Shown here one piece after another: positions 1 to 64,000 of a stretch of 64,000 bases of DNA; positions within the stretch are counted from its first letter, which is position 1, and every line of letters starts with the position of its first letter. Origin of the DNA: Pseudarcicella hirudinis (lineage in GTDB: Bacteria; Bacteroidota; Bacteroidia; Cytophagales; Spirosomataceae). The DNA is taken from positions 179,777-243,776 of the forward strand of contig NZ_FOXH01000001.1 in the NCBI RefSeq assembly GCF_900115665.1. The letters run 5' to 3'. Below the pieces are notes generated by a model, which was not told where the DNA came from, searched no databases, and saw only the letters and a program-made list of their open reading frames with translations. The translations under genes were made by a program, and so were the position numbers.

Positions 1-515
1 GAGGCAAGTCCTTTGTGAAAAGTGATAACCTGACTGGCATTTTGTACAATTTCTACAGATTTTAACCCTTTTTTAACCCTCTTTATCAGAAAATTCTCAA
101 TATGTTGTATCCTTTGAAAGTGGTCTGGAGCAGTTAAAACCTGTTCTTCAAGCTGTAAGGCCTCGGCACCGATCAGTTCTTTCAGCGGGATAACAGAATT
201 TCTTAATTCTCCGGCTGAAATACCGGAAAGAGCATAAACGCCATAAGGTTGAAAAACGACAATCAGCATGCCGACCTTACCGTTGGAAAAAGTATTCTGA
301 AAATGGCTGATCTGGCCGTAAACAAAACTTTCAGGCTGTTTGAATGAAGTAGCATCTCTCTCTGAAATTTGCCAGAAAGGTATCCCGAAATGAAAAACCA
401 TTCCTGTATTTCCATCCGAAAACAAGCGATAATTTACCTGTCCGCCGGAATCATTTTCCAGAATCAGGTAATGCCTGATAATATTTGCAAGAATGGGAGC
501 GGGGGCAATCTGCAT
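1..515 (-). CDS. AraC-family regulator, N-terminal effector-binding part (partial; C-terminal HTH lies beyond the window start)
   Basis: Minus-strand reading frame from ATG (complement of 513-515) runs to position 1 with no stop: MQIAPAPILANIIRHYLILENDSGGQVNYRLFSDGNTGMVFHFGIPFWQ... It resembles N-terminal domains of Bacteroidota AraC-type regulators. It is absent from the ORF track because it is truncated by the window edge. Confidence 0.4.
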   Translation of the reverse strand, partial: MQIAPAPILANIIRHYLILENDSGGQVNYRLFSDGNTGMVFHFGIPFWQISERDATSFKQPESFVYGQISHFQNTFSNGKVGMLIVVFQPYGVYALSGISAGELRNSVIPLKELIGAEALQLEEQVLTAPDHFQRIQHIENFLIKRVKKGLKSVEIVQNASQVITFHKGLA

Positions 516-1099
516 ATGATGAAGCTATGCGTTTAGCAATTCACGGTCAGACAAAAATAAGCAAAACGCTATAATTTGATAAAGGAAACACCATGAATTT
601 ATTTCCGGAGAAAGAAAATAACGTGGAACCTGAATGCATTCGAAGCAGGGCACTGGTATGCCTTCGGGCGAAGCAAACAAGCCCACGTTAGGAACGTGAG
701 CTATTTGCCTACTTCTCCCACCCTAAAAATTACCAGTTTTCGCTTCGAGAGGACAGTAGGAAGCTATTAAAATCTATGTCAGAATAAATTTATTCGAATC
801 TTAAAACAGTTTAAAAGTGAAAAAACAAAAGCAATTTAAACGGAAAACAAACTAAAGAAAAAAGGTAGCTCTGTTTTCTTATCATACATCATCTAAACAA
901 TCCAAAAGATTGTATTTTGAAAAGGAGGAATGATAAAAAAAGAGTATTTATAGACAGTATCACCATATTGTGGCGATACTACGTGGTGTGTGTGTTGTTT
1001 TTTGAAATTGATTATATTATTTTGGGGCGTCAATGATGATACAAATGTGTAGATAAATTTCTATATATCCAAATAATAAATAATTTATTTTCTATAAAA

Positions 1100-1867
1100 A
1101 TGAATTCAGTCATAGAAAGAATAGGACATTTTCTTGAGGTTCGAAATTACCCTCCGACGAGATTAGAGGCTGAATTGGGACTTTCCAACGGATCATTATC
1201 AAAATCAATAAAAACCAGGAAAAATATTGGTTCTGAATCACTAGCGAAAATAGTCAATAAATTTGAAGAATTAAATCCGCAATGGATTCTGACCGGAAAA
1301 GGAGAAATGCTTTTTCAGAAAGAAGTTATTGCAGAGAAACCGGAAAAGACAGAGGAACAAATCATCCCGATTGCATATGAGGGAAAGATTAAATATTTTA
1401 CAAAAAGTGAATTCAATCAGCTGAACGTCAGAATACCCATTATCGACTCAGTAAGCGAAGCCGGAGCTCCTCAGTTTTTAGAGAAAATAAAAGAAACAGA
1501 CGATTTACCGGCCTTTACTTTCCCCGCCGGAATGTTCAGTAACAAGATAAAATACCTGGCTTTACAGGTTTATGGAGATGGAATGACGCCGGGTATTCAA
1601 AATGGTGACTGCCTGATAATCAGAGAGATTGACAGGTCAAGTATCAGGGCAGGCCACGTTTATGTTATCGTTACAGATGATGTCCTGGCTGTGAAAAGAG
1701 TGAAGCCTTTCAAAGAAGAACAAAAATTACTTTGTATTTCTGATAATGCTTATTACGATTCCTATGAAGAACTTTATGATAATGTCATCAAAACTTTTGC
1801 CGTAGAATGTAAGATTTCCTATAGCTTCAGTCTGATAGAAAAGTTAGATAAGAAAAGAGATTTTTAG
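1100..1867 (+). CDS. HTH (XRE/phage-repressor-like) plus S24 LexA-like peptidase-domain repressor. Catalytic Ser is replaced by Gly (GDGM) and the Lys (VKRVK) is retained
   Basis: N-terminal ...LEAELGLSNGSLSKSIKTRKNIGSESLAKIVNKFEELNPQWILTGKGEM is a typical helix-turn-helix. The C-terminal ...VYGDGMTPGIQNGDCLIIREI...VYVIVTDDVLAVKRVK matches the LexA/S24 GDSM...(37 aa)...KR spacing. Confidence 0.7.
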   Translation: MNSVIERIGHFLEVRNYPPTRLEAELGLSNGSLSKSIKTRKNIGSESLAKIVNKFEELNPQWILTGKGEMLFQKEVIAEKPEKTEEQIIPIAYEGKIKYFTKSEFNQLNVRIPIIDSVSEAGAPQFLEKIKETDDLPAFTFPAGMFSNKIKYLALQVYGDGMTPGIQNGDCLIIREIDRSSIRAGHVYVIVTDDVLAVKRVKPFKEEQKLLCISDNAYYDSYEELYDNVIKTFAVECKISYSFSLIEKLDKKRDF

Positions 1868-2286
1868 AGAAGAGAAGAAAGACTGTAAAATGAAAGCTCC
1901 GGCTTTGCTCCGGGAAGTTTTTTAAAAGGAGCTGCATTCTGATATTCCGTAAAAGTTAAATATTCTGATTGATAAGTTTATTATTAATATGTGTTAGCTT
2001 ACCCGCTTCATTATACCACCTCTATCCAATCCGGAAACATCTTTTTCTCCGGAAACCCACTGACGTTGTTTTACTGAAAATTTTCTATTTGGAATAACTA
2101 TATTCCGGATTTTAAACAAATAAAAATCCTTTTCGCAAGAACCATTTATTAAATAATATTACTCCTAATACGTATTTACCGGAAATATCTGTAAGATTTT
2201 AAACTTTTCGTTTTAAGTAAAGTTAAACGCTCATGCCCGTCCTCCGATTGTACCGGATTAATAGGGAATTATCTATATATTTAGGG

Positions 2287-5200
2287 ATGAAAATATTTCT
2301 AATATCATTATTTCTCTTTTCATTCAATACTTTGGCTCAGTTTTCAGAAAGCCATAGGGTGTTACATTATAATTTAAATGAAGGACTTTCTTTCGGCATT
2401 GTAAACGGTATCGTTCAGGATGACAATGGGTTTATGTGGTTCGCTACAGGGGATGGGCTGAATCGTTTCGACGGTATTAATTTTAAAGTATTTAAATTTG
2501 ATTCAGACAATCCGTTCAGTATCCCCGGCAATTATATTCAGATGATTTTCAAAGATGCTGAAGGTTTGATATGGGTTACTTCCAGAAAGGGCCTGGTAAA
2601 ATTTGATACTAAAACGGAGCGTTTTATTACTTACCGGCTGAATGGTAAAGTCCAACCCAATAATGATGTCAGCAGTATTTCGGAAGGGAAAAACGGCAAT
2701 TTATGGGTTTCGTCCTCCTCCGAAGGCTTTTTCAGATATCATAAAAAAACAAATACCAGCATTAATTACAGACAATCAACACTCAGAGGTTTATCAAGCA
2801 ATACCATTCTGACCACCTATGAGGATTCTCATGGACTCCTGTGGGTAGGCACGCACAGTGAAGGGTTAAATGTATTTAGTCTGAAAAACGGGAAACTGAC
2901 TGTTAAGAAACCTGTTAATTCAGATAAAATTGCTTCGGGCAGAATAAACAGCATTTGCGAAGATCATCTTCATAATATCTGGATTGCGACTTCGAACGGC
3001 CTTGTTTTTTACCAAAGAACAGAAGATAAATTTTACATAATCCGGGCTTCGGCTTCTCATCTGAAAAGTAATGTCTTTCTTTCTTTGCTGGAAGATAAAA
3101 ATAAGCAGTTATTAGTTGGTTTTCAGGACGGAGGACTTTACAGGCTTGATATAAGCAAACAGGAAATCCGTCCGGAAATGCTCTCTTTTCAGGAAGTAAA
3201 AGGAAACAATGCCCATGCCTTTACGAAAAGATCAGTGCAGGCATTGTATGCCGATAAGGATAAAAATATTTGGGTCGGTACGTACGGAGAAGGTATTTAT
3301 ATGATTGATAATAACCGGGAACGTTTTTTCAAATTTGAGCAGAAAATAACCGAGAATAATTCAGAAAGCTATCAGCGATATTACGGAATGACAGTAGATC
3401 ATAATGGCTTTTTATGGCTTGGAACGGATGGTGATGGTATTTATAAAACAACAATCAACGGAGAAACGCAAAAACATTATAAAGCGGATGGCAGAAAAGG
3501 AAGTCTGACCGACAATGCCATTATTTCGGCATTCAGGGATAGTCAGGAAAACCTGTGGTTCGGGTCATACTCAGGAGGTTTATTCCTTTATGATAAAAAA
3601 TCAGATTCTTTTATCAATTTCAGGCATGATGCCAAAGACAGAAACAGCCTTGCCGCCAATGATGTAAGAGTAATATATGAAGATGCTGCCAAAAACCTGT
3701 GGATTGGCACAAACGGTGGAGGTTTAAGCTTATTCCACCCATCTTCCCGCAGTTTTACCAACTATAATCCGGTCAATAAAAATTTCCCTTCCAATGATGT
3801 CAGATCTATTGTCAGCGGGAAAAATAACGATTTATGGATAGGAACCTATGGAAAAGGTTTATATCAGTTTATGCCTGACAGAACCTATTTACAGTATCAG
3901 GCTAAAAGCGGAGATACACAGGACTTGTCGGGAGAGGTAATTTTTGCGCTGCATTTCGATGACAAAGACCGCCTTTGGATCGGTACGCAGGAAAACGGGC
4001 TGATTTTATATGATACCCGGCAGCAGATGTCAAGAAAATTCAGCGAAAAAAATGGATTGGCAAATAATACCATTCTTGCAATAAAAGAAGAAAGCCCGGA
4101 TAAAGTTTGGTTTAGTACGAATAAAGGTATTTCTAAAATTGACCTGGCAACCAATAAAATTTATAATTTTGATCAGGGAGACGGGCTTCAGAACGGGCAG
4201 TTTAATGGTGGCTCAGCTATTTATAACAAAGAGTCGGGATATATGTGTTTCGGAGGAACGGAAGGCTGGAATATTTTTTATCCCGGACAGATAAAACTGC
4301 TGAATTACAAGCCGAAAATATTGATAACCGGATTGCAGTTGTTTGGAAAAGCCCTTATTTCCGGAGAAAATGAGGAGAAAGACCATATTCTTACAGAGCA
4401 ATTGAATGGAACCCAACAAATGGTTTTACAACCCAGTCAATCGGTATTCTCAATTCAGTATGGTGCCATTAATTACTCTTATCCGGATGAAAATCAGTTT
4501 GCCTATAAACTGGAAGGTCTTGATAACGACTGGAATTATGTAAACAAGCAGAAGTCTGCTACTTATCGTTACCTCGATCCGGGAGACTATGTTTTTAAAG
4601 TTAAAGCTGCCAATCAGGATAATATCTGGTTCGAGGATTATGCCAGCATCAAAATCACGATTCTGCCTCCCTGGTATAAAACATGGTGGGCCTATATTAT
4701 TTATTTTACGCTGATCGGAGTATTGATTTACTATTATCAGCTTTACAAAAACAAGCAGACCCGGCTTACCTATCAGATTCAGATTGCAAAAATTGAGGCT
4801 GAAAAGGAGAAAGAACTCAATGAGAAAAAACTCTCATTTTTCACCCATATTTCACACGAGTTTCGTACACCTCTGACTTTAATAATCAATCCTGTAAAAG
4901 AACTACTTTATATTGATTCAAAGGATAAAGATACGAGCAACTTAAATATCGTTTACCGCAATGCCCGCCGTCTGCTAAGTCTGGTGGATCAATTGCTCCT
5001 TTTCAGAAAAGCAGATACTGAAGGGGATGCTTTAAAAGTAGTCAAACTCAACCTGAAAAGCCTTTGTGAAGAAGTATTCTTATGTTTTACCTATCAGGCC
5101 AGAGACAAGCATATACAATATAACTTCATTTGTGAGAAAGAGAAAGTTGAGGTTTACGGAGACCGGGAAAAACTGGAAATTGCCTTATTTAACCTGGTTT

Positions 5201-6465
5201 CGAATGCCTTGAAATTTACACCTGAATATGGAATCGTCAATTTTACGATAGAAGAAGCTGAAAATAATGTAATTATTAAGGTGGAAGACAGTGGTGTAGG
5301 TATCGCCCCTGAAACCGGGGAGAAGTTATTTACCATGTTTTATCAGGTGAAAAATACCAATGCGCCTTCAAAAGGTGGTTTTGGCATCGGATTATACCTT
5401 TCAAAAACCTTTATCAATAACCATAAGGGAGAAATCAGTTATGAAAGTGAAGCAGGAAAAGGTACAGTTTTTACCATTAAATTACTGAAAGGCTATGAAC
5501 ACCTCAACCCGGAAATAATCCTGAATGATGAGGAAGTAAATTCTGTAATATTGGAAGAACTGCTGGAAGATCATGAGGAGCCGCTTATTCCGGAAGAAAC
5601 TGTCTCTTCAGAAGAAGAGGGAGGAGAATTGATGGAAGAACTTTATGCTGACACCAGAACAATGGTCATTATTGACGATAATCCTCAGATCAGGCAATAC
5701 CTCAGACAGATATTTAAACCTGATTTCAAACTCCTGGAAGCTGACAACGGGGAAGAGGGTTTAAAGTTAGTGGAAGAGTATTTGCCGGATATTGTCATCA
5801 GTGATGTAATGATGCAGGGTATAAGCGGTATAGAGGTTTGTAACAGAATTAAACAAAACAGTAGTTTAAACCATATTCCTGTGATTTTGCTTACAGCCAG
5901 TACTTCTCCTGAGATTAAGCTGAAAGGCATCGAAGGAGGAGCTGATGACTATATCAGCAAGCCCTTCGAAAAAGAAATTCTGATGGCAAGAGTGACAGGA
6001 ATACTGAAAAACAGAAACGACCTGCAAAAGTATTTCTATAATGAAATTACGCTTCAGTCTAATACCCTGAGGATTTCTCCCGAGTTCAAGGAGTTTTTAA
6101 ACCGCTGTATTGAAATCGTAGAAAAATACCTGACCGACTCAGAGTTTGGAGTAGGGGTACTTGCTACTGAAATAGGCATGAGTCCATCAGGTTTATACAA
6201 TAAAATCAAATCAATCTCCGGACAGTCGCCAAATAGTTTCATCCGCTTTATCAGGCTTAAAAAAGCAGCGGAAATCCTTATTACTACGGACAGTACCGTT
6301 GCTGAAACTGCCTATCAGGTGGGTATCAATGATCCGAAGTATTTCAGGGAGCAATTCTTTAAACTCTTTGGGATGAACCCTTCGGCTTATGTAAAGAAAT
6401 ACAGGAAATCTTTCCACAATAACCTTCAGATCAATAAAGACCTTTTCAATAAGAAATCGGAATAG
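2287..6465 (+). CDS. Hybrid two-component system sensor histidine kinase/response regulator with C-terminal AraC HTH (PUL regulator)
   Basis: Signal/TM MKIFLISLFLFSFNTLAQ. Beta-propeller sensor repeats (LWVGT/LWIGT motifs) plus Y_Y_Y region, then a TM segment. HisKA H-box FFTHISHEFRTPLTLI. HATPase (GFGIGLYLSK). Receiver domain (MVIIDDNPQIR...DVMMQGISG). AraC HTH (YQVGINDPKYFREQFFKLFGMNPSAYV). I chose the internal ATG at 2287 over the ORF-track start at 2233 because it begins the signal peptide. Confidence 0.9.
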   Translation: MKIFLISLFLFSFNTLAQFSESHRVLHYNLNEGLSFGIVNGIVQDDNGFMWFATGDGLNRFDGINFKVFKFDSDNPFSIPGNYIQMIFKDAEGLIWVTSRKGLVKFDTKTERFITYRLNGKVQPNNDVSSISEGKNGNLWVSSSSEGFFRYHKKTNTSINYRQSTLRGLSSNTILTTYEDSHGLLWVGTHSEGLNVFSLKNGKLTVKKPVNSDKIASGRINSICEDHLHNIWIATSNGLVFYQRTEDKFYIIRASASHLKSNVFLSLLEDKNKQLLVGFQDGGLYRLDISKQEIRPEMLSFQEVKGNNAHAFTKRSVQALYADKDKNIWVGTYGEGIYMIDNNRERFFKFEQKITENNSESYQRYYGMTVDHNGFLWLGTDGDGIYKTTINGETQKHYKADGRKGSLTDNAIISAFRDSQENLWFGSYSGGLFLYDKKSDSFINFRHDAKDRNSLAANDVRVIYEDAAKNLWIGTNGGGLSLFHPSSRSFTNYNPVNKNFPSNDVRSIVSGKNNDLWIGTYGKGLYQFMPDRTYLQYQAKSGDTQDLSGEVIFALHFDDKDRLWIGTQENGLILYDTRQQMSRKFSEKNGLANNTILAIKEESPDKVWFSTNKGISKIDLATNKIYNFDQGDGLQNGQFNGGSAIYNKESGYMCFGGTEGWNIFYPGQIKLLNYKPKILITGLQLFGKALISGENEEKDHILTEQLNGTQQMVLQPSQSVFSIQYGAINYSYPDENQFAYKLEGLDNDWNYVNKQKSATYRYLDPGDYVFKVKAANQDNIWFEDYASIKITILPPWYKTWWAYIIYFTLIGVLIYYYQLYKNKQTRLTYQIQIAKIEAEKEKELNEKKLSFFTHISHEFRTPLTLIINPVKELLYIDSKDKDTSNLNIVYRNARRLLSLVDQLLLFRKADTEGDALKVVKLNLKSLCEEVFLCFTYQARDKHIQYNFICEKEKVEVYGDREKLEIALFNLVSNALKFTPEYGIVNFTIEEAENNVIIKVEDSGVGIAPETGEKLFTMFYQVKNTNAPSKGGFGIGLYLSKTFINNHKGEISYESEAGKGTVFTIKLLKGYEHLNPEIILNDEEVNSVILEELLEDHEEPLIPEETVSSEEEGGELMEELYADTRTMVIIDDNPQIRQYLRQIFKPDFKLLEADNGEEGLKLVEEYLPDIVISDVMMQGISGIEVCNRIKQNSSLNHIPVILLTASTSPEIKLKGIEGGADDYISKPFEKEILMARVTGILKNRNDLQKYFYNEITLQSNTLRISPEFKEFLNRCIEIVEKYLTDSEFGVGVLATEIGMSPSGLYNKIKSISGQSPNSFIRFIRLKKAAEILITTDSTVAETAYQVGINDPKYFREQFFKLFGMNPSAYVKKYRKSFHNNLQINKDLFNKKSE

Positions 6466-6486
6466 CTTTATTATAAAAATTTAAAG

Positions 6487-6524
6487 AAAAAGGCCTGAAC
6501 AGCATCTGTTCAGGCCTTTTTCTT
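6487..6524 (+). terminator. Rho-independent terminator after the hybrid sensor gene
   Basis: aaaaaggcctgaacag-catc-tgttcaggccttttt: perfect GC-rich stem followed by a T-run. Confidence 0.6.
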
Positions 6525-6703
6525 TAAATACCCCCTTTTTTATAAGGATTTTACCCCCTATGCTGTATAGATATAGTCCTAGTTTTGCTACAAAAAATTA
6601 CAATAATAATTCTCACGATTTTTCTCCATTTAAACAATTTCATTAAGAAATGAAAAAAACTTTATCTGACCGGCAGGTCTTACCCTGCAAAAAATCGGCA
6701 AAA

Positions 6704-9700
6704 ATGAACCTGTTCAACCCGGGATTTTCTTTGCTTTTTTATCTTTTACTGCTGCTTATTACGTCCGTTCCGGCTTTTTCCCAGTCTGAAAAAAAGATCA
6801 GCGGAACGGTACTTGACGAACAAGGTCTGGCACTTCCCGGTGCAAGTGTTCAGTTTAAAGGTTCCTCCATCGGTACCTCTACTGATGCAAACGGAAAGTA
6901 CTCCCTGAATGTCCCGAATAATACGGGTTCATTGGTATTTTCCTTTGTAGGTTATAGTCCTTTGGAAATACCTATTGCCGGAAAATCTGTGGTAGATGCT
7001 AAATTAAATGTTGAAAATACAGCCCTGACAGAAGTAGTGGTTGTAGGATACGGTACGCAGAAAAAGGCCACACTGACCGGTTCGGTTTCTGAAGTAAAAG
7101 GAACAGAAATTGTGAAAAGTCCCCAGCCCAATTTATCGAACTCCTTAGCGGGTCGCTTTTCGGGTTTTGTGGCAAATAACCGCGGAGGTGAACCAGGTTA
7201 TGATGGATCAAGCTATACGGTAAGAGGCTTTGCTTCTACAGGTAACAACGATGTACTGATTGTAGTTGACGGGGTGCCGGGTCAGGTTGGTGGTTTAGAG
7301 CGCCTTGACCCGAATGATGTGGAAAGTATCTCAATTCTGAAAGATGCTTCTGCCGCCGTATATGGAAGCAGGGCAGCGAATGGTGTAATTCTGGTTACAA
7401 CAAAAAGAGGAGGAAAGGGTAAACCTACCATTTCATATAGTTTTAACCAGGGCTTCAGTTCTCCTACCAGACTTCCGAAACTGGCAGATGCCCCCACTTA
7501 CGCTGCAATTCTTAATGAAATTGATTATTACAACAATCCGGCAGGAGGGATGAATCAGCATTACAGTGCAGATGAAATCAATAAATTCAGAAATGGGTCA
7601 GACCCGATTAATTACCCTAATACCGACTGGCAGAAAGAAACGCTCAAAAGTGTAGCTCTTCAAAATCAGCATAACCTCAGTATCAACGGAGGGTCGGATA
7701 ATACGAAATACTATTTGTCGATCGGGACAATTTACCAGGATGGATTGTACAAAAACGGAGCAACTCAATACAACCAGTATAATTTCAGGTCTAACGTAGA
7801 TGCCAATATTACTGAACGTTTGAAAGTAAGTTTGTCATTGGCGGGTCGTCAGGAAGATCGTCAATATCCTACCTCAGGAGCAGGAAATATCTTCCGTTCT
7901 ATTTACCGGGCATATCCTACAGTAGTTTCAGTTTACCCGAACGGACTGCCTTCTACGGGTGTTGAAAATAATAACCCTGTGATGCTGGGTACTTCAGTCG
8001 GAGGACTCAGTAAAAACCCGACTACTGTTTTCAACGGAATACTGAGAGCAAGTTATGCTCTTCCATTTGTTAATGGTTTAACAATAGATGGTTTTTACTC
8101 GGTTGACAGGTCTTATAATTTCACCAAAACATTCAATACGCCATATCCGCTTTATTCATATGACAAAGCAAACGATGTTTATAACCGCGTGATTACGGGA
8201 GGATCTGCCGGAGCAGCGACATTAACGCAGGATGAAACGAATATTTCGAATATCGTGCAGAACATTAAGCTGAATTATGCTTTACATACCGGAAAGCATA
8301 ATATCACTGCCCTGGTATCATATGAGCAAAGCCAGAACAAACAGGAAAAGTTCGGTGCTTCAAGAATCAATTACCCGACAGTTTCAACACCGGAATTATC
8401 ACAGGGTGGAGCTGCTGCAACTGATAAAAACAACTATGGAAGCAGTTATAACTTCACCAGAAAAAGTTATATCAGCAGAATCGCTTATAATTTCAATGAG
8501 AAATACCTGGCAGAAGTGCAGGCGCGTGTGGATGGCTCTTCTATTTTCCCGGAAGGTAAACAGTATGGTTTCTTCTCATCTGTTTCGGCAGGCTGGAGAA
8601 TCTCTGAAGAACCCTGGTTTAAAAACAGGGTAAAAGGTGTCGATGACCTGAAACTGAGAGCTTCTTATGGTTCATTGGGGAATGATAACGTTGGTCAGTT
8701 CCAGTATTATAACAATTATTCCTTCAATAATACCTATGTAATCGGTTCGAATGTAATTCACCCGGGTATTGACCTGACCAAATTAGCTAATCCGGATATT
8801 ACCTGGGAAGTTGCTAAAAAGATGGATCTTGGTTTAAATGCAGTATTGTTCAGAAATATTTCATGGGAGTTTATCTATTTTCAGCAGCAGCGTTCTAACA
8901 TTCTTGCCACCAGAAATGCTTCTATTCCTAATATTTCCGGAATAGTTAACCCTTACGGTTCAGGAGCACTGGTTCCTGATGAGAATATCGGAAAAGTAGA
9001 TAACAGCGGTTTTGAAACCAGCGTTGGGTATAGCCATTCCGGAGATTTCAGGTATAATATTTCTGCGAATTTTACTTATGCCAAAAGTAATGTGGTATTC
9101 ATAGATGAAGCTGCGGGAGCTTTGCCTTATCAGCGTCAGACAGGTCGTCCTTTGTACACCTATCAATTGTATAATGCCATAGGTATTTTCAGAACACAGG
9201 CAGATCTGGATAAATATCCGCATGTAAACGGAGCCAGACTAGGAGACTTAATTCTGGAGGATTATAACAAAGACGGTAAGATTACAGCAGATGACCAGAT
9301 CAGAACAGAATACGGAAATGTGCCTCAGATTATGTATGGCGTTGTATTCAATGCAGGTTATAAAAACTTCGATCTTTCTTTTGTTTTATCCGGACAGGCT
9401 AAAGTGAGCCAGTATGTATTGCCGGAATCAGGTCAGGTAGGGAACTTCTACAGCAGCTGGGCAGATAACCGCTGGAGTCCGAGTAATCCTGACGGAACTT
9501 ATCCGCGTGTAGATACCAGAGCTTCTTCTTCCATTAACGGAGGTTTGTATAACAGTACTTTCTGGTTAAATGATGCTTCTTTCGTCCGTTTGAAAAATGT
9601 TGAAATTGGATACACTTTGCCTAAATCTTTGCTGAGTTCGCTTAAAATTCAACAGATTCGTGTGTATGCCAACGCCTTCAACCTCCTGACATTTACAGGT

Positions 9701-9793
9701 GTGAAAGATTATGATCCTGAAGGAAACAGTACCAGCGGTCAGTTTTATCCGCAGCAGAGAATCATCAATCTTGGGGTAAATGTTAAGTTTTAA
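6704..9793 (+). CDS. susC: SusC/RagA-family TonB-dependent outer-membrane transporter
   Basis: Signal MNLFNPGFSLLFYLLLLLITSVPAFSQ. N-terminal CarboxypepD_reg-like domain (ISGTVLDEQGLALPGASVQFKG). TonB box/plug (TEVVVVGYGTQKK, ILKDASAAVYGSRAANGVILVTTKRG). C-terminal ...NLGVNVKF barrel terminus. The internal ATG was chosen as start. Confidence 0.9.
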   Translation: MNLFNPGFSLLFYLLLLLITSVPAFSQSEKKISGTVLDEQGLALPGASVQFKGSSIGTSTDANGKYSLNVPNNTGSLVFSFVGYSPLEIPIAGKSVVDAKLNVENTALTEVVVVGYGTQKKATLTGSVSEVKGTEIVKSPQPNLSNSLAGRFSGFVANNRGGEPGYDGSSYTVRGFASTGNNDVLIVVDGVPGQVGGLERLDPNDVESISILKDASAAVYGSRAANGVILVTTKRGGKGKPTISYSFNQGFSSPTRLPKLADAPTYAAILNEIDYYNNPAGGMNQHYSADEINKFRNGSDPINYPNTDWQKETLKSVALQNQHNLSINGGSDNTKYYLSIGTIYQDGLYKNGATQYNQYNFRSNVDANITERLKVSLSLAGRQEDRQYPTSGAGNIFRSIYRAYPTVVSVYPNGLPSTGVENNNPVMLGTSVGGLSKNPTTVFNGILRASYALPFVNGLTIDGFYSVDRSYNFTKTFNTPYPLYSYDKANDVYNRVITGGSAGAATLTQDETNISNIVQNIKLNYALHTGKHNITALVSYEQSQNKQEKFGASRINYPTVSTPELSQGGAAATDKNNYGSSYNFTRKSYISRIAYNFNEKYLAEVQARVDGSSIFPEGKQYGFFSSVSAGWRISEEPWFKNRVKGVDDLKLRASYGSLGNDNVGQFQYYNNYSFNNTYVIGSNVIHPGIDLTKLANPDITWEVAKKMDLGLNAVLFRNISWEFIYFQQQRSNILATRNASIPNISGIVNPYGSGALVPDENIGKVDNSGFETSVGYSHSGDFRYNISANFTYAKSNVVFIDEAAGALPYQRQTGRPLYTYQLYNAIGIFRTQADLDKYPHVNGARLGDLILEDYNKDGKITADDQIRTEYGNVPQIMYGVVFNAGYKNFDLSFVLSGQAKVSQYVLPESGQVGNFYSSWADNRWSPSNPDGTYPRVDTRASSSINGGLYNSTFWLNDASFVRLKNVEIGYTLPKSLLSSLKIQQIRVYANAFNLLTFTGVKDYDPEGNSTSGQFYPQQRIINLGVNVKF

Positions 9794-9810
9794 TGTTAAA
9801 ATATCTGAAA

Positions 9811-11493
9811 ATGAAATCTAAAAATATAATTGCTGTATCATCCATTCTTGCAGGGATATTCCTTTCTGTTTCTGCCTGTAAAACGGATTTTCTGAATGTC
9901 GTTCCGACGGACAGAGTTTCTGATGCCTCCATTCTTACCGATTCATCTTTATTCGAATCTTATGTAATAAACCGTTACATGGGCGTAAGATTAACTGATA
10001 AAGAAGCGGAAGGTACCCCTCCGGGATTTGGAAGAGGTTTCGAATATGCCATGTGGTCTTCTCTTACAGATGAGTCTATTTATAACAATGACGATAATAC
10101 CTGGCTTGTACAAAAAGGGCAGCTAGCTCCGGAAAATACCGGAATTGCCGGTACACTTTGGGGAAGAAGTTATCGCAGTATCAGGGAAATTAATTATGCC
10201 CTTACCAATATTGCAAAAGTACCGATGAGTGTGGCACAGAAAAACCGTCTGACGGGAGAATTAAAATTTCTTCGTGCATTTCGTTACCAGGATCTTATCC
10301 GTAATTACGGAGGAGTAGTTTTGATGAGCGATAAAGTACTTGAGCTGGGAGATGACTTTGCCAACGCACCGATTTATACCAAATCTCCCATCAAGGATTG
10401 TATCGACTATGCTGTGGCACAATTAGATGAGGCAAGTAAACTTTTACCTGTAAATAACAGTAACTCCTGGCAATTGGGAAGAGCTACAAAAGGGGCAGCA
10501 CTGGCATTAAAGTCGAGGTTGTTATTGTATGCAGCAAGTCCTTTGTACAATACCGGAACCTGGCAGGCGGCAGCGGCTTCTGCCAAAGAAGTTATGGACA
10601 TGGGAAAATACAGCCTTTTTTCAAATGGTTATGATAAGTTATTCCTGACTCCGGAAAACAACCCGGAAATCATTTTTGAAAGATTATACACACAAGGTGC
10701 ACGTCACGTATGTCTGGAAATTTCAAATGGTCCGAATAGTTATGGAGGATGGGGTGGAAATGTGCCGCTTCAGAACTTTGTGGATTCTTATGAAATGGAT
10801 AATGGCAAGCCTATTACCGACCCTGCCTCGGGATATAATCCTCAGGACCCTTATAAGCACAGAGATCCTCGTTTTTACATGACGGTGCTTTACAATAATG
10901 CAGATTACAGAGCAAACTCTGTTCAATCCTATCTTCCGGGAGGGAAAGACAGTAAGGATGGCCCGTCTAACTGGAATACTTCGAAAACAGGGTATTATCT
11001 TAAAAAATTCATGAATGACAACCTGCCGATTGATAATCCCTGGGATATTGCAGGAACTCAACCCTGGATTTATTTCAGATATGCCGAAATACTCCTGAAT
11101 TATGCAGAAGCACAGAATGAGGCGGCCGGACCGGATCAGACAGTTTATACGGCAGTAAATTCTATAAGAAACAGACCAGGTGTAAATATGCCGGCATTGC
11201 AGGCAGGTTTATCTCAGGCTCAAATGCGGGAAATAATCCGTCGGGAACGCCAGGTAGAATTGGCCTTTGAAGAACACCGGTATTATGATGTTCGTCGCTG
11301 GAAGGTTGCCGGCGTTACCGAAAATGTTCCTGCATACGGTATTGAAGTGATCAAAAACGGCAATACAGTTACCTATAACCGCAAAGAGGCGCTGACTGGT
11401 CGTCATTTTGAAGAAAAGAATTATTTCCTTCCGATTCCCAGAGCAGAAATTCAGGCTTCCAACGGAAAACTGGCACAAACGGCCGGATATTAA
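9811..11493 (+). CDS. susD: SusD/RagB-family outer-membrane lipoprotein (starch-utilisation SusD-like nutrient-binding protein)
   Basis: Lipoprotein signal MKSKNIIAVSSILAGIFLSVSAC. Lies immediately downstream of SusC (the alternative start at 9793 overlaps the SusC stop). SusD-like C-terminal motifs (WIYFRYAEILLNYAEA, RRERQVELAFEEHRYYDVRRW, NYFLPIP). Confidence 0.85.
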   Translation: MKSKNIIAVSSILAGIFLSVSACKTDFLNVVPTDRVSDASILTDSSLFESYVINRYMGVRLTDKEAEGTPPGFGRGFEYAMWSSLTDESIYNNDDNTWLVQKGQLAPENTGIAGTLWGRSYRSIREINYALTNIAKVPMSVAQKNRLTGELKFLRAFRYQDLIRNYGGVVLMSDKVLELGDDFANAPIYTKSPIKDCIDYAVAQLDEASKLLPVNNSNSWQLGRATKGAALALKSRLLLYAASPLYNTGTWQAAAASAKEVMDMGKYSLFSNGYDKLFLTPENNPEIIFERLYTQGARHVCLEISNGPNSYGGWGGNVPLQNFVDSYEMDNGKPITDPASGYNPQDPYKHRDPRFYMTVLYNNADYRANSVQSYLPGGKDSKDGPSNWNTSKTGYYLKKFMNDNLPIDNPWDIAGTQPWIYFRYAEILLNYAEAQNEAAGPDQTVYTAVNSIRNRPGVNMPALQAGLSQAQMREIIRRERQVELAFEEHRYYDVRRWKVAGVTENVPAYGIEVIKNGNTVTYNRKEALTGRHFEEKNYFLPIPRAEIQASNGKLAQTAGY

Positions 11494-11586
11494 ACCATAA
11501 ATTTACCACCTTCCATTCCTCACCTTATTTGATTGAATGGAAGGTGTTTCTATCTAAACTAAATACAACTCTGATTATAACTAACT

Positions 11587-13056
11587 ATGAAAAGAACAAA
11601 TCTGTTAACAGTCCTCAGTATCGCTTGTTTGCTTAGCAATTGCAAGAGCGAAATGAATTTGAGTGAAATCCGGAATGATACAAAGGTGCTTCAAAACAGT
11701 AGCAGCCGGATTGCTGTAGTTGCCAATACTGTCAAAGGAATGAATTGGGCTGATGGCAGAGACAATTTTGTGGACGGATGGGTTATTCCTTCCGGACTGA
11801 GTGCTTCTGATAATTATGCTGCTGTTCAGACGAAATCCGATCTTGTTCTGACAGGTTTTCAAAATGCAGGAGCGAATACGATCAGACTTCCGATCAACCC
11901 AAACTCTGTACTGGAATCATGGTGGAATGCCTATACCGGAGCGATCGACAAAGCTACCGGTAAAGGTATGAATGTGGTGTTGTGCTGCTGGGAATCTGCT
12001 TCTTCGAAAGACGGAAAGGTTGATGACAGCACCCAGTTCTGGAATATGTGGCAAACCGTTATTACCAAATACGGTTCAAATGATAAAGTGCTTTTTGAAG
12101 TATTTAATGAACCATACGGTTATTCTTCCACTGAATTAAGAACACTTTATGCGGATTTCCTCACTAATTATCCGAATGTTCCGAGAGACAGGATTATTTT
12201 GGATGGTACGGGCTATGCTGATAATGTAACAGATATAGGGGCGGACAGCCGATTCAACAGTTGTTTGTTATCCTTGCATAATTATACATGGTTTGGCGGA
12301 AACCTTACAACTCCCTCTGCCTGGGAACAGAATGTACAGAACCACATCGGAAGTTATGGCAGCCGTACCATTGTAACTGAATTTGGTGCCGGACTTACAG
12401 GTGGCAAAAACTATCTTGGAGCAGCAAATGGTGACGTTGAGGTTGCCTATTTGCAGGGAATGACTAATAAAATCAAAAGCAGCCAGATGGGAAGTATTTA
12501 CTGGCCGGGTCTCAGAGATGGAGACAGCTATAGTTTATTTACTTTCAATGGATCAGTAATGTCGCTTAATAATATTTCAGCCCTTGCCAGAATCCAGTAC
12601 GGCTGGAGTATGATTCCGGTAACAAACGGTTCTACTTATAAAGTTTCGGCAAGACATAGCGGAAAAGTATTGGATATCAACGCGGCTGCCACTACCAACG
12701 GAGCCATATTACAGCAATGGGATTGGGCAAACGGGAGTAACCAGAAATGGATTATTTCAGAAACAGATCCGGGTGTGTATAAATTTATTGCGCAGCATAG
12801 CAGTAAAGGTCTCGATGTGAACGGAGGAGCAACCGCTTACAGTAATGGCGCATACCTTGAGCAATGGGATTATTACGGAGGAGATAATCAGAAATTTGCA
12901 ATTGTGAGCATTGGAGGAGGATACTATGCCATTGTCGCCAAACACAGCGGAAAAGTATTTGATGTAAATGGTCAGAGCACAGCCAATGGTGCAGGAATTT
13001 TACAATGGCAATATTCAGGAAATACTAATCAGAATTGGCAGTTTAGTCTGCTTTAA
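11587..13056 (+). CDS. Glycoside hydrolase family 5 (GH5) catalytic domain with C-terminal ricin-B/CBM13 lectin domain (three QxW repeats)
   Basis: Lipoprotein signal ...ACLLSNC. GH5 acid/base motif VFEVFNEPYG and nucleophile motif IVTEFGAG. C-terminal three-fold repeat with QQWDWANGSNQKW, EQWDYYGGDNQKF and LQWQYSGNTNQNWQF. Confidence 0.8.
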   Translation: MKRTNLLTVLSIACLLSNCKSEMNLSEIRNDTKVLQNSSSRIAVVANTVKGMNWADGRDNFVDGWVIPSGLSASDNYAAVQTKSDLVLTGFQNAGANTIRLPINPNSVLESWWNAYTGAIDKATGKGMNVVLCCWESASSKDGKVDDSTQFWNMWQTVITKYGSNDKVLFEVFNEPYGYSSTELRTLYADFLTNYPNVPRDRIILDGTGYADNVTDIGADSRFNSCLLSLHNYTWFGGNLTTPSAWEQNVQNHIGSYGSRTIVTEFGAGLTGGKNYLGAANGDVEVAYLQGMTNKIKSSQMGSIYWPGLRDGDSYSLFTFNGSVMSLNNISALARIQYGWSMIPVTNGSTYKVSARHSGKVLDINAAATTNGAILQQWDWANGSNQKWIISETDPGVYKFIAQHSSKGLDVNGGATAYSNGAYLEQWDYYGGDNQKFAIVSIGGGYYAIVAKHSGKVFDVNGQSTANGAGILQWQYSGNTNQNWQFSLL

Positions 13057-13100
13057 AATGAATAAAGGCTGTAATGCCGGTCAATCACAAATCTAAAATA

Positions 13101-14714
13101 ATGAGTTTAAGAACGCAGCAAAGACAAAAAGTATCATTATTCGCACGGCAGAAGAAATGGCTGCTGATTTACGGTTTTCTATTTTCAGTAACAGGCTGTT
13201 CTAAAGCGCAGATCAGCTCAGATAATGCAAAATCCGGTCTGGAAAATAAGGAGGTTGTCATAACGATTGATGCCTCCGGAACATACCAGAAAATAGATCA
13301 TTTCGGTGCTTCGGATGCCTGGTCATGTCAGTTTGTAGGAAACTGGCCTGATGCCGGAAGAAATGCAATCGCGGATTTGCTTTTTAGTCAGGATACCACC
13401 GCTAATGGCCAGCCTCTGGGAATAGGATTATCTGTCTGGCGCTTCAATATCGGAGCAGGAAGTACCCTGCAAGATGAGGGAAGCGGTATTGGCGATGAAT
13501 GGAGAAGGGCGGATTCCTTCTTGAATGATGACGGAAGTTATAACTGGGATAGACAAGCCGGACAAATATGGTTTCTGAATGCGGCTAAAAAGCGCAGGGT
13601 AAATCAGTTCCTGGCTTTTACAAATTCTCCGCCCGTTCAATATACAGTCAATAAAAAAGCTTTTGCCACAGCAGGGAAATCGAATCTGAGTGTCGATAAA
13701 TTTGATGCTTTTGCCAGCTTCCTTACCAATGTTATCAAAGGGGTGAAAAATAAAACAGGGATTTTGTTTGACTACATAAGTCCGGTCAATGAACCTCAGT
13801 GGGAATGGAGTGATGGCGGACAGGAAGGAACGCCTTTTAATAACAGTGAAATTGCCGGCATTACCCGATCACTCAGTGCAAGTCTGATTAAACAAAATCT
13901 CTCGACCAAAATTAGTGTGGCAGAAGCAGGGCAGCTTGACTTTCTTTATTCTGCCGGCAATAATCCTGTGAAAGGAAATCAGGTTACAGATTTTTTCAGA
14001 ACGGATTCTCCTAATTACCTCGGAAATCTGCCTAATCTTGAAAAAGCAATTTCCGGACATAGCTATTTCACCAGTTCTCCTTTTGAACAGGCTTCGGAAA
14101 AAAGAAGACAATTGGCCGGAAGTGTTTCTGCTATTCCTTCTTTAAAGTACTGGATGTCAGAATATTGTATTCTTGGGGATAATTCCGGTGAAATGAACGG
14201 TAATAAAAAAGACCTCGGTATTGATCCGGCATTGTATGTGGCAAGAACTATCCATAATGACCTGGTAAACGGAAATGCTTCGGCATGGCACTGGTGGGTA
14301 GCGATTTCTCCTTACGACTATAAGGATGGGCTGATTTATATTGATAAAGCGAAAACAGACGGTAGTTTTAATACCAGTAAAATGTTGTGGGGCTTTGGCA
14401 ATTTCAGCAGATTTATCAGACCCGGAGCGGAGCGTATTTCAGCCTCGCTTGAAAACGCTGACGCTCAAAGCAATCTGTTTCTGGTTTCTTCCTATAAAGA
14501 CCTTGCAGCAAAACAGCTTGTCACGGTTATTGTAAACTCAGGAATCAATCCGGTCAATATAAAACTTGCTATCAGAAATCTGAAGGTAACGGCTGTTCGT
14601 CCGTTTATTACTTCAAAAGATGCAGATTTAAAACCTGCGGCATTAACGAAATCGGATCAGGTCATTACCATTCCTGCCCGTTCTGTTACCACATTGGTTG
14701 GAGATATCCTTTAG
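13101..14714 (+). CDS. Glycoside hydrolase family 30 (GH30)-like lipoprotein (O-glycosyl hydrolase; possible beta-1,6-glucanase type)
   Basis: Lipoprotein signal ...FSVTGCS. N-terminal IDHFGASDAWSCQ, then NEPQWEW and VAEAG motifs typical of GH30 enzymes, and a C-terminal beta-sandwich. Subfamily not determinable by eye. Confidence 0.65.
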   Translation: MSLRTQQRQKVSLFARQKKWLLIYGFLFSVTGCSKAQISSDNAKSGLENKEVVITIDASGTYQKIDHFGASDAWSCQFVGNWPDAGRNAIADLLFSQDTTANGQPLGIGLSVWRFNIGAGSTLQDEGSGIGDEWRRADSFLNDDGSYNWDRQAGQIWFLNAAKKRRVNQFLAFTNSPPVQYTVNKKAFATAGKSNLSVDKFDAFASFLTNVIKGVKNKTGILFDYISPVNEPQWEWSDGGQEGTPFNNSEIAGITRSLSASLIKQNLSTKISVAEAGQLDFLYSAGNNPVKGNQVTDFFRTDSPNYLGNLPNLEKAISGHSYFTSSPFEQASEKRRQLAGSVSAIPSLKYWMSEYCILGDNSGEMNGNKKDLGIDPALYVARTIHNDLVNGNASAWHWWVAISPYDYKDGLIYIDKAKTDGSFNTSKMLWGFGNFSRFIRPGAERISASLENADAQSNLFLVSSYKDLAAKQLVTVIVNSGINPVNIKLAIRNLKVTAVRPFITSKDADLKPAALTKSDQVITIPARSVTTLVGDIL

Positions 14715-14743
14715 TATTTCTGATGAAATTTCCTTTGATTTAC

Positions 14744-14779
14744 CGGAGACTGAAACTTGTTTTCAGTCTCCGTTTTTTA
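14744..14779. terminator. Bidirectional Rho-independent terminator between convergent genes
   Basis: ccggagactgaaa-cttg-tttcagtctccg followed by TTTTTT. It sits between the GH30 stop (14714) and the stop of the minus-strand gene (14791). Confidence 0.6.
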
Positions 14780-14790
14780 TGCCCCGGCTC

Positions 14791-15861
14791 TTACTCAGAC
14801 TCTGTGCCATAGTCATCGGGTAAAAGTACAGAAAAGCCTTCATTTCCCCAGTAATCGTGCAAAGAGACCCTGTTGGGTTTTAGAATCCAGCCGTTTTTAG
14901 TAAATGACATAGATGAATTGGGGAGGACAACCGTCGCATATTTATAAGGATAGTCGAGATATATGTTCTGATAATCAGGAATATCCGTAAGAAATATCAT
15001 CAGAGGTTTATCGGAATGAAGTACATATTCCTCATTAGTTTCATCGTAAAAGAATATATCCTCTAAATCACATTTGGAAATATTCTGATAGGCAATTTCT
15101 TTTCCTATCGTATTATTATTGGCAATAAACTTTCTGTTAAGGTGATTGGTTTTAAAAATGACAAAACAGGCTTCCTGCACGTTATTATGGGAAAGTGAAA
15201 CAAGAAAACTGCGAAATGAATTCTGATAGGCTTTTTTTCGGTTTGTCTCCCACAAAATCTTTTGCTCCTCGCTGGCAGGTTGTAGCTTCTCAAAAAACTT
15301 GTCGATGGTGAAATAGGTTTCAATGCCGTTAGAAATGAACAAAGACATTTGCAGAGTCATTTTATAACCCAAAGCATTATTCTGAATATAGAATGGTTCT
15401 TCTGCGGAGGCTACTACATTTTTATCTTCATCGTATTGTAAATGAATAACATCCGCATTGAGTATTTTGCAACTTCTGGTAAACTCAGATTCACCCAGCA
15501 ACCCGCTTTCGAAAATCCTCCATTTATGTTTGAAGCTCTTGTCTCTTTTAGCAACAACTTTAACTTCCTCCAGCATATTAGACCTGAGCCGAACTGTGAG
15601 GTCTGTATGATTTATCGCAGCGAATCCGGTAAAGGAAATAATCAGATTTATTTTAGGAATAGTATTAGGGATTTTTAATCTGAATTCCCCTTTTTCATTA
15701 CTGACAGTATGTAATGAGGTATTGTTTGCATATACATTGGCAAACTCAACAGGATTTTGTTTTTCATCAAGAACTCTGCCTTTAATTTCCCAGTAATTAT
15801 TCGTCTGAGCAAAACCAATTTGCCAAAGCAATAAGGCCCATAAAATAATTGATAGCTTCAT
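14791..15861 (-). CDS. Secreted hypothetical protein with N-terminal CarboxypepD_reg-like (carboxypeptidase regulatory-like) domain
   Basis: Signal MKLSIILWALLLWQIGFAQ. IKGRVLDEKQNPVEFANVYANNTSLHTVSNEKGEFRLKIP is a typical CarbopepD_reg motif. The remainder is unassigned. Confidence 0.5.
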   Translation of the reverse strand: MKLSIILWALLLWQIGFAQTNNYWEIKGRVLDEKQNPVEFANVYANNTSLHTVSNEKGEFRLKIPNTIPKINLIISFTGFAAINHTDLTVRLRSNMLEEVKVVAKRDKSFKHKWRIFESGLLGESEFTRSCKILNADVIHLQYDEDKNVVASAEEPFYIQNNALGYKMTLQMSLFISNGIETYFTIDKFFEKLQPASEEQKILWETNRKKAYQNSFRSFLVSLSHNNVQEACFVIFKTNHLNRKFIANNNTIGKEIAYQNISKCDLEDIFFYDETNEEYVLHSDKPLMIFLTDIPDYQNIYLDYPYKYATVVLPNSSMSFTKNGWILKPNRVSLHDYWGNEGFSVLLPDDYGTESE

Positions 15862-16039
15862 GAAATATTACTGAAAAGTTGGAACAATTATTTTAAAGGA
15901 CCCTTGAGCTAATTGGAAATAAACCTGATAAAATGGTTTAACTGACCTCTATTTTTATTTATACCTGATACCCGACAGAGTAAGGAGCAGGAAGTTTCAA
16001 TTCTTTCCACCCTTTCCTTTCTATGCACCTATATGTATC

Positions 16040-16190
16040 TGCTATCTTGCCCTATGTTTCTATGTGCCCTATGTTCCTATGTGGTTACAATGTTCCTATG
16101 TGGTTACAATGTGGTAATAATATTTCTATGTGCCCTATGCTCCTATGTGGTTACAATGTTTCTATGTAGTTACAATGTAGTTACAATTAA
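16040..16190. repeat. Complex intergenic tandem minisatellite built from three short modules (tt[tc]ctatg / tgccctatg / t[ga]gttacaatg)
   Basis: Direct reading: ...tttctatgtgccctatgttcctatgtggttacaatgttcctatgtggttacaatgtggtaataatatttctatgtgccctatgctcctatgtggttacaatgtttctatgtagttacaatgtagttacaatt. The 19-bp unit ttcctatgtggttacaatg is tandemly duplicated and the whole block recurs. Confidence 0.85.
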
Positions 16191-17029
16191 CGCTTTGCCC
16201 GGTTCCCCAACCATAATAACCCATCAATAATCAGCTTGTTTTGAGTCTCATTGGCAAACTGGAAAGAAAGTTCTTTGTTTGTCTTATGCTCATAATCAAT
16301 ATCATTATGACCCATATTGACGTAAAGCATTTTATAGTTTTTGTTAGTCCAAACCACCGGATAATAGCCACTATGCCAGATTTCATGCAATTTGGGGCCG
16401 GTTCCCAATGGAAAACTTGTAGAGTCGATTGACAAAAGGATCTTAATATCAGGATTTTTGCGCAAATCATTAGTCCAGCTATACCATTCATTCGGAGAAG
16501 ACTTGAATGTTGCCGGAAGGTGTCTGATTGCCGGATGTTTTGGATCTTCCACCCTTAAAATAGCTGAAGTAGGTCTCCAGGTATTTCCTTTATAAGAACC
16601 GGCACCGATAAACTGATTATGATACCAGTCCCAGTTTTGAGGATATGTAGAAGGAGTGAGGGCGAATCCTGCAAAATGAAAACCCATCCAGGCACCGCCA
16701 TTTTCCATATATTTTTGAAAAGCCTCTCTTTGAGCAGGTTCTTCGGGGCGGGTGTCGAGAAAAAGCACTACCTGATATTTGGCAAGAAACTCTGCATTAA
16801 GATTGTTCCAGTTATTCGTTGAGTCATAAGTAAAATGATATTTCTTTGCTATTTCCGGAAACCACCGGTTCGCTTCATGTACATAGCTGATGTGAGCCTG
16901 ATCATTTTTAGCCGTATAAAAAGCAATGACCTTAAATTTGGAAGGACTTTTCTGGGCCGGTAAAACAGTAGTGAAACAAAAATAAATGATAAAGAAAAAT
17001 AGCGTTTTGAGTAATACTTTGCAGTTCAT
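16187..17029 (-). CDS. ThuA-like (type-1 glutamine-amidotransferase-like, trehalose-utilisation family) secreted protein
   Basis: Signal MNCKVLLKTLFFFIIYFCFTTVLPAQ. KVIAFYTAKNDQAHISYVHEANRWF...YQVVLFLDTRPEEPAQREAFQKYMENGGAWMGFHFA resembles the ThuA family. Confidence 0.55.
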   Translation of the reverse strand: MNCKVLLKTLFFFIIYFCFTTVLPAQKSPSKFKVIAFYTAKNDQAHISYVHEANRWFPEIAKKYHFTYDSTNNWNNLNAEFLAKYQVVLFLDTRPEEPAQREAFQKYMENGGAWMGFHFAGFALTPSTYPQNWDWYHNQFIGAGSYKGNTWRPTSAILRVEDPKHPAIRHLPATFKSSPNEWYSWTNDLRKNPDIKILLSIDSTSFPLGTGPKLHEIWHSGYYPVVWTNKNYKMLYVNMGHNDIDYEHKTNKELSFQFANETQNKLIIDGLLWLGNRAKR

Positions 17030-17410
17030 AGTAGGAAGATTGTTTATAAAATTCAGTTAAATGGTATGCTACAGGAGATTTTAAAATAGTTTTTCAGAAG
17101 TTCTTTAAACAGTATCCCGTTTGTATTTCATAATTTCAGCGAATGTACTTAATTTATGGATTGTTGCATGACCTGTTTTATGAAGTTTTCCGGATGAATT
17201 TTTGTAATATGCTGATAATCAGTATAAAATCAGGGGTTTTTTCTTAAGTTGTTAAAAATATTATAAAAATTGGGTAAAGATTAAACACTTAAGACTTTAA
17301 CAGATAAATGCATAAAGCAACCGATTGCATAAAATGAAAAAATGATGAAATTACAGCATTTCTTATCTTTTCAGCACATTCAAAACTTGTACTAAAATTT
17401 TATTTAACTG

Positions 17411-18577
17411 ATGGAAAAACAACAGAATAACCGACGTTCATTTCTAATAAACTCATTAGGCACTGCCGCAGGATTAATGGTAGGTTCTGCCATCGGATCA
17501 GAAGCCTATGGCCATTCCAAAACATCTTCTTTTCCGGAGGATTTGCCAAAGGTTTATGCTGAACCCAGAATCAGATTTTCAGTAATCGGAATGAATCACG
17601 GGCATATCTATTCGCAGGTAGAAGCAGTGATCAGAGGTGGAGGACAGCTTGTTTCATATTATGCCAAAGAAGCCGATTTACTGACAGCTTTTGCAAAGAA
17701 ATATCCACAGGCGAAACTTGCATCAGGAGAGAAGGAAATTCTGGAAGATAAAACGATACAGCTTGTCTTAAGTTCCGCAATTTCAGATGAAAGAGCCCCA
17801 TTGGGAATCAGAGTTATGAAGCATGGCAAAGATTTTATGGTTGATAAACCGGGAATCACTACCCTTGAACAATTGACAGAAGTGCGTAAAGTCCAGAAAG
17901 AAACCGGTCGTATTTATTCTATCATGTTCAGTGAAAGATTTGAAAACCGTGCTACGGTAAAAGCCGGAGAATTGGTAAAATCCGGAGCCATCGGTACTGT
18001 AATTCAAACGATTGGTTTAGGACCTCACAGAATTAACGCCAGTTCCCGCCCTGCCTGGTTTTTCGACAGCAAACATTTTGGAGGAATTATCTGCGATATT
18101 GCCTCGCACCAGTGTGATCAGTTTTTGTTTTTTACCGGTTCTACCAAGGCAGAAGTGGTAGCTTCTCAGATTGGAAATGTGAACCATTCTCAATATCCTA
18201 AATTTGAAGATTTTGGAGATTTGATGCTCAAAGGAGACAAAGGAACAGGTTATATCAGAGTTGACTGGTTTACGCCGGATGGATTGAAAACCTGGGGTGA
18301 TGGAAGATTAACTATTTTAGGGACAGAAGGTTATATTGAAATTCGCAAGAATATTGACATTGCCGGCCGGGAAGGAGGAAGCCACCTTTTTCTGGTAAAT
18401 CAGAAGGAAACGGTTTATATGGATTGCAGTAAAGAACCTCTTCCGTACGGAGAACAACTTGTTAATGATGTCTTAAACAGAACTGAAACAGCTATGTCGC
18501 AGGAACATTGTTTTCTGGCAACAGAGCTTGCCTTAAAAGCACAGAAAAATGCCAGAAGACTGGAGTTAACTAAATAA
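17411..18577 (+). CDS. Gfo/Idh/MocA-family NAD(P)-dependent oxidoreductase with twin-arginine (Tat) signal
   Basis: Tat motif NRRSFLINSLGTAAGLMVGSAIG. Rossmann N-terminus RFSVIGMNHGHIYSQVEAVIRGGGQLVSYYAKEAD and a Gfo/Idh/MocA C-terminal domain. Confidence 0.8.
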   Translation: MEKQQNNRRSFLINSLGTAAGLMVGSAIGSEAYGHSKTSSFPEDLPKVYAEPRIRFSVIGMNHGHIYSQVEAVIRGGGQLVSYYAKEADLLTAFAKKYPQAKLASGEKEILEDKTIQLVLSSAISDERAPLGIRVMKHGKDFMVDKPGITTLEQLTEVRKVQKETGRIYSIMFSERFENRATVKAGELVKSGAIGTVIQTIGLGPHRINASSRPAWFFDSKHFGGIICDIASHQCDQFLFFTGSTKAEVVASQIGNVNHSQYPKFEDFGDLMLKGDKGTGYIRVDWFTPDGLKTWGDGRLTILGTEGYIEIRKNIDIAGREGGSHLFLVNQKETVYMDCSKEPLPYGEQLVNDVLNRTETAMSQEHCFLATELALKAQKNARRLELTK

Positions 18578-18635
18578 AAACATCCGTTTTATCATTCCGG
18601 AGAATCAGGACTTTTATTGATTTTCCGGAATAACT

Positions 18636-19433
18636 TTAAAGACTTTCCTGCAAAATAATCGCTGCCAGAACACCCGGCATAGAAAAGAAGGGAGAATGGC
18701 TGCTTGGCAAACTATAGGTTTTTGTTAAACCATAATTTTTCACCATTATTTGTTGTAGTGAATAAGTAACCGCCTGATCATTAATAGTATATATGTAAGT
18801 TTTTGGTATTTTTCCGAAACGGGAATCCGTTAAGCTGACCGGAGTGGCCAGCGGACTTAAAGGATCGGCTTTATGATTTTTAATCAGTTTACTGACATCA
18901 TTTTCCGGAGCATCAGCAGCAAAAACTTCTTTAATACCGTCTTTGGCAATGCTTCCGGAACCATGTTGATTATCAATGTTCAGGTATTTTCCGATCAGGC
19001 TTCCTTTATCAAGGTCGGCAAGCTGAATAATTGCCTCTCCGTTTTTAGGTAAATACGCTCCTGCATAAATCAGTTGATGAATCTGATCAGGAATTTGCTC
19101 TGCTGCCTGACTGATTACGATTCCTCCCATACTGTGTCCGACGAGTGTAACGTTTTTCCTGGAACCAATAGCCTTTTTCAAAGCAATAACATAATCATCA
19201 AGTTGAATTTTTTCCGGAGCAGTCTGGTCTTTTCCATGTCCGGGAAGATTAACTGCAATTACCTCATGTCCTTTTGATCGGAGAACAGGAACAACCTTAT
19301 CCCAGACGGAAGCATCCATCCAGGCACCATGTACCAGCACAATGGTATTCGGGTTTTGATGAGAAATTGTTTGTGACAGGATTATTTCAGACCCGATAAA
19401 GATCAGGAAAATGCTCAGTATGATTGTTTTCAT
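18636..19433 (-). CDS. Alpha/beta-hydrolase fold esterase/lipase (secreted)
   Basis: Signal MKTIILSIFLIFIGSEIILSQ (internal start preferred). Nucleophile elbow VTLVGHSMGG and IVLVHGAWMDASVW. Confidence 0.75.
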   Translation of the reverse strand: MKTIILSIFLIFIGSEIILSQTISHQNPNTIVLVHGAWMDASVWDKVVPVLRSKGHEVIAVNLPGHGKDQTAPEKIQLDDYVIALKKAIGSRKNVTLVGHSMGGIVISQAAEQIPDQIHQLIYAGAYLPKNGEAIIQLADLDKGSLIGKYLNIDNQHGSGSIAKDGIKEVFAADAPENDVSKLIKNHKADPLSPLATPVSLTDSRFGKIPKTYIYTINDQAVTYSLQQIMVKNYGLTKTYSLPSSHSPFFSMPGVLAAIILQESL

Positions 19434-19714
19434 GGTATGGTTTTCTTTGATTACCAATGATTTATAGTTATCATTCAAGGTAAATGTAAGTAAAAGCTGA
19501 ACATTGCAATATTTCCATTGCTATTATTTATCCAGCGTAGCGGAATTACTATGATTTCGGGAAAAATTGTGAAATAATGGTCTGATTCTACAATGCAAAG
19601 CCTGATTATTTTCAGAATAAAATTAACCGTTTATCTTTATGAAAATATCTGTAAAATCTATTTTAGGCCTGGATTCTTAGCAGATATTCTCATTTCTCCT
19701 GAAAATTAAAAACT

Positions 19715-20653
19715 ATGAAAATGATTAAAACCTTACGTTCCAAATCTTTATTTCAGCTTACTTTATGGCTGGTGATTTTTACAGGTTTCCATGGAAAAGC
19801 ACAGTCTTCAAATCCTGTTTTACGACTTTTTCCTCCCAATACCAGGGTTATAGAGAACGTTCCTTATGCAAATGATACCTTGAAAAAGCATCTTTTAGAC
19901 ATTTATCTGCCGGAAAAGGCAAAGGCAAATACACCGCTGGTTATCTGGATTCACGGAGGTGCCTGGATGCTCAATAACAAGTATGCCGATATGGGGTATA
20001 TGGAAAATACCCTGAAAGCAATTCTTGATAATGGATATGCCCTGGCTTCAATTGATTATCGTTACAGCACAGAGGCAATATTTCCGGCGCAGGTGCAGGA
20101 TTGTAACCAGGCAATAGCATTTTTGTACGATAATGCCGGGAAATATGGTCTGAGCAAAGAAAAATTTGCCCTGATGGGTTTTTCCGCCGGAGGACATCTG
20201 GCTTCCCTGATTGGTTTATCGAACAATAACCAGATTAAATCCTTTTATCCGCAAAATGCAAAAGCCGGATTCAGCATAAAAGCTGTTGTTGATTTTTACG
20301 GCCCTGCTGATTTTCTGGCAGGAATCAGAAATGAAGATAAAATAACCGGAGATTTAAAAGATCCGGTATCCATATTATTGGGAGCTGCTCCCCTGCAAAG
20401 GCCGGATTTGGCAAAAATTGCCAGTCCTGTTAGTTATATCGACAAAAATGATCCTCCTTTTCTGATTATTCACGGGGAGAAAGACGCTTCTGTTCCGGTC
20501 AATCAATCTGTGTTGTTAAATTCCTGGTTACAGCTAAACGGCCTTAGCCATGAGTTGATCGTCGTGCCCGATGCGCCACATTTTGGAAAGATGTTTGATG
20601 CGGAGTACATCCGAAACAAAGTTGTACTTTTCTTATTCAATAATTTAAAATAG
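19715..20653 (+). CDS. Alpha/beta-hydrolase esterase (HGG-type; carbohydrate-esterase/prolyl-oligopeptidase-like)
   Basis: Signal peptide present. IWIHGGAWMLNNK (HGG oxyanion motif). Nucleophile GFSAGGHLAS. Acid/His region IIHGEKDASVPV...APHF. Confidence 0.75.
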   Translation: MKMIKTLRSKSLFQLTLWLVIFTGFHGKAQSSNPVLRLFPPNTRVIENVPYANDTLKKHLLDIYLPEKAKANTPLVIWIHGGAWMLNNKYADMGYMENTLKAILDNGYALASIDYRYSTEAIFPAQVQDCNQAIAFLYDNAGKYGLSKEKFALMGFSAGGHLASLIGLSNNNQIKSFYPQNAKAGFSIKAVVDFYGPADFLAGIRNEDKITGDLKDPVSILLGAAPLQRPDLAKIASPVSYIDKNDPPFLIIHGEKDASVPVNQSVLLNSWLQLNGLSHELIVVPDAPHFGKMFDAEYIRNKVVLFLFNNLK

Positions 20654-20980
20654 ACCTGTCTGTTAAGAACACAGTTTTAATAATTCCCGCATTTCCGGCT
20701 GGAATTATTAAATTTGCTTAGTTCTTTGTAAATTTCTGTACATTAAAAAGATCAAAGAAAAGAAACTTAAAACAGGTAATCAGTTTCATCATTCCGGAAA
20801 AACAGGGGAATCTTTGACGTATATGAAATATGGTTAGAGATAACCTTCACTGGAATCGGATTGAAGGTTACGGCAGCCCCTGACTTTTAAACCGGAAAAC
20901 GCTGAAAATCGCTTGTGAAATCAAAGCATTTATTGAAATCTGACTGAAAACAGAAGGAAATTACCGTTAAAAAACCATTT

Positions 20981-22252
20981 ATGAAGAAGTCTGTACTTGA
21001 GGCTGTGCAAAATCATGTTGAACCCATTCTGAATGCTCTGCCTGTCAGATATTCTTTTCATAACTATGCCCATACTGTTGATTCGGTAAAACTGGCCGGA
21101 AAAATTGGGGCTGAATCGGATCTGGAAGCTGAGGATTTTGAAAAACTGATGGTTGCTGTCTGGTTTATAGATTTAGGTTATACCAATGGAAATGATACCC
21201 CTGAAAAGAGAAGTGCGGAAATGGCCGAAGATTTTTTGAAAAGCATTGATTATGATGCCGGAAAGATCAAAAAAGTCCTGAAATTCATCAAAGTCATTAA
21301 ACCACCTGAAAGACCAGGAAACCTGCCGGAAATGATTATGTGTGATGTTTTTAATGCTTTTTATGCACAGGATAATCTGTTTGAACAACTGGAAAAGCTG
21401 AGGGAAGAAACCATTTTTTCAACAGGACATATCGGTAAGCGCAAATGGCTGAAATACATCCTTGCGCAGATTAACGCTGTGGAATATTTCAGTCCTTACG
21501 GTAAAGCAAATTTTGAAGATAAAAAAGCCCTGAATATAGGCAGGATTCTTCTGAAACTGGATGAGCTGAAACAGGAAAAAAAGGAGAAAAAGTCTGAAAA
21601 AAATATCGGGAAGAAAGATATCGTTTTGCCGGATCTGATTGATAATGAGGTAGGAAAGAGTCGTAAAGGAATGCAGATTGCTGAAAATAAGGAGGTTGCG
21701 ATATTGAAAAAGCAGCCCGATCTGCCTGTAAGAGGGGTCGAGACAATGTTTAAATCTACCTCTGTAAATCATTTCAACCTTGCTGCTCTGGCGGATCATA
21801 AAGCACATATTATGATTTCTATAAATGCTGTAATTGTTTCTTTGGTAATCAGTATTTTAGTAAGAAAACTCGATGATTTGCCGGGATTGCTTATTCCGAT
21901 TATTTTATTGACAATTGTCAGTCTTTTAACCATCGTTTTTGCTATTCTGGCTACCAGACCCAAACTGGCAAAGGGAATTTTTACCCAGGAACAGATTGAT
22001 AATAAAACGGCAAATATTCTGTATTTCGGAAATTTTTATAAAATGGAACTGAAGGATTATGAATCGGGAATCAACAAAATGATGAATGATTCCGATTTTT
22101 TATATGCTTCAATGACCAAAGATCTTTATGATTTAGGACAGATTCTCGCTCATAAATATAAAATGCTCAGAATCTCTTATAATATTTTTATGTTTGGTTT
22201 TGTAGTATCGGTAATTGCTTTTGGAATATCCTATTTTATTGATCTTAATTAG
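20981..22252 (+). CDS. Orphan HD-like (degenerate) N-terminal domain fused to C-terminal multi-TM module (Pycsar/CBASS-effector-like membrane domain)
   Basis: N-terminal YSFHNYAHTVDSVKLAGKIG...LMVAVWFIDLGY follows the HD-domain H..H..D ...(LL)HD pattern, but the HD dyad reads ID. The C-terminal ADHKAHIMISINAVIVSLVISILV, LLIPIILLTIVSLLTIVFAILA and IFMFGFVVSVIAFGISYFI give three predicted TM helices. Confidence 0.5.
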   Translation: MKKSVLEAVQNHVEPILNALPVRYSFHNYAHTVDSVKLAGKIGAESDLEAEDFEKLMVAVWFIDLGYTNGNDTPEKRSAEMAEDFLKSIDYDAGKIKKVLKFIKVIKPPERPGNLPEMIMCDVFNAFYAQDNLFEQLEKLREETIFSTGHIGKRKWLKYILAQINAVEYFSPYGKANFEDKKALNIGRILLKLDELKQEKKEKKSEKNIGKKDIVLPDLIDNEVGKSRKGMQIAENKEVAILKKQPDLPVRGVETMFKSTSVNHFNLAALADHKAHIMISINAVIVSLVISILVRKLDDLPGLLIPIILLTIVSLLTIVFAILATRPKLAKGIFTQEQIDNKTANILYFGNFYKMELKDYESGINKMMNDSDFLYASMTKDLYDLGQILAHKYKMLRISYNIFMFGFVVSVIAFGISYFIDLN

Positions 22253-22339
22253 AAGTATCGGGATGATACCGGCTTGTATTTCAGAGGAATAGTGTTTTGG
22301 GTCTTGTAAATAATTCCGATTACAGAAAACCTGGACCAG

Positions 22340-25300
22340 ATGAAAAAAGAAATCTACAGCTTACTTATTTTTATACTCATTCAGATACCGCTTTCTGCAC
22401 AAAATACAGGGCCGGCTTACTCTGTTTTTTTGATGGGCGACGGAGGTGAACCGATACATGGAGGGAAGGATCCTGTATTGAGGTCCTTGCAGACACAATT
22501 ACAAAAATCCGGTAAAAATGGGACACTCGTATGGCTGGGGGACAATATTTATCCGAAAGGACTGGTAGAGGAAGGTAACCATCAGAGAGCTGAGGCAGAA
22601 TTAAGACTTTCAGAACAGCTTAAGATAATCAGGGATTTTGCAGGAAAATCTTTTATCGTCCCCGGAAATCATGACTGGCAGCAAGGCGGTAGAAATGGCT
22701 GGGAATATGTTAAAAATCAGGAAAAGTTTGTAGAAGAATTTCTGCAGGATGATAAGGTTTTCTTCCCGAAAGGAGGTTGCCCTACGCCACAGGAAATCTA
22801 TGTAAATAATCAATTGAGTCTTATTTTACTCGATACGCAATGGCCTCTTCATCAATGGGATAAACCCGGGCCTGAATCGGACTGCGAGGTAAAAAGCCTT
22901 GACGGGCTATTCAGTGCTGTCAGTGATATCCTGGAAAGAAACCGGGATAAAAGAGTGCTGGTCATGGGACATCATCCGATGTATTCACATGGTTCGCACG
23001 GAGGGTATTTTACTTTGAAAGATCATTTGCTGCCGCTTCATGCCCTGGGTCTGAATATCCCTTTACCCATAATCGGGTCTGTTTATCCGCTTTACCGGAA
23101 ATTTATCGGAAATATTCAGGATATTCAGCATCCGAAATATCAGGAAATGAGAAATGGATTGGTTAACATTCTGAAAAACCATAAAAATGTAATTTATGCA
23201 AACGGTCATGACCATAATCTGCAATTAATTGTCAGAGATTCAATTAATTATATTACCTCTGGTGCCGCCTCAGAAAGTTCTGCGGCGAGGGAGGGAAAGG
23301 ATACAAAATTTGTGGCTTCAGTGAAAGGTTTTGCCCGGCTGGATTTTTATGAAAATGGTAAAATAATGCTGCTTTTCTATGAAGGAGACGGGCAGGAAGG
23401 CAAAGAATTATTCAGGACAGAGCTGAATGTTAAATCCGGATTGACTCAGCAAAGGGAGGAGTTTCGTCAAAATCAATTGAAATCGCTGACAGTAGTGCCC
23501 AATAAGAAATTTAAGGCAAAAGGTTTAAAAAGGCTGTTTTTGGGTAAAAATTACCGGGATATCTGGACAAAACCTATTACAGTACCGATGCTTAATTTTC
23601 AGGAAGAACAGGGAGGGTTGCATATTATTCAGAAAGGAGGGGGATTTCAGACACTTTCACTAAGATATGAAGCCGGGAACGGCGGTAAATTTGTTACCCG
23701 TTCCATTGAAAAGTTTCCTGAAAAGGCTATTCCACCTCCGCTTCTCAGCCCTTTTACACTGGATATTGTCGGAGATCAGGTTTCTGCAGCGCATCCTTTT
23801 GCCGCATTGGTCATTCCGCCGTTGGCTGAAGCCGCCGGAGTTTTCCATACCAATCCAAGATTGGTAGTTATTCCTGAAGATACGACTTTAAGACAGTACA
23901 GAAAACAGTTTTCTAACCAGCTGGCATTGTTTGAGGAAAGACCGGACGAAGGTTTTCAGGGTTCTTCCAAAAACTATTCAACACCGAAGGTCGTAGAAAA
24001 ACTGGCGCAGGATAATCATAACCGGGTAGATCAGAAAGAGGTTTTGAGAGCAAGGCTTTTTGACATGCTGATTGGCGATTGGGACAGGCATGACGACCAA
24101 TGGCGTTGGGCGGGTTTTGAGGAAGGAAAAGAGCTGATTCTGAAACCAATTCCCCGAGACAGAGACCAGGCTTTCTTTTTGGGAGACGGGATTTTACTGA
24201 ATTTACTTTCCCGGAAATGGATTATGCCCAAATTACAGGGTTTTCATAGTAAAATCCGTGATGTCCCCGGACTGAATTTTAACGCCAGGTATTTTGACCG
24301 CTCTTTTCTTACCGGAATGAACCGGGAAGACTGGTTGAATATGGCTGTTGAAATTAAACAGAAACTGAGCGATAAACTGATAGATTCTGCTGTAACAAAT
24401 TTACCGAAACCGGATGATCATGCGGCGCTGATCGCCGAAAGACTTAAATCCAGAAGAGACCATTTGCCTGATTATGCTTTAATTCAGCATGATTTTCTGG
24501 CAAAAGAAGTCGATATTCTGGGAAGTAATAAAAGTGAAACTATTCAGGTAAAAAGGCTGGAAGATGGGCAGACCGAAGTGAGCATATTCGATAATCCGAA
24601 AAAAGATGAAGTACCAAGACAGTTGTATCACAGAATTTTCAGTCCGGAGTTTACCAGAGAAATAAGAATCTGGGGTTTGGACGGAGCTGATAAATTTACC
24701 ATAAATGGAGAGGCTGAAAGAGCTATAAAATTGCGCTTATTCGGAGGAAAAGGAAATGACCTGTTTGCAGACAGTTCCCGAATCAGAAAAGGAAGGAAAA
24801 AAGATTATATTTATGACTGGATTAAGGGAACAACGATTTATAACCGTTCGGAGGTAAAAGATATGACTTCTGATAAGTATTTGAGAGACAATGATTTTGA
24901 TCGGCTTTCCTTTAAGTATGACCGTTTGTCTCCGCTTCTGACTTTTGCCTATAATCCGGACGATGGTATCTTTGCGGGAGCGGGTTTGCAATATACCAGA
25001 CAGGGGTTCCGGAAAGAACCTTTTGCCAGTCAGCATAGTTTATCGGGTGATTTTGCCTTTAATACTCATGCTTTTAACCTTTCTTATACCGGAGAATTTG
25101 TTGACTTAATCGGGTCAACGGATCTGGAACTGAAATCTACCGTACAACAGTCGAGTATGACCAGTAATTTCTTCGGAATAGGAAATGAAACGGTTTATCA
25201 GAAAGAGAAGAAGATAGATTATTATCGGTTTAATTACAGTAATTACGAAAGCTCAGTCATGTTCAGAAATCACCTGGGAAAAACAGTGTTTTCCTATGGC

Positions 25301-25957
25301 GTTATTCAGAATGCCTTTAAAATTGATGAAAATCCAGGTCATTACCTCAGTGAATATGCACCTCCCGGTTCTGATGTATATCAAAAGAAGGATTTCCTTG
25401 GTGTAAAAACAGGATTCACAATCGATAACCGGGATTCAAAAATCTGGACTACCAGAGGTATTTTATGGGATTTTGCTTCAACGTATCAACATGGTATAAG
25501 TTCTTCTGCCAGGGACGAATATATGAATCTGAAAACGAATCTTGCTTTTTATTGGTCAGCCAGAATTCCGGCAACTGTAATTTTTGCAACCCGTTTCGGG
25601 GGAGCCGTCAATTTTACAGATTATGAATTTTATCAGGCCAATTATCTTGACGGATTATCCAATATCAGAGGTTTCAGAAGAAACAGGTTTGCCGGGCAGT
25701 CCTCTTTTTACAATAATACTGAAGTCGGGTTAAAACTATTTAATGTCAGAAATTACTTTTTCCCGGCTTATGCAGGCATCCTGGCTTTTAACGATATCGG
25801 GAGAGTCTGGAGCCGGAATGAAAGCTCATCAAAATGGCATCATGCTTACGGAGGCGGGTTCTGGTTCGCTCCATTTAACGTGGCCGTGATTTCAGCAATG
25901 TATTCAATTTCAGAAGAAGATCATTTACCGATTATCAAATTCGGCTTTTTCTTCTAA
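22340..25957 (+). CDS. Secreted calcineurin-like metallophosphoesterase fused to a C-terminal Omp85/surface-antigen (D15)-type outer-membrane beta-barrel
   Basis: Signal MKKEIYSLLIFILIQIPLSAQ. Phosphoesterase motifs GDGGEP, GDNIYPKG, VPGNHDW, GHHP, GHDHN. The C-terminal about 350 aa show alternating-hydrophobic barrel strands ending ...IIKFGFFF. Confidence 0.7.
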   Translation: MKKEIYSLLIFILIQIPLSAQNTGPAYSVFLMGDGGEPIHGGKDPVLRSLQTQLQKSGKNGTLVWLGDNIYPKGLVEEGNHQRAEAELRLSEQLKIIRDFAGKSFIVPGNHDWQQGGRNGWEYVKNQEKFVEEFLQDDKVFFPKGGCPTPQEIYVNNQLSLILLDTQWPLHQWDKPGPESDCEVKSLDGLFSAVSDILERNRDKRVLVMGHHPMYSHGSHGGYFTLKDHLLPLHALGLNIPLPIIGSVYPLYRKFIGNIQDIQHPKYQEMRNGLVNILKNHKNVIYANGHDHNLQLIVRDSINYITSGAASESSAAREGKDTKFVASVKGFARLDFYENGKIMLLFYEGDGQEGKELFRTELNVKSGLTQQREEFRQNQLKSLTVVPNKKFKAKGLKRLFLGKNYRDIWTKPITVPMLNFQEEQGGLHIIQKGGGFQTLSLRYEAGNGGKFVTRSIEKFPEKAIPPPLLSPFTLDIVGDQVSAAHPFAALVIPPLAEAAGVFHTNPRLVVIPEDTTLRQYRKQFSNQLALFEERPDEGFQGSSKNYSTPKVVEKLAQDNHNRVDQKEVLRARLFDMLIGDWDRHDDQWRWAGFEEGKELILKPIPRDRDQAFFLGDGILLNLLSRKWIMPKLQGFHSKIRDVPGLNFNARYFDRSFLTGMNREDWLNMAVEIKQKLSDKLIDSAVTNLPKPDDHAALIAERLKSRRDHLPDYALIQHDFLAKEVDILGSNKSETIQVKRLEDGQTEVSIFDNPKKDEVPRQLYHRIFSPEFTREIRIWGLDGADKFTINGEAERAIKLRLFGGKGNDLFADSSRIRKGRKKDYIYDWIKGTTIYNRSEVKDMTSDKYLRDNDFDRLSFKYDRLSPLLTFAYNPDDGIFAGAGLQYTRQGFRKEPFASQHSLSGDFAFNTHAFNLSYTGEFVDLIGSTDLELKSTVQQSSMTSNFFGIGNETVYQKEKKIDYYRFNYSNYESSVMFRNHLGKTVFSYGVIQNAFKIDENPGHYLSEYAPPGSDVYQKKDFLGVKTGFTIDNRDSKIWTTRGILWDFASTYQHGISSSARDEYMNLKTNLAFYWSARIPATVIFATRFGGAVNFTDYEFYQANYLDGLSNIRGFRRNRFAGQSSFYNNTEVGLKLFNVRNYFFPAYAGILAFNDIGRVWSRNESSSKWHHAYGGGFWFAPFNVAVISAMYSISEEDHLPIIKFGFFF

Positions 25958-26032
25958 AAATCCAAAATACATATTAAATTGCAGATAGAATTGATATTCA
26001 GGTGAATTTATATAAACATACCGGTTAAACTT

Positions 26033-26449
26033 ATGGAAAATCAATCGAATGAATGTTGTGAGACGTTCTTTACCTCAGGGCAGATTAATTTGTCCGCTAT
26101 GCTGAAAGATTATGAATTATGGATTGAAAAGCTCCGTTTAACGGCTGAGACACTCAATCTTTCCAAAATGCAATTTAACGTTTTCTCAAAGAATAATGCG
26201 CTGATCAGTACCTTCCTTGAAAAGTTTAGTTCGGGAGAAAAAGACATCAGAGAAAGAATCGGACTGTATCAGGAAGCAAGCCTTAAAATCAGAGAGAAAG
26301 ATGAACAGATGATTAACCAGTTAATGGCAATTCATCATCAGGCTAAATGTGATTTCTGTCGTTTCAGTCATAGAATCCAGGTAATTGTAAGAGCGAAAGA
26401 AGAAGCTTTTTTATCAGGATTTATGCCTTTCAGAGGAAGTTTGAATTAA
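26033..26449 (+). CDS. Hypothetical small protein
   Basis: 138-aa ORF with no recognisable motifs. A convergent terminator follows it. Confidence 0.3.
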   Translation: MENQSNECCETFFTSGQINLSAMLKDYELWIEKLRLTAETLNLSKMQFNVFSKNNALISTFLEKFSSGEKDIRERIGLYQEASLKIREKDEQMINQLMAIHHQAKCDFCRFSHRIQVIVRAKEEAFLSGFMPFRGSLN

Positions 26450-26474
26450 AAACCAGACATTTTATATTTTAGTA

Positions 26475-26510
26475 AAAGGGCATGTCAGTCTCATCTGATC
26501 TGCCCTTTTT
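26475..26510. terminator. Probable bidirectional terminator hairpin
   Basis: aaagggcatgtcag...ctgatctgcccttttt between convergent genes. The stem is imperfect. Confidence 0.4.
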
Positions 26511-26533
26511 AAGTGTTGGCTGATCAGGAAACT

Positions 26534-27268
26534 TTATAGCTGATCTTTAATGAATTTGTACAGATAAGGAGCTTTATGAGCTTCTCCGGTCCATTTCTTG
26601 TCGAGCCGTTCCAATATTTCCAGACTTAATATTTTACGCTGAAAGCTGGTTCTGCGTAGTTTTTCTCCTAAAATTGTTTCATACAGACTTTGTAAATCTG
26701 CCATCGTAAAGGTTTCGGGCAGCAGATTAAAACCAATCAGTTTACTGTCAAGATTTGCTCTCAGTGTTTCAAGGGCTTTATCTACCATATCTCTGTGATC
26801 GAGAATCAGATCCGGAAGATTCTCAAGGTCATACCAATTGCAATTGTCAAAAAGAAAATCAGAAACAGGAACTACTTTCTCAAAATCAATCAAGGCATAA
26901 TATCCGACAGAAACAAATCTTCTCAGCAGCCAGTGATTTTCTGTCGGAATATTCCCTTTTCCGATCATGATCTTTCGCAAAGTCTCAGCGTTATGACGGC
27001 TGCAATCTCCGAAAACATAAAATTGTTCAAGGTAAATATTCTGTAATCCGGTTCTCTGGGCAAGTACTCTTCTGGCAGCATCATTCAGATTTTCCTGATT
27101 GCGGATAAAACCACCGGGCAGCGCAAATAATCCCGTGTTACTATGTTCAAGTAACAGGATCTTCAGCTGATTTTGCTGAAACCCGAAAATTACGGCATCA
27201 ATGGCTAATCCGGGAAGTAAGCCTTCGCCGTCATGAGTAATTACTTCAATAGGTTGCTGATTCTTCAT
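26534..27268 (-). CDS. NUDIX-domain transcriptional regulator (NrtR/AraR-like: degenerate Nudix box plus C-terminal winged helix)
   Basis: Nudix-box position reads LPGGFIRNQENLNDAARRVLAQRTGL. The REx2EE glutamates are replaced by RRVLAQRT, implying no catalytic activity. The C-terminal domain is helix-rich. Internal ATG at 27268 preferred over the ORF-track start. Confidence 0.6.
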   Translation of the reverse strand: MKNQQPIEVITHDGEGLLPGLAIDAVIFGFQQNQLKILLLEHSNTGLFALPGGFIRNQENLNDAARRVLAQRTGLQNIYLEQFYVFGDCSRHNAETLRKIMIGKGNIPTENHWLLRRFVSVGYYALIDFEKVVPVSDFLFDNCNWYDLENLPDLILDHRDMVDKALETLRANLDSKLIGFNLLPETFTMADLQSLYETILGEKLRRTSFQRKILSLEILERLDKKWTGEAHKAPYLYKFIKDQL

Positions 27269-27351
27269 TTCAAATAATTTACCCGCAATTAACAAAAAAA
27301 AATCGGAGTATCTGGCCGGATTTTTGGTAATTAATAATAATTCCTCTATTA

Positions 27352-27370
27352 TTGTCACAAAATGAGACAA
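27352..27370. promoter_or_regulatory. Candidate operator (imperfect inverted repeat) in the divergent promoter region between the NUDIX regulator and the carboxylesterase
   Basis: TTGTCAC-aaaat-GAGACAA, with the half-sites being reverse complements with one mismatch. Confidence 0.25.
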
Positions 27371-27457
27371 TAATAAGTTTTTCTTGTAATTGCCTGATTA
27401 ATATCTTGTTAAGAATCGTTTCATTATTCCATTTTCTTACTAAAACAATCCCTGATT

Positions 27458-29086
27458 ATGAAAAGAATTTTTGCCTTTTTACTATTATTAACGTCTTTGT
27501 CGGCAGCGCAGGCGCAGGATGAGCTTTCTCAGGCACGCGCAAAGACCAGGAACGGACAGCTTGAAGGTGTTTTGGATAAAAATACCGGAGTACGTTCATT
27601 CAAAGGCATTCCGTTCGCTGCGCCTCCGGTCGGAGATTTAAGATGGAAAGAGCCGCAACCGGTAAAGAATTGGACTGGTGTTCGTAAAGCAGATAAATTC
27701 GGACCGAGAGCGATGCAGAGAGCCCTTTTCGGTGACATGGGTTTCCGTTCAGACGGGGTAAGCGAAGATTGTTTGTATCTGAATGTATGGACGCCTGCAA
27801 ATTCATCAAAGGAGCGTCTGCCTGTACTGGTATATTTTTACGGAGGCGGACTTATGGCGGGTGATGGTTCAGAACCACGTTATGATGGCGAAAGTATGGC
27901 TCAGAAGGGTATCGTTTCTATAACCGTTAATTATCGTCTGACAGTTTTCGGATTTTTCTCTCATCCTGAGTTGAGTAAAGAGTCTCCAACACATTCTTCA
28001 GGGAATTATGGCTTTTTGGACCAGTATGCTGCATTGAAATGGGTTCAGGAAAATGTGGCTGCTTTCGGAGGAGATCCTAAAAGAGTAACAATTGCCGGAG
28101 AATCTGCCGGGTCAATTTCAGTAAATGCCCAAATGGTTTCACCACTTTCTCAGAATTTATTCTCTGCAGCGATAGGTGAAAGTGGCTCAATGCTTGGTAC
28201 GTTACCAGCTATTTCTCTTACTGAAGGAGAACAAATCGGAATTAAATTTGCTGAAATTGCCGGAGCGAAAACACTGGCAGAATTGAGAGCTATTCCTGCA
28301 GAACAGTTGCTTGAAGCTACCGCTAAACCAGGAGTTCCGAGATTTATGGCTAATGTTGACAATTATTTCTTTCCGAAATCTCCGATGGAACTTTACACAG
28401 AAGGAATGCAGTCGAAAGTACCATTATTAGTAGGCTGGAATTCGGAGGAATTGGGCTTTTTCGGAATATTAGGAAAAGAAAAACCAACGAAAGAAAATTA
28501 TGAAAAAGCAGTAAAAGCGCTTTACAATGATAAAGCAGAGGAGGTTCTGAAATTATACCCTGCTTCAACGGATGAAGATGTTGCACAGGCAGCTACTAAT
28601 TTATCAAGTGATAGATTTATTGGTTTCAGTACCTGGAAATGGAGTGATTTACATAGCAAAACCGGAAAACACCCTGTTTACAGATATATGTATGACCGAC
28701 CAAGACCTGCTATGAGAGCTGAGATGGGTAATGCCAGCGCCGGTTTGGCCGGAGGTGTAGTGAAGGGAGATGCTCCGAAAATGCCTCCTGCACGTGGGGC
28801 TGTTCACTCTGCTGAAATTGAGTATGCTTTAGGAAACCTTGCTTCAAATAAAGTATATGACTGGACGGCAGATGATTATAAAGTATCTAAAACCATGCAG
28901 GAGTACTTTGCCAACTTCATTAAAACTCATAATCCAAACGGAAAAGACCTGCCTAAATGGCCGGCTGTTACACCTAACGTTCCTGCGGAAGTGATGCATT
29001 TGAATGTTGAGTCGAAAGCCATGACTGAGAAACACAGAGACCGCTATTTGTTTATTGACCAGTTTTATACAAAACCGGCAAAATAA
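27458..29086 (+). CDS. Type-B carboxylesterase (para-nitrobenzyl-esterase/cholinesterase-like), secreted
   Basis: Signal peptide. EDCLYLNVWTP, YFYGGGLMAGDGS, nucleophile GESAGS and the overall ~540-aa carboxylesterase fold pattern. Confidence 0.85.
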   Translation: MKRIFAFLLLLTSLSAAQAQDELSQARAKTRNGQLEGVLDKNTGVRSFKGIPFAAPPVGDLRWKEPQPVKNWTGVRKADKFGPRAMQRALFGDMGFRSDGVSEDCLYLNVWTPANSSKERLPVLVYFYGGGLMAGDGSEPRYDGESMAQKGIVSITVNYRLTVFGFFSHPELSKESPTHSSGNYGFLDQYAALKWVQENVAAFGGDPKRVTIAGESAGSISVNAQMVSPLSQNLFSAAIGESGSMLGTLPAISLTEGEQIGIKFAEIAGAKTLAELRAIPAEQLLEATAKPGVPRFMANVDNYFFPKSPMELYTEGMQSKVPLLVGWNSEELGFFGILGKEKPTKENYEKAVKALYNDKAEEVLKLYPASTDEDVAQAATNLSSDRFIGFSTWKWSDLHSKTGKHPVYRYMYDRPRPAMRAEMGNASAGLAGGVVKGDAPKMPPARGAVHSAEIEYALGNLASNKVYDWTADDYKVSKTMQEYFANFIKTHNPNGKDLPKWPAVTPNVPAEVMHLNVESKAMTEKHRDRYLFIDQFYTKPAK

Positions 29087-29116
29087 GCCCGATAATTATA
29101 AAATTCTGAATTCCTG

Positions 29117-29151
29117 AAAATGGCCGGCATTATGCCGGCCATTTTTATTTT
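29117..29151 (+). terminator. Rho-independent terminator after the carboxylesterase
   Basis: aaaatggccggcat/tatgccggccattttt followed by TATTTT. Confidence 0.7.
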
Positions 29152-29427
29152 GACTTAAATCAGGAGCCTTTCCGGAAGAAAAAACCTGATAACCCATTGA
29201 AACAATGAGTTAAATGCCGGATATCTTTAATTAGACGTGTATTTACAGCGTTATCCGTTCCGAGCCACTTAATAAATATACGTAAGCGAGGATAAGGATG
29301 TCGGAAATTTTGTTTTACTTTGAGTTTAATCTCAATGATATAAAGACTTACGGATTTTATTATTCAAAGATTTACCAGTTTTTATTACGCTTAAAACTAA
29401 CCCGGATTTATTTTTAAATTATATTCT

Positions 29428-30006
29428 ATGCGATTATTTTACCCTTCTGTTTTAAAGATATGTATAATAGTTTTACTTATTGCTTCCACAAATTTTTACA
29501 GCAAAGCTCAGAATGAGATTTTTTACGGAGTGTCCGGAATGTATAATATTCCTTTGAAAAACATTGGAATAGGAGTCAGGGCGCAAATTCCTGTTTGGGA
29601 TAGGGTTGAACTTGTTCCGCAGGTTAAGTATGTCCCGTCATTTAACAAGATCCATGAATTATACGGTGGAGCCAACCTTCATTTCCTGCTCATAGAAGGA
29701 AATGAAAAAATCAATGGCCGTAAACCGTTATATGAGCGAACCCGTCCTGATATTTACCTCGCAGCAGGAGTAGAGTATAATCGCTGGATTGACTATGTAG
29801 AAACCAAAAAATCCAATTCCGGCCGGAATAACATCCTTCCTGAAGCCGGCATGGGCATTTCATATGGGAATAAGACCATTCGTTTTTTCGGAGAAGTAAA
29901 ATATAATATCCTCTGGAATGAGAGTTATCTGGAAGCCGGTTTACTGGTTTGTCCTTCCCAGATATTTAAACAGAATAAAAGCAATAAATGTCCGCGTCTA
30001 TATTAA
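29428..30006 (+). CDS. Small outer-membrane beta-barrel (porin-family) protein
   Basis: Signal peptide, ~190 aa, alternating hydrophobic strands, aromatic-rich. Confidence 0.45.
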   Translation: MRLFYPSVLKICIIVLLIASTNFYSKAQNEIFYGVSGMYNIPLKNIGIGVRAQIPVWDRVELVPQVKYVPSFNKIHELYGGANLHFLLIEGNEKINGRKPLYERTRPDIYLAAGVEYNRWIDYVETKKSNSGRNNILPEAGMGISYGNKTIRFFGEVKYNILWNESYLEAGLLVCPSQIFKQNKSNKCPRLY

Positions 30007-30019
30007 ACAATAAATTGAT

Positions 30020-30994
30020 ATGAAGAATAAAGTTCTAAAATCCCTCGGCCCTTTTCTGCCATTTCTGGTAGTATTTGTTATGTGTTCCTGTTCCAAAGAA
30101 CGTTTTGATGTTTTGAAGAAAGAAGATCCTGAAGCAGTTAAAGTTGCAGAAAAAGCGGCGGATGAGCTGAAGCTTAAGGCTATTGCGGCACCACCCATCA
30201 CGCTTTTTATGAAATGGAAGAAAAAGCCTGTAAAAGCCACCTTAAAACTTAAACCTGATTCTACTGTAAAATGTGAAGGCGGTACCTCTCTTCAATTTAT
30301 GCCAAATACTTTTGTGGATGAGAATGGACGGGTTGTTCAATATCCGGTAGATCTGGAGATTATTGAACTGCTTACTCCTAAAGACATGATAACGAACCAG
30401 ATGCCTACTGTTTCCGATAAGAGATTACTGGTAACCGGAGGAGAGATAAATATAAAGGCGTTCAAAGATAACCAGAGTTTAACAGTTGTTCCGGGAGGTT
30501 ATTCTGTCATAATATCAGCGGATTCTGTTGACACCAGGATGAGTATTTTTTATGGAAAGGAATCAAAAGGAATTGTAAACTGGGTACCCTCAGATTCATC
30601 CGGTGCGCCAAAAGATTCCGTATCTCAAATACTTTTCAGACAGAAAGCATATCAGATGTTTCCCAGAGAATTGGGTTGGATAAATTGCGACAGGTTCTAT
30701 GATTTTCAGGGCGCTAAAACCAATGTGAAATTTGTTTCAGAATTTCCGAATATCTCATATATCTATACATTCATGTATTTTGACAGAATCAAGTCGTTAG
30801 CCCAGGTGTACGGCGATATTTCATTACCTGTTCCTGTCGGAGAACATGTTAAGATCGTTTCCATAGCAGCAACAAGCGAATTAACGATATTTGCCTTTAT
30901 CAAGGAATATATCGTTGAAGCAAATCAGGTGGTTGAAATAAAGCTCACAAAGATTGAAGAAGAAGAATTGATGAAACTGCTGGATAAGTTTTGA
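30020..30994 (+). CDS. Hypothetical lipoprotein
   Basis: Lipobox FVMCSCSK. No recognisable catalytic motifs. Confidence 0.45.
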   Translation: MKNKVLKSLGPFLPFLVVFVMCSCSKERFDVLKKEDPEAVKVAEKAADELKLKAIAAPPITLFMKWKKKPVKATLKLKPDSTVKCEGGTSLQFMPNTFVDENGRVVQYPVDLEIIELLTPKDMITNQMPTVSDKRLLVTGGEINIKAFKDNQSLTVVPGGYSVIISADSVDTRMSIFYGKESKGIVNWVPSDSSGAPKDSVSQILFRQKAYQMFPRELGWINCDRFYDFQGAKTNVKFVSEFPNISYIYTFMYFDRIKSLAQVYGDISLPVPVGEHVKIVSIAATSELTIFAFIKEYIVEANQVVEIKLTKIEEEELMKLLDKF

Positions 30995-31052
30995 GGATTT
31001 GACAAAAACGGGATTGAAAATGCGCTTTTCAATCCCATTAAGTAATCAATTA

Positions 31053-32948
31053 TTACTGGTTCTCTTCTTTGGTGGATTTTGATGAAACCGATTCTGCTTT
31101 TTTGCCGACTTCCTCCATTAATCGTAATCCTAACAAACCACTTAAAGCGCCATTCTGGTCTCCGGAACCACCTGTAATTAAAATATCAGGAATTACTTTA
31201 ATCTTCTCTTTACCAATACTTTCCGTGATTTTCAATTGTGTGAAATTACTTTCACCCATCGCTGAAACCGCAAGTTGATAGGCCTCAGCATCTGCTTTAC
31301 CGATTGCCAGAATTTTCCCGGCCTCCGCGGCACCTGTTTTACTGATTTTCTCCGCTTCCGCATTTGCGATTAACTTAATCCGTTCAGACTCCGCACTGGC
31401 GGCAACTTTTACACGCTCCGCTTCCGCACCCGCTTGCAGTTTTACGCTTTGTGCTTCTCCCTGTGCTTTTTTCACTGAGGCATCTGCAACTCTTTCAGCA
31501 ATAACAACACCCTGATCAGCTTTAACAATGTCCTTCTGAATTTCAGCAATGGCAGTTTCTTTTTCCAATGCCTGGCGTGTTTCCTGAGCCAGTTTCTGAG
31601 TTTCATAGGTTACTTTTTGCTCCTCTGCCAGCTTTCTGTCAGTCAGCGTTTTCATCAATGATTCAGGCGGAACAATATCTCCGATTAATGTATCTACAGC
31701 GTTTACATTGTACTGAGATAAAACATCCCCGATATATCTTCTGGCTGTTTCCTGACGTTCTTTTCTTGAACCAAGGAAGGAGATTACATCTGAATCCTGA
31801 GCGGAGTTACGGAAATAGTTACCGATTGTTGGTTCCAGAACCTGACTTACAAGGTTGTTCATATTTCCGAATCGGGCAATTACTTTGGGTGCCTCAAAGT
31901 TTGGAATATGAATAATTTGAGAAACGTCCAGATTAAATGGGAAACCATCTTTTGACCGGACGGTTATCGTTGAAAGATTTTTGTCTAACTGATGTGATTC
32001 TGACCTCGCACTTGCCCAGTTCAACACCAGATTGGTAGTCGGAACAATCTCAATTCTTTGGATATAAGTATTGACAGGATATTTTCCAGGACCAAGTGGT
32101 TCAGCCCAAACACCTTTAAAGCCTTTGGAAAATATGTTTCCGTGTTTAAATTCTGAACCGCTGACGTCAACACCTTCTTCCCCTACATATGAAATAACTA
32201 CACCAACATTTCCAATCGGAATTTCGGTCATATGGATTTCCTGAATTTTCGCAAACCAGGGATTCAGGTTATAAGATCCTGCCAGAATCACCTGTTGCTG
32301 AAGTCCTTTATTTCCTCCTTTGCTCAGAAAGGCATCAGCATCCTGAAAATTATTATGACCATCTACCCATTTCCCGGCAATCTGTCCTGCTTCAATTGAT
32401 GCACCATCCATTGTTGTGATAATTCCTACCATGTTTTCATGGATTTCGATCATACTGGTAACTTCCACATCAAACAGGAATGTATTAATCCTGTAGGACC
32501 CCGCAGTGATGACTGCCGACTGCCGGCCTTTTCTGCCACCATTTCGTAAAAATGCTTCTGTATCCTGAAAACCGTCACATTCTACTTTACGACCCAGAAT
32601 AAATCCTGTTTCAAGCTCTTTTCCGTCTTTGGCCAGAACTAACCCGATTGTTCCGGTAGGAATAATTGTCAATGGCTGAAGTGTAATATCATACTGCCAG
32701 ATCCAGTACCAGAAATAAATCCCGGGAGCGAGCGGTTTTGCCTGAAATCCGGCTTCTCCCTCAATGGCAATAATGCGGCCTTCCGGCAAAGACTTCTTGT
32801 CTCCAAATAAGACGAACTTTTTAGTAACAAGCCCGATCCGGTCTTCCGGCACAATGATTATTCCCAACAGACGAAATAAAGATTTGTAAAAAAACACACA
32901 TAGCAATGGCACAGCAATGCTTATGATAGTAGGAATAGAAATGGACAT
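31053..32948 (-). CDS. Flotillin/SPFH (band-7)-family membrane protein
   Basis: N-terminal TM. SPFH-like core. C-terminal Ala/Glu-rich coiled-coil repeats (...AEAERVKVAASAESERIKLIANAEAEKISKTGAAEAGKILAIGKADAEAYQ...) typical of flotillins. Confidence 0.75.
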   Translation of the reverse strand: MSISIPTIISIAVPLLCVFFYKSLFRLLGIIIVPEDRIGLVTKKFVLFGDKKSLPEGRIIAIEGEAGFQAKPLAPGIYFWYWIWQYDITLQPLTIIPTGTIGLVLAKDGKELETGFILGRKVECDGFQDTEAFLRNGGRKGRQSAVITAGSYRINTFLFDVEVTSMIEIHENMVGIITTMDGASIEAGQIAGKWVDGHNNFQDADAFLSKGGNKGLQQQVILAGSYNLNPWFAKIQEIHMTEIPIGNVGVVISYVGEEGVDVSGSEFKHGNIFSKGFKGVWAEPLGPGKYPVNTYIQRIEIVPTTNLVLNWASARSESHQLDKNLSTITVRSKDGFPFNLDVSQIIHIPNFEAPKVIARFGNMNNLVSQVLEPTIGNYFRNSAQDSDVISFLGSRKERQETARRYIGDVLSQYNVNAVDTLIGDIVPPESLMKTLTDRKLAEEQKVTYETQKLAQETRQALEKETAIAEIQKDIVKADQGVVIAERVADASVKKAQGEAQSVKLQAGAEAERVKVAASAESERIKLIANAEAEKISKTGAAEAGKILAIGKADAEAYQLAVSAMGESNFTQLKITESIGKEKIKVIPDILITGGSGDQNGALSGLLGLRLMEEVGKKAESVSSKSTKEENQ

Positions 32949-33199
32949 TTGCTTAATTGTTTTGGTTGTAAGTATATTTAAAATACAGGAATCTGAGCAC
33001 TTAAGAAGGCCTTCCTGATGAATTTGTGGGTCAAATATGGCGAGATACCCAGCTCATTATACGGATTTGTGAAGAACGGTTTACTTTTGACTTAATTGGA
33101 TTTTTTCGGGTTGAAACAATAGCCGGCAGACAGGTTCTGTGAAAATGGCTCTATGGAATTTATATTAGAGAATCTTCTGAAACTACTTCCTGAAAATAC

Positions 33200-33242
33200 A
33201 AAAAAGGTGGCTGTTTCCAATCAGAAACAGCCACCTTTTTTA
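33200..33242. terminator. Rho-independent terminator downstream of the minus-strand pgl gene
   Basis: aaaaaaggtggctgtttc-caat-cagaaacagccacctttttt. Confidence 0.65.
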
Positions 33243-33261
33243 TAGACATGAAATACTTCTT

Positions 33262-33999
33262 TTAAGCAGATTTATGGCTTAATTCTGAAGCTGCCGGTTC
33301 ATCAAGAAACCATTGTAAATCACCCCCTTCTTCCGGGATAATTAACTGAGCAGGATAATTATCAATGTCTTCTTCATCTTCAATAATATGATGAACAGCA
33401 ATTGCTTTTCCTTCTCCGTAAACCAGATACGCAATATTGAAAGCCTTGTTAATCAAGGGTGCAGTAAGGGTAATTCTGAAAACCTGCTGATCTTGCAGGA
33501 ATACTGATTTTACCGAAGCCGTTTTGTCATGTAATACAGGCGTATAAGGGAACAGAGATGCCGTATGAGAATTGTCTCCCAGACCAAGTAATACCAAATC
33601 AAAACGCAAATCCTCTGAACCAAAAAATGCCAGAATTTCCTGCGTATATTTTTCAGCAGCGGCCTCAGGAGAAAGTGCTGTATCTACCGGAAAAACATGA
33701 GATTCCTGAATATTTAAAGGCGCAAACAAAGCTGTTTTAGCCATCAGGTAATTACTGTCGGCATGCGTATGCGGAACATTGCGCTCATCTCCGAAGAAGA
33801 AATATACATGGTTCCAGTCTACCCGGTTTTTAAAGGCATCTGAGGCAAGAAGTTCATATAACTTCTTTGGAGAAGAACCTCCGGAAAGAGCAACTGAAAA
33901 TTTGCCCTTTCCTTTGATTGACTGATTTGCTGTTTCAACAAAATATTCTGCCAGACCGCTCAGTACTTCATCGGCAGATTTAAATACGTTAATTTTCAT
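33262..33999 (-). CDS. pgl: 6-phosphogluconolactonase
   Basis: SGGSSPKKLYELL... matches the DevB/Pgl family. It lies directly downstream of zwf. Confidence 0.85.
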   Translation of the reverse strand: MKINVFKSADEVLSGLAEYFVETANQSIKGKGKFSVALSGGSSPKKLYELLASDAFKNRVDWNHVYFFFGDERNVPHTHADSNYLMAKTALFAPLNIQESHVFPVDTALSPEAAAEKYTQEILAFFGSEDLRFDLVLLGLGDNSHTASLFPYTPVLHDKTASVKSVFLQDQQVFRITLTAPLINKAFNIAYLVYGEGKAIAVHHIIEDEEDIDNYPAQLIIPEEGGDLQWFLDEPAASELSHKSA

Positions 34000-34005
34000 A
34001 TGATA

Positions 34006-35520
34006 TTATTTTTTCCCTGCCAATGGTAAAGAAAACCAGTGAAAACCGTCACGGGCGATAAGCGCTTCCGCTACTTCCGGACCCCATGAATCAGCTGAAT
34101 AATTAGGGAAACTTAAACTTTTCTTAGCTTCCCAGGTACTCAGAATCGGCATAATCAGATCCCAGGCAGCTTCTACCTGATCTCCTCTCATAAACAAAGT
34201 CTGATCCCCCAGCATTGTATCCAAAAGAAGTGTTTCATACGCTTCAGGTGCCTGATTGGTATAAGTACCTTTGTAATCAAATACCATATCAACTGTATTA
34301 AGCACCATATCCAGACCAGGACGTTTTGCCTGAACCTGCAGACGAATACTCATTTCCGGTTGAATACTGATAATCAATCTGTTTTGCTGCCAGCTCTCAG
34401 AAGCTTCCGTAGGGAAAATCATGTGAGGAACATCTTTGAACTGAATGGTAATGATTGAAGATGACTGGTGCATTCTTTTTCCGGTTCTTACATAGAACGG
34501 AACACCATGCCAGCGCCAGTTGTCAACAAAGAATTTAACAGCCGCAAAAGTTTCAGTATTGGAATCAGGATTTACTTTTGATTCTTCTCTGTATCCCGGA
34601 ACTTCCTTGCCTTCAATCCATCCTTTTGAATATTGACCTCTTACCGCAGAAAAACGGACATCGTCAGGAGAGAATCTGCGCATCGCTTTCAGCACATCTA
34701 CCTTACGGTCACGTACTTCGTCTGCATTAAAGCTTACCGGAGATTCCATGGCTACCAGACAAAGTAACTGCAACAGGTGATTCTGGATCATATCACGCAT
34801 AGCACCTGCGCCGTCATAATAATCTCCGCGGTCACCTACACCTAATTGCTCTGTTACAGAAATCTGAACGTGCTCAATATAGTTACGATTCCAGATTGGC
34901 TCAAGAATAGAATTGGCAAAACGGAAGGCCATGATATTCTGAACAGTCTCTTTCCCTAAATAATGGTCGATCCGATAAATCTGATGCTCATCAAATATAC
35001 TTGCCAATAATTTGTTAAGCTCTTTTGAAGATTCAAGATCATGTCCGAAAGGTTTTTCAATAACAATTCTGGATTTTTCAGGATCATCTGCCAATTTACT
35101 TTTCTTAATGTTTTCGGCAATAATCGGGAAAAAGTTCGGAGAAACAGCCAGGTAATAAATTACGTTTGCTTTAGTGTTCCATTCTGCATTGTGATTTTCA
35201 ATTCTCTTACCGAATTCCTGATAAGTACTGGCATCTTTTGCATCTGAAACCTGATAAAAGATGTGTTTTGAAAACTCATCCCATTTTTCCTGCTGTACTT
35301 TCCCGCTTCTTGAAAACTGATTGATTCCGTCCAGTAGTTTTTCAGCAAACTGCTCGTCAGATAATGGGGTACGTCCTGTGCCAATAATTGAAAACTGCTC
35401 TGGCAGCCAGCCTTCAAGGAAAAGATTGTATAAAGCCGGGGCCAGTTTTCTCTGATTGAGATCACCTGTACCACCGAAAATAATAAATATCGTTGGTTGC
35501 GATTTGATTGTCGAATACAT
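34006..35520 (-). CDS. zwf: Glucose-6-phosphate 1-dehydrogenase
   Basis: IFGGTGDLNQRKLAPALYNL NADP-binding motif. RIDHYLGKE active-site motif. Canonical ~500-aa length. Confidence 0.95.
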   Translation of the reverse strand: MYSTIKSQPTIFIIFGGTGDLNQRKLAPALYNLFLEGWLPEQFSIIGTGRTPLSDEQFAEKLLDGINQFSRSGKVQQEKWDEFSKHIFYQVSDAKDASTYQEFGKRIENHNAEWNTKANVIYYLAVSPNFFPIIAENIKKSKLADDPEKSRIVIEKPFGHDLESSKELNKLLASIFDEHQIYRIDHYLGKETVQNIMAFRFANSILEPIWNRNYIEHVQISVTEQLGVGDRGDYYDGAGAMRDMIQNHLLQLLCLVAMESPVSFNADEVRDRKVDVLKAMRRFSPDDVRFSAVRGQYSKGWIEGKEVPGYREESKVNPDSNTETFAAVKFFVDNWRWHGVPFYVRTGKRMHQSSSIITIQFKDVPHMIFPTEASESWQQNRLIISIQPEMSIRLQVQAKRPGLDMVLNTVDMVFDYKGTYTNQAPEAYETLLLDTMLGDQTLFMRGDQVEAAWDLIMPILSTWEAKKSLSFPNYSADSWGPEVAEALIARDGFHWFSLPLAGKK

Positions 35521-35560
35521 GATTATAAAATTTAATCAGTAAAATTTAAAGAATTGTTTG

Positions 35561-36985
35561 TTAGATTTTCTCCACCCACTGCGTATGGAACACACCTTCC
35601 TTACCAATTAGTTCGTAAGTATGAGCTCCGAAATAATCACGTTGTGCCTGTACAAGGTTAGAAGGCATTCTTCCGCTTTTGAAAGCATCAAAATAACTTA
35701 GTGAAGCTGTATATGCCGGAATGGCAATTCCTACAGCAGTGGATTTAGATACTACCGATCTCATGCCCGGAAGGCTTTCTTTGATCAGTGCTGCTACTGC
35801 TTCATCCAGTAAAAGATGTGGTAATGCAGGTGCTTTCTGGAAAGCGTTATAAATTTCGTTCAGGAAGCCGGATCTGATGATACAGCCGCCACGCCAGATT
35901 TTAGCAATTTCATCGAGTTTAAGGTCGTATCCAAATTCTTCAGATGCTTTAGATAACAAATGAAGACCCTGAGCATATGAAAGTACCATGCTAAAATAAA
36001 AAGCCTGCTCTAATTCGGTCAGAAATGCCTCTTTGTCAACATCAAGTGCCAAAGAACTCTGGTTATAAATCTGATCCGCTTTTTCTCTTAAACTTTTATA
36101 TTTTGAAAGATCACGCATCGAAACCGCAGTATCGATTGTAGGAATCGGAGCCATAAGGTCCATAGCTACCTGTGAAGTCCATTTTCCGGTTCCTTTCGAC
36201 TTGGCTTCATCCTTGATGTCATCAAGTAATAAATGATCACTTCCGGGAGCGATATAACCAAAGATATCTCTGGTTACTTCCATCAGGAATGATTGCAGAC
36301 GGCCTTCATTCCATTTGATGAAAACCTGGTGAATTTCTTCATTTTTCAATTGCAGGCCTCTCTGCATCACTTCATAGGTTTCAGCAAGAAGTTGCATTAA
36401 GCCATATTCGATACCATTGTGAACCATTTTAACAAAGTGGCCTGCTGCACCTGGTCCGATATAAGTTACGCAGGGAGCACCTTCTACTTTTGCCGCAATT
36501 GATTCAAGAATAGGTTTCATTACATTATAAGCCTCTTTGTCACCACCAGGCATCATACTAGGGCCTCTTCTTGCACCTTCTTCGCCGCCTGAAATACCCA
36601 TGCCAAAGAAATGGAAGCCTTTGCTTTCAAGGTATTCAACTCTGCGGTTAGTGTCAGTGAAATGAGAGTTTCCTCCGTCAATAAGGATGTCACCTTTATC
36701 TAAATATGGTAATAGTTCTTCGATTACGCTATCAACGATTTTTCCGGCAGGAACAAGCATCATAATGGCTTTCGGACTTGTCAGACTGGCTGTAAATTCC
36801 TTTACATCACTAAATCCTTTCACCTTGGTGTTCTTGCCTTCTTCTTCCAATAAAGCCCCTTTAGAGGCATCTTTGTCATATCCTGCTCCGGCTACTCCGT
36901 GGTCAGCCATATTAAGCAAAAGGTTGCGACCCATTGTTCCAAGGCCAATCATGCCAAAATTGTATTTATCCGCTGAATTGCTCAT
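35561..36985 (-). CDS. gnd: 6-phosphogluconate dehydrogenase, decarboxylating
   Basis: GMIGLGTMGRNLLLNMADHG Rossmann N-terminus. Conserved Gnd central and C-terminal regions. ~470 aa. Confidence 0.95.
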   Translation of the reverse strand: MSNSADKYNFGMIGLGTMGRNLLLNMADHGVAGAGYDKDASKGALLEEEGKNTKVKGFSDVKEFTASLTSPKAIMMLVPAGKIVDSVIEELLPYLDKGDILIDGGNSHFTDTNRRVEYLESKGFHFFGMGISGGEEGARRGPSMMPGGDKEAYNVMKPILESIAAKVEGAPCVTYIGPGAAGHFVKMVHNGIEYGLMQLLAETYEVMQRGLQLKNEEIHQVFIKWNEGRLQSFLMEVTRDIFGYIAPGSDHLLLDDIKDEAKSKGTGKWTSQVAMDLMAPIPTIDTAVSMRDLSKYKSLREKADQIYNQSSLALDVDKEAFLTELEQAFYFSMVLSYAQGLHLLSKASEEFGYDLKLDEIAKIWRGGCIIRSGFLNEIYNAFQKAPALPHLLLDEAVAALIKESLPGMRSVVSKSTAVGIAIPAYTASLSYFDAFKSGRMPSNLVQAQRDYFGAHTYELIGKEGVFHTQWVEKI

Positions 36986-37111
36986 TATTGAATGAAAGTT
37001 TAATTTAAGATTTTTGATAGTTAATTTATGTCAGAATTTTACTGAAGCCTGTCGGGGGATCAGACAACTGTGTCAGTTCTGTATGGTAAAACCCTCTGCC
37101 GGGGATGCAGA

Positions 37112-37570
37112 CTAAGTTCTCAGGTTTTCATGTTCAAGGAGACGGACTTTTCCAAGCCTTCTCATATGTCTTTCTTCTGCCGTAAAGCGGGCATTCAGAA
37201 AAGCAGTAATTAATTCTCTGGCTGCCATGCTTCCGGTTACTCTTCCGCCGAGGCAAAGCATATTGAGATCATCATCTTCTACACCCTGATGGGCTGAAAA
37301 ATGATCATTGATCAGCGCCGCTCTGACTCCTGAAATTTTATTGGCTGCCACTGAAGCCCCAACACCGCTGCCACAAACAGCAATCCCTCTCTCTACAGTC
37401 TGGTCTGCAATTGCTCTTGCCAATGGTACTACAAAATCCGGATAGTCATCCAGATTGTTTAACTCAAAAGCTCCGAAATCCTGCACTTCATGGCCTAAAG
37501 ATACCAGATATGAATGGATGTTTTCTTTCAGTTCGTATCCGCCATGGTCAGCTGCTATTCCTATTTTCAT
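37112..37570 (-). CDS. rpiB: Ribose-5-phosphate isomerase B (RpiB/LacA/LacB family)
   Basis: MKIGIAADHGGYELKE...CGSGVGASVAANK. ~150 aa. Confidence 0.9.
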   Translation of the reverse strand: MKIGIAADHGGYELKENIHSYLVSLGHEVQDFGAFELNNLDDYPDFVVPLARAIADQTVERGIAVCGSGVGASVAANKISGVRAALINDHFSAHQGVEDDDLNMLCLGGRVTGSMAARELITAFLNARFTAEERHMRRLGKVRLLEHENLRT

Positions 37571-37617
37571 ATTGAGAGATATGTTAGTTAGCCTTATATC
37601 GCTTGTTTTAAGAATTT

Positions 37618-38340
37618 CTATAATTTGTCATCATTAGTCCATAACCTGACTCCTCCTTTGATTCCATCCTTATTGCTGACAATTTTTATATTACTGTCTA
37701 AGGTAAAATTCAGTTTGTTGGAGTTACCTCCACCAATGTACAAAGTATCATAATTGAAAACGGTTTTGAGATAGTCCAGTACCTTTTTCATACGTTTATT
37801 CCATTTTTCGGCCCCTTCTTTCTCTAATGCCTTTTCTCCGATATAATCATCGTAGGTACTGTTTTTAGTAACCGGATGATGAGCAAGTTCAAGATGAGGA
37901 AGAAGCTGTCCGTTTAATAACACTGCTGTCCCGAATCCTGTTCCTAGGGTAATCACAATTTCAAAACCTTTTCCGTCAACAACCCCCAGACCCTGCATAT
38001 CTGCATCATTTACAACCCTTGTCGGCTTGCCAAGTGCTTTTTCCAGTTTTTTCACCAGATCAGTTTTAGCCCAAAGCTGTGTTCCAAGATTAGGAGCAGT
38101 CATTACCACACCATTCCGCACATAACCCGGAAAACCCACAGAAACCCTGTCAAATTCAGGGAAATTCCTGATTAGTCCTTTTAAAGCATTTATCAGACTA
38201 TCCGGATCGGCCGGCGAGGGAGTAGGCGTTTTCTGATATTCTACCTGAAGTTCTCCTTTATTGTTCAGAACGGTAGCCTTTATATTGGATCCTCCTATGT
38301 CAACGGAAAGAATGCGTAATTCAGCCAGAGATTGTGCCAT
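37618..38340 (-). CDS. ROK-family sugar kinase (glucokinase/polyphosphate-glucokinase-like)
   Basis: LSVDIGGSNIKATVL N-terminal ATPase motif with ROK-like glycine-rich segments. It is the first gene of the pentose-phosphate operon. Confidence 0.7.
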   Translation of the reverse strand: MAQSLAELRILSVDIGGSNIKATVLNNKGELQVEYQKTPTPSPADPDSLINALKGLIRNFPEFDRVSVGFPGYVRNGVVMTAPNLGTQLWAKTDLVKKLEKALGKPTRVVNDADMQGLGVVDGKGFEIVITLGTGFGTAVLLNGQLLPHLELAHHPVTKNSTYDDYIGEKALEKEGAEKWNKRMKKVLDYLKTVFNYDTLYIGGGNSNKLNFTLDSNIKIVSNKDGIKGGVRLWTNDDKL

Positions 38341-38965
38341 TTAATAATCGAATTGGTTAGAATATGTATAAAAGTACTGTTGAAAATTGTTGCAATTAAT
38401 AAAAATGAATTAAATAATTTATTCTTCCGGTATGAGAAGAATCTGATTCAGCGCTTGAAAAGCCTGCTTTAATCCGGTTTTCGGAAAAAAATCAGGCAAA
38501 TGCCTGCTGAGCTTTCTGAAATTCTTCAAATCCCTGAAAGAGAAACCATTAGATTTTAACGATTTTCCTATGTTTTCGCTGGTTTATACTTCAGGTGAAA
38601 CTGAATACAGGCCATTTCTCACCCAAAATGGTATTTAGCCTTCCGCTTCCTTTTACAAACTTACGTGTAAAATCCTTATTATCGGACTAAAAGTACCTCT
38701 CATAGTCATGCAAAATTTTGAGAGGGAGGATATTTAAATTAAAATATCAGATGCAAAAAATATAGAAAGGCTTAATAAAGAGTGTGTTAGCTGCCTGAAA
38801 GAGGATTTTGTGAAAAAAACGCAGGAAATATTTATTTTTTATGTAACCTGCCGCCTGCCGCGGGGAATATAGTTGTAAAAACAAACAAATAAACTCCGGC
38901 ATTTTGAAAGGCTGGCAAACTAACGGATTACCTAAACATATTTTTTAATTTAAATTCAAAAATTC

Positions 38966-39463
38966 ATGAAAAAAATCTTCTTACTCAAAGTATTGTTTGT
39001 GGCTGTTGTTATCTCATTGACCTCGCAGGCTTCTAAAGCCCAGTATATGTCTGCCGGGACAAGAACTGTAGATGCAGGCCTTTATCTGCCAAGCGGCTTT
39101 ACGGTTTTCAAAGCGAATCTGATGTATGGTGTGGCCAATAACATCAGTGTCGGAGGTCAGGTAGAATTGGCTTCAGGAACCGGAAGCAGTGAGTTCGGAT
39201 TGAACGGACGGGCAAATTATCATTTTGCACAATTAATGGGATTAGAGGATAATGTGAATATCTACGGAGGGGTTTCAATTGGTAAATATTTCGCAGAAGG
39301 TCTTAAGGACATCGGTATTCTCGGACAAATAGGTGGCGGATATATGTTTAATGATAAGATAGGAGCACATGCTGAAGTTCGTTTCGGTTTGTCTAAAGGT
39401 TATGCTCTTACAGTGGATGGTTCTCAATTCGGATTAGGCCTGACTTTTAAGTTGGGGCAATAG
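38966..39463 (+). CDS. Small outer-membrane beta-barrel protein
   Basis: Signal ...LTSQASKAQ. Gly-rich amphipathic strands. Ends ...LGLTFKLGQ. Confidence 0.45.
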   Translation: MKKIFLLKVLFVAVVISLTSQASKAQYMSAGTRTVDAGLYLPSGFTVFKANLMYGVANNISVGGQVELASGTGSSEFGLNGRANYHFAQLMGLEDNVNIYGGVSIGKYFAEGLKDIGILGQIGGGYMFNDKIGAHAEVRFGLSKGYALTVDGSQFGLGLTFKLGQ

Positions 39464-39620
39464 CATTCAGGAAATGACCGGCTCTTCTGGTTTGCAGAAG
39501 AGCTTAAAGATAATTTTCCAAGGTGAAAATTGATTTAGAAGAGTGATGAATGTACTATTGAACCCATGAATAATCCCAGGCGTATCGATAGTACATTTTT
39601 ATATAATGTTATAACTTTGA

Positions 39621-40643
39621 TTGAATCCTAACCCGATTGCTATGAAAAGCAAAGCATTTTTCCGGATAATGTCTTTTGTACCTGTTCTTTCGGTTGCGAT
39701 CCTGACTGAATGTAAAACGGAACTGCCTCCCGTCATTTTAAGCAAATCAATCAGCGGAGTGAGGAATGATATTCCAAGAAAAGCGACAGATGCCTGTTTA
39801 ATCCGCTATGCTCAGGGGAATAATTTTATCGGTTTGAGTGATAAAGTTCAGTTAAGTGCTGTTTCTGATGCGTTTTCTGTCTGGCAGAAAGCCAATAAAA
39901 ATGTACTTTTTTTGAATTATAGTGTGCCTGAAAAGGCAGAAATACTGATAAAATTTGTTGAACCATCAGAAATAGGAGGGGATCGGGTCTTTTCAGGCGG
40001 CGGCTTATTCCCGATTGGAATTGCTAATCTTACCTCCGGTAAATTTGCCGGCAAACAATTTATCATTTCAATTGATAACACTTATCCCTGGACGAAGGAA
40101 AGTCTTAGCCGTGCCATTGCTTATCATGCTGGCCTTTTTTTAGGAATGGGTACCTCCGACAATGCCAGCTCAATCATGAATCCGTATCTGAATGATAAGA
40201 TAAAAACACTTTCTCTTAAAGATTCATTATCATATAATCAGCTATATTCCAGTTCATGTCGTGATCTGGATTGCAATTTTTTACCCATATCTTTTAAGTT
40301 AAATACGCTGGTAAATAAATGCCTGAAAATTGAAAAGGAGGGAACGGTTGTCATTAAAGCCTCCGGACAAATCTGGTTCGGGCAATGGCTGCAATATGGC
40401 AAACCTGATGGCAGGGCAGATGGTTTGTTTGGTTTTCCGCTGACAGGATACAAAATCGTTCCGGAGTTAAATTTCGGGGCATTGATGTACAAACTTAATC
40501 AGGAAAAAAGCTGGCATCCCTGCGGATCGGAATGTGAATTTAAGGTAGGAGCAAATCAGTACCTGGATTTAAGTCTCGATGTCAATGATAATGAAAAGGG
40601 AGATAATGCCGGTGAATTTGATATTCTGATAAATTATAAATAA
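39621..40643 (+). CDS. Matrixin (M10)-like lipoprotein with degenerate zinc site (pseudo-metalloprotease). Paralogue of 47425..48381
   Basis: Lipobox ...AILTEC. AFSVWQKANKNVLF (matrixin AFxxW...F). YPWTKESL (DExWT-like). AIAYHAGLFLGMGTS...SIMNPY aligns to HExxHxxGxxH...M-turn (xxMxP), with E replaced by A and two His replaced by F and G. Confidence 0.5.
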   Translation: MNPNPIAMKSKAFFRIMSFVPVLSVAILTECKTELPPVILSKSISGVRNDIPRKATDACLIRYAQGNNFIGLSDKVQLSAVSDAFSVWQKANKNVLFLNYSVPEKAEILIKFVEPSEIGGDRVFSGGGLFPIGIANLTSGKFAGKQFIISIDNTYPWTKESLSRAIAYHAGLFLGMGTSDNASSIMNPYLNDKIKTLSLKDSLSYNQLYSSSCRDLDCNFLPISFKLNTLVNKCLKIEKEGTVVIKASGQIWFGQWLQYGKPDGRADGLFGFPLTGYKIVPELNFGALMYKLNQEKSWHPCGSECEFKVGANQYLDLSLDVNDNEKGDNAGEFDILINYK

Positions 40644-40955
40644 TCTGTTTTTTTTGTTACCAAATGGTAAATATGAATGAGCCGCAGATTTTGCCATGAA
40701 GTGTTTTGTCTGAGAAATTTTCATCAGAATTTTAGATAAAGCACTAAAAAGAGAGAATTGTGCAAAAATCTGGTGGTCAATAAATTAAGGTTTGTTTTTG
40801 TATTCATGTTTCAGGGAGAAATATTAAATTTTAATAGGTTGAAACATCAGCTTCCCGATTGCTTTTTTGGGTATTTTTGAACATTTTTGTTGAGGAGCCT
40901 TCGATTTGAAAAGGTTTTACTCCTAACCATTTAATACCACCAAAATAATACGGGT

Positions 40956-43748
40956 TTGAAATTTATGAAATATCGGGTAAACGATTTTCTCTGTTATACA
41001 AAAGCATTTTATCTTGCACTGATCTGTTCGCTTATTGTGCCTTTATCAGAAACCCCTGGTCAGTCTGATAACAAATCTACCCTTATCCAAAATAACAAAA
41101 AAGAGCAGAAATTCTTTGAAACCTTAATCGATGAACTAGAGAAACTCTACAGCAGTAATGATCTTCCCGGAGCCAATACAAAAGGAAGAATTGTTTTAAA
41201 ACTGATTGAAAAATCCCCTTCTCCGCATTTTGTCTCTAAATTTAAAGTGTATTCATTCCTTGCGGCAAATTATGTAAAGCAGGATCGTGAAGATTCCGCA
41301 GTATTCTTTTTTCAGCGCGGCAACGAATTATCGGGTATTTCTCATGAGCTGACAGAGAAGATTCCCGACTATGTCTGCGCACATTGGGGTAATCAGGGAG
41401 TGTTCTACAGAGATAAAGCAAATTTTATCCAATCTGTTAATTGCATCAATAAAGCTATTCAGATTGTGGATCAGTATAGACTAAAGCGTTACAGGCCGAT
41501 TTTACTGAATAATCTTGCCAACAGTTATGATCTGATGGGTAATTCTGAGAAAGCCCTTACCCTGTATAAGCAGATTGAAAGACTCGGTTTACCCGAAGAT
41601 ATTCAACAGGTTTATATACTTTCATCTATGGGCTGGAACTCGTTAAGGCTTAAACAAAATACCAGCGCAGCATTTTACTTTAAGAAAAGCCTGAAATTCT
41701 ACAGAAAACTCCTCAGAAAGAAAGCCATTTCAGAGGACAGTGAATTGGAAACGAGACTTCTGTATCATATTGGTCTTTGTGAATCAAGAACTAAATCCTA
41801 TCAGCAAAGCAATCTTTTTTTAACCAATGGCATTAATGCGCAATTATCCAAAGGATTATTAAAAGGCCGATACCTTGCCTTATGTTATGACCGAAAAGCA
41901 AGAAATGCCGGAGAAAACGGACAAATTTCAGAGGCATTGTCTTTTATTCAGCAGGGTTTGATGGCTGTAGTCCTGAATTTTGACGATTTGAATCCTAAAA
42001 AAAATCCGGAGCTGTCGCAGATAAACCTCGGACAGCAGACATTATTTCAATTACTGGCATTTAAAGGAAAACTACTTTTTCAACTGTATGAAAAAACACA
42101 TAATGAAGAATTGCTTAAGTCTTCAGTCAAGACTTTTCAGCTGGCCGTTATGCTTGCAGATAATTACAGAAAAGAGATTGATTTTCAGGATGATAAAGTG
42201 TATTTTACACAGTCGAATACAACTGTTTTCCATGAAGCGATAGAAGTGACCTATCAATGGTATATCAAAAGTCCTTCGAGGGAAAAAGCTACTATTTTAT
42301 TTGAATTAATTGAAAGCAACAAAGCGGTTTCATTGAATGATTTTGTTGAACGTTATAAAACTGAAGAACCAAAGATACCAGGTGATCTGCTTTCCAATGA
42401 AAAGAAAGAGATGGCTATCAATTCAGGACTGAGGCAAATGATCCTGCAAAATGCCGGCAGGGAAAAACCCGATAGTCTGAAAAAGCTTTTGACAGACAGC
42501 GAATTGAGACTTTATCAGATAAAAGCGACTATTTCAAAACACCTTCCGTTTAATATTTACCGGAATACAGAAAAGACATTTTTATTGAAGGAACTAACGG
42601 CATTACTAAGTAAAGAAACAGCCTATCTGAGCTATACATTTACCGATTCCGGGAATTTACTCGTCATGGGATTAAGTAGTAAGTCGTTTATAATCAGGAA
42701 AATACCTGTTTCAAAAGAATTCTATGACGAAGTTTCCGGTTTAATTCCAAAATTACATACTAATCCTATTTTTCAGGGATACCTCGGGAATAAGGAGGGA
42801 ATCCGGCTGTATAATTACCTGATCAAACCCATAGAACATTTTCTGGCCGGAATTGAGCGTTTAATAATTTGCCGTGATGGTGCGCTTAATTACCTTCCTT
42901 TCGAGGTATTGGAAACAGGGAAGAAGAAAGACGATTACCTGGTTAATCATTATGCTGTTACCTATGTTTATTCCGGATTAAGTTATGTGCTGCGGCATGA
43001 AAATGAAACTACTTCGAAGAATCGATTGCTTACGATGGTACCATTTAACCACCAGCGGATTACAGCAGAGGGAGATACCTTAAAAGCACTGAGAACTTCC
43101 GAGCAGATTAAAAAAATGAGTCATCGCTGGATCAGCGATAAAATGGCTACCAAAGAAGCATTTATTCAAAATATTAAAGAAAATAACCTGCTGAATCTGG
43201 TGGTTCATTCAGACATGGATCCTTCGGATCCGGCAAATTCCTATGTATATTTTTATCCGGATTCGAAAAAAGAGAAATGGAAACTGGGCTTTTACGAATC
43301 TCTCTCTTTACCCTTACAGAACTGTAAATTACTGGAAATAAGCTCATGCAATAGTGCAAATGGTCAGTTTGAGGCAAATGAAGGGCTTATTTCATTAACC
43401 TATGCTTTTACAAGAGCAGGCTGTCGTTCGGTAGTTGGTGCACAGTGGAAGGCACATGACCGCTCAAGTGCCTACATCAGCGGGTTGTTTTTTGAATACC
43501 TGAATAAGGGTTTTCCGAAAGATATTGCCCTGCAAAAAGCAAAGGTAGATTTTATCCAATCTTCCGTTGGACTGGATCTGGATCATCCTTTTTACTGGGC
43601 GAATTTAATCCTTACTGGAAGTAATCAACCGATTGCTGATAAGGTCGGATTACCTGTCTGGCTGATTGTATTGATTACATTGGCGCTTATCAGTTCAGCC
43701 ATATTGCTAAGAGTCAGGTTTTTCACCGGAAAAGCTAAGAGTGAATGA
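40956..43748 (+). CDS. Membrane-anchored TPR-repeat plus CHAT-domain (caspase-like) protease
   Basis: N-terminal signal/TM. Central TPR-like helical repeats. C-terminal CHAT with His (LVVHSDMDPSDP) and Cys (LLEISSCNSANG) dyad motifs. Terminal TM helix PVWLIVLITLALISSAILL. Confidence 0.8.
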   Translation: MKFMKYRVNDFLCYTKAFYLALICSLIVPLSETPGQSDNKSTLIQNNKKEQKFFETLIDELEKLYSSNDLPGANTKGRIVLKLIEKSPSPHFVSKFKVYSFLAANYVKQDREDSAVFFFQRGNELSGISHELTEKIPDYVCAHWGNQGVFYRDKANFIQSVNCINKAIQIVDQYRLKRYRPILLNNLANSYDLMGNSEKALTLYKQIERLGLPEDIQQVYILSSMGWNSLRLKQNTSAAFYFKKSLKFYRKLLRKKAISEDSELETRLLYHIGLCESRTKSYQQSNLFLTNGINAQLSKGLLKGRYLALCYDRKARNAGENGQISEALSFIQQGLMAVVLNFDDLNPKKNPELSQINLGQQTLFQLLAFKGKLLFQLYEKTHNEELLKSSVKTFQLAVMLADNYRKEIDFQDDKVYFTQSNTTVFHEAIEVTYQWYIKSPSREKATILFELIESNKAVSLNDFVERYKTEEPKIPGDLLSNEKKEMAINSGLRQMILQNAGREKPDSLKKLLTDSELRLYQIKATISKHLPFNIYRNTEKTFLLKELTALLSKETAYLSYTFTDSGNLLVMGLSSKSFIIRKIPVSKEFYDEVSGLIPKLHTNPIFQGYLGNKEGIRLYNYLIKPIEHFLAGIERLIICRDGALNYLPFEVLETGKKKDDYLVNHYAVTYVYSGLSYVLRHENETTSKNRLLTMVPFNHQRITAEGDTLKALRTSEQIKKMSHRWISDKMATKEAFIQNIKENNLLNLVVHSDMDPSDPANSYVYFYPDSKKEKWKLGFYESLSLPLQNCKLLEISSCNSANGQFEANEGLISLTYAFTRAGCRSVVGAQWKAHDRSSAYISGLFFEYLNKGFPKDIALQKAKVDFIQSSVGLDLDHPFYWANLILTGSNQPIADKVGLPVWLIVLITLALISSAILLRVRFFTGKAKSE

Positions 43749-45028
43749 TTTGCTGCAACGCAGTAACTTTTGATTTCATGCCGGGAATATTTAATAAAAA
43801 GGAAAATATGAAGGAAAATTTACTCTTACAGCAGGTAATACAGGCATACCAGGGGACAGACTCAGTAGTCAGGAGAAAAGCTATTGATAAATTTAAGGCA
43901 GAATTTACGCATAAATTGACGAAATATGCAAAAGATCAATTCGGGAATGATGAAGTAAGTAGTGCAGTGAACAAAAGTTTTGAGGATTTTTTGCTCACCG
44001 TAATTGGGTGCAATTATATTCCAGATGAAGTGTTCAAATCATTGAAAGACTTTTTACTTATTGATTATTACGAAGAAAAACTGTACAACGATTTTAAGGT
44101 TTTTCTTTCGCATAAAGACAGAACTCTGTTGAGTACGGAAAGAAAACTCAGAAAGGTTAATCAGGCTTTGCTGAATTTTTTATCTGAAAAACATTTGCGA
44201 AATGAATTGTCAGAAACTCCTGAGGAAGAGCCTTTTGCATTAGCCAAACTCAGCCATGACTGGATTAATGAGTTTACTTTCAATATATACCTGTATAAAA
44301 TTCTTTCGGGAGAAAGAAATCTTAAACATAACAGGACCCGGAAGCTAAAGAATATTGTGACGGATTCCTTCGCAGTTTTTATGCTTCGTTTTTCTCAGAA
44401 TAAAAATTCGAGAACCAGAATTGAGGGAGAAATAGGGTTTAATGTTCGCCTCCAGCTTGGCAGATTTGAGAAGGAAATGAAGACGATTGATACATTTCCC
44501 GATATTTTTTCCAGATCGCTGGAAATCCTGCTCAATAAGTTAAAAGAAAGTGATACAGTTCTCAAAACAACAATAATTCAGTTCTGGCTGGGTATTTTAA
44601 GGAATCAGCTGAAAGAAGGCAAAAAAGAAATTAACCCGAATAAAAGTAAGGTAAATATTGATGATGAAATAGATTACTCCGGTCGTCAGAATCTGAGAGA
44701 AGAAATATTTGCATTTATTCAGGAAGGGCTGGAGGCTATAAAGGATGTTCATGGTGGAAAGGCCATGAAGTTACTTTTGACAGGAAGACCAGGCAGGTTT
44801 ACCATAATTGTTATGGCTGCCACATTTGATAATATTCCGGATTGGCTAAAAAAAAGCCCCGACCCTGATTATGGAAATAAAGCTTCTGAAGCGCAGCAAA
44901 GGCAGGACTGTAAGAAAGCTCTGGTTCAATGGATGAATCTTCAGGTAGATGATCCTGAGAGCAACTGGTATGGGAACAGAGGACGGAATTTGATTGATTT
45001 CATTTGTAAAAAACCCGGAAAGAAATGA
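43745..45028 (+). CDS. Divergent ECF-sigma-like protein with ~180-aa C-terminal extension (translationally coupled to the CHAT gene)
   Basis: ATGA overlap with the upstream stop (alternative start at 43808 after aaaaaggaaaat). A region-2-like segment (...KSFEDFLLTV...) and a region-4-like HTH (FAVFMLRFSQNKNSRTRIEGEIGFNVRLQLGR, compared with canonical VFVLRY.EGLSYEEIAEILGISVGTVKSRL). Resemblance judged by eye only. Confidence 0.4.
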   Translation: MICCNAVTFDFMPGIFNKKENMKENLLLQQVIQAYQGTDSVVRRKAIDKFKAEFTHKLTKYAKDQFGNDEVSSAVNKSFEDFLLTVIGCNYIPDEVFKSLKDFLLIDYYEEKLYNDFKVFLSHKDRTLLSTERKLRKVNQALLNFLSEKHLRNELSETPEEEPFALAKLSHDWINEFTFNIYLYKILSGERNLKHNRTRKLKNIVTDSFAVFMLRFSQNKNSRTRIEGEIGFNVRLQLGRFEKEMKTIDTFPDIFSRSLEILLNKLKESDTVLKTTIIQFWLGILRNQLKEGKKEINPNKSKVNIDDEIDYSGRQNLREEIFAFIQEGLEAIKDVHGGKAMKLLLTGRPGRFTIIVMAATFDNIPDWLKKSPDPDYGNKASEAQQRQDCKKALVQWMNLQVDDPESNWYGNRGRNLIDFICKKPGKK

Positions 45029-45759
45029 GTAAAACGAATAATGACGGAAATTTTGAGGAAATAGAAAAGTTTCTTCATGGACAACTTAGTCCTGAAGCAG
45101 AATTACTTTTTTATCAGAGACTTAAAACCGATGAAGCATTTTTAAGAGATTTTCAACTGTGGACCAATCTGGAAGACTGGCTGGAAGAGGTTACAGAAAA
45201 TGAAATAAAAGCTGCTGTTAATATTCAGCCGATGGGGAGCGCCCGTCATGAAGGTGAAAATAAGGGAATTGTTTTGAAAATGCTGACGAATAAAAAACAA
45301 CCGGTATTAGTTATGCTGGTATTGATGGTTTGTTTTGGAGGTTTAATGTATTGGTATGTAAGGTTTTATGAAAGTGGTTCTGAGCTGGTTACCGGACAAA
45401 TGAGTTATATTGAAGGTAACACTAATACCGGGAAAGGAGCATTTGAGGGAGATGGATCCGTTGAGGCGAAAGTACCATTAAACTGGCGGGCTGAAAAGTA
45501 TGAGGGAAAAGATATCATGTATCAGTTTTTTTACCCGGACTCTCTATCCAGTCCTACAGAAATCATTTTCAGAGTTCCTGACCTGACTAAAGATTTTGCG
45601 AAAGGAGCGATATTATTTTATAGCTGGTCACATAAAAAGTTTATCCTGAAAATGGATAACCAAGTCTTTTTTATCAATAAAACCCATGATTGGGAAAAGT
45701 TAGTCCCTCATAAAAATGAAGAAAATTTACGGCCTGATAGCAATAATTCTGATAACTAA
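45025..45759 (+). CDS. Anti-sigma-factor-like single-pass membrane protein
   Basis: ATGA overlap with the upstream gene. The N-terminal FEEIEKFLHGQLSPEAELLFYQRLKTDEAFLRDF parallels the N-terminus of the anti-sigma at 60140 (LDAIERFCRGEMNTPEKEEFDRLLTNDPLLAKE). Central TM VLVMLVLMVCFGGLMYWYV. Confidence 0.45.
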   Translation: MSKTNNDGNFEEIEKFLHGQLSPEAELLFYQRLKTDEAFLRDFQLWTNLEDWLEEVTENEIKAAVNIQPMGSARHEGENKGIVLKMLTNKKQPVLVMLVLMVCFGGLMYWYVRFYESGSELVTGQMSYIEGNTNTGKGAFEGDGSVEAKVPLNWRAEKYEGKDIMYQFFYPDSLSSPTEIIFRVPDLTKDFAKGAILFYSWSHKKFILKMDNQVFFINKTHDWEKLVPHKNEENLRPDSNNSDN

Positions 45760-47428
45760 CTTTTCGGCATTTTGTCAGAACACAAAATGTGAATGTGAGG
45801 ATGTACTGAATAACAGAAATCCGGATAAGAGCTTTTTTCCCCTGAAAGATGCTACGAAGGAAAAAATAGATAAATGGGTAAACAAGATATTTTTACCTAT
45901 TTATAACGAAGCCCTCAGAGCCAGAGGGTTGCCTCAGTTTATCAGACTGGAAGTGAATGTTTTTAGCGTGAACTGTGTATCCGGCTATGGAGCTCTGGCA
46001 AAAAAATGCGAAAAGGAAAAGATTAACGGGAACCCTTTAATGATCCTTTATGATGAACAGTTTATCAATAAAATAGATCTGAAAAATGAGCTGAATACTT
46101 TGTTTGTATTGGCTCATGAATTAGGTCATATCGTTTCTGATCACTATCACAGCACGCTTCCCTATGATGAGTCTTACGATAATTATCTGAAAAAATTGAA
46201 CAAAAGTTATTACAGAGAAGAGCAGGATAACCGTGACAAGAAAAAAATGACTATCAGTGAAAAACACCTTGAGGAACTGACAGCTGATGGTTTTGCTATT
46301 TGGTTTCTCCGGAAGTTTTACGAAAAAAATCAGAGTAATAAAGCCATTGCCAGACAATTTGATCCGAAGAATTTATTACAGATTTTCCCGTCCATTGAAG
46401 AGCTTGAACCTGCAAAGTGTAAGGAGTCAGATTCTCATCCGGGTTGTAAAAGAAGACAATATTTCATCAGTAAGTTAATGGCTTCCGGGAATTGGGAGCA
46501 GGTAATGAATTTTAAAAAGAACATAAGAAGTTTTGCTTCAGAGTATATCGATTCAACCTATACCATTTTGTCTAAAAAAGAGATTGAACAAATGGGGCAG
46601 ATTGCTAAAAGAGCAAGAGAGAAAATTACCGGAGATTCTCTGAAGAGGATAGGAGAGCATTTTCTGAATAAGGAACAATACCTGAAAGCTGATTCATATT
46701 TTAAGCAATCAATTGCCATTTATTCTAATCTGGTTTATCCGGAAGACTCAGCAGATGTGGCACAAAAACTGGAAGAACTTAAGCAGATTTTATCAGTCAG
46801 ATCCTTTTCAAGATTGTCATTGCTGGGAGGATTGGATTTTATTAAGCCTCATCTGGTTTCAGGAAATGAGTCAGTTAACGCCACAAATGCCGGAATCGGG
46901 TTTGCAGGGCTACGACTGGGGAGATATAGTTATACCCGAAAACTTGGTTATGAGATAGATTTTAAATATGCTCTTCAGACACTTCAGTTTGATACTTATA
47001 AAGATGAGGCATCTGCTATTGAACGGTTTAACAGTTCCTCAATCTATATTCAACCCAGAATTGCCTTTAAACTGATTTCTGACGTCAGAGATAATAATAC
47101 CAGAGGTCTGATTCTTTCTGTAGGCCCCTCGCTGATGTATCCTTTAAATTTTAAATATCAGAATTTCTCCGTAGGAGGGGGGAATACACTTGGTGTTACG
47201 ATGAAACCGTCGGCAGGAATTAATTTTGGCCTGGGTTATGAGTATTTGCACAGAAAACTGACAGGAAGTACCTGGAATCATTGGAGGGTATCTTTAAATG
47301 GAGGATACCAGCCACTTAAATTTGAAAGTGAGCAGCTTGTAAATCAAAATTACTCAGCGGGTTTCTGGTTGCTGGGGCTTGACTTTACACTTGGAATTTT
47401 ACCTAAGTTTTTAATAAAAAAAGAATGA
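45716..47428 (+). CDS. Secreted HExxH zinc metallopeptidase-like protein with C-terminal beta-rich (possibly barrel) domain
   Basis: Signal MKKIYGLIAIILITNFSAFCQ. FVLAHELGHIVSDHY carries an intact HExxH. The C-terminal half has alternating-hydrophobic strands. The 5' end overlaps the upstream gene by 44 nt. Confidence 0.5.
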   Translation: MKKIYGLIAIILITNFSAFCQNTKCECEDVLNNRNPDKSFFPLKDATKEKIDKWVNKIFLPIYNEALRARGLPQFIRLEVNVFSVNCVSGYGALAKKCEKEKINGNPLMILYDEQFINKIDLKNELNTLFVLAHELGHIVSDHYHSTLPYDESYDNYLKKLNKSYYREEQDNRDKKKMTISEKHLEELTADGFAIWFLRKFYEKNQSNKAIARQFDPKNLLQIFPSIEELEPAKCKESDSHPGCKRRQYFISKLMASGNWEQVMNFKKNIRSFASEYIDSTYTILSKKEIEQMGQIAKRAREKITGDSLKRIGEHFLNKEQYLKADSYFKQSIAIYSNLVYPEDSADVAQKLEELKQILSVRSFSRLSLLGGLDFIKPHLVSGNESVNATNAGIGFAGLRLGRYSYTRKLGYEIDFKYALQTLQFDTYKDEASAIERFNSSSIYIQPRIAFKLISDVRDNNTRGLILSVGPSLMYPLNFKYQNFSVGGGNTLGVTMKPSAGINFGLGYEYLHRKLTGSTWNHWRVSLNGGYQPLKFESEQLVNQNYSAGFWLLGLDFTLGILPKFLIKKE

Positions 47429-48381
47429 AGTATTTGATAGCCAGTATTGTTGCGATAATTTCTTTGTTTTTGGTATTCGCCTGCGTAGAAGAGTTAAAAA
47501 CCGGAGATAGTTTCTCTTATTATAGTATTGTGAAAGATGAAGAAATTCAAAGTTCACTGAAATCCTGCTTTATTAAGTTCGGAATTACTAATTATTCCGG
47601 GAATTTTACCTTAAAAGAACAGGACGAAGCTATAGCAGAAGCCTTTGAAAGCTGGCAGCCTGAAATTACAAAGTTGTATTTTGCACAGGCCGGAATTAAC
47701 GAAAAAAAAGATTTTGCCATTGAGTTTTCCGCTGAAAACCTGTTTTCCGGTAAACAGAAAAATGCCGGATTGTTAAAGTTTAAAACCGGAGATGTTTTAA
47801 GCATTATCCGTCTTTCAGACACCCAGCCTTTTGTGAAATTCGTACTTAATGAAAACTATCACTGGGACAAGGCTACCTTCAAGGGGGTTATCCTGTTTCT
47901 CACCGGAAAAGTCCTAGGCTTACAGGTATCTGAAGTTCCTGGGTCAATACTGAATGAGGACGTTTCAAAGTTAAATACTAAAAATGCTCCCGGTAGTGAA
48001 GACCTGGAAACTGTTAAGAATCTGCTTCAGAATAAATGTAAGGAGGAAATTTTCTTCAATATTGTTACTTCTGCCTCAGATTCCGGGATAGACCTGAATC
48101 ATGTTCTTAGCATGCGAAATAACCCGGAAGGGCTTGTTTTTGAAAACGGATTTCTTCTTTCAACTGATTTTCAGTTTCCAACCCTTGATAAATATGCAAG
48201 AATTAAAGTATTAGACAGAAATGTGATAAAAACTAACCCTTATGGCTCTCCGATCGGTTTGAACAGACAATTCCCGCTAGACTCACTGAAATCCGGTACC
48301 AGCTATTATCTGAGAGGTTATTTTAAGGATAACACCGGGCGAGTTGTGTACAGCAAACAACTGAAGTTTAAAACAAACTAA
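47425..48381 (+). CDS. Matrixin-like lipoprotein paralogue with fully degenerate zinc site
   Basis: Lipobox ...LVFAC. CFIKFG...AEAFESWQPEITKLYF and YHWDKATFKGVILFLTGKVLGLQVSEVPGSILNED align with 39621..40643 (CLIRYA...DAFSVWQKANKNVLF; YPWTKESLSRAIAYHAGLFLGMGTS...SIMNPY). All three His are lost. ATGA overlap with the upstream gene. Confidence 0.45.
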   Translation: MKYLIASIVAIISLFLVFACVEELKTGDSFSYYSIVKDEEIQSSLKSCFIKFGITNYSGNFTLKEQDEAIAEAFESWQPEITKLYFAQAGINEKKDFAIEFSAENLFSGKQKNAGLLKFKTGDVLSIIRLSDTQPFVKFVLNENYHWDKATFKGVILFLTGKVLGLQVSEVPGSILNEDVSKLNTKNAPGSEDLETVKNLLQNKCKEEIFFNIVTSASDSGIDLNHVLSMRNNPEGLVFENGFLLSTDFQFPTLDKYARIKVLDRNVIKTNPYGSPIGLNRQFPLDSLKSGTSYYLRGYFKDNTGRVVYSKQLKFKTN

Positions 48382-48460
48382 AAAAATATTAATCTTTATG
48401 TAACCAATAAAATTGTAGTGGTACTATCAGGGTGTTTTAATTCTATTTTTAACAACTGAT

Positions 48461-49468
48461 ATGATGAGACAATTAATTTACCGGTCTGCCTTTATCATCA
48501 CAATATTGGCTATACTGCAAAGTTGTGAGCGTATTATTGAAGTACCGATCGCAGGAGAAGCTTCCGGGGCTATTATCAGAGTTGGCACTCCTTCCAGATC
48601 CGGACAAACAGCTACTTTCACGATAGATGTGCATGTAGTAGATGGCGCCGGAAATTATGCGAGTGGATTAGGAGCGCAAAATTTCACGATGATGGAAGAT
48701 ACAACCGGAAGAAAATATTCGCTTTCTTTTAGGTTACTTGATATCAAAGGGGGCAACAGAACTCCCGTAAAAGGTGATTACAATGCATTCCTCTTACTGG
48801 ATCAAAGCGGAAGTACGGATGATACAGATCCGGACAATCTGAGAATCAGGTCAAGCCAGATTTTTCTTGAATCTATGGGAAATAATGATAAAGTAGCATT
48901 AGGAAGTTTTACTACAGGTCAGCTTTATCCTTCATTGAGTGGAAATGTGCATTTACACGGAGGGTTTAATGCTAAAGGAACAACTTTTTATCCGGCATTA
49001 GATTCACTTAAGAATACAATTCTTAAAGGAAATACGCCTTTATTTACATCAACAGCCTGGGCAATTAATTACACTGCTGCAAATGCTAAAGCCCAAAATA
49101 AAGTTGTTATTTTGTTTACAGACGGACAGAATAACGGAGGCTCCAGTCAGTCTGCCGTAGAATCATTATCTCTTCAAAAAAAAGTGCCGGTCTATACGGT
49201 AGGTCTGAGCACAGATGTTGGCTTTGATGTACTTAATAACATGGCTCTCAATACCGGAGGTAGTTTCATGTGGGCGAAAGATGCTAAACAGCTTATCAGT
49301 TATTTCGGAACACTGGGAAATTTATTAAGAGGGAATGCAGAATACTATACCCTGACGTTCGAAGCAAGTGCCGGCAGTTTACCGACTTTCAGTAAATTAT
49401 TGTACTTACAGGTAAGCCTTCCGAATGGTAAGAAATTCTGGATGCCATATGTCATCAAACTGGCATAA
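48461..49468 (+). CDS. von Willebrand factor type-A (vWA) domain lipoprotein
   Basis: Lipobox ...ILQSC. MIDAS motif LLLDQSGST. Downstream ...TAWAI... and VILFTDGQNNGG. Confidence 0.8.
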   Translation: MMRQLIYRSAFIITILAILQSCERIIEVPIAGEASGAIIRVGTPSRSGQTATFTIDVHVVDGAGNYASGLGAQNFTMMEDTTGRKYSLSFRLLDIKGGNRTPVKGDYNAFLLLDQSGSTDDTDPDNLRIRSSQIFLESMGNNDKVALGSFTTGQLYPSLSGNVHLHGGFNAKGTTFYPALDSLKNTILKGNTPLFTSTAWAINYTAANAKAQNKVVILFTDGQNNGGSSQSAVESLSLQKKVPVYTVGLSTDVGFDVLNNMALNTGGSFMWAKDAKQLISYFGTLGNLLRGNAEYYTLTFEASAGSLPTFSKLLYLQVSLPNGKKFWMPYVIKLA

Positions 49469-49605
49469 TCTTCCGGTAAATAGTGAAACAGTCAGAACAT
49501 AATTTCCTGTCCGGAGCATTTCCGGATAAAGAGGACACCTTTGCCCTTACCAGGATAAATACTTTGAAAAAGCCATAAATCTTAAATCAATTGATCTGAA
49601 ATCCG

Positions 49606-50748
49606 ATGAAAAAAATAACAAAACAGAACTTATTGAAATTTATATTGATGAACCTATATATAGTTCCGTCAGTTTGGGGGCAGGACGTTATTTACCTGAA
49701 AGATCATACCAGTCTGGCATGTAAAATTCAGGAAGTTAGTCCCGAGAAAATCAAATATAAAAGGCCGGATAATCCGGAAGGACCGAATTATTCGGTAAAA
49801 ACGGAGACAACATTGCTGATTATTTCTGAAAAAGGCTCTTATCTGACGAGTGCTGAATTGACTGACGGTGCCGTTGATCCGACAAGTATTACTGAACATT
49901 TTAATATAACACTAAATGCTCCTTCACCTCAGTATGATCAGATTATTACTAATTCTGACATGCTGAAAGTTACAATAGATCAGGATATTGATCCGTTAAT
50001 CTATATTTCACAATCCGGAGAAAGTAAGAGTATTGTTTTGTCGGAAGTGCTGGCTGTTTTATACAAAGATGGTCATCATAAACTCATCGCTGATCCCGAG
50101 AAAGTGGCAGAAATTCTGACGAAGCTGAAAAGCCATGAAACAGGTATGAAAAACCCTGCAATCAGCCAGGCTGATAAAGAAAACAGCGAAAAAACGGTGT
50201 TGGCTCCGATACAGAATAACATGTCTGATATTGACATGGGGGAACTGGGGATGGTTAAATTCGAAGATTACAGTGAGAAAGCAATGGCAAAGGTCAGGGA
50301 ATTTACCAACGTAATTACCATACTGGCCAACAAGGAAACAGATTTTAATGAATCTAATAAAATCATTGAGAAGACCATAGAGCTTTTCCTCGACGATAAA
50401 GCCAGGGTTGAAGTAAGTAGTATCAGTCGTCCTGAAAAAAAGAAATACCTGATCCGTGAATACCTCAAACGAATCAAGCTTTTAAAGTATGATAATGTTG
50501 AGGTGTCATATTCTAATATTCAATATGTAGGCAAGCTCAGAAAAGCAGCCAATGGCTTGTATTACGGCATTGTTTCTTTTGAACAGGCCTTTACAGGTTA
50601 TCGTGACGGAAGGATAGTTTATCAGGACAAAACTGTTAAAAATCATACCGTTGTGGTTAAAGTTTCTGAAGAGATGATTAGTGGTACCACGAGTTTATGG
50701 TGGGACGTCTTCCTATACGATGTTGGGGTAGTGGAAACAAAAGGATAA
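49606..50748 (+). CDS. Secreted hypothetical protein with N-terminal ~55-aa module shared with 56590..57912
   Basis: Signal peptide. DVIYLKDHTSLACKIQEVSPEKIKYKR parallels DRIYRTDKTIIEGKIEEISETEILYK and DRIIRKDGGIVEGKIVNASPGKIEYK in the later gene. Confidence 0.4.
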   Translation: MKKITKQNLLKFILMNLYIVPSVWGQDVIYLKDHTSLACKIQEVSPEKIKYKRPDNPEGPNYSVKTETTLLIISEKGSYLTSAELTDGAVDPTSITEHFNITLNAPSPQYDQIITNSDMLKVTIDQDIDPLIYISQSGESKSIVLSEVLAVLYKDGHHKLIADPEKVAEILTKLKSHETGMKNPAISQADKENSEKTVLAPIQNNMSDIDMGELGMVKFEDYSEKAMAKVREFTNVITILANKETDFNESNKIIEKTIELFLDDKARVEVSSISRPEKKKYLIREYLKRIKLLKYDNVEVSYSNIQYVGKLRKAANGLYYGIVSFEQAFTGYRDGRIVYQDKTVKNHTVVVKVSEEMISGTTSLWWDVFLYDVGVVETKG

Positions 50749-50773
50749 TATTCACGCAAAACGACCTGAGATT

Positions 50774-51667
50774 ATGTTTATATTCTTCAAAGAATTCAAA
50801 AGAGAATACCCGGAATTTATGCCGGGGCCGTCAGTGAAAAACTTTTGGTTATTCACACTGAAAAAAGAAGCCAATATTCAGAGTGCAACAATGCCTGGAT
50901 TATTTCAGTCAGTGAATTATTCACTGCTGCTTGCCGGATTTGCCTTAATCATTATTTTGGAAGGAGCAGCTACTAAAATCGCTTCGGTGTATGGCGTAAG
51001 TCTGATGGCGATTCTGGCAGCAATAGTTGTTGATATTATTCTGGCGGTCATTTCTCATATTTATCATGGCAAAATCTGCCTTCTGAAAAACAAACTGTTT
51101 ATAGAGGAAACGAAGCAGAAAAGAGATCAGATTAACAGGAGTATCAGCAACCTGAAATGGTGGTCATGGTTCTGGTATACAATCATACTTTTTTCAGGGT
51201 TATTTAAATTCTACTGGTTTTATATTGTTTATAAAATCTATCTTATTCCCTTTGGTTTAAATTATGATGCCTATTCGATATTGGTCTTCTTCTGTTATTT
51301 TGTAGCTTCCTGGTTGCATATATTTTGTACTGGTTATGTGTTCTACACCTCTTATTTTCATTACAGAATTCATAAAGAAGAACGAAAGTATATTTATTTG
51401 CCGGAAGACAAACTGTTGGATGATAATTCTTTAAGGGATAAGAAAAATCCAAGACCGATTACTGCCAATGTTGAGCTGATTCCTGTTAAAGAAGGTTCAC
51501 ATTCCTTGTATAAAGATGAAAAAGACGGTAAATATTACCTTGAAACGCTTGGGATTTTCCTTGATGAGGAATTGAGAAGAATGATCGATCGTCAGCACAA
51601 CGCCGACCAAAGACGGACATTGGCTCAGGAAGGTGTAAGGATTCAGCTGGATATTCTCAACAAATAG
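50774..51667 (+). CDS. Polytopic integral membrane protein (hypothetical)
   Basis: Four to five hydrophobic helices (e.g. LLLAGFALIIILEG, LMAILAAIVVDIILAVISHIY, WWSWFWYTIILFSGLF, ILVFFCYFVASWLHIFCTGYVFY). Confidence 0.4.
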   Translation: MFIFFKEFKREYPEFMPGPSVKNFWLFTLKKEANIQSATMPGLFQSVNYSLLLAGFALIIILEGAATKIASVYGVSLMAILAAIVVDIILAVISHIYHGKICLLKNKLFIEETKQKRDQINRSISNLKWWSWFWYTIILFSGLFKFYWFYIVYKIYLIPFGLNYDAYSILVFFCYFVASWLHIFCTGYVFYTSYFHYRIHKEERKYIYLPEDKLLDDNSLRDKKNPRPITANVELIPVKEGSHSLYKDEKDGKYYLETLGIFLDEELRRMIDRQHNADQRRTLAQEGVRIQLDILNK

Positions 51668-51671
51668 ATCT

Positions 51672-52796
51672 ATGAAAATACAATGTGCTCTCATCTTATT
51701 GATTTCTTTGTTCATGGAGAATTGTATCGGAAATTCTTCCGGAGAAGGAAATGCCGCTTCCCTGAAAATAGTTCCCTTTACTCCGGAACTCAGAACGCAA
51801 CAGGAACAGATGTTAAATGCTTTTGATAAGAAGATGCTGAATACTTATCCGGTTACAATTTTAGTAAATGCACCATTATCAAAAGACTCGACCGCACATC
51901 TGCCGGATGTGTTTAAAGTATTATTAGAATATAAGGGAAATGGAGGCTGTATGGATACTGAAATTTTACCGGTAGGGACCTTGCGTAAAATCGGGAATAA
52001 TCAGGAATATAATCTTTTTCCTGCATTGATAATACCGCCATCGTTTGACAAAAGTAAGATTACGTTACTGCTCAAACCTCAGATTGACGGATTTTGGAGG
52101 AGTGCTGTGCTTAGGAAACTCTTTGTACAGCCTCCCGTTAATCCGGATAACTATCTCAAAGAATTGCCTGAAAGTTCTGCTGAAATTTTTGTGCTGGAAA
52201 GCAAGACTGATGCCCGCATTTCAATAGAGTTGCCCGGACAGAAAAAGTACCAGGTTTTTAAGGATCCGGAAGAATTGAGAAAAAAAATGGATGAACTGGC
52301 ATGTGCTTCTTCCGGGAAATTTAAGGCCCTTGTGCTTTTTGGCCTGAATCCCGAGAAAACTCAAAAAACAACAGCTACAGCCATACCAGGAAATTCTCAG
52401 AAAAAAGTACCCGATCCGGTTAGGCAGCCCATAGAACTCAAAGGAAAGAAAAAGCCGGAGAATCAGGCAGAGGTAATTAATACCACTATTATAGGCGGAG
52501 AGGGTAATCCTGAAGTGAAAGAAAGACTTCGCCTGTTAAAAAATAACCTGAAAATAATGGTTTCCGGGGGGGACATTCTCATAACAAACCGTGCTTATGA
52601 AGCGGCTTTAGCCATGTTTGAAAGTGAAACGTTTGTAGATGTTTTCAGCCTCGATAAAAGCGGAAGCAAGCGATTCAGGATCAAAAATTTCCTGATCCGG
52701 AATAAACTGATGCGACAACCCATTGCCATTGAGCAAATCAGGGTTTCAGGAAAAACTTCCGGACAGACTTTTGACCAGATGAGGGTGATTGAATAA
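51672..52796 (+). CDS. Hypothetical lipoprotein
   Basis: Lipobox ...LFMENC. No motif recognised. Confidence 0.4.
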   Translation: MKIQCALILLISLFMENCIGNSSGEGNAASLKIVPFTPELRTQQEQMLNAFDKKMLNTYPVTILVNAPLSKDSTAHLPDVFKVLLEYKGNGGCMDTEILPVGTLRKIGNNQEYNLFPALIIPPSFDKSKITLLLKPQIDGFWRSAVLRKLFVQPPVNPDNYLKELPESSAEIFVLESKTDARISIELPGQKKYQVFKDPEELRKKMDELACASSGKFKALVLFGLNPEKTQKTTATAIPGNSQKKVPDPVRQPIELKGKKKPENQAEVINTTIIGGEGNPEVKERLRLLKNNLKIMVSGGDILITNRAYEAALAMFESETFVDVFSLDKSGSKRFRIKNFLIRNKLMRQPIAIEQIRVSGKTSGQTFDQMRVIE

Positions 52797-52802
52797 ATCC
52801 TG

Positions 52803-53687
52803 ATGAGAATGAAAATCTTTATTTTGATATTTTGGGCGTTTACAGTCAGTTACGGTCATGCACAAGCCCGGATAGAGCGTCAAAGGATTGAAGATAAGTC
52901 TGTTATTTACGATCGGCAGGCAGAAGAAAGGTTTGCTTTCCAGGTGAAAACCATTGATGAATTTATGGAAAGATTTAATGATTCTGAGTCCACGCTTCTT
53001 CGGAAATACCTGGATGTAAGCAGACCAGGCGTTATTAAATCTGACCGGATCAGAATGCTGAAGGCTTTGTTTGAAAAGAAAAGTTTTGTCAAAGATTCTT
53101 TAAAAACGGCTTTTGCAGCATCTGTTTGTGATAGTTTAAATCCTCAGTTTCTTAACTTTTTTCAGAAAAACTGGTATGCTCAGGCGCAATGTTTATTTCA
53201 GGATGGGGCTCGTAATAAGTACATTACCTTAGTTCTGAAGGTTTTGAGAACTGCAAACGGTGGAAGCAAATGGGTCATAGCCGGTGCAAGTGAATACGGT
53301 ATAGCAAAACAAAATAAAAGTACTGTCCGAATGACAGGAGGAGATACCCGGAAGGGACTTAATCCTTATAGCCATGTGATGGATTTTACAGAACTGGAAG
53401 ATGCACTTGAGGATAAAATAAATATCGAAAGTTACCTGGATGAAGGCTTTCTGACACTTAAAAATCAACCGATTATCGAAGCGATCCTTTCCGGGAAAAT
53501 AAGATTTAATTATGTGCAGGAAATTACCTACCATTTTCTCCAGATTGAGGGCTGGATCTTTTCCGTTCAGAATTTTAAAAGAATGACAAGGCAATCGGGC
53601 TGGCTGATCACTCAGCTGCAGCCTGCCGATAAAGAGGAGAAGGATTTTTATAAACAGGCCGTATTAGCGCTGAAAGTAACACAATGA
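52803..53687 (+). CDS. Hypothetical secreted protein
   Basis: Signal MRMKIFILIFWAFTVSYGHAQ. Confidence 0.4.
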   Translation: MRMKIFILIFWAFTVSYGHAQARIERQRIEDKSVIYDRQAEERFAFQVKTIDEFMERFNDSESTLLRKYLDVSRPGVIKSDRIRMLKALFEKKSFVKDSLKTAFAASVCDSLNPQFLNFFQKNWYAQAQCLFQDGARNKYITLVLKVLRTANGGSKWVIAGASEYGIAKQNKSTVRMTGGDTRKGLNPYSHVMDFTELEDALEDKINIESYLDEGFLTLKNQPIIEAILSGKIRFNYVQEITYHFLQIEGWIFSVQNFKRMTRQSGWLITQLQPADKEEKDFYKQAVLALKVTQ

Positions 53688-56581
53688 AAGTATCTGTAAT
53701 AATTGGAAGCCTTATTTTAATTTCTTCCTTATCCCTGAAAGCGCAGCAGGATAAGGAGAATATACCTGTATATGTAAAAGACGGCTCTCAGATTATTTTT
53801 CAGGCAAATCAACTTTTAGAAGAATACAGAGACCTTCTGAATGTCTTGTCTTACAAAGAAATTGATGGAAAATCTACAGAAGACCTGATAACCCACAGCT
53901 ATAACGGACCCATTAATAAGCTTTTTTATAATAAGAACATAACCGTTGAAGATGATCTGGAAGCAACTCTTCTAAACGGTCGGGCCGTTAAGAAATCAAT
54001 CGATAGATACCTTCGGGATTTTGATTTGTTTTATGAGAAAACAGAAGAAAGCTCTGTCGTTTTCAGGAACCTCAGAATGTCGAATGTTAAAAGAACGGCT
54101 GAATACATTTATGTTAAAATTGATTTTGATTGTGAATTTGGAAGCAGGCACCGTCAGACTAAATCCGGTTATACCTCTCATCAGAGAACTATGGAGTTTC
54201 GGGCTGATAAAGCAGGTAAGAAGTGGCTGGTTTATATAGTTCGTATAGGTAACTACGTTTTGCCGCAAAATGAACAGGAAGAACGGCTGAATGATGTAAA
54301 GTTATGGCCCGATATTCAAACGAAAACAACCGGAGAATCTGTCGGAGCGGAATTGTCTCAGCCGGAAATACAGGAACTTCTCGATAAGGAAATAAAAAGG
54401 CTGACGGATGAATTTAAAATAGATCAGGAAGCCAAAGAAAAGATTGTCAAAGAAATTTTGAATAAGGCCGATATTGCGTTTGGACAGGAAGATCTTGAAG
54501 AAGCCCGCAAATTATATGAACAGGTAAAAACTTTTTGGCCCAATATTGAATCAAGACATATTGCAAGACAACTGAGAAGAATTGCTCAATTGGAGGAAGA
54601 ATTAAGGACAAAACCCGAAAGGATGAGCCTTGAATTTGCCCTGAAGGGTAGAAATGCCGAAAGACTTCACCGGTACGCGGAGGCTAAGAACTGGTATGCA
54701 AAGGCTTATGAACAAAAACCGGATCAGGATTCTTTACTTAGAAAAATAGAAAATTTAAATCTCAGAATCAGGGTTTTATCATTCATTGAAGCAAAAATTA
54801 TTGAGGGAAATGCTGATAAAGCGGTGGAGGAATGCGAAAGAGAAATTGATAAATTAAGAAATGGGAAAAAGAAAATTGACGATTCAAAATTGCCGCTTTT
54901 CTCTGACTTTCTGACCTGGAAAGCAAGAGCACTTGCCAAACAAAATAAGTCTGGACAGGCGGAAAAAAACTTTAAGGAAGCTGTTGCTACCGATCCGAAT
55001 AATGCGGAGGCTTTTCGCTATCGGGCATTGCTGAATTACCAGCGGAAACTTTATACGGAATCAATTGCAGACCTGAAGGTTTATCTGACATTTGATGAGA
55101 ATAATACCATTGCATTAATTGATCTGGCCAGATCATATTTTGGCATCAGAGACAGTACAAAAGGAGTTGAATTCCTGAATAAAGTATTAACGATTGAGCC
55201 TCAAAATGCTGTAATAGCTTATGAAAAAGCCCTCATGCTTCATTATTGGGGGAAAGCTAAAGAGGCGGCAGAAGCATTCACCAGGGTATTAAATCTGAAT
55301 TATAACATGGCAAATGTGCTTTTTTACCGGGGACTTAACTATGAAAAGCTGAAATTATATAACTATGCCATAAATGACTTTCAGCAGTTACAGCGAGTCG
55401 GGGCCAGTGCCGACCAGAATACTGCCATTTTAAGCCTTGCTAACAATTATTTCAAAGAGGGGAAAAGTTATTATGATTTGAAGCAATATGAAATAGCGAT
55501 CAACCAATTCAGGATAGCTACCATGTTTTGGGTAAATCATTATGAAGCATGGTTTTGGCAAGGGCTTGCTTTTAAAGAGTCAGATCGGTTTTCAGAAGCC
55601 CGTAAAGCGCTTTCCAAAGCTATTGAAGCAGATCCTTCACAGGCCTGGGCTTACTATTATCGTGGCTTGTCAGCTTTTTCAGATGATGAGCAGGAGGAAA
55701 GCATTTCTGATTTTGAAAAAGCTTTTGAATTATCTTCATCCATTTATCAGGCTCCTGTTAATCAGGGAGATGCACATACTGAACTGATGCAGTATTCACT
55801 TGCAATTGAAGCATATTCAAAGGCTCTGGCAGGAGAGTGGATAAGAAAATCCGAGAATTATAACGGATTATCACTGGTTTACGGGAAGAGGGCAAATGCC
55901 TATTTTAAGCAAAAAAATTACCTGAAAGCTCTTGCTGATTTTGAAGAATGCCTGCGATTCAACCGAAGGTACTCTGATGGATATTTCCTGAGAGGTCTGA
56001 CCTATCTGGAAAAAGATGATTATTCAAAAGCCAATGATGATTTTAACAAGGCGATTGAACTGGGTTTTGATCCGGGACAAGGTCATTTTTACAACGGAGA
56101 GGCTTACAGAAAGAGGAAGAAATTTGAAATAGCGGTAAATGAATATTCCGCAGCCCTTAAAAGAGAAGAATGGATTCAGAAACGGGCTGAAGCTTTTCAC
56201 CAAAGAGCTTTTTGCTACAGTAAGGTTAATCAATATTCATTGGCATTAGCGGATTTCCAATCATATGAAAAGATCGTTTCAGGTAATCTCACCGATGCTT
56301 CGAAAAAAGAGTTTGGGTTTATTTATCTCCTCAACGGTAAAACTGCTGAGGCTAAACAGGAATTTGAAGCAGTACTTAAACTACAGTCTGCCGATCCGGA
56401 GGCTTTATTCGGACTAGGCGTTTATCACTTTTTTGAAGGAAATATGCCCGAATCAGACAAATATTTTGAAAGAGCTGCAAATATGAATAAGCTGACTATC
56501 AGGGAAATGCGTCTGGGCATCTCAGGACAATTATTTGAAAACAGTAAACTGAAGAAAAGAGTAGAGAAAATAATTAAATAA
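53684..56581 (+). CDS. Large secreted tetratricopeptide-repeat (TPR) protein
   Basis: Signal peptide. More than 15 recognisable TPR units (W-LG-Y-A-F-A-P pattern, e.g. AEAFRYRALLNYQRKLYTESIADLKVYL, AWAYYYRGLSAFSDDEQEESISDFEKAF). ATGA overlap with the upstream gene. Confidence 0.75.
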   Translation: MKVSVIIGSLILISSLSLKAQQDKENIPVYVKDGSQIIFQANQLLEEYRDLLNVLSYKEIDGKSTEDLITHSYNGPINKLFYNKNITVEDDLEATLLNGRAVKKSIDRYLRDFDLFYEKTEESSVVFRNLRMSNVKRTAEYIYVKIDFDCEFGSRHRQTKSGYTSHQRTMEFRADKAGKKWLVYIVRIGNYVLPQNEQEERLNDVKLWPDIQTKTTGESVGAELSQPEIQELLDKEIKRLTDEFKIDQEAKEKIVKEILNKADIAFGQEDLEEARKLYEQVKTFWPNIESRHIARQLRRIAQLEEELRTKPERMSLEFALKGRNAERLHRYAEAKNWYAKAYEQKPDQDSLLRKIENLNLRIRVLSFIEAKIIEGNADKAVEECEREIDKLRNGKKKIDDSKLPLFSDFLTWKARALAKQNKSGQAEKNFKEAVATDPNNAEAFRYRALLNYQRKLYTESIADLKVYLTFDENNTIALIDLARSYFGIRDSTKGVEFLNKVLTIEPQNAVIAYEKALMLHYWGKAKEAAEAFTRVLNLNYNMANVLFYRGLNYEKLKLYNYAINDFQQLQRVGASADQNTAILSLANNYFKEGKSYYDLKQYEIAINQFRIATMFWVNHYEAWFWQGLAFKESDRFSEARKALSKAIEADPSQAWAYYYRGLSAFSDDEQEESISDFEKAFELSSSIYQAPVNQGDAHTELMQYSLAIEAYSKALAGEWIRKSENYNGLSLVYGKRANAYFKQKNYLKALADFEECLRFNRRYSDGYFLRGLTYLEKDDYSKANDDFNKAIELGFDPGQGHFYNGEAYRKRKKFEIAVNEYSAALKREEWIQKRAEAFHQRAFCYSKVNQYSLALADFQSYEKIVSGNLTDASKKEFGFIYLLNGKTAEAKQEFEAVLKLQSADPEALFGLGVYHFFEGNMPESDKYFERAANMNKLTIREMRLGISGQLFENSKLKKRVEKIIK

Positions 56582-56589
56582 CTAAAAAT

Positions 56590-57912
56590 ATGAAGAAAAC
56601 CTTACTGATTATCCTGATAACATTTTGGTTGTCAGATCGTACTGCTTTTGCTCAGGTGAAAACCGATAGGATCTACCGGACCGATAAGACAATTATTGAA
56701 GGAAAGATTGAGGAAATTTCCGAGACTGAAATCCTGTATAAAATATCCGGAAATGCAAAAGCTCCGGTGAAGCATATTGCCAGGAAAGATGTCCGGCGAA
56801 TAGTATATGCCAACGGAAAAGTAGAAGAACTGACTTTACCAGCGGCCTCAAAAGTGGCTTCAAATAAACAGAAACAAAAGGATGGAGTAAAAACAACCGA
56901 AACCTCCAAGTCTGCTGCGTCCAAAGAAATACCGGTGGTGGAAGTAAAAAAAGAAGAAGAAAAGGTGGCTGAAATAACGAAGCCTGCCGCTCCAAAAGTA
57001 ATGTCTGACAGAATAATCAGAAAGGATGGCGGTATAGTGGAAGGTAAAATTGTAAATGCCAGTCCGGGTAAAATAGAATATAAAAACCCTGATGATAAAG
57101 AAGAAACGATCTACTTTATTTCCGGGGCGGATGTGGCAAAAATAGAATATGCTGATGGAAGAATAGTGGATATGACAGCTTCGGTTAAACCTCCTTCGGC
57201 TAAAAAAGAAAAGAATAAGGATAAACCCAAATCTGATCCGGTGGTAAAGAAACAGAACAGAAAAAAGATCACGTTCGACCAGGAAATTGCAGGACAAAGC
57301 GGGAAAGGAAAACCCAGGCAGTTACTGGATATTCCGCGGTTTGTTATTGGTGTAGGTGCCGAAGCCAGCTATGTGTTGGAGCCTCTCAGTAAAAAATGGG
57401 TTTCTACCTCCGACAGTATTGGCTTACAGCAAGGTTTTGGCGGAAGCCTCAGAGCCGATCTTCATGTTACGAAAGGCATTGCGCTGAGTTTGGGAGCGGG
57501 GTATAATGTCTGGCAGGTAAAACGTAATTATGTTACGACTGACATTACTACCAATACTAAAGTGGTTCAATATGCTACGCAGGATAAATTTCAGGTAATT
57601 CCGATTCAGGCTGGTATCAAATTGTACCTGATGAAAGGCTTTTACCTCATGCCTGAGGCTTCTTTTAATATCATTACGGCCTCGTCATCCTATAAAGATG
57701 GTATTGTGGTCAATCCAAACGGAAATAAGACAAGCTCGACCTCGGTCAGTAAAATCGGATATGGCGGAAGTATAGGGTGTGAAATTTATAAGCTACCAAC
57801 CGTAATTGACATTTCTGCCCGTTTTCAGGTAATTAATGCCGAGCAATTCAGAAGCCTTAATGAACCACTTTATTATGCAGGTTTAAGATTAGGTATCGGA
57901 ATCGGCAAATAA
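56590..57912 (+). CDS. Secreted protein with two N-terminal copies of the 49606-gene module, a Lys/Pro-rich linker, and a C-terminal outer-membrane beta-barrel-like domain
   Basis: Signal peptide. Repeated module (see 49606). The C-terminal ~200 aa have alternating aromatic/hydrophobic strands ending ...YYAGLRLGIGIGK. Confidence 0.45.
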   Translation: MKKTLLIILITFWLSDRTAFAQVKTDRIYRTDKTIIEGKIEEISETEILYKISGNAKAPVKHIARKDVRRIVYANGKVEELTLPAASKVASNKQKQKDGVKTTETSKSAASKEIPVVEVKKEEEKVAEITKPAAPKVMSDRIIRKDGGIVEGKIVNASPGKIEYKNPDDKEETIYFISGADVAKIEYADGRIVDMTASVKPPSAKKEKNKDKPKSDPVVKKQNRKKITFDQEIAGQSGKGKPRQLLDIPRFVIGVGAEASYVLEPLSKKWVSTSDSIGLQQGFGGSLRADLHVTKGIALSLGAGYNVWQVKRNYVTTDITTNTKVVQYATQDKFQVIPIQAGIKLYLMKGFYLMPEASFNIITASSSYKDGIVVNPNGNKTSSTSVSKIGYGGSIGCEIYKLPTVIDISARFQVINAEQFRSLNEPLYYAGLRLGIGIGK

Positions 57913-58028
57913 AACTACACTTGAAATGAGGCTGTATTCGTGTGCTGGTTCTACCCTATTATTTTAAATCAAATAGCCTGTAAAAGGCGCAGCAATTTTT
58001 ACCTGAAAATTAACAGTTGTTTTAATTT

Positions 58029-58997
58029 ATGTCTGATTATCAAATTTATACCATGAAAAAACTTTGCTTTATTCTCCTTTTTAAAGGGGTAATGCTGGCC
58101 TGTCTCTCGGTGTCAGCTCAGATTCCTTCGGTGCCTGGAACTACCGGCAATGCTGAAAACCTCACCCGGGAAACCAGTGACCCCACTCAGGAATTATTTC
58201 CGAGGATTAGCCCGGATGGTAAATTTTTACTATACAATGCGCTGGAAATATCATATTCTCTCAATATTACCAACGGCAAGCTTGAGCAAAAGACTAATAA
58301 AAAGATGAGAATTGTTAAAAAAGAAATAGGAAAGCCTATCACCAATCCTTTGGTAAATAATGCGGCTTATCCTACCTGGATGCCTGATAATTCCGGCATT
58401 ATTTTTAGTTATATTAAACCGGAAAAACCTGTAATTGTGAGATCGGATATTAATGGAAATGGCTTATTTTACATATCAGCAGGTGCCATGGGTGAAGATG
58501 ACGCTGAGCCAGTGGTTACCAAAGACGGAAGTAAAATCCTTTTTACCACACTTATGAGCGGAAGCAGGATGATCTGTTCCATGGATATGAAAGGAGGAAA
58601 TTATTCGGTTCTAGGAGAAGGAAGCCATTTAAGTTTAAATCCGGCGGATAATAACAAAATCATTTATAATATGAAGGTTGGCAAACTGATACAGGTATTT
58701 ACGATGAATCTGAGAACGGGAGAAAAAACCCAGCTGACGACCGGAGATTATAACAACAGAGACGGAGCTTTTTCAAAGGATGGCCGATATATCGCTTTTG
58801 CCAGTAACAGAGAAAATCCCAAGAAGGAAAATAAGCATATTTATGTCATGAAAGCAGATGGAACAGATCTTATTCAGATTACCCAGGGAGAAACAGATGA
58901 GGGTGATCCGTGTTGGGGCAATGATAATACACTGTTTTTTAGTTCTAATGCGGAAAAAAATTACAATATTTGGAAAGCAAGGATAAAAGTTAAATGA
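58029..58997 (+). CDS. TolB-like periplasmic beta-propeller (PD40/WD40-like repeats) protein
   Basis: Signal peptide. Repeated ...SPDGK.L.Y... / ...SKDGRYIAFASNR... / DG(T/S) blades typical of TolB C-terminal propellers. Confidence 0.7.
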   Translation: MSDYQIYTMKKLCFILLFKGVMLACLSVSAQIPSVPGTTGNAENLTRETSDPTQELFPRISPDGKFLLYNALEISYSLNITNGKLEQKTNKKMRIVKKEIGKPITNPLVNNAAYPTWMPDNSGIIFSYIKPEKPVIVRSDINGNGLFYISAGAMGEDDAEPVVTKDGSKILFTTLMSGSRMICSMDMKGGNYSVLGEGSHLSLNPADNNKIIYNMKVGKLIQVFTMNLRTGEKTQLTTGDYNNRDGAFSKDGRYIAFASNRENPKKENKHIYVMKADGTDLIQITQGETDEGDPCWGNDNTLFFSSNAEKNYNIWKARIKVK

Positions 58998-59051
58998 GTT
59001 TTTCATCCCATGCTTTCATGTCAGATATTTCAAGCCTTCAGGCTTAAAAAT

Positions 59052-59089
59052 AAAAGCTACCTCAGGCTTGAGGGATGAGGTAGCTTTTT
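59052..59089. terminator. Bidirectional terminator hairpin
   Basis: aaaagctacctca-ggcttgaggga-tgaggtagcttttt between convergent genes. Confidence 0.5.
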
Positions 59090-59115
59090 ACACTCAATTT
59101 AGACCTTACGGGAGC

Positions 59116-59313
59116 CTATTTGGGAGGCCCGCCGGTAGAAGGTAGAATCGGAGGGTCCTGAGGAACGTCTTCCATTACCTTCAATTTTAACGAATCCCCT
59201 TTTACAGAGGATTTGGTTTCATTTGCGGGACGGGGAGCAACCGTTTCTGCATTTTGGCAGGCAGCAGCACCAATCACTGCCAGCAGTAGTAGAATTAATG
59301 AATGTCTTTTCAT
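59116..59313 (-). CDS. Small Pro-rich lipoprotein (hypothetical)
   Basis: MKRHSLILLLLAVIGAAACQ lipobox. 65 aa. Weak. Confidence 0.3.
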   Translation of the reverse strand: MKRHSLILLLLAVIGAAACQNAETVAPRPANETKSSVKGDSLKLKVMEDVPQDPPILPSTGGPPK

Positions 59314-59570
59314 TTTAATTCTGGTTATGGGTGTCGTGGTACGGACGAAATGTCCGGACACTTTTTTATGGTGCTGAAATAACCCACCCCTGTTTTTTTT
59401 AAGATGTAACCTAAGCTGAGGTGATGGGAATATTAAGTAGTGATTTGATGAATCGTCGAATGAAGATTTTCGGTTTATCTCCGGTCAGGTGTTTTACAGC
59501 TAGTTTAATATGTTGATTTAAGGTGGTTCAAAAGATAAATTATGTTTCCCTGAAATATTTATAAAGCATT

Positions 59571-60143
59571 ATGAATCAGAAATTTAGCCCTAATGAAGTT
59601 ATTGAAATACTGAATGGCGGTACAGAATCTGAAGTAGATAAAGTGACTGCTTATCTCTATCGTACCTATAAACCTAAAGTAGCCTCGTATATCTTTTTAC
59701 AGCATGGAACTTATGAAGAAGCCAAGGATATTTTTCAGGAAGTAATCATAACTTTTCTGCACCAGGTATGGGAAAAAAAGTTTAAAGCCATGTCTGAAAA
59801 AGAAATGGAGGGTTATTTCAAAGGAATTGCTCACCATAAATGGCTGAAAAAAAAGGAAGCTGACGGACGAAGAAGGCGGCGGGAAGATACCTTTCTGAAT
59901 GAAGGTCATGAAGAAAGTAATGCTCCGCCTTTAGAAAGGTTGCTTCAGAAGGAAGATAAACAGATTGCCTGGCAGATTTTTCAGAAATTAGATGAAATTT
60001 GTCAGAAAATATTAATAGCTTTCTATGTGGATGGCTATTCTTTGGAAGAAATTGCTCTCCGTTACGAACTCGGTTCGGCCGAGGCTGTTAAGCTCCGCAA
60101 GTTTAGGTGTGTAAGAAAACTAAGAGAAATGTTGTTGCCATGA
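59571..60143 (+). CDS. ECF-type RNA polymerase sigma-70 factor
   Basis: Region 2 (...IFQEVIITFLHQVWEK...) and region 4 (ILIAFYVDGYSLEEIALRYELGSAEAVKLRKFRCVRKLREML). Confidence 0.85.
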   Translation: MNQKFSPNEVIEILNGGTESEVDKVTAYLYRTYKPKVASYIFLQHGTYEEAKDIFQEVIITFLHQVWEKKFKAMSEKEMEGYFKGIAHHKWLKKKEADGRRRRREDTFLNEGHEESNAPPLERLLQKEDKQIAWQIFQKLDEICQKILIAFYVDGYSLEEIALRYELGSAEAVKLRKFRCVRKLREMLLP

Positions 60144-60832
60144 ATTTTGATGATGAAAATTACAGATTAGACGCTATTGAAAGATTCTGCCGGGGAGAAA
60201 TGAACACACCGGAGAAAGAAGAATTTGATAGACTCCTTACCAATGATCCACTTTTAGCCAAAGAAGTAGATGATTATAAAAGACTGCTTACAATTATGAA
60301 GGCCGCAACGATAGAAAGCCGTGTCCGGGCCACTTTAGCTGAACTTGAAATAACCGAACCAATCGGACTTACGCCGGTAGTACCACGCTGGAAAAAGCCG
60401 GTTTTCTTATATCTGGGTTCTTTGGCTGCTGCTTGTGTGCTATTCATACTTTATGCTTCAATATCTTCTGTTCAGTTACCGGGTTCTGAGAATGACCTTA
60501 CCATTGTCAGAGATGTTGATCCTGCCGTTTTGTCTTCGTCACAGAAAAGTGCTTTTGACCATTTTTACGCAGGTCAGAGTCATATTGCAGAAGGTCAGTT
60601 TCAAACTGCGGTATTAGATTTTCAGGAGGTTTTAAAAACAGAGAATCTCCGTCCTTATTTTGAAGAAGCTACTAAATGGCACCTGGTACTTGCTTATCTT
60701 GGAAGCAATCAGCCTCAAAATGCCAGAAAAATATACAATGAGCTTGATAATTGTACAGCTTGTGTATATCCGGTCGGATTTATGAATAAGTCAAAATTAT
60801 GGTGGAAGATATTCTGGGCGAACTTATTCTGA
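60140..60832 (+). CDS. Anti-sigma factor (single TM, TPR-like periplasmic tail)
   Basis: ATGA overlap with the sigma stop. N-terminal LDAIERFCRGEMNTPEKEEFDRLL. TM VFLYLGSLAAACVLFILYASI. Confidence 0.55.
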   Translation: MNFDDENYRLDAIERFCRGEMNTPEKEEFDRLLTNDPLLAKEVDDYKRLLTIMKAATIESRVRATLAELEITEPIGLTPVVPRWKKPVFLYLGSLAAACVLFILYASISSVQLPGSENDLTIVRDVDPAVLSSSQKSAFDHFYAGQSHIAEGQFQTAVLDFQEVLKTENLRPYFEEATKWHLVLAYLGSNQPQNARKIYNELDNCTACVYPVGFMNKSKLWWKIFWANLF

Positions 60833-60979
60833 TAAAAAGGGCTAATATCAGTTTTTCAATTATTATAATCAAAAGCGTTTCAGAAGATCCGGATTTTTGC
60901 CCGGATCTTTTTTGTTGAAAAATGCCTTTTTCCAAAGGTTTTGACTTATAATCGGTTATCACTTTACTTTTGAGCAGAT

Positions 60980-61009
60980 TTTAAGAGTGTTCTGTGGGTC
61001 ACAGAACAC
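60980..61009. repeat. Palindromic REP-like element, copy 1 (GTGTTCTGTG-GGT-CACAGAACAC)
   Basis: 10-bp perfect inverted repeat with a 3-nt loop, preceded by ttaaga. A near-identical copy lies at 63443..63472. Confidence 0.7.
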
Positions 61010-61093
61010 CGTGTTGGGAGACAGATAAGGATGAGAAGCCATGCGGAACACTAAGGATGGGAAGGGTTAATAATTCTTATAAATTTAAGATGA

Positions 61094-61771
61094 TTATTGT
61101 TTTGTAACTTTCAAATCTGTGAAATATCCTTCTGTACCTATATCCACAAACAGGCCTAGTGCACCGGATACATTTTCACCATGTTTCAGGTCATTTACAA
61201 TTAATGAAGGTTGCTTGTTTTCGTTCAGAAACAATTTGGCTTGCTTGCCTTTTACTACAATCCTGATTTTTATCCATTCGTTCAAACCCATATCCGCATA
61301 GGATTCGTATTCTCCTGCTGCCTCTTTTCTAAGTCTTTCGAATTTGTAATCCGGAAAGGAAAAATACTGGACAGAACGATTTCTTCTCAATTGATTTTCG
61401 ACTCTGCCATTGGTGGGACGAATATAAATACTTTCAAATTTTGAATTATTTTCATGAATTCTGAAAGCAACACCGATAAACCCTCTTGCCAATTCCGGAG
61501 CATTTTTTACTAATCGGCTTAATACCTTCACTTCAATTGTTCCGTCCTTAAAATCTACGTTTCTGATTTTTGCAAATGTAGGCTCGTCAAAGGCTTTTAT
61601 TGTGGAATCTTTAATGACCCTGACAACCTCATTCCCCTGAAACTTCTCTACTGACATATACACTTGATTGGCTTCAAGGTTGTTTACATCTAACTTGATT
61701 TGCTGAGCATATAAGCCTTTTGAAATAACCAGTAGATTTATGGTTATTATGGCAATTATGTTTTTTGTCAT
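61094..61771 (-). CDS. Hypothetical secreted protein
   Basis: Signal MTKNIIAIITINLLVISKGLYAQ (internal start preferred). No motif assigned. Confidence 0.4.
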   Translation of the reverse strand: MTKNIIAIITINLLVISKGLYAQQIKLDVNNLEANQVYMSVEKFQGNEVVRVIKDSTIKAFDEPTFAKIRNVDFKDGTIEVKVLSRLVKNAPELARGFIGVAFRIHENNSKFESIYIRPTNGRVENQLRRNRSVQYFSFPDYKFERLRKEAAGEYESYADMGLNEWIKIRIVVKGKQAKLFLNENKQPSLIVNDLKHGENVSGALGLFVDIGTEGYFTDLKVTKQ

Positions 61772-61888
61772 TTTCAGCACTTTAGAATTCTGATGATTGT
61801 CTTTTCGGTCTGCAATCCGCAGACCGGAAAAAGCATAATAATGATAATTTTTGACGGGACACATAAGTTACATTGTTTGCTTTAATTG

Positions 61889-62545
61889 TTACATTTTCTC
61901 TTTTGCTTCTGCCAAAGTAACTGTTTTGCCCAATGCCCCGAACTCATGTAAATCGCCAAATACTTCAATGCGGATAGAATGTTCTAACCCACCCACATAT
62001 ACAGGCTCAAAACCATTGTCCCGAATCAACTGTTCAATATTTTCATTGATATCTGTGTAATCCGTAGCATAAAACAAAACAGCAGCTTCAGGCTGTTGAT
62101 TCGCTGCATTGGCCAGAGAAGCAGCTCCTAAAGTGCCCAATGCTTTGGCAAGTTTTGCTCCCTGAGGTAATAAAGAAGCATTAATCTGGCCTGCTGACTC
62201 ATTTTCAGCAATGATTTTATCGAAGCCTCCTTTTTCATTTGGCGCAATCGGATTAGATGGATCAACAATAATTTTCCCTTGTAAAAGTACTTCATATTGG
62301 TGAAAAATCTCCTTAATAGCACCAAACCAAACCGCCATCACAATAATGTCGGCTTTAGTGATGGCCTCAGCAATAGACATTGGCTGAGCTGATTCTCCCA
62401 GTTGAATAGCAAGGGCATTTGCTTTTTCAACATTTCTATCCGCTACGATAACTGAGCGATTGTTATTTACCAGATTTCCTGCTACTACCTTACCGATATT
62501 TCCCAGTCCGATAACTGCAATATTAGATTTGATTGATTTTTCCAT
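61889..62545 (-). CDS. NADP-dependent oxidoreductase, F420-dependent-NADP-reductase/ProC-like Rossmann family
   Basis: SNIAVIGLGNIGKVVAGNLVNNNRSVIVADRN dinucleotide-binding motif. ~218 aa. Confidence 0.7.
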   Translation of the reverse strand: MEKSIKSNIAVIGLGNIGKVVAGNLVNNNRSVIVADRNVEKANALAIQLGESAQPMSIAEAITKADIIVMAVWFGAIKEIFHQYEVLLQGKIIVDPSNPIAPNEKGGFDKIIAENESAGQINASLLPQGAKLAKALGTLGAASLANAANQQPEAAVLFYATDYTDINENIEQLIRDNGFEPVYVGGLEHSIRIEVFGDLHEFGALGKTVTLAEAKEKM

Positions 62546-62655
62546 TGTTTTAACTTTAGTAAGTATTAATTAACAATGCAAAGTTATGGCAGGAGGAGGA
62601 CCCAAACCCTTAAACTATCTTATGTAATACGCTTAATATAGTTTAAGGGTAAAAG

Positions 62656-63243
62656 CTATTTTTTTGTCAGATCTTTACGGATTTTACTTAAAAATTCGGG
62701 AGTGATACCTAAATATGATGCAATTTGAGTATTTGGCAGACGGGATGCCAGATCAGAATATTGCTCAAGAAAACTTAAATAACGCTGTTCGGCAGTTGAG
62801 CTGAAAGTCTGTAAAACATGATTTTGTAACTCTACGTATTTATTTTCAATAATGACTTTAAAAATTCGGTTGAGTTTAGGAATATTATTGTATAAAAAAT
62901 ACAAATCCTGCTGTTCTATTTGTAAAATTACTGAGGGTTCTATCGCTTCAATAAATAGCTTGCTGGGCTTGTTTGAATGAAAACTTCCGATGTCTGCTAT
63001 CCAATCACTTTCGGCAGCAAATTGTATATTGTGTTCATAACCTTTATCATCAATACCGTACATTCTAAAACAGCCTTCGGCTACAAAAAAATAGTGTTTG
63101 CATACAAAACCTTCCTGCAAAATCATTTGCCGGCGTTTAACTCTTCGCTGTATAAACTTTGACTCCAGCAGTATCTGTTCCTCATTATCTAAGTGGAGAG
63201 GAGTAAATTTTTGAAAATATTTAAAGAGTTGAGTGATAGCCAA
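62656..63243 (-). CDS. Crp/Fnr-family transcriptional regulator
   Basis: cNMP-binding beta-roll (ILQEGFVCKHYFFVAEGCFRMYGIDDKGYEHNIQFAAESDW) plus C-terminal HTH (IASYLGITPEFLSKIRKDL). Confidence 0.8.
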   Translation of the reverse strand: MAITQLFKYFQKFTPLHLDNEEQILLESKFIQRRVKRRQMILQEGFVCKHYFFVAEGCFRMYGIDDKGYEHNIQFAAESDWIADIGSFHSNKPSKLFIEAIEPSVILQIEQQDLYFLYNNIPKLNRIFKVIIENKYVELQNHVLQTFSSTAEQRYLSFLEQYSDLASRLPNTQIASYLGITPEFLSKIRKDLTKK

Positions 63244-63442
63244 TTTATTTGTATTTAATCAACGGAAGAAAAATGTCGCCTGATAATCACGGAGCTGATT
63301 CGGGGAATTCCGTGTTTTATTACAAATATGCTACTTTTAAAGATATGTTTACATGCTATTATCATATATTGCCTGCCTTCCGCTTTGGTTCAGGTATAGC
63401 CCCAAAGTTATGTTTTATGGAAATATAATAAAGATAACTCTG

Positions 63443-63495
63443 GTTAAGAGTGTTCTGTGGGTCACAGAATACGGTTATTGTGGCCCACAGAACAC
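63443..63495. repeat. Palindromic REP-like element, copy 2 plus adjacent half-copy
   Basis: gttaagagtgttctgtgggtcacagaatacggttattgtggcccacagaacacggttatt shares ~27 identical bp with copy 1, followed by a second GTGGCCCACAGAACAC unit. It sits immediately 3' of the ABC-F stop. Confidence 0.7.
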
Positions 63496-63500
63496 GGTTA

Positions 63501-64000
63501 TTATCTGAGTTCAATAGTTCGTTCAATGTTTATCTGTTCCAGAAATGTTTCATCGTGTGAAACGACAATCAATGTTCCCTGATATTCATTGATGGAAGCT
63601 GTCAGAATCTCGACATTTTGGATGTCTAAATTGTTTGTCGGTTCGTCAAAAATAATAATGTCCGGCGATTTGCTGTTAATGGTCAGGCAACAAAGCATTA
63701 AACGCATTCTTTCACCACCACTCAATGCACGGCAAGGTTTGTCCCAATCTTCTTTGGTAAACAAAAAACGATTCAGTCTGATTTTGATTTCGTGTTCCTG
63801 CAAAGCAGCAATGTTGAATTGCAGCGCTTGTTCGTAAACTTTCAACCTGTTGTTAATAAGCGAATAGTCCTGGTCGATGTAAACCGATTTATTGTCAGCT
63901 CTGTAAATTGTTCCTGTTTGTGACTCAATATCACCTAAAATGAGTTTTATCAAAGTCGTTTTTCCAGAACCATTTGTACCTTTTAAGGTAATGCGTTCGC
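63501..64000 (-). CDS. ABC-F-type ATP-binding cassette protein, C-terminal ABC domain (partial; continues beyond the window end)
   Basis: Walker A GTNGSGKTTLIKLILGD encoded at 63950-64000 in frame upstream of the ORF-track TTG start. Signature LSGGERMRL. Walker B IIIFDEPTNNLD. H-loop VVSHD. Confidence 0.8.
   Translation of the reverse strand, partial: ERITLKGTNGSGKTTLIKLILGDIESQTGTIYRADNKSVYIDQDYSLINNRLKVYEQALQFNIAALQEHEIKIRLNRFLFTKEDWDKPCRALSGGERMRLMLCCLTINSKSPDIIIFDEPTNNLDIQNVEILTASINEYQGTLIVVSHDETFLEQINIERTIELR

Follow-up and report, generated by a model that had tools for sequence, protein, structure and literature searches.

A gene cluster of Pseudarcicella hirudinis that joins a CHAT protease to an ECF sigma/anti-sigma pair is probably an envelope-protein regulon

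Background

In the classical cases, RseA/DegS/RseP and RsiW/PrsW, an ECF anti-sigma factor undergoes regulated intramembrane proteolysis. Csx30 and Csx31 are associated with the ECF sigma factor RpoE. In the type III-E craspase, Cas7-11 is joined by the TPR-CHAT protein Csx29, which cleaves Csx30 (PMC10028731). Caspase, vWA and TPR components are also found in the NTP-dependent conflict systems of Kaur et al. 2020, an account silent on sigma, ECF or anti-sigma associations (PMC7159879). In DdvA of Myxococcus a periplasmic TPR-CHAT portion faces the protein's own transmembrane linker, and DdvA was proposed to make the site-1 cut on itself before RseP acts; CHAT cleavage of the anti-sigma factor is unproven there, and dyad mutants showed no phenotype in the conditions used (PMC11506125). 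DdvA/DdvS controls a CBASS-CRISPR island (PMC11506125).

An earlier note on the DNA described here knew of no characterised system with its gene order. It overlooked DdvA/DdvS, in which the anti-sigma factor carries a periplasmic TPR-CHAT (PMC11506125) and which is the one characterised case that this cluster resembles.

Results and discussion

Extent and content of the cluster

The window analysed is a stretch of 64,000 nucleotides from the freshwater bacterium Pseudarcicella hirudinis; gene calling in the source genome (GCA_042681385.1) yields the same genes. The 15 co-directional plus-strand open reading frames reported at 38966-58997 are present at those coordinates. However, the cluster extends beyond 58997, running 1.8 kb further to 60832 through genes for a small lipoprotein, an ECF sigma factor and an anti-sigma factor. 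It spans about 22 kb, and the proposed regulon occupies 38842-60832. Opposite-strand housekeeping genes flank it (pentose-phosphate upstream, oxidoreductases downstream), the GC content is 0.37-0.40 throughout, and the composition carries no sign of recent transfer. Most products are secreted proteins or lipoproteins and, in agreement with the note, family profile searches found no NTPase domain among the cluster proteins. The genes are as follows.

38966-39463, plus strand: g1, small secreted protein of 165 aa with a signal peptide, probably an outer-membrane beta-barrel
39621-40643, plus strand: g2, lipoprotein, matrixin-like pseudo-protease with a C-terminal beta domain (Pfam M10 28.4 bits; gene-caller start 39642)
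40956-43748, plus strand: g3, TPR-CHAT caspase-like protease (Pfam CHAT E 4e-41, 141.7 bits; likely start ATG at 40965)
43808-45028, plus strand: g4, cytoplasmic sigma-70-like protein of a very rare family (listed open reading frame begins at 43745)
45025-45759, plus strand: g5, single-pass membrane protein with an anti-sigma-like cytoplasmic N-domain (TM at 94-112)
45716-47428, plus strand: g6, secreted M48-like HExxH metalloprotease with an outer-membrane-barrel-like C-terminal domain
47425-48381, plus strand: g7, lipoprotein, second matrixin-like pseudo-protease (Pfam M10 31.1 bits)
48461-49468, plus strand: g8, vWA lipoprotein (Pfam VWA E 8e-9)
49606-50748, plus strand: g9, secreted protein with an N-terminal small beta module and a C-terminal domain of about 170 aa
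50774-51667, plus strand: g10, variable multi-pass membrane protein (TM segments)
51672-52796, plus strand: g11, variable lipoprotein-like protein without family assignment
52803-53687, plus strand: g12, secreted protein without family assignment
53684-56581, plus strand: g13, secreted protein of 965 aa with an N-terminal domain, a coiled coil and many TPRs (Pfam TPR families)
56590-57912, plus strand: g14, secreted protein with two small beta modules, a Lys-rich linker and a C-terminal barrel-like domain
58029-58997, plus strand: g15, PD40/TolB-like beta-propeller lipoprotein (Pfam PD40 E 2e-22, TIGR02800 E 2e-25)
59116-59313, minus strand: small lipoprotein of 65 aa, divergent from the sigma gene
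59571-60143, plus strand: ECF sigma factor of 190 aa (Pfam Sigma70_r2 and r4)
60140-60832, plus strand: anti-sigma factor of 230 aa with a cytoplasmic N-domain, one TM helix and periplasmic TPR

The CHAT protease and the sigma/anti-sigma pair

The catalytic dyad of g3 is intact, with His751 and Cys798 invariant in 6 orthologues. The TM anchors noted at both ends correspond to an N-terminal hydrophobic segment (signal/anchor) and a C-terminal TM helix, which predicts a periplasmic protein with a tether to the inner membrane. Orthologues with 35-42 % identity occur in all related loci, and comparison with PDB chains gave no detectable sequence similarity. Both g2 and g7 score above the Matrixin threshold of 24 bits and lack HExxH, as expected of the two pseudoproteases described earlier, and they are paralogues (E 1e-11). 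The lost zinc motif of g2 reads YHxGLxLGM in all orthologues, and the g7 sequence contains no His motif. A g2-type pseudo-matrixin adjoins CHAT in loci L010, L012 and L019.

The ECF sigma factor scores 54.6 bits against TIGR02937 (cutoff 42.9) and has orthologues in all related loci. Its gene is overlapped by the anti-sigma gene through an ATGA. The anti-sigma factor contains no zinc-binding HxxxCxxC motif and matches no Pfam anti-sigma family; its most conserved stretch is the predicted periplasmic juxtamembrane segment, with the invariant motif VQLPGSENDLTIVRDxD. The mature small lipoprotein has about 46 aa and the C-terminal end DPPILPSTGGPPK. All related loci in which its gene was looked for contain it. 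In 12 loci, including the distant L018 and L019, position and strand agree and the product has a lipobox Cys and a related motif at its C-terminus.

Downstream of g3 the cluster contains a second sigma-like pair. The g4 product has a sigma2-like fold, and homologue alignments and the gene caller both point to ATG 43808 as its likely start. Of the junctions listed in the note, the ATGA overlap at 43745 (g3-g4) is probably an artefact of open reading frame extension, and translational coupling of g3 and g4 is doubtful. The 60-nt gap between them contains a hairpin and a promoter-like site. The N-terminus of g5 is homologous to that of the cluster anti-sigma factor (hhalign 95.9 %, E 6.5e-9), and g5 always follows g4, a pairing retained even in the most divergent member. 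The sigma-like/anti-sigma-like pair that the note coupled to CHAT is borne out in that g5 is anti-sigma-like; however, the canonical ECF pair, the partner of CHAT in all related loci, sits outside 38966-58997. In g6 the predicted fusion of an intact HExxH metallopeptidase to a beta-rich domain was recovered, with HELGH at residue 134 and an EELTAD motif downstream. Its Pfam M48 score of 18.9 bits is slightly below the cutoff; the positional equivalent in L018, which likewise follows a g5-like gene, exceeds it with 24 bits.

Other envelope genes

The remaining domain assignments of the note also hold. The vWA lipoprotein g8 has the DxSxS motif of a MIDAS, g13 is TPR-rich, g9 and g14 share a small module (E 9e-6), and g15 matches both PD40 and TIGR02800. 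Orthologues in L012 were found for g1 (E 4e-36; weak OMP_b-brl match), g8 (E 1e-127), g12 (E 4e-122), g13 (E 5e-250), g14 and g15, the last also in L010. The C-terminal domain of g9 defines a family of 21 members, all in these loci. Conservation of g12 extends over Pseudarcicella-type and Arcicella-type loci, with distant homologues in L002, L004 and L006, and g14 has a homologue in L018. For g10, neither a family match in profile searches nor an orthologue in L012 was found, and g11 is likewise missing from L012, the closest related locus. On the 3' side of g15 a hairpin and T-run are visible by eye at about 59055-59090; a terminator scan there returned a terminator-like site on the minus strand only (59073-59060).

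Conservation of the locus

In every related locus with enough flank, the CHAT orthologue adjoins the ECF sigma/anti-sigma pair. These loci are from Arcicella rosea, gelida, rigui and lustrica (L004-L007) and from freshwater metagenomes (L002, L010, L012, L014-L016, L018 and L019). The CHAT and anti-sigma genes are tightly linked, often overlapping at their 3' ends, and a pseudo-matrixin is usually present too. The most distant loci have the order pseudo-matrixin, CHAT, lipoprotein, sigma, anti-sigma. The window differs from all other loci in that 15.8 kb separate CHAT from the sigma gene. Twelve cluster genes (g1, g2, g3, g6, g8, g9, g12-g15, sigma and anti-sigma) recur together in L012/L013, a related freshwater metagenome contig, and subsets including the core are met again in about 15 other loci; the genes thus form a conserved unit. 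The accessory genes vary greatly, and the distribution is narrow. The cargo differs completely between loci: Arcicella carries a caspase/DUF4384 set (caspase C14, Peptidase_C1+DUF4384 and FGE-sulfatase proteins), the window a vWA/TPR set.

A common promoter motif

Related loci have in common an ECF-type motif, TGTAAC-N16-G(G/T)A(A/C)T. The exact consensus occurs four times in the window (0.13 expected); g1, g8 and the sigma gene each have one of these matches a short distance upstream. A PWM built from the other loci, the window being left out, scores these three sites and no others above 12 bits. The candidate promoters, assigned from the motif, are as follows.

38842-38868, plus strand: TGTAACC-N15-GGAAT, about 100 nt upstream of g1 (exact; PWM 17.7 bits)
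43762-43788, plus strand: AGTAAC-N16-GGAAT, between the CHAT stop and the likely g4 start (tentative; one mismatch, PWM 10.6)
48399-48425, plus strand: TGTAACC-N15-GTACT, 36 nt upstream of g8 (exact; PWM 23.8 bits)
59405-59431, plus strand: TGTAACC-N15-GGAAT, upstream of the sigma gene (exact; PWM 27.0 bits)

The sigma-gene site, which would make the sigma gene autoregulated, is the top match in the window (shuffle maximum 18.4 bits), and L010 and L012/L013 have its counterpart before their own sigma genes. The g8 site is equally placed before the vWA orthologue in L012, whereas the g4 site is weak by itself. Across loci the motif stands before sigma, vWA, LytTR, g2-like and other genes, and in L010 and L012 also before a PKD/CHU_C T9SS-type surface protein. 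It was not seen in the distant L018 and L019.

Proposed mechanism and alternatives

The cluster is probably a sigma-controlled envelope-protein regulon switched by a periplasmic caspase-like protease. For the specific arrangement, we lean, a little beyond even chances, towards 38842-60832 being one regulon of the co-located ECF sigma factor, gated by a split, DdvA-like periplasmic CHAT. At rest the single-pass anti-sigma factor (60140-60832) would hold sigma at the inner membrane, and the membrane-tethered g3 would serve as both sensor and site-1 protease. Once activated, possibly via its own TPRs, the neighbouring pseudo-matrixin g2 or the small lipoprotein conserved in these loci, g3 would cut the anti-sigma factor in the invariant juxtamembrane segment PGSENDLTIVRDxD, and intramembrane proteolysis would then free sigma. 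Free sigma would transcribe its own operon and those starting at g1 and g8, perhaps also g4, at TGTAAC-N16-G(G/T)A(A/C)T. The output would be envelope proteins: outer-membrane barrels, the vWA lipoprotein, the TPR scaffold, the TolB-like propeller and the M48-like protease. The g4/g5 genes may be a second, divergent pair within the regulon, possibly gated by the adjacent g6.

The motif upstream of the g1-g2-g3 unit means that CHAT itself appears sigma-dependent, and CHAT could equally be a target of sigma and not its regulator. The pair might respond to a different cue from the envelope, with the anti-sigma TPR or the small lipoprotein as a possible sensor, while CHAT, the M48-like protease and the pseudo-proteases would process or assemble the co-encoded surface proteins in an envelope remodelling or adhesion apparatus. 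The mostly secreted or lipoprotein products and the motif before the PKD/CHU_C protein are consistent with such an output role, which we consider possible but rather unlikely. However, an autoregulated CHAT may still be the switch, and the persistence of CHAT/anti-sigma linkage across loci with completely different cargo argues for partnership with the regulator, not the cargo.

A conflict system, one of the readings raised in the note, seems improbable; in it, periplasmic CHAT would detect an invader-derived protein and set off a protective or suicidal envelope response to phage or rival bacteria. Domains of the caspase C14, Peptidase_C1+DUF4384 and FGE-sulfatase type, found in the Arcicella loci, do recur in computationally described prokaryotic conflict systems, and the variable accessory genes, the narrow distribution and the control of a CBASS-CRISPR island by DdvA/DdvS (PMC11506125) fit the same idea. 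Direct support is lacking, however: PADLOC models run on 10 proteins gave nothing meaningful, family profile searches found no NTPase, nuclease, toxin or CRISPR component among the cluster proteins, the apparent regulon consists of envelope proteins, and housekeeping flanks and even GC content replace any defence island or trace of recent transfer. That unrelated envelope genes merely happen to lie side by side is very improbable. Many genes do lack a family assignment, and L012 is without g10 and g11, but accident is contradicted by the 12 genes together in L012/L013, the core in 15 or so loci and the motif common to the transcription units.

Comparison with known systems

Like the systems of Kaur et al. 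2020, the cluster combines a caspase-superfamily protease, vWA and TPR, with gene content varying between relatives; unlike them, it has no NTPase or STAND/MoxR, and all components are predicted to be extracytoplasmic. With craspase it has in common a TPR-CHAT protease linked to a sigma/anti-sigma-like module, and a signal that would consist of regulated proteolysis. However, craspase is cytoplasmic, RNA-guided and CRISPR-associated, while the present cluster lacks cas genes and its protease is predicted to lie in the periplasm. As in RseA/DegS/RseP and RsiW/PrsW, a single-pass anti-sigma factor, a proposed periplasmic site-1 cut, release of sigma and a putatively autoregulated ECF promoter are combined. 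The site-1 protease would, however, be a caspase-fold CHAT encoded beside the pair and not of DegS or PrsW type, and the cluster has no gene for a site-2 protease.

The resemblance to DdvA/DdvS comprises an ECF sigma factor with a single-pass anti-sigma factor, a predicted periplasmic, inner-membrane-anchored TPR-CHAT with an intact His-Cys dyad, a proposed site-1 role for CHAT on the juxtamembrane linker, and a narrow phyletic distribution. The present system belongs to Bacteroidota rather than Myxococcota, its apparent regulon comprises envelope proteins and not CBASS/CRISPR, and it has extra conserved partners (pseudo-matrixin, small lipoprotein and second sigma-like pair). Its anti-sigma factor has only 230 aa with a short TPR, and an N-domain without the CHCC/ZAS zinc motif. 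CHAT, running from a signal peptide to a C-terminal TM, is a polypeptide of its own. Because CHAT and the anti-sigma factor are thus separate proteins, unlike in DdvA, the proposed cleavage step is directly testable.

Gene layout of the cluster

All fifteen plus-strand open reading frames between 38966 and 58997 (g1 to g15) that an earlier note had proposed were found at the coordinates claimed. Directly after g15 lie three further genes, missed at that time, which encode a small lipoprotein, an ECF sigma factor and an anti-sigma factor:

59116-59313, minus strand, small lipoprotein of 65 aa
59571-60143, plus strand, ECF sigma factor (Sigma70_r2 and r4; TIGR02937)
60140-60832, plus strand, single-pass anti-sigma factor of 230 aa, in ATGA overlap with the sigma gene

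The earlier note had taken the fifteen genes for a candidate undescribed envelope signalling or conflict system built around a CHAT protease. The observation itself is confirmed and extended here, and the interpretation is supported in part, with the signalling role retained and the conflict role not. The proposed ATGA overlap between g3, the TPR-CHAT gene, and the sigma-like gene g4 is doubtful, because all homologues and the gene caller place the start of g4 most likely at ATG 43808 rather than at 43745. The 60-nt gap between g3 and g4 contains a hairpin and a promoter-like site. On the minus strand the cluster is flanked upstream by genes for ROK, RpiB, Gnd, Zwf and Pgl, and downstream by two oxidoreductase-type genes. 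GC content is even throughout the region, and a search of Rfam gave no match.

The CHAT protease and the ECF sigma/anti-sigma pair

The CHAT protease is a separate polypeptide of 927-930 aa that carries TPR and CHAT domains (Pfam PF12770, 141.7 bits against a cutoff of 24). As expected for the caspase-like protease of the earlier note, its catalytic dyad is intact, with H751 and C798 present in g3 and invariant across six orthologues. The protein has a hydrophobic N-terminal segment and, at its C-terminus, a transmembrane (TM) helix with a basic tail; from this signal or anchor and the C-terminal helix, the CHAT domain is predicted to be periplasmic. Sequence searches of the PDB with full g3 and with its CHAT domain returned no relatives.

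The gene at 59571-60143 encodes a bona fide ECF sigma factor with Sigma70_r2 and r4 domains (TIGR02937, 54.6 bits, cutoff 42.9). Its anti-sigma factor consists of a cytoplasmic N-terminal domain, one TM helix and periplasmic TPR; a CHAT domain is absent from its 230 residues. An alignment of 15 anti-sigma orthologues revealed no conserved His/Cys set of a zinc-binding CHCC domain in the N-terminal domain. The juxtamembrane stretch VQLPGSENDLTIVRDxD is invariant.

Wherever a related locus was inspected for the small lipoprotein gene, it was found in divergent orientation to the ECF sigma gene:

L002 (metagenome), 11960-12130, minus strand, small lipoprotein
L004 (Arcicella rosea), 11991-12164, minus strand, small lipoprotein
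L010 (metagenome), 8726-8908, minus strand, small lipoprotein
L012 (metagenome), 8906-9124, minus strand, small lipoprotein
L018 (metagenome), 1203-1328, minus strand, small lipoprotein

The protein has a lipobox Cys and a mature peptide of 24-50 aa with a Pro/Gly-rich end (DDPP..SGNGRP, PPTLPSTGGxPK), and could act on the CHAT/anti-sigma module as a ligand, a pseudo-substrate or an inhibitor.

Related loci

Using the anti-sigma factor as a query we found additional loci. In the four Arcicella loci recovered with g4 and in metagenome relatives the genes, which are orthologous to those of the window, follow the order LytTR, g4-like, g5-like, small lipoprotein (minus strand), ECF sigma, anti-sigma-TPR and a convergent CHAT orthologue. 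The earlier proposal that the window genes belong together is borne out by the neighbourhood survey: L012 and L013 hold orthologues of the end of g6, g8, g9, g12-g15, the lipoprotein, sigma, anti-sigma, CHAT, g2 and g1, in an order rearranged relative to the window. The L010 set comprises g14-like, g15, sigma, anti-sigma, CHAT and g2 genes. In the most distant loci, L018 and L019 (anti-sigma identity 32 %), the order is g2-like, CHAT, lipoprotein, sigma, anti-sigma, a gene for a 390-aa protein, g5-like, g6-like, barrel proteins and g14-like. From the locus comparison we therefore draw an invariant core of CHAT, small lipoprotein, ECF sigma and anti-sigma, usually with a pseudo-matrixin. Within the reach of these searches, the system appears confined to the lineage of Arcicella and Pseudarcicella together with its relatives.

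In Arcicella-type loci (L002, L003, L004-L007, L015) the CHAT/sigma/anti-sigma/g4/g5 core is coupled to different cargo, namely caspase C14, Peptidase_C1+DUF4384 and DUF4384 proteins, stand-alone LytTR proteins, one protein of the FGE-sulfatase type and, at 187 aa, a second protein that is sigma-like. Between the g9 and g12 orthologues of L012 and L013 there is no counterpart of g10 (a multi-pass membrane protein) and g11 (a lipoprotein), which occupy 50774-52796 in the window and look like a lineage-specific insertion.

A promoter motif common to the cluster

By aligning the regions upstream of the sigma genes and then cataloguing TGTAAC sites in all loci, we identified a motif, TGTAAC-N16-G(G/T)A(A/C)T, that precedes sigma, LytTR, vWA, g2-like and PKD/CHU_C genes across loci. 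The exact pattern occurs four times in the window against 0.13 expected, and three of these sites directly precede g1, g8 and the sigma gene, at 38842, 48399 and 59405, with presumed -10 elements at 38864-38868, 48421-48425 and 59427-59431. Precisely those three exceed 12 bits (27.0 for the sigma gene, 23.8 for g8 and 17.7 for g1) with a position weight matrix (PWM) trained on the other loci only, where 20 shuffles gave maxima of 10.8 to 18.4. A site with one mismatch is found at 43762, upstream of g4. The exact motif was not found in L018 or L019, and scans for Sigma-70-type promoters were at chance level (55 against 53 expected). Because the motif is common to its units, the entire 22 kb is likely a regulon of the local ECF sigma factor.

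Several further sites were observed. A weak match, TGTTAC-N16-GGAAT (47194-47220, plus strand; PWM 10.4 bits), falls within the 3' terminus of g6, upstream of g7 by 230 nt, and may represent either an internal promoter or a random occurrence. Between the start of the lipoprotein gene and the promoter of the sigma gene stands a conserved element, GAAATAACC(C), at 59376-59384 (plus strand), with equivalents in L002, L005, L006, L009 and L010; the window holds five copies against 0.94 expected, four of them within 59376-61730, and the element may serve as an operator or as the promoter for the lipoprotein. At 11847 (plus strand) in L004, and also in L005 and L007, the sole ECF-type motif upstream of the sigma gene is located beyond the lipoprotein gene, so that sigma-dependent transcription would run antisense through that gene; in Arcicella this could be a feedback device. 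The motif also stands ahead of 1130-aa PKD/CHU_C proteins, beside PorP/SprF genes, at L010 15622 and L012 15820, which suggests that the regulon may extend to secreted adhesin-like, T9SS-type surface proteins.

The second pair, g4 and g5

The N-terminal 70 residues of g5 share homology with the N-domain of the anti-sigma factor (hhalign 95.9 %, E 6.5e-9), and the pairing of g4 with g5 persists in the most divergent member of the family. Residues 22-95 of g4 align with the start of the cluster sigma factor (E 1.9e-4), and g4 displays the sigma2 domain fold; the two together assign g4 a sigma2-like domain. By eye only, its C-terminus looks sigma4-like. No sigma match to g4 was found in Pfam or NCBIfam, where one of ten family members reaches Sigma70_r2 (E 0.18). 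The AF2 model of g4 was built on a 10-sequence alignment (a 4-sequence alignment gave pLDDT 52); Foldseek found no significant match to it in the PDB, with sigma chains making up 15 of the top 50 matches, and a PDB sequence search with the g4 profile returned no relatives.

Homologues of g4 are extraordinarily rare, with 10 cluster representatives among 1.84 billion proteins and four to seven clusters in a set of 5.8 billion. When genome contigs were scanned with an alignment of the g4 family, only four species of Arcicella were recovered, and Pseudarcicella hirudinis, the source of the window, was not among them. The 390-aa protein at the g4 position of L018 was considered as a relative and rejected, its similarity to g4 or to sigma domains being undetectable. 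The M48-like gene g6 overlaps g5 both in the window and in L018, and so its product may gate the g4/g5 pair.

Other proteins of the cluster

Both g2 and g7, which are paralogues of each other, match the Matrixin fold above the Pfam threshold. The HExxHxxGxxH motif is gone in both (YHAGLFLGMGT in g2, LTGKVLGLQVS in g7) and likewise in g2 orthologues; judged by their sequences, the two are pseudo-enzymes. With its conserved Pro/Gly-rich C-terminus, the small lipoprotein is, like the pseudo-matrixin, a candidate modulator or ligand. The end motif DNxGxFxVxI of the C-terminal beta domain of g2 (40263-40640) resembles PA-IL/LecA lectins by eye; a comparison of the domain with PA-IL/LecA gave E 0.19 by BLASTP and E 0.02 at 2 % probability by hhalign.

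The g6 protein carries HELGH followed by a downstream EELTAD and scores just below the Pfam M48 cutoff (18.9 against 20.3 bits); its positional equivalent in L018 passes at 24 bits. A vWA lipoprotein with a DxSxS motif is encoded by g8, a long TPR protein by g13 and a PD40/TolB-like propeller by g15, and a small N-terminal module is common to g9 and g14. Pfam, NCBIfam and PADLOC revealed no family for g4, g5 and g9-g12, and domain-only Pfam searches of eight sub-regions found nothing. The idea, formed by eye, of one domain common to the C-termini of g9 and g11, g12 and the N-terminus of g13 was rejected, the iterated HMMs converging on 21 domains of the g9 C-terminal type only. As previously noted, there is no NTPase, this domain being absent from all 17 proteins searched (Pfam/NCBIfam).

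Proposed mechanism

From the directly observed gene content, catalytic residues, conserved linkage and common promoter motif, we infer a sequence of events in which the sigma factor would be sequestered by the anti-sigma factor until the periplasmic CHAT protease, tethered to the inner membrane, is activated and cuts the anti-sigma factor within VQLPGSENDLTIVRDxD. Intramembrane proteolysis would then free the sigma factor to drive three or four operons. The fullest form of this proposal is a two-tier proteolytic sigma cascade. In the first tier the periplasmic caspase-fold CHAT would make the site-1 cut, in trans, in a canonical ECF anti-sigma factor, the protease being held in check, securin-like, by the small lipoprotein and/or the pseudo-matrixin. 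In the second, the ECF sigma factor would turn on g4, which at ~400 aa would belong to an extremely rare subgroup of sigma-70 proteins not recognised before, together with the anti-sigma-like g5, gated by an outer-membrane-anchored M48-like g6. As a whole, this two-tier form is unlikely to hold.

The principal alternative, in which CHAT belongs to the cargo and is not the switch, we consider rather improbable. The window is the sole locus in which the CHAT and sigma genes are apart, separated by 15.8 kb of cargo; that cargo, here vWA/TPR/barrel/propeller genes, varies between loci. A role in conflict is unlikely and unsupported, as PADLOC gave no meaningful match and the surrounding genes are for envelope and housekeeping proteins. 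The conserved pseudo-protease and small-lipoprotein partners may reveal how CHAT proteases stay inactive.

Comparison with known systems

Craspase (Csx29/Csx30/RpoE) is a cytoplasmic analogue. ECF54, a group with CHAT in its genomic context, was considered for the cluster sigma factor and rejected, as it is a different group, from Actinobacteria. NTP-dependent conflict systems require a STAND, MoxR or other NTPase core, and the paper on them mentions no sigma association (Kaur et al. 2020, PMC7159879), whereas the window cluster has no NTPase and has an ECF pair.

The closest known system is DdvA/DdvS of Myxococcus xanthus, in which an ECF anti-sigma factor with a periplasmic TPR-CHAT is proposed to self-cleave before RseP acts; a single polypeptide contains both the protease and its presumed substrate, and neither has the signal been identified nor the cleavage seen (PMC11506125). 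Both systems have an ECF sigma factor beside a single-pass TM anti-sigma factor and a periplasmic CHAT, as predicted here, with a conserved His-Cys dyad. In contrast to DdvA, where TPR-CHAT is fused to the anti-sigma factor, it is a separate protein in the window; the window anti-sigma factor also lacks the zinc CHCC domain, and the cluster lacks an adjacent antiphage defence island. Among characterised proteins, DdvA alone ties a periplasmic CHAT protease to an ECF anti-sigma factor. Two genes take the place of this fusion in the split version, one for the protease and one for the presumed substrate; the segment put forward as the cleavage site is invariant, and the promoter motif could be used as a reporter, so that the question of a bacterial caspase-fold site-1 protease is testable by simple co-expression. 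The proposed CHAT-gated ECF module is present in Bacteroidota with differing cargo wiring (vWA/TPR/barrel here, caspase/DUF4384 in Arcicella), and the locus adds in g4 a new, very rare sigma-like family. We read the cluster as a new, split form of presumed CHAT-gated ECF signalling that brings with it a sigma-like family of rare occurrence and a set of accessory partners that are conserved.

Follow-up and report, generated by a model that had tools for sequence, protein, structure and literature searches.

A link of periplasmic CHAT proteases to sigma/anti-sigma signalling has so far been described in a fused form, and mainly for DdvA of Myxococcus (Myxococcota), for which there is precedent of a periplasmic TPR-CHAT protein acting on an anti-sigma factor (PMC11506125). 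CHAT-based control of a sigma factor is also seen in Craspase, a complex of Cas7-11 and the TPR-CHAT protein Csx29 which cleaves Csx30, a protein that holds the ECF sigma factor RpoE (PMC10028731). Proteolysis may also act on a sigma factor itself, as in BldN (ECF121), an ECF sigma whose long N-terminal extension is removed in this manner (PMC7826278).

The window, by which we mean the whole 64,000-nucleotide stretch of Pseudarcicella hirudinis DNA analysed here, provides a Bacteroidota example in which a predicted periplasmic, caspase-like CHAT protease appears to be connected to sigma/anti-sigma signalling while being a protein in its own right; all features described below lie on its + strand. 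The protease gene (40956..43748) encodes a 930-aa protein with matches to Pfam PF12770 (CHAT; E=4e-41; residues 616-889) and TPR_12. Its order of segments, namely an N-terminal signal-like hydrophobic segment, TPRs, the CHAT domain, a C-terminal TM helix and a basic tail, leads us to predict that the bulk of the protein is periplasmic. Both catalytic residues, His (..VVHSD..) and Cys (..SSCNS..), are kept in 5/5 orthologues, and so is the C-terminal TM helix with its basic tail in a hydropathy scan; the N-terminal hydrophobic segment rises above the hydropathy threshold in just two of the five (the window and L001), so that the periplasmic location stands as a prediction. An alternative start of this gene at ATG 40965 is possible.

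The resemblance to DdvA-DdvS extends to a predicted periplasmic TPR-CHAT protein with a His-Cys dyad, its genomic association with an ECF sigma plus single-pass anti-sigma protein, and a plausible role of CHAT as the site-1 protease with which regulated intramembrane proteolysis begins. Unlike DdvA, the TPR-CHAT protein here is a stand-alone product anchored by its C-terminal TM helix, CHAT and the two anti-sigma-like proteins discussed below (Y and 60140) are encoded by separate genes, and the locus specifies two paralogous anti-sigma-like and two sigma-like proteins. What it would share with Craspase is the control of a sigma factor by a CHAT-family protease through cleavage of its inhibitor, whereas Craspase is cytoplasmic, RNA-guided and CRISPR-linked, none of which applies to this locus. 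The initial annotation of the window, which presented a protease-coupled sigma circuit as something unlike known systems, overlooked both DdvA-DdvS (PMC11506125) and Craspase-Csx30-RpoE (PMC10028731).

Downstream of the protease gene are the two open reading frames already recognized in that annotation, 43745-45028 (427 aa) and 45025-45759 (244 aa), referred to here as X and Y, which had been proposed to form with the CHAT gene a series of three genes overlapping by ATGA. The overlap between X and Y is real: in the window, ATG 45025 and the stop codon of X form ATGA, and in L008 the two genes share 4 bases. That between CHAT and X depends on ATG 43745, which does overlap the CHAT stop codon but is unsupported by homologues. 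It is probably not a real translational coupling because all X homologues start at the position of M22 (43808), the NCBI start of X is M12 (43778), residues 1-21 of the 427-aa ORF have no counterpart in homologues (and are modelled with very low pLDDT), and a terminator-like hairpin identified by a consensus scan (43750..43766) sits directly after the CHAT stop, where the 427-aa ORF has its first codons. The hairpin is a weak one, 9 such sites occurring in the region against 3.9 expected. The likeliest form of gene X starts at M22 (43808..45028) and encodes a cytoplasmic, all-alpha, sigma-like protein of 406 aa with 19 predicted helices and no TM helix.

X is a very divergent relative of sigma factors and not the canonical sigma for which it had been taken. 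Scans of X, Y and their relatives against Pfam, NCBIfam and PADLOC returned nothing significant. No significant match to Sigma70_r2 or Sigma70_r4 was found by Pfam in ORF 43745..45028, nor to sigma-70 regions 2 or 4 in 10 family members, in the family consensus or in profile-vs-PDB searches; the ECF sigma at 59571, included as a control, was detected. PF04542 (Sigma70_r2) matched neither X at E<=1 nor the consensus, the only hint in the family being P0010 (E=0.18; 12 bits, the cut-off being 24), which maps to X residues 197-277. Sigma-4 profiles (PF04545/PF08281) gave no Pfam match at E<=10 with any member or the consensus, even when the long loop was excised. Profile-vs-PDB searches with A1, A2, A3 and A6 yielded only a chance-level match to a DisA linker (E=0.09-0.25), BLASTP found no match between X and sigma(59571), and global Foldseek searches of PDB and BFVD returned none at E<=0.001. 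A first AF2 model, built from 4 sequences, had a pLDDT of 52 and was discarded.

It is profile-profile comparison and structure prediction that point to a sigma relationship. Residues 1-100 of X (43808..44107), which display an ECF-type N-terminus and a region 2.1-2.2 pattern, scored 25.6-25.8 (P=5-7e-4) in hhalign against sigma-2 of the sigma(59571) family and of SigW/AlgU/BldN, above all 50-60 decoys, and are modelled with a pLDDT of 85-95. A second and more canonical region (residues 197-277; 44396..44638), whose D-IF-S...F...YW-GI motif corresponds to regions 2.2-2.4, scored 24.2-24.4 against sigma-2 profiles (P=1.1-1.3e-3), again above all decoys. These hhalign signals are weak, with probabilities of 18-32%. 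As modelled, X adopts the helical bundle typical of sigma-2 (regions 2.1-2.4), so that the N-terminal region-2-like stretch noted initially, though weak in sequence (P=5e-4, above all decoys), finds strong support in the predicted fold of the whole protein. Going by its sequence, X probably holds two sigma-2-type modules, at residues ~1-100 and ~197-277. A recent internal duplication as the origin of the two regions was considered and found to be unsupported (hhalign P=0.15).

The segment first described as sigma region 4 (VFMLRF...LQLGR; 44375..44464, residues 211-240 of the 427-aa ORF) forms the entry into the second of these modules: the middle region of X that contains it scored 12-15 against sigma-4 profiles, inside the decoy range, and its part from QNKNS on (in the 406-aa form, from residue ~197) is matched to the beginning of sigma region 2 instead. 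Nor did any other region of X leave the decoy range when set against sigma-4 profiles. The ~180 additional residues at the C-terminus, viewed earlier as an appendage, in fact include the second sigma-2-like region as well as the most conserved domain of the family (residues 294-400; 44687..45007; EEVFxFIxDGLDAI..GKAR.LLLTGR...SEAQQRQDCKKALI.WM...SNWYG.RG). All 13 invariant columns of alignment A3 lie between X residues 303 and 398, and the C-terminal helix, SEAQQRQDCKKAL, is strongly conserved and basic. The domain occupies the position that sigma-4 has in an ECF sigma, with sigma-4 similarity undetectable at the sequence level; given that X lacks any sigma-4 signal, promoter -35 recognition, and even sigma function, can only be considered putative.

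Canonical ECF (group 4) sigma factors, such as SigW and AlgU, are compact proteins of ~170-220 aa made of sigma-2, a linker and sigma-4, whereas X, at 406 aa where SigW or AlgU would have ~180-200, matches neither Sigma70_r2 nor Sigma70_r4 and appears to combine two sigma-2-like modules with a C-terminal domain that is not sigma-4. BldN is canonical in both its region 2 and its region 4 profiles; in X, the N-terminal part is itself sigma-2-like. T4 gp55 and B. subtilis SigO-RsoA are sigma-2-only or split sigma factors, but gp55 and SigO are much smaller than X and act with partners (gp33/gp45 or RsoA), no counterpart of which was identified here.

These results bear on the model put forward at the outset, namely an ECF sigma with an N-terminal region 2, region 4 at ~211-240 and a regulatory extension of ~180 residues, coupled to CHAT and controlled by it through Y. 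In its favour, the sequence does contain ATGA overlaps, the sigma-2-like signal at the N-terminus is genuine, and C-terminal extensions are known from a class of ECF sigmas (PMC7826278). The failure of the Sigma70_r2/r4 profiles, the chance-level score of the alleged region 4, the concentration of the family's best-conserved residues in the alleged extension, and the M22 start of the homologues together with the hairpin behind the CHAT stop nevertheless largely refute this model already, and we hold it to be very improbable. The weakness of all sequence-level sigma signals, the want of a significant sequence-profile match to any sigma family and the tiny size of the X family (~10 clusters among 1.84 billion representatives) would also suit a non-transcriptional role, in which X would be a helical cytoplasmic adaptor or scaffold whose likeness to sigma-2 arose by convergence or is an artefact of modelling, and X-Y would help to assemble, export or quality-control the exported proteins of the downstream genes. 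This we regard as rather improbable.

Gene Y (45025..45759) encodes a single-pass membrane protein of 244 aa. Its cytoplasmic helical domain (residues 1-62; 45025..45210) is homologous to the N-domain of anti-sigma 60140, with which it was combined in joint alignment A6; against the anti-sigma(60140) family, hhalign gave a Prob of 82% and P=1e-5 over 52 columns, a score reached by 0/200 decoys. The likeness of the two N-termini that had been proposed is therefore significant at the profile-profile level, though missed by BLASTP, which found no match between Y and the anti-sigma protein (60107/60140), and the comparison identifies the N-domain of Y as a paralogue of that of the neighbouring ECF sigma's partner. 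The single TM helix expected of Y was located at residues 94-112 (45304..45360) by hydropathy scan, and 7/7 orthologues have exactly one; the Lys-rich stretch ahead of it places the N-terminus inside. The extracytoplasmic C-terminal domain (45361..45714) carries conserved VP..W, YQF and FRVP motifs (alignment A2) and has no Pfam or PDB match. A homologue search with Y alone recovered only a near-identical copy.

One TM helix, an extracytoplasmic C-terminal domain and adjacency to X with an ATGA overlap are features that Y has in common with anti-sigma factors of class I. Unlike RsiW and MucA, Y has an N-domain that corresponds to no catalogued anti-sigma domain: neither Pfam nor PDB offered a known anti-sigma domain matching the joint Y/anti-sigma N-domain profile, anti-sigma 60140 is itself devoid of a Pfam anti-sigma match, and alignment A6 displays no conserved His/Cys, indicating that the zinc-binding HxxxCxxC motif of the ZAS subfamily is absent. 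Judged from its sequence, Y looks like an anti-sigma factor, and may bind and inhibit X.

A Y homologue is found directly downstream of the X homologue in 10/10 distinct loci, and the pair, kept as a unit, is genomically linked to the TPR-CHAT protease. In the window, CHAT shares a single 20-kb cluster with a genuine ECF-type sigma (59571..60143; Sigma70_r4 E=3.7e-6; full-length family profile matching SigW at 1e-5 and AlgU at 5e-4) and with the cognate anti-sigma-type protein (60140..60832), a single-pass protein consisting of the N-domain paralogous to that of Y, a TM helix and periplasmic TPRs. Orthologues of this sigma directly adjoin X-Y in the Arcicella loci and L010. X-Y adjoins the orthologues of both sigma and anti-sigma, along with CHAT, in L001 and L003-L006, where CHAT is convergent and the order is sigma, anti-sigma, CHAT; the neighbour in L010 is a sigma(59571)-like gene. 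The cognate ECF sigma thus lies beside the CHAT gene in L001 and L003-L006, as it does in DdvA/DdvS. In L008, the 10 kb upstream of X showed no CHAT gene. Direct coupling of X to CHAT, as initially envisaged, is at odds with the fact that most related loci, those of Arcicella included, have CHAT convergent and beside a different, canonical ECF sigma/anti-sigma pair. X has a LytTR-only gene ahead of it in Arcicella-type loci; as the window lacks it, this gene is not a core component.

The co-oriented genes downstream of X-Y (45716..58997), defined from Pfam matches and gene order, are its putative cargo. The operon headed by X-Y is the same in the window, in L007 and in L008/9, and the order of the genes after the pair is shared by L007, L008 and L009 (42-66% identity). 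Both L007 and L008/L009 have syntenic genes for an HExxH protein, a VWA protein, g49606, g52803 and a 965-aa TPR protein; g56590 and the PD40/TolB-like protein have counterparts also in L008, and the Matrixin-like protein (47425) and ORFs 50774 and 51672 have none in L007 or L008/L009. Apart from a weak capP-like zincin (E=0.0015), the cluster proteins matched nothing in PADLOC, and the operon contains no CBASS/CRISPR or other PADLOC defence genes; unlike in DdvA/DdvS, the regulon here would not be an anti-phage defence island. X-Y probably switches on this neighbouring operon, although the canonical ECF pair nearby could by itself explain its regulation.

The linkage of X-Y to sigma(59571)-type genes in three distinct gene arrangements, and the paralogy of the Y and 60140 N-domains, which makes cross-binding plausible, are suggestive of another role, in which X would be a sigma mimic competing as a decoy with ECF sigma 59571 for anti-sigma domains that are paralogous (those of Y and/or 60140). 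X-Y would then tune the canonical ECF pair, by analogy with PhyR displacing EcfG from NepR. A sigma-4 signature is missing from X, whose sigma-2 motifs are degenerate, the principle of sigma mimicry is established, and PhyR-NepR-EcfG similarly places a sigma-like protein, perhaps not sigma-active, near a real ECF sigma/anti-sigma pair (PMC8999054). PhyR, however, has a receiver domain and NepR is soluble, whereas Y is membrane-bound and X and its relatives match neither Response_reg nor any other Pfam family and thus lack a receiver or other obvious input domain. Known mimics of the PhyR type moreover retain both sigma-2-like and sigma-4-like halves, X-Y stands at the operon head, a position typical of an autoregulated sigma/anti-sigma pair, and the conserved basic C-terminal helix of X would seem to resemble a functional binding surface more than a decoy. 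We consider such a decoy role unlikely.

The explanation that we favour, with a confidence slightly above even, is that X-Y is a regulatory pair, lineage-restricted and fast-evolving, that follows the sigma/anti-sigma plan, in which X is a sigma-2-type regulator held by Y, freed by CHAT and activating the downstream operon. Y would keep X at the membrane until a periplasmic event strips or remodels its outer domain, the top candidate trigger being the membrane-anchored TPR-CHAT protein, which may cleave Y as a site-1 protease, as proposed for DdvA. Freed X might then dock on RNA polymerase through its sigma-2 module and turn on the operon of exported proteins (HExxH, VWA, TPR, PD40), working jointly with the canonical ECF sigma and anti-sigma (59571-60832) or upstream of them. 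A bolder variant would make X the founder of a new sigma-derived class (tandem sigma-2-like modules plus a new, conserved C-terminal domain in sigma-4's position) controlled by Y, within a two-tier 'split DdvA' circuit that includes the ECF pair and in which one stand-alone periplasmic TPR-CHAT protease cleaves two paralogous anti-sigmas; freed X would then start a second transcription programme or serve as a sigma decoy. We view this variant as a doubtful one.

On the reading that we favour, the locus illustrates how sigma-like regulators that have diverged too far for annotation by Pfam can yet be traced through structure prediction and synteny. Should X bind RNA polymerase without sigma-4, or act as a decoy, the repertoire of sigma-factor architectures would be wider. 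The family is very small and ranges over Arcicella/Pseudarcicella, and its general biological impact is therefore limited; the host, P. hirudinis, is a freshwater bacterium. The sequence GAAATAACC was abandoned as a tag for ECF promoters, being too short to trace and having 5 exact copies in the window, mostly within genes; it forms a conserved block ~195 nt upstream of the sigma(59571) orthologues.

The open reading frames singled out in the initial annotation are all present on the forward strand of this Pseudarcicella hirudinis (Cytophagales) sequence: a TPR-CHAT protease gene (40956-43748; 930 aa, with TPRs and a CHAT domain, PF12770, E=4e-41) is followed by the gene of a sigma-like protein, hereafter X (43745-45028; 427 aa), and by that of an anti-sigma-like single-pass membrane protein, hereafter Y (45025-45759; 244 aa). 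The 427-aa product is 100% identical to a P. hirudinis "hypothetical protein" annotated by NCBI as 416 aa, with M12 (43778) as its start. Both ATGA overlaps on which translational coupling had been proposed exist in the sequence, the ATG at 45025 with the stop codon of X and that at 43745 with the stop codon of the CHAT gene, but the latter ATG is probably not the genuine start of X. All X homologues start at the position of M22 (43808), and residues 1-21 of the 427-aa ORF lack a counterpart in these homologues and are modeled with very low confidence. The CHAT stop codon directly precedes a terminator-like hairpin (43750-43766, forward strand) with a T-rich tract behind it, which suggests that the CHAT gene and X-Y are separate transcription units. 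Residues of X are numbered below from 43808 (406 aa).

X had been expected to match canonical sigma region 2 and 4 profiles, failing which it was not to be considered a sigma factor. Formally, this lack of a match is what was found, since neither ORF 43745-45028 nor its relatives significantly matched a sigma-70 profile while the control, the canonical ECF sigma encoded at 59571-60143, was detected (Sigma70_r4, 3.7e-6). X had no sigma match in Pfam or NCBIfam at E<=1; scanning of ten out of ten X family members at E<=10 yielded a single Sigma70_r2 match (E=0.18; residues 215-270 of member P0010), a hint that falls inside the second (middle) sigma-2-like region of X. Nothing was found when the family consensus was compared with sigma profiles, and X family profiles retrieved no sigma factor from all PDB sequences; the family profile of the control sigma matched SigW (1e-5) and AlgU (5e-4), both over their full length. 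Relatives of X are few: three distant ones turned up among 5.8 billion proteins in a word-indexed search, and about ten among 1.84 billion representatives in an exhaustive search with an HMMER profile, with no sigma factors among the matches of the latter. The genome scan recovered the family from Arcicella species only.

Sub-alignments of the X family were compared by hhalign with sigma-2 and sigma-4 alignments of the control sigma family, later widened with segments of SigW, AlgU, BldN and FliA, every comparison being calibrated by column-shuffled decoys. Residues 136-285 matched sigma-2 with a score of 24.2-24.4 (P 1.1-1.3e-3) and residues 1-135 with a score of 25.6-25.8 (P 5-7e-4), neither being reached by any of 50-60 decoys; the latter match starts in register at residue 1 and lends weak sequence support to the N-terminal region-2-like stretch proposed earlier. 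In the middle region, 'TFPDIFSRSLEILLNKLKESDTVLKTT--IIQFWLGILRNQLK' was aligned by hhalign to 'YEEAKDIFQEVIITFLHQVWEKKFKAMSEKEMEGYFKGIAHHKWL' of the sigma family, corresponding to regions 2.2-2.4. The two sigma-2-like regions have no detectable mutual similarity (P=0.15). X possesses a sigma-2 fold. Against sigma-4, all three regions of X scored within the decoy range (8-15; P 0.05-0.7). The segment originally likened to region 4 (residues 190-219; 44375-44464) sits in the middle region, is devoid of sigma-4 signal and, from residue ~197 on, aligns to where sigma region 2 begins. Conservation within the family is highest over the C-terminal ~110 residues, all 13 invariant columns (13/13) lying between residues 303 and 398. 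This C-terminal domain, preceded by a low-confidence linker (pLDDT <50 at residues 278-285), occupies the place of sigma-4 in an ECF sigma; its similarity to sigma-4 is not measurable, and a loop of ~15 residues breaks the would-be helix-turn-helix. No TM helix is present in X.

Of the defining features of the ECF family that were tested, X fails three: it does not match the region 2 profile, shows no region 4 and departs from the compact two-domain architecture. It is therefore not to be filed as an ECF sigma; its likeness to the family is the sigma-2 fold. ECF sigmas with an N-terminal extension have been described as uncommon, the extension usually being short, and BldN is the one case that is described well (PMC7826278). 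X probably descends from a sigma factor and, given its sigma-2 fold, is predicted to work like one. The main rival to this reading is that X is a PhyR-like sigma mimic (PMC8999054), which is favored by the lack of sigma-4 and disfavored by the absence of any input domain from X.

Y had no match in Pfam or the PDB, a negative that weighs little because the recognized anti-sigma partner of the ECF sigma (60107/60140) lacks an anti-sigma-domain match as well. BLASTP revealed no N-terminal similarity between Y and this partner (60140-60832). Profile-profile comparison of seven Y orthologues with five orthologues of the 60140 protein, using the N-terminal 70 columns only, recovered the resemblance noted in the initial annotation (probability 82%, P=1e-5, 52 columns in register), with a score of 30.5 that none of 200 decoys reached (median 9.5, maximum 15.9). 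The N-domain of Y is homologous to that of the ECF partner; their common pattern, h..hE.[FY]h.G.h...E...F...L..D..h..[DE]h..[WY]..L, is devoid of conserved His/Cys, and the joint profile matched no catalogued anti-sigma domain. The single TM helix of Y likewise stands (residues 94-112, just after a Lys-rich stretch) and is kept in all orthologues.

In each of the ten distinct loci recovered, Y lies directly downstream of X; three gene arrangements occur. In the first (the window and the relatives' loci L007 and L008/9), X and Y are followed by genes for a HExxH protein and a VWA protein, g49606, g52803 and a 965-aa TPR protein, with g56590 and a PD40/TolB-like protein in addition in L008; these downstream cargo genes are 42-66% identical, X and Y just 26-30%. 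Between the window and L008, the identities are 26-28% for X and Y and 42-66% for the other operon genes, the regulatory pair evolving much faster than its putative cargo. The second arrangement, that of Arcicella (L001, L003-L006), consists of a LytTR-only gene, X, Y and the orthologues of the 59571 sigma and its anti-sigma, with the TPR-CHAT gene convergent; tblastn found no LytTR gene anywhere in the window. In the third (L010), X and Y precede a 59571-like sigma gene on the opposite strand. The genuine ECF pair of the window lies 14 kb downstream, and the arrangements across loci therefore place it in one conserved neighborhood with X-Y and CHAT. This constant association with a genuine ECF pair also favors sigma mimicry by X, against which stands the position of X-Y at the head of an operon. 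In L008, the 10 kb preceding X contain an integrase/primase element in place of CHAT. This integrative element of a metagenomic relative (2082-8891 in both L008 and L009; tyrosine integrase, HTH_17 proteins and D5_N/DUF5906 primase-helicase genes) adjoins mnmE, immediately upstream of the X-Y operon. Upstream of X in the Arcicella-type loci L001 and L003 (1550-9941) is a run of exported proteins including a caspase (Peptidase_C14) and a papain-like Peptidase_C1 fused to DUF4384, together with a protein distantly homologous to that of window gene 52803-53687 and a LytTR-only, DNA-binding protein of 120 aa; a FGE-sulfatase gene lies beyond CHAT in L001.

The catalytic His and Cys are kept in all CHAT orthologues, as is a C-terminal TM helix with a basic tail, and an N-terminal signal-like segment exceeds the hydropathy threshold in two of five. 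On account of the kept helix and tail and the signal-like segment, CHAT is predicted to be periplasmic and membrane-anchored and to share its compartment with the outer domains of both Y and the 60140 protein. PADLOC defense models gave no match to the cluster. The sigma-2 fold of X, the N-domain homology of Y, the membrane topologies and the synteny are shown. On the best-supported reading, X-Y is a divergent sigma-like/anti-sigma-like pair that heads an operon of exported proteins and whose genomic coupling is to both a canonical ECF pair and a predicted-periplasmic TPR-CHAT protease. Y would sequester X, X would bind RNA polymerase, and the downstream operon would be the regulon; by analogy with DdvA, whose periplasmic TPR-CHAT portion has been proposed to cut its own linker prior to cleavage by RseP (PMC11506125), CHAT may act as the site-1 protease. 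The initial annotation, whose observations are confirmed in part and whose interpretation is supported in part, regarded such a protease-coupled circuit as unlike the SusC-linked anti-sigma systems of Bacteroidota. The logic of the circuit is not unprecedented, since sigma control is already tied to CHAT in DdvA-DdvS (PMC11506125) and Craspase-Csx30-RpoE (PMC10028731); what differs here is that CHAT is a protein of its own, that the anti-sigma-like proteins are paralogues and that the sigma-like one is atypical.

Other genes of the window include that of a 570-aa exported protein (45716-47428, forward strand), which bears the zincin motif HELGH and is beta-rich in its C-terminal region. Its M48 and capP-like matches are sub-threshold only, and it is conserved right after Y in L007 and L008/L009 (42-45% identity). 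Two Matrixin-like (PF00413) predicted lipoproteins (39621-40643 and 47425-48381, forward strand) are probably inactive protease-fold proteins, judging from the apparent absence of the HExxHxxGxxH zinc motif from both (HAGLFLGMGTS and LTGKVLGLQVS at this position). Divergent from the ECF sigma gene is a 65-aa lipoprotein-like ORF (59116-59313, reverse strand; MKRHSLILLLLAVIGAAAC...) with a conserved counterpart that, in Arcicella loci, lies downstream of Y and before the sigma gene; the intergenic region common to this ORF and the sigma gene contains, ~195 nt before the start of the latter, the conserved block (C/T)TGAAATAACC. Finally, the alignment of the family of this sigma (59571-60143, forward strand) displays two invariant region 4 cysteines, C144 and C180, a pair unusual among ECF sigmas that could confer redox or metal control.
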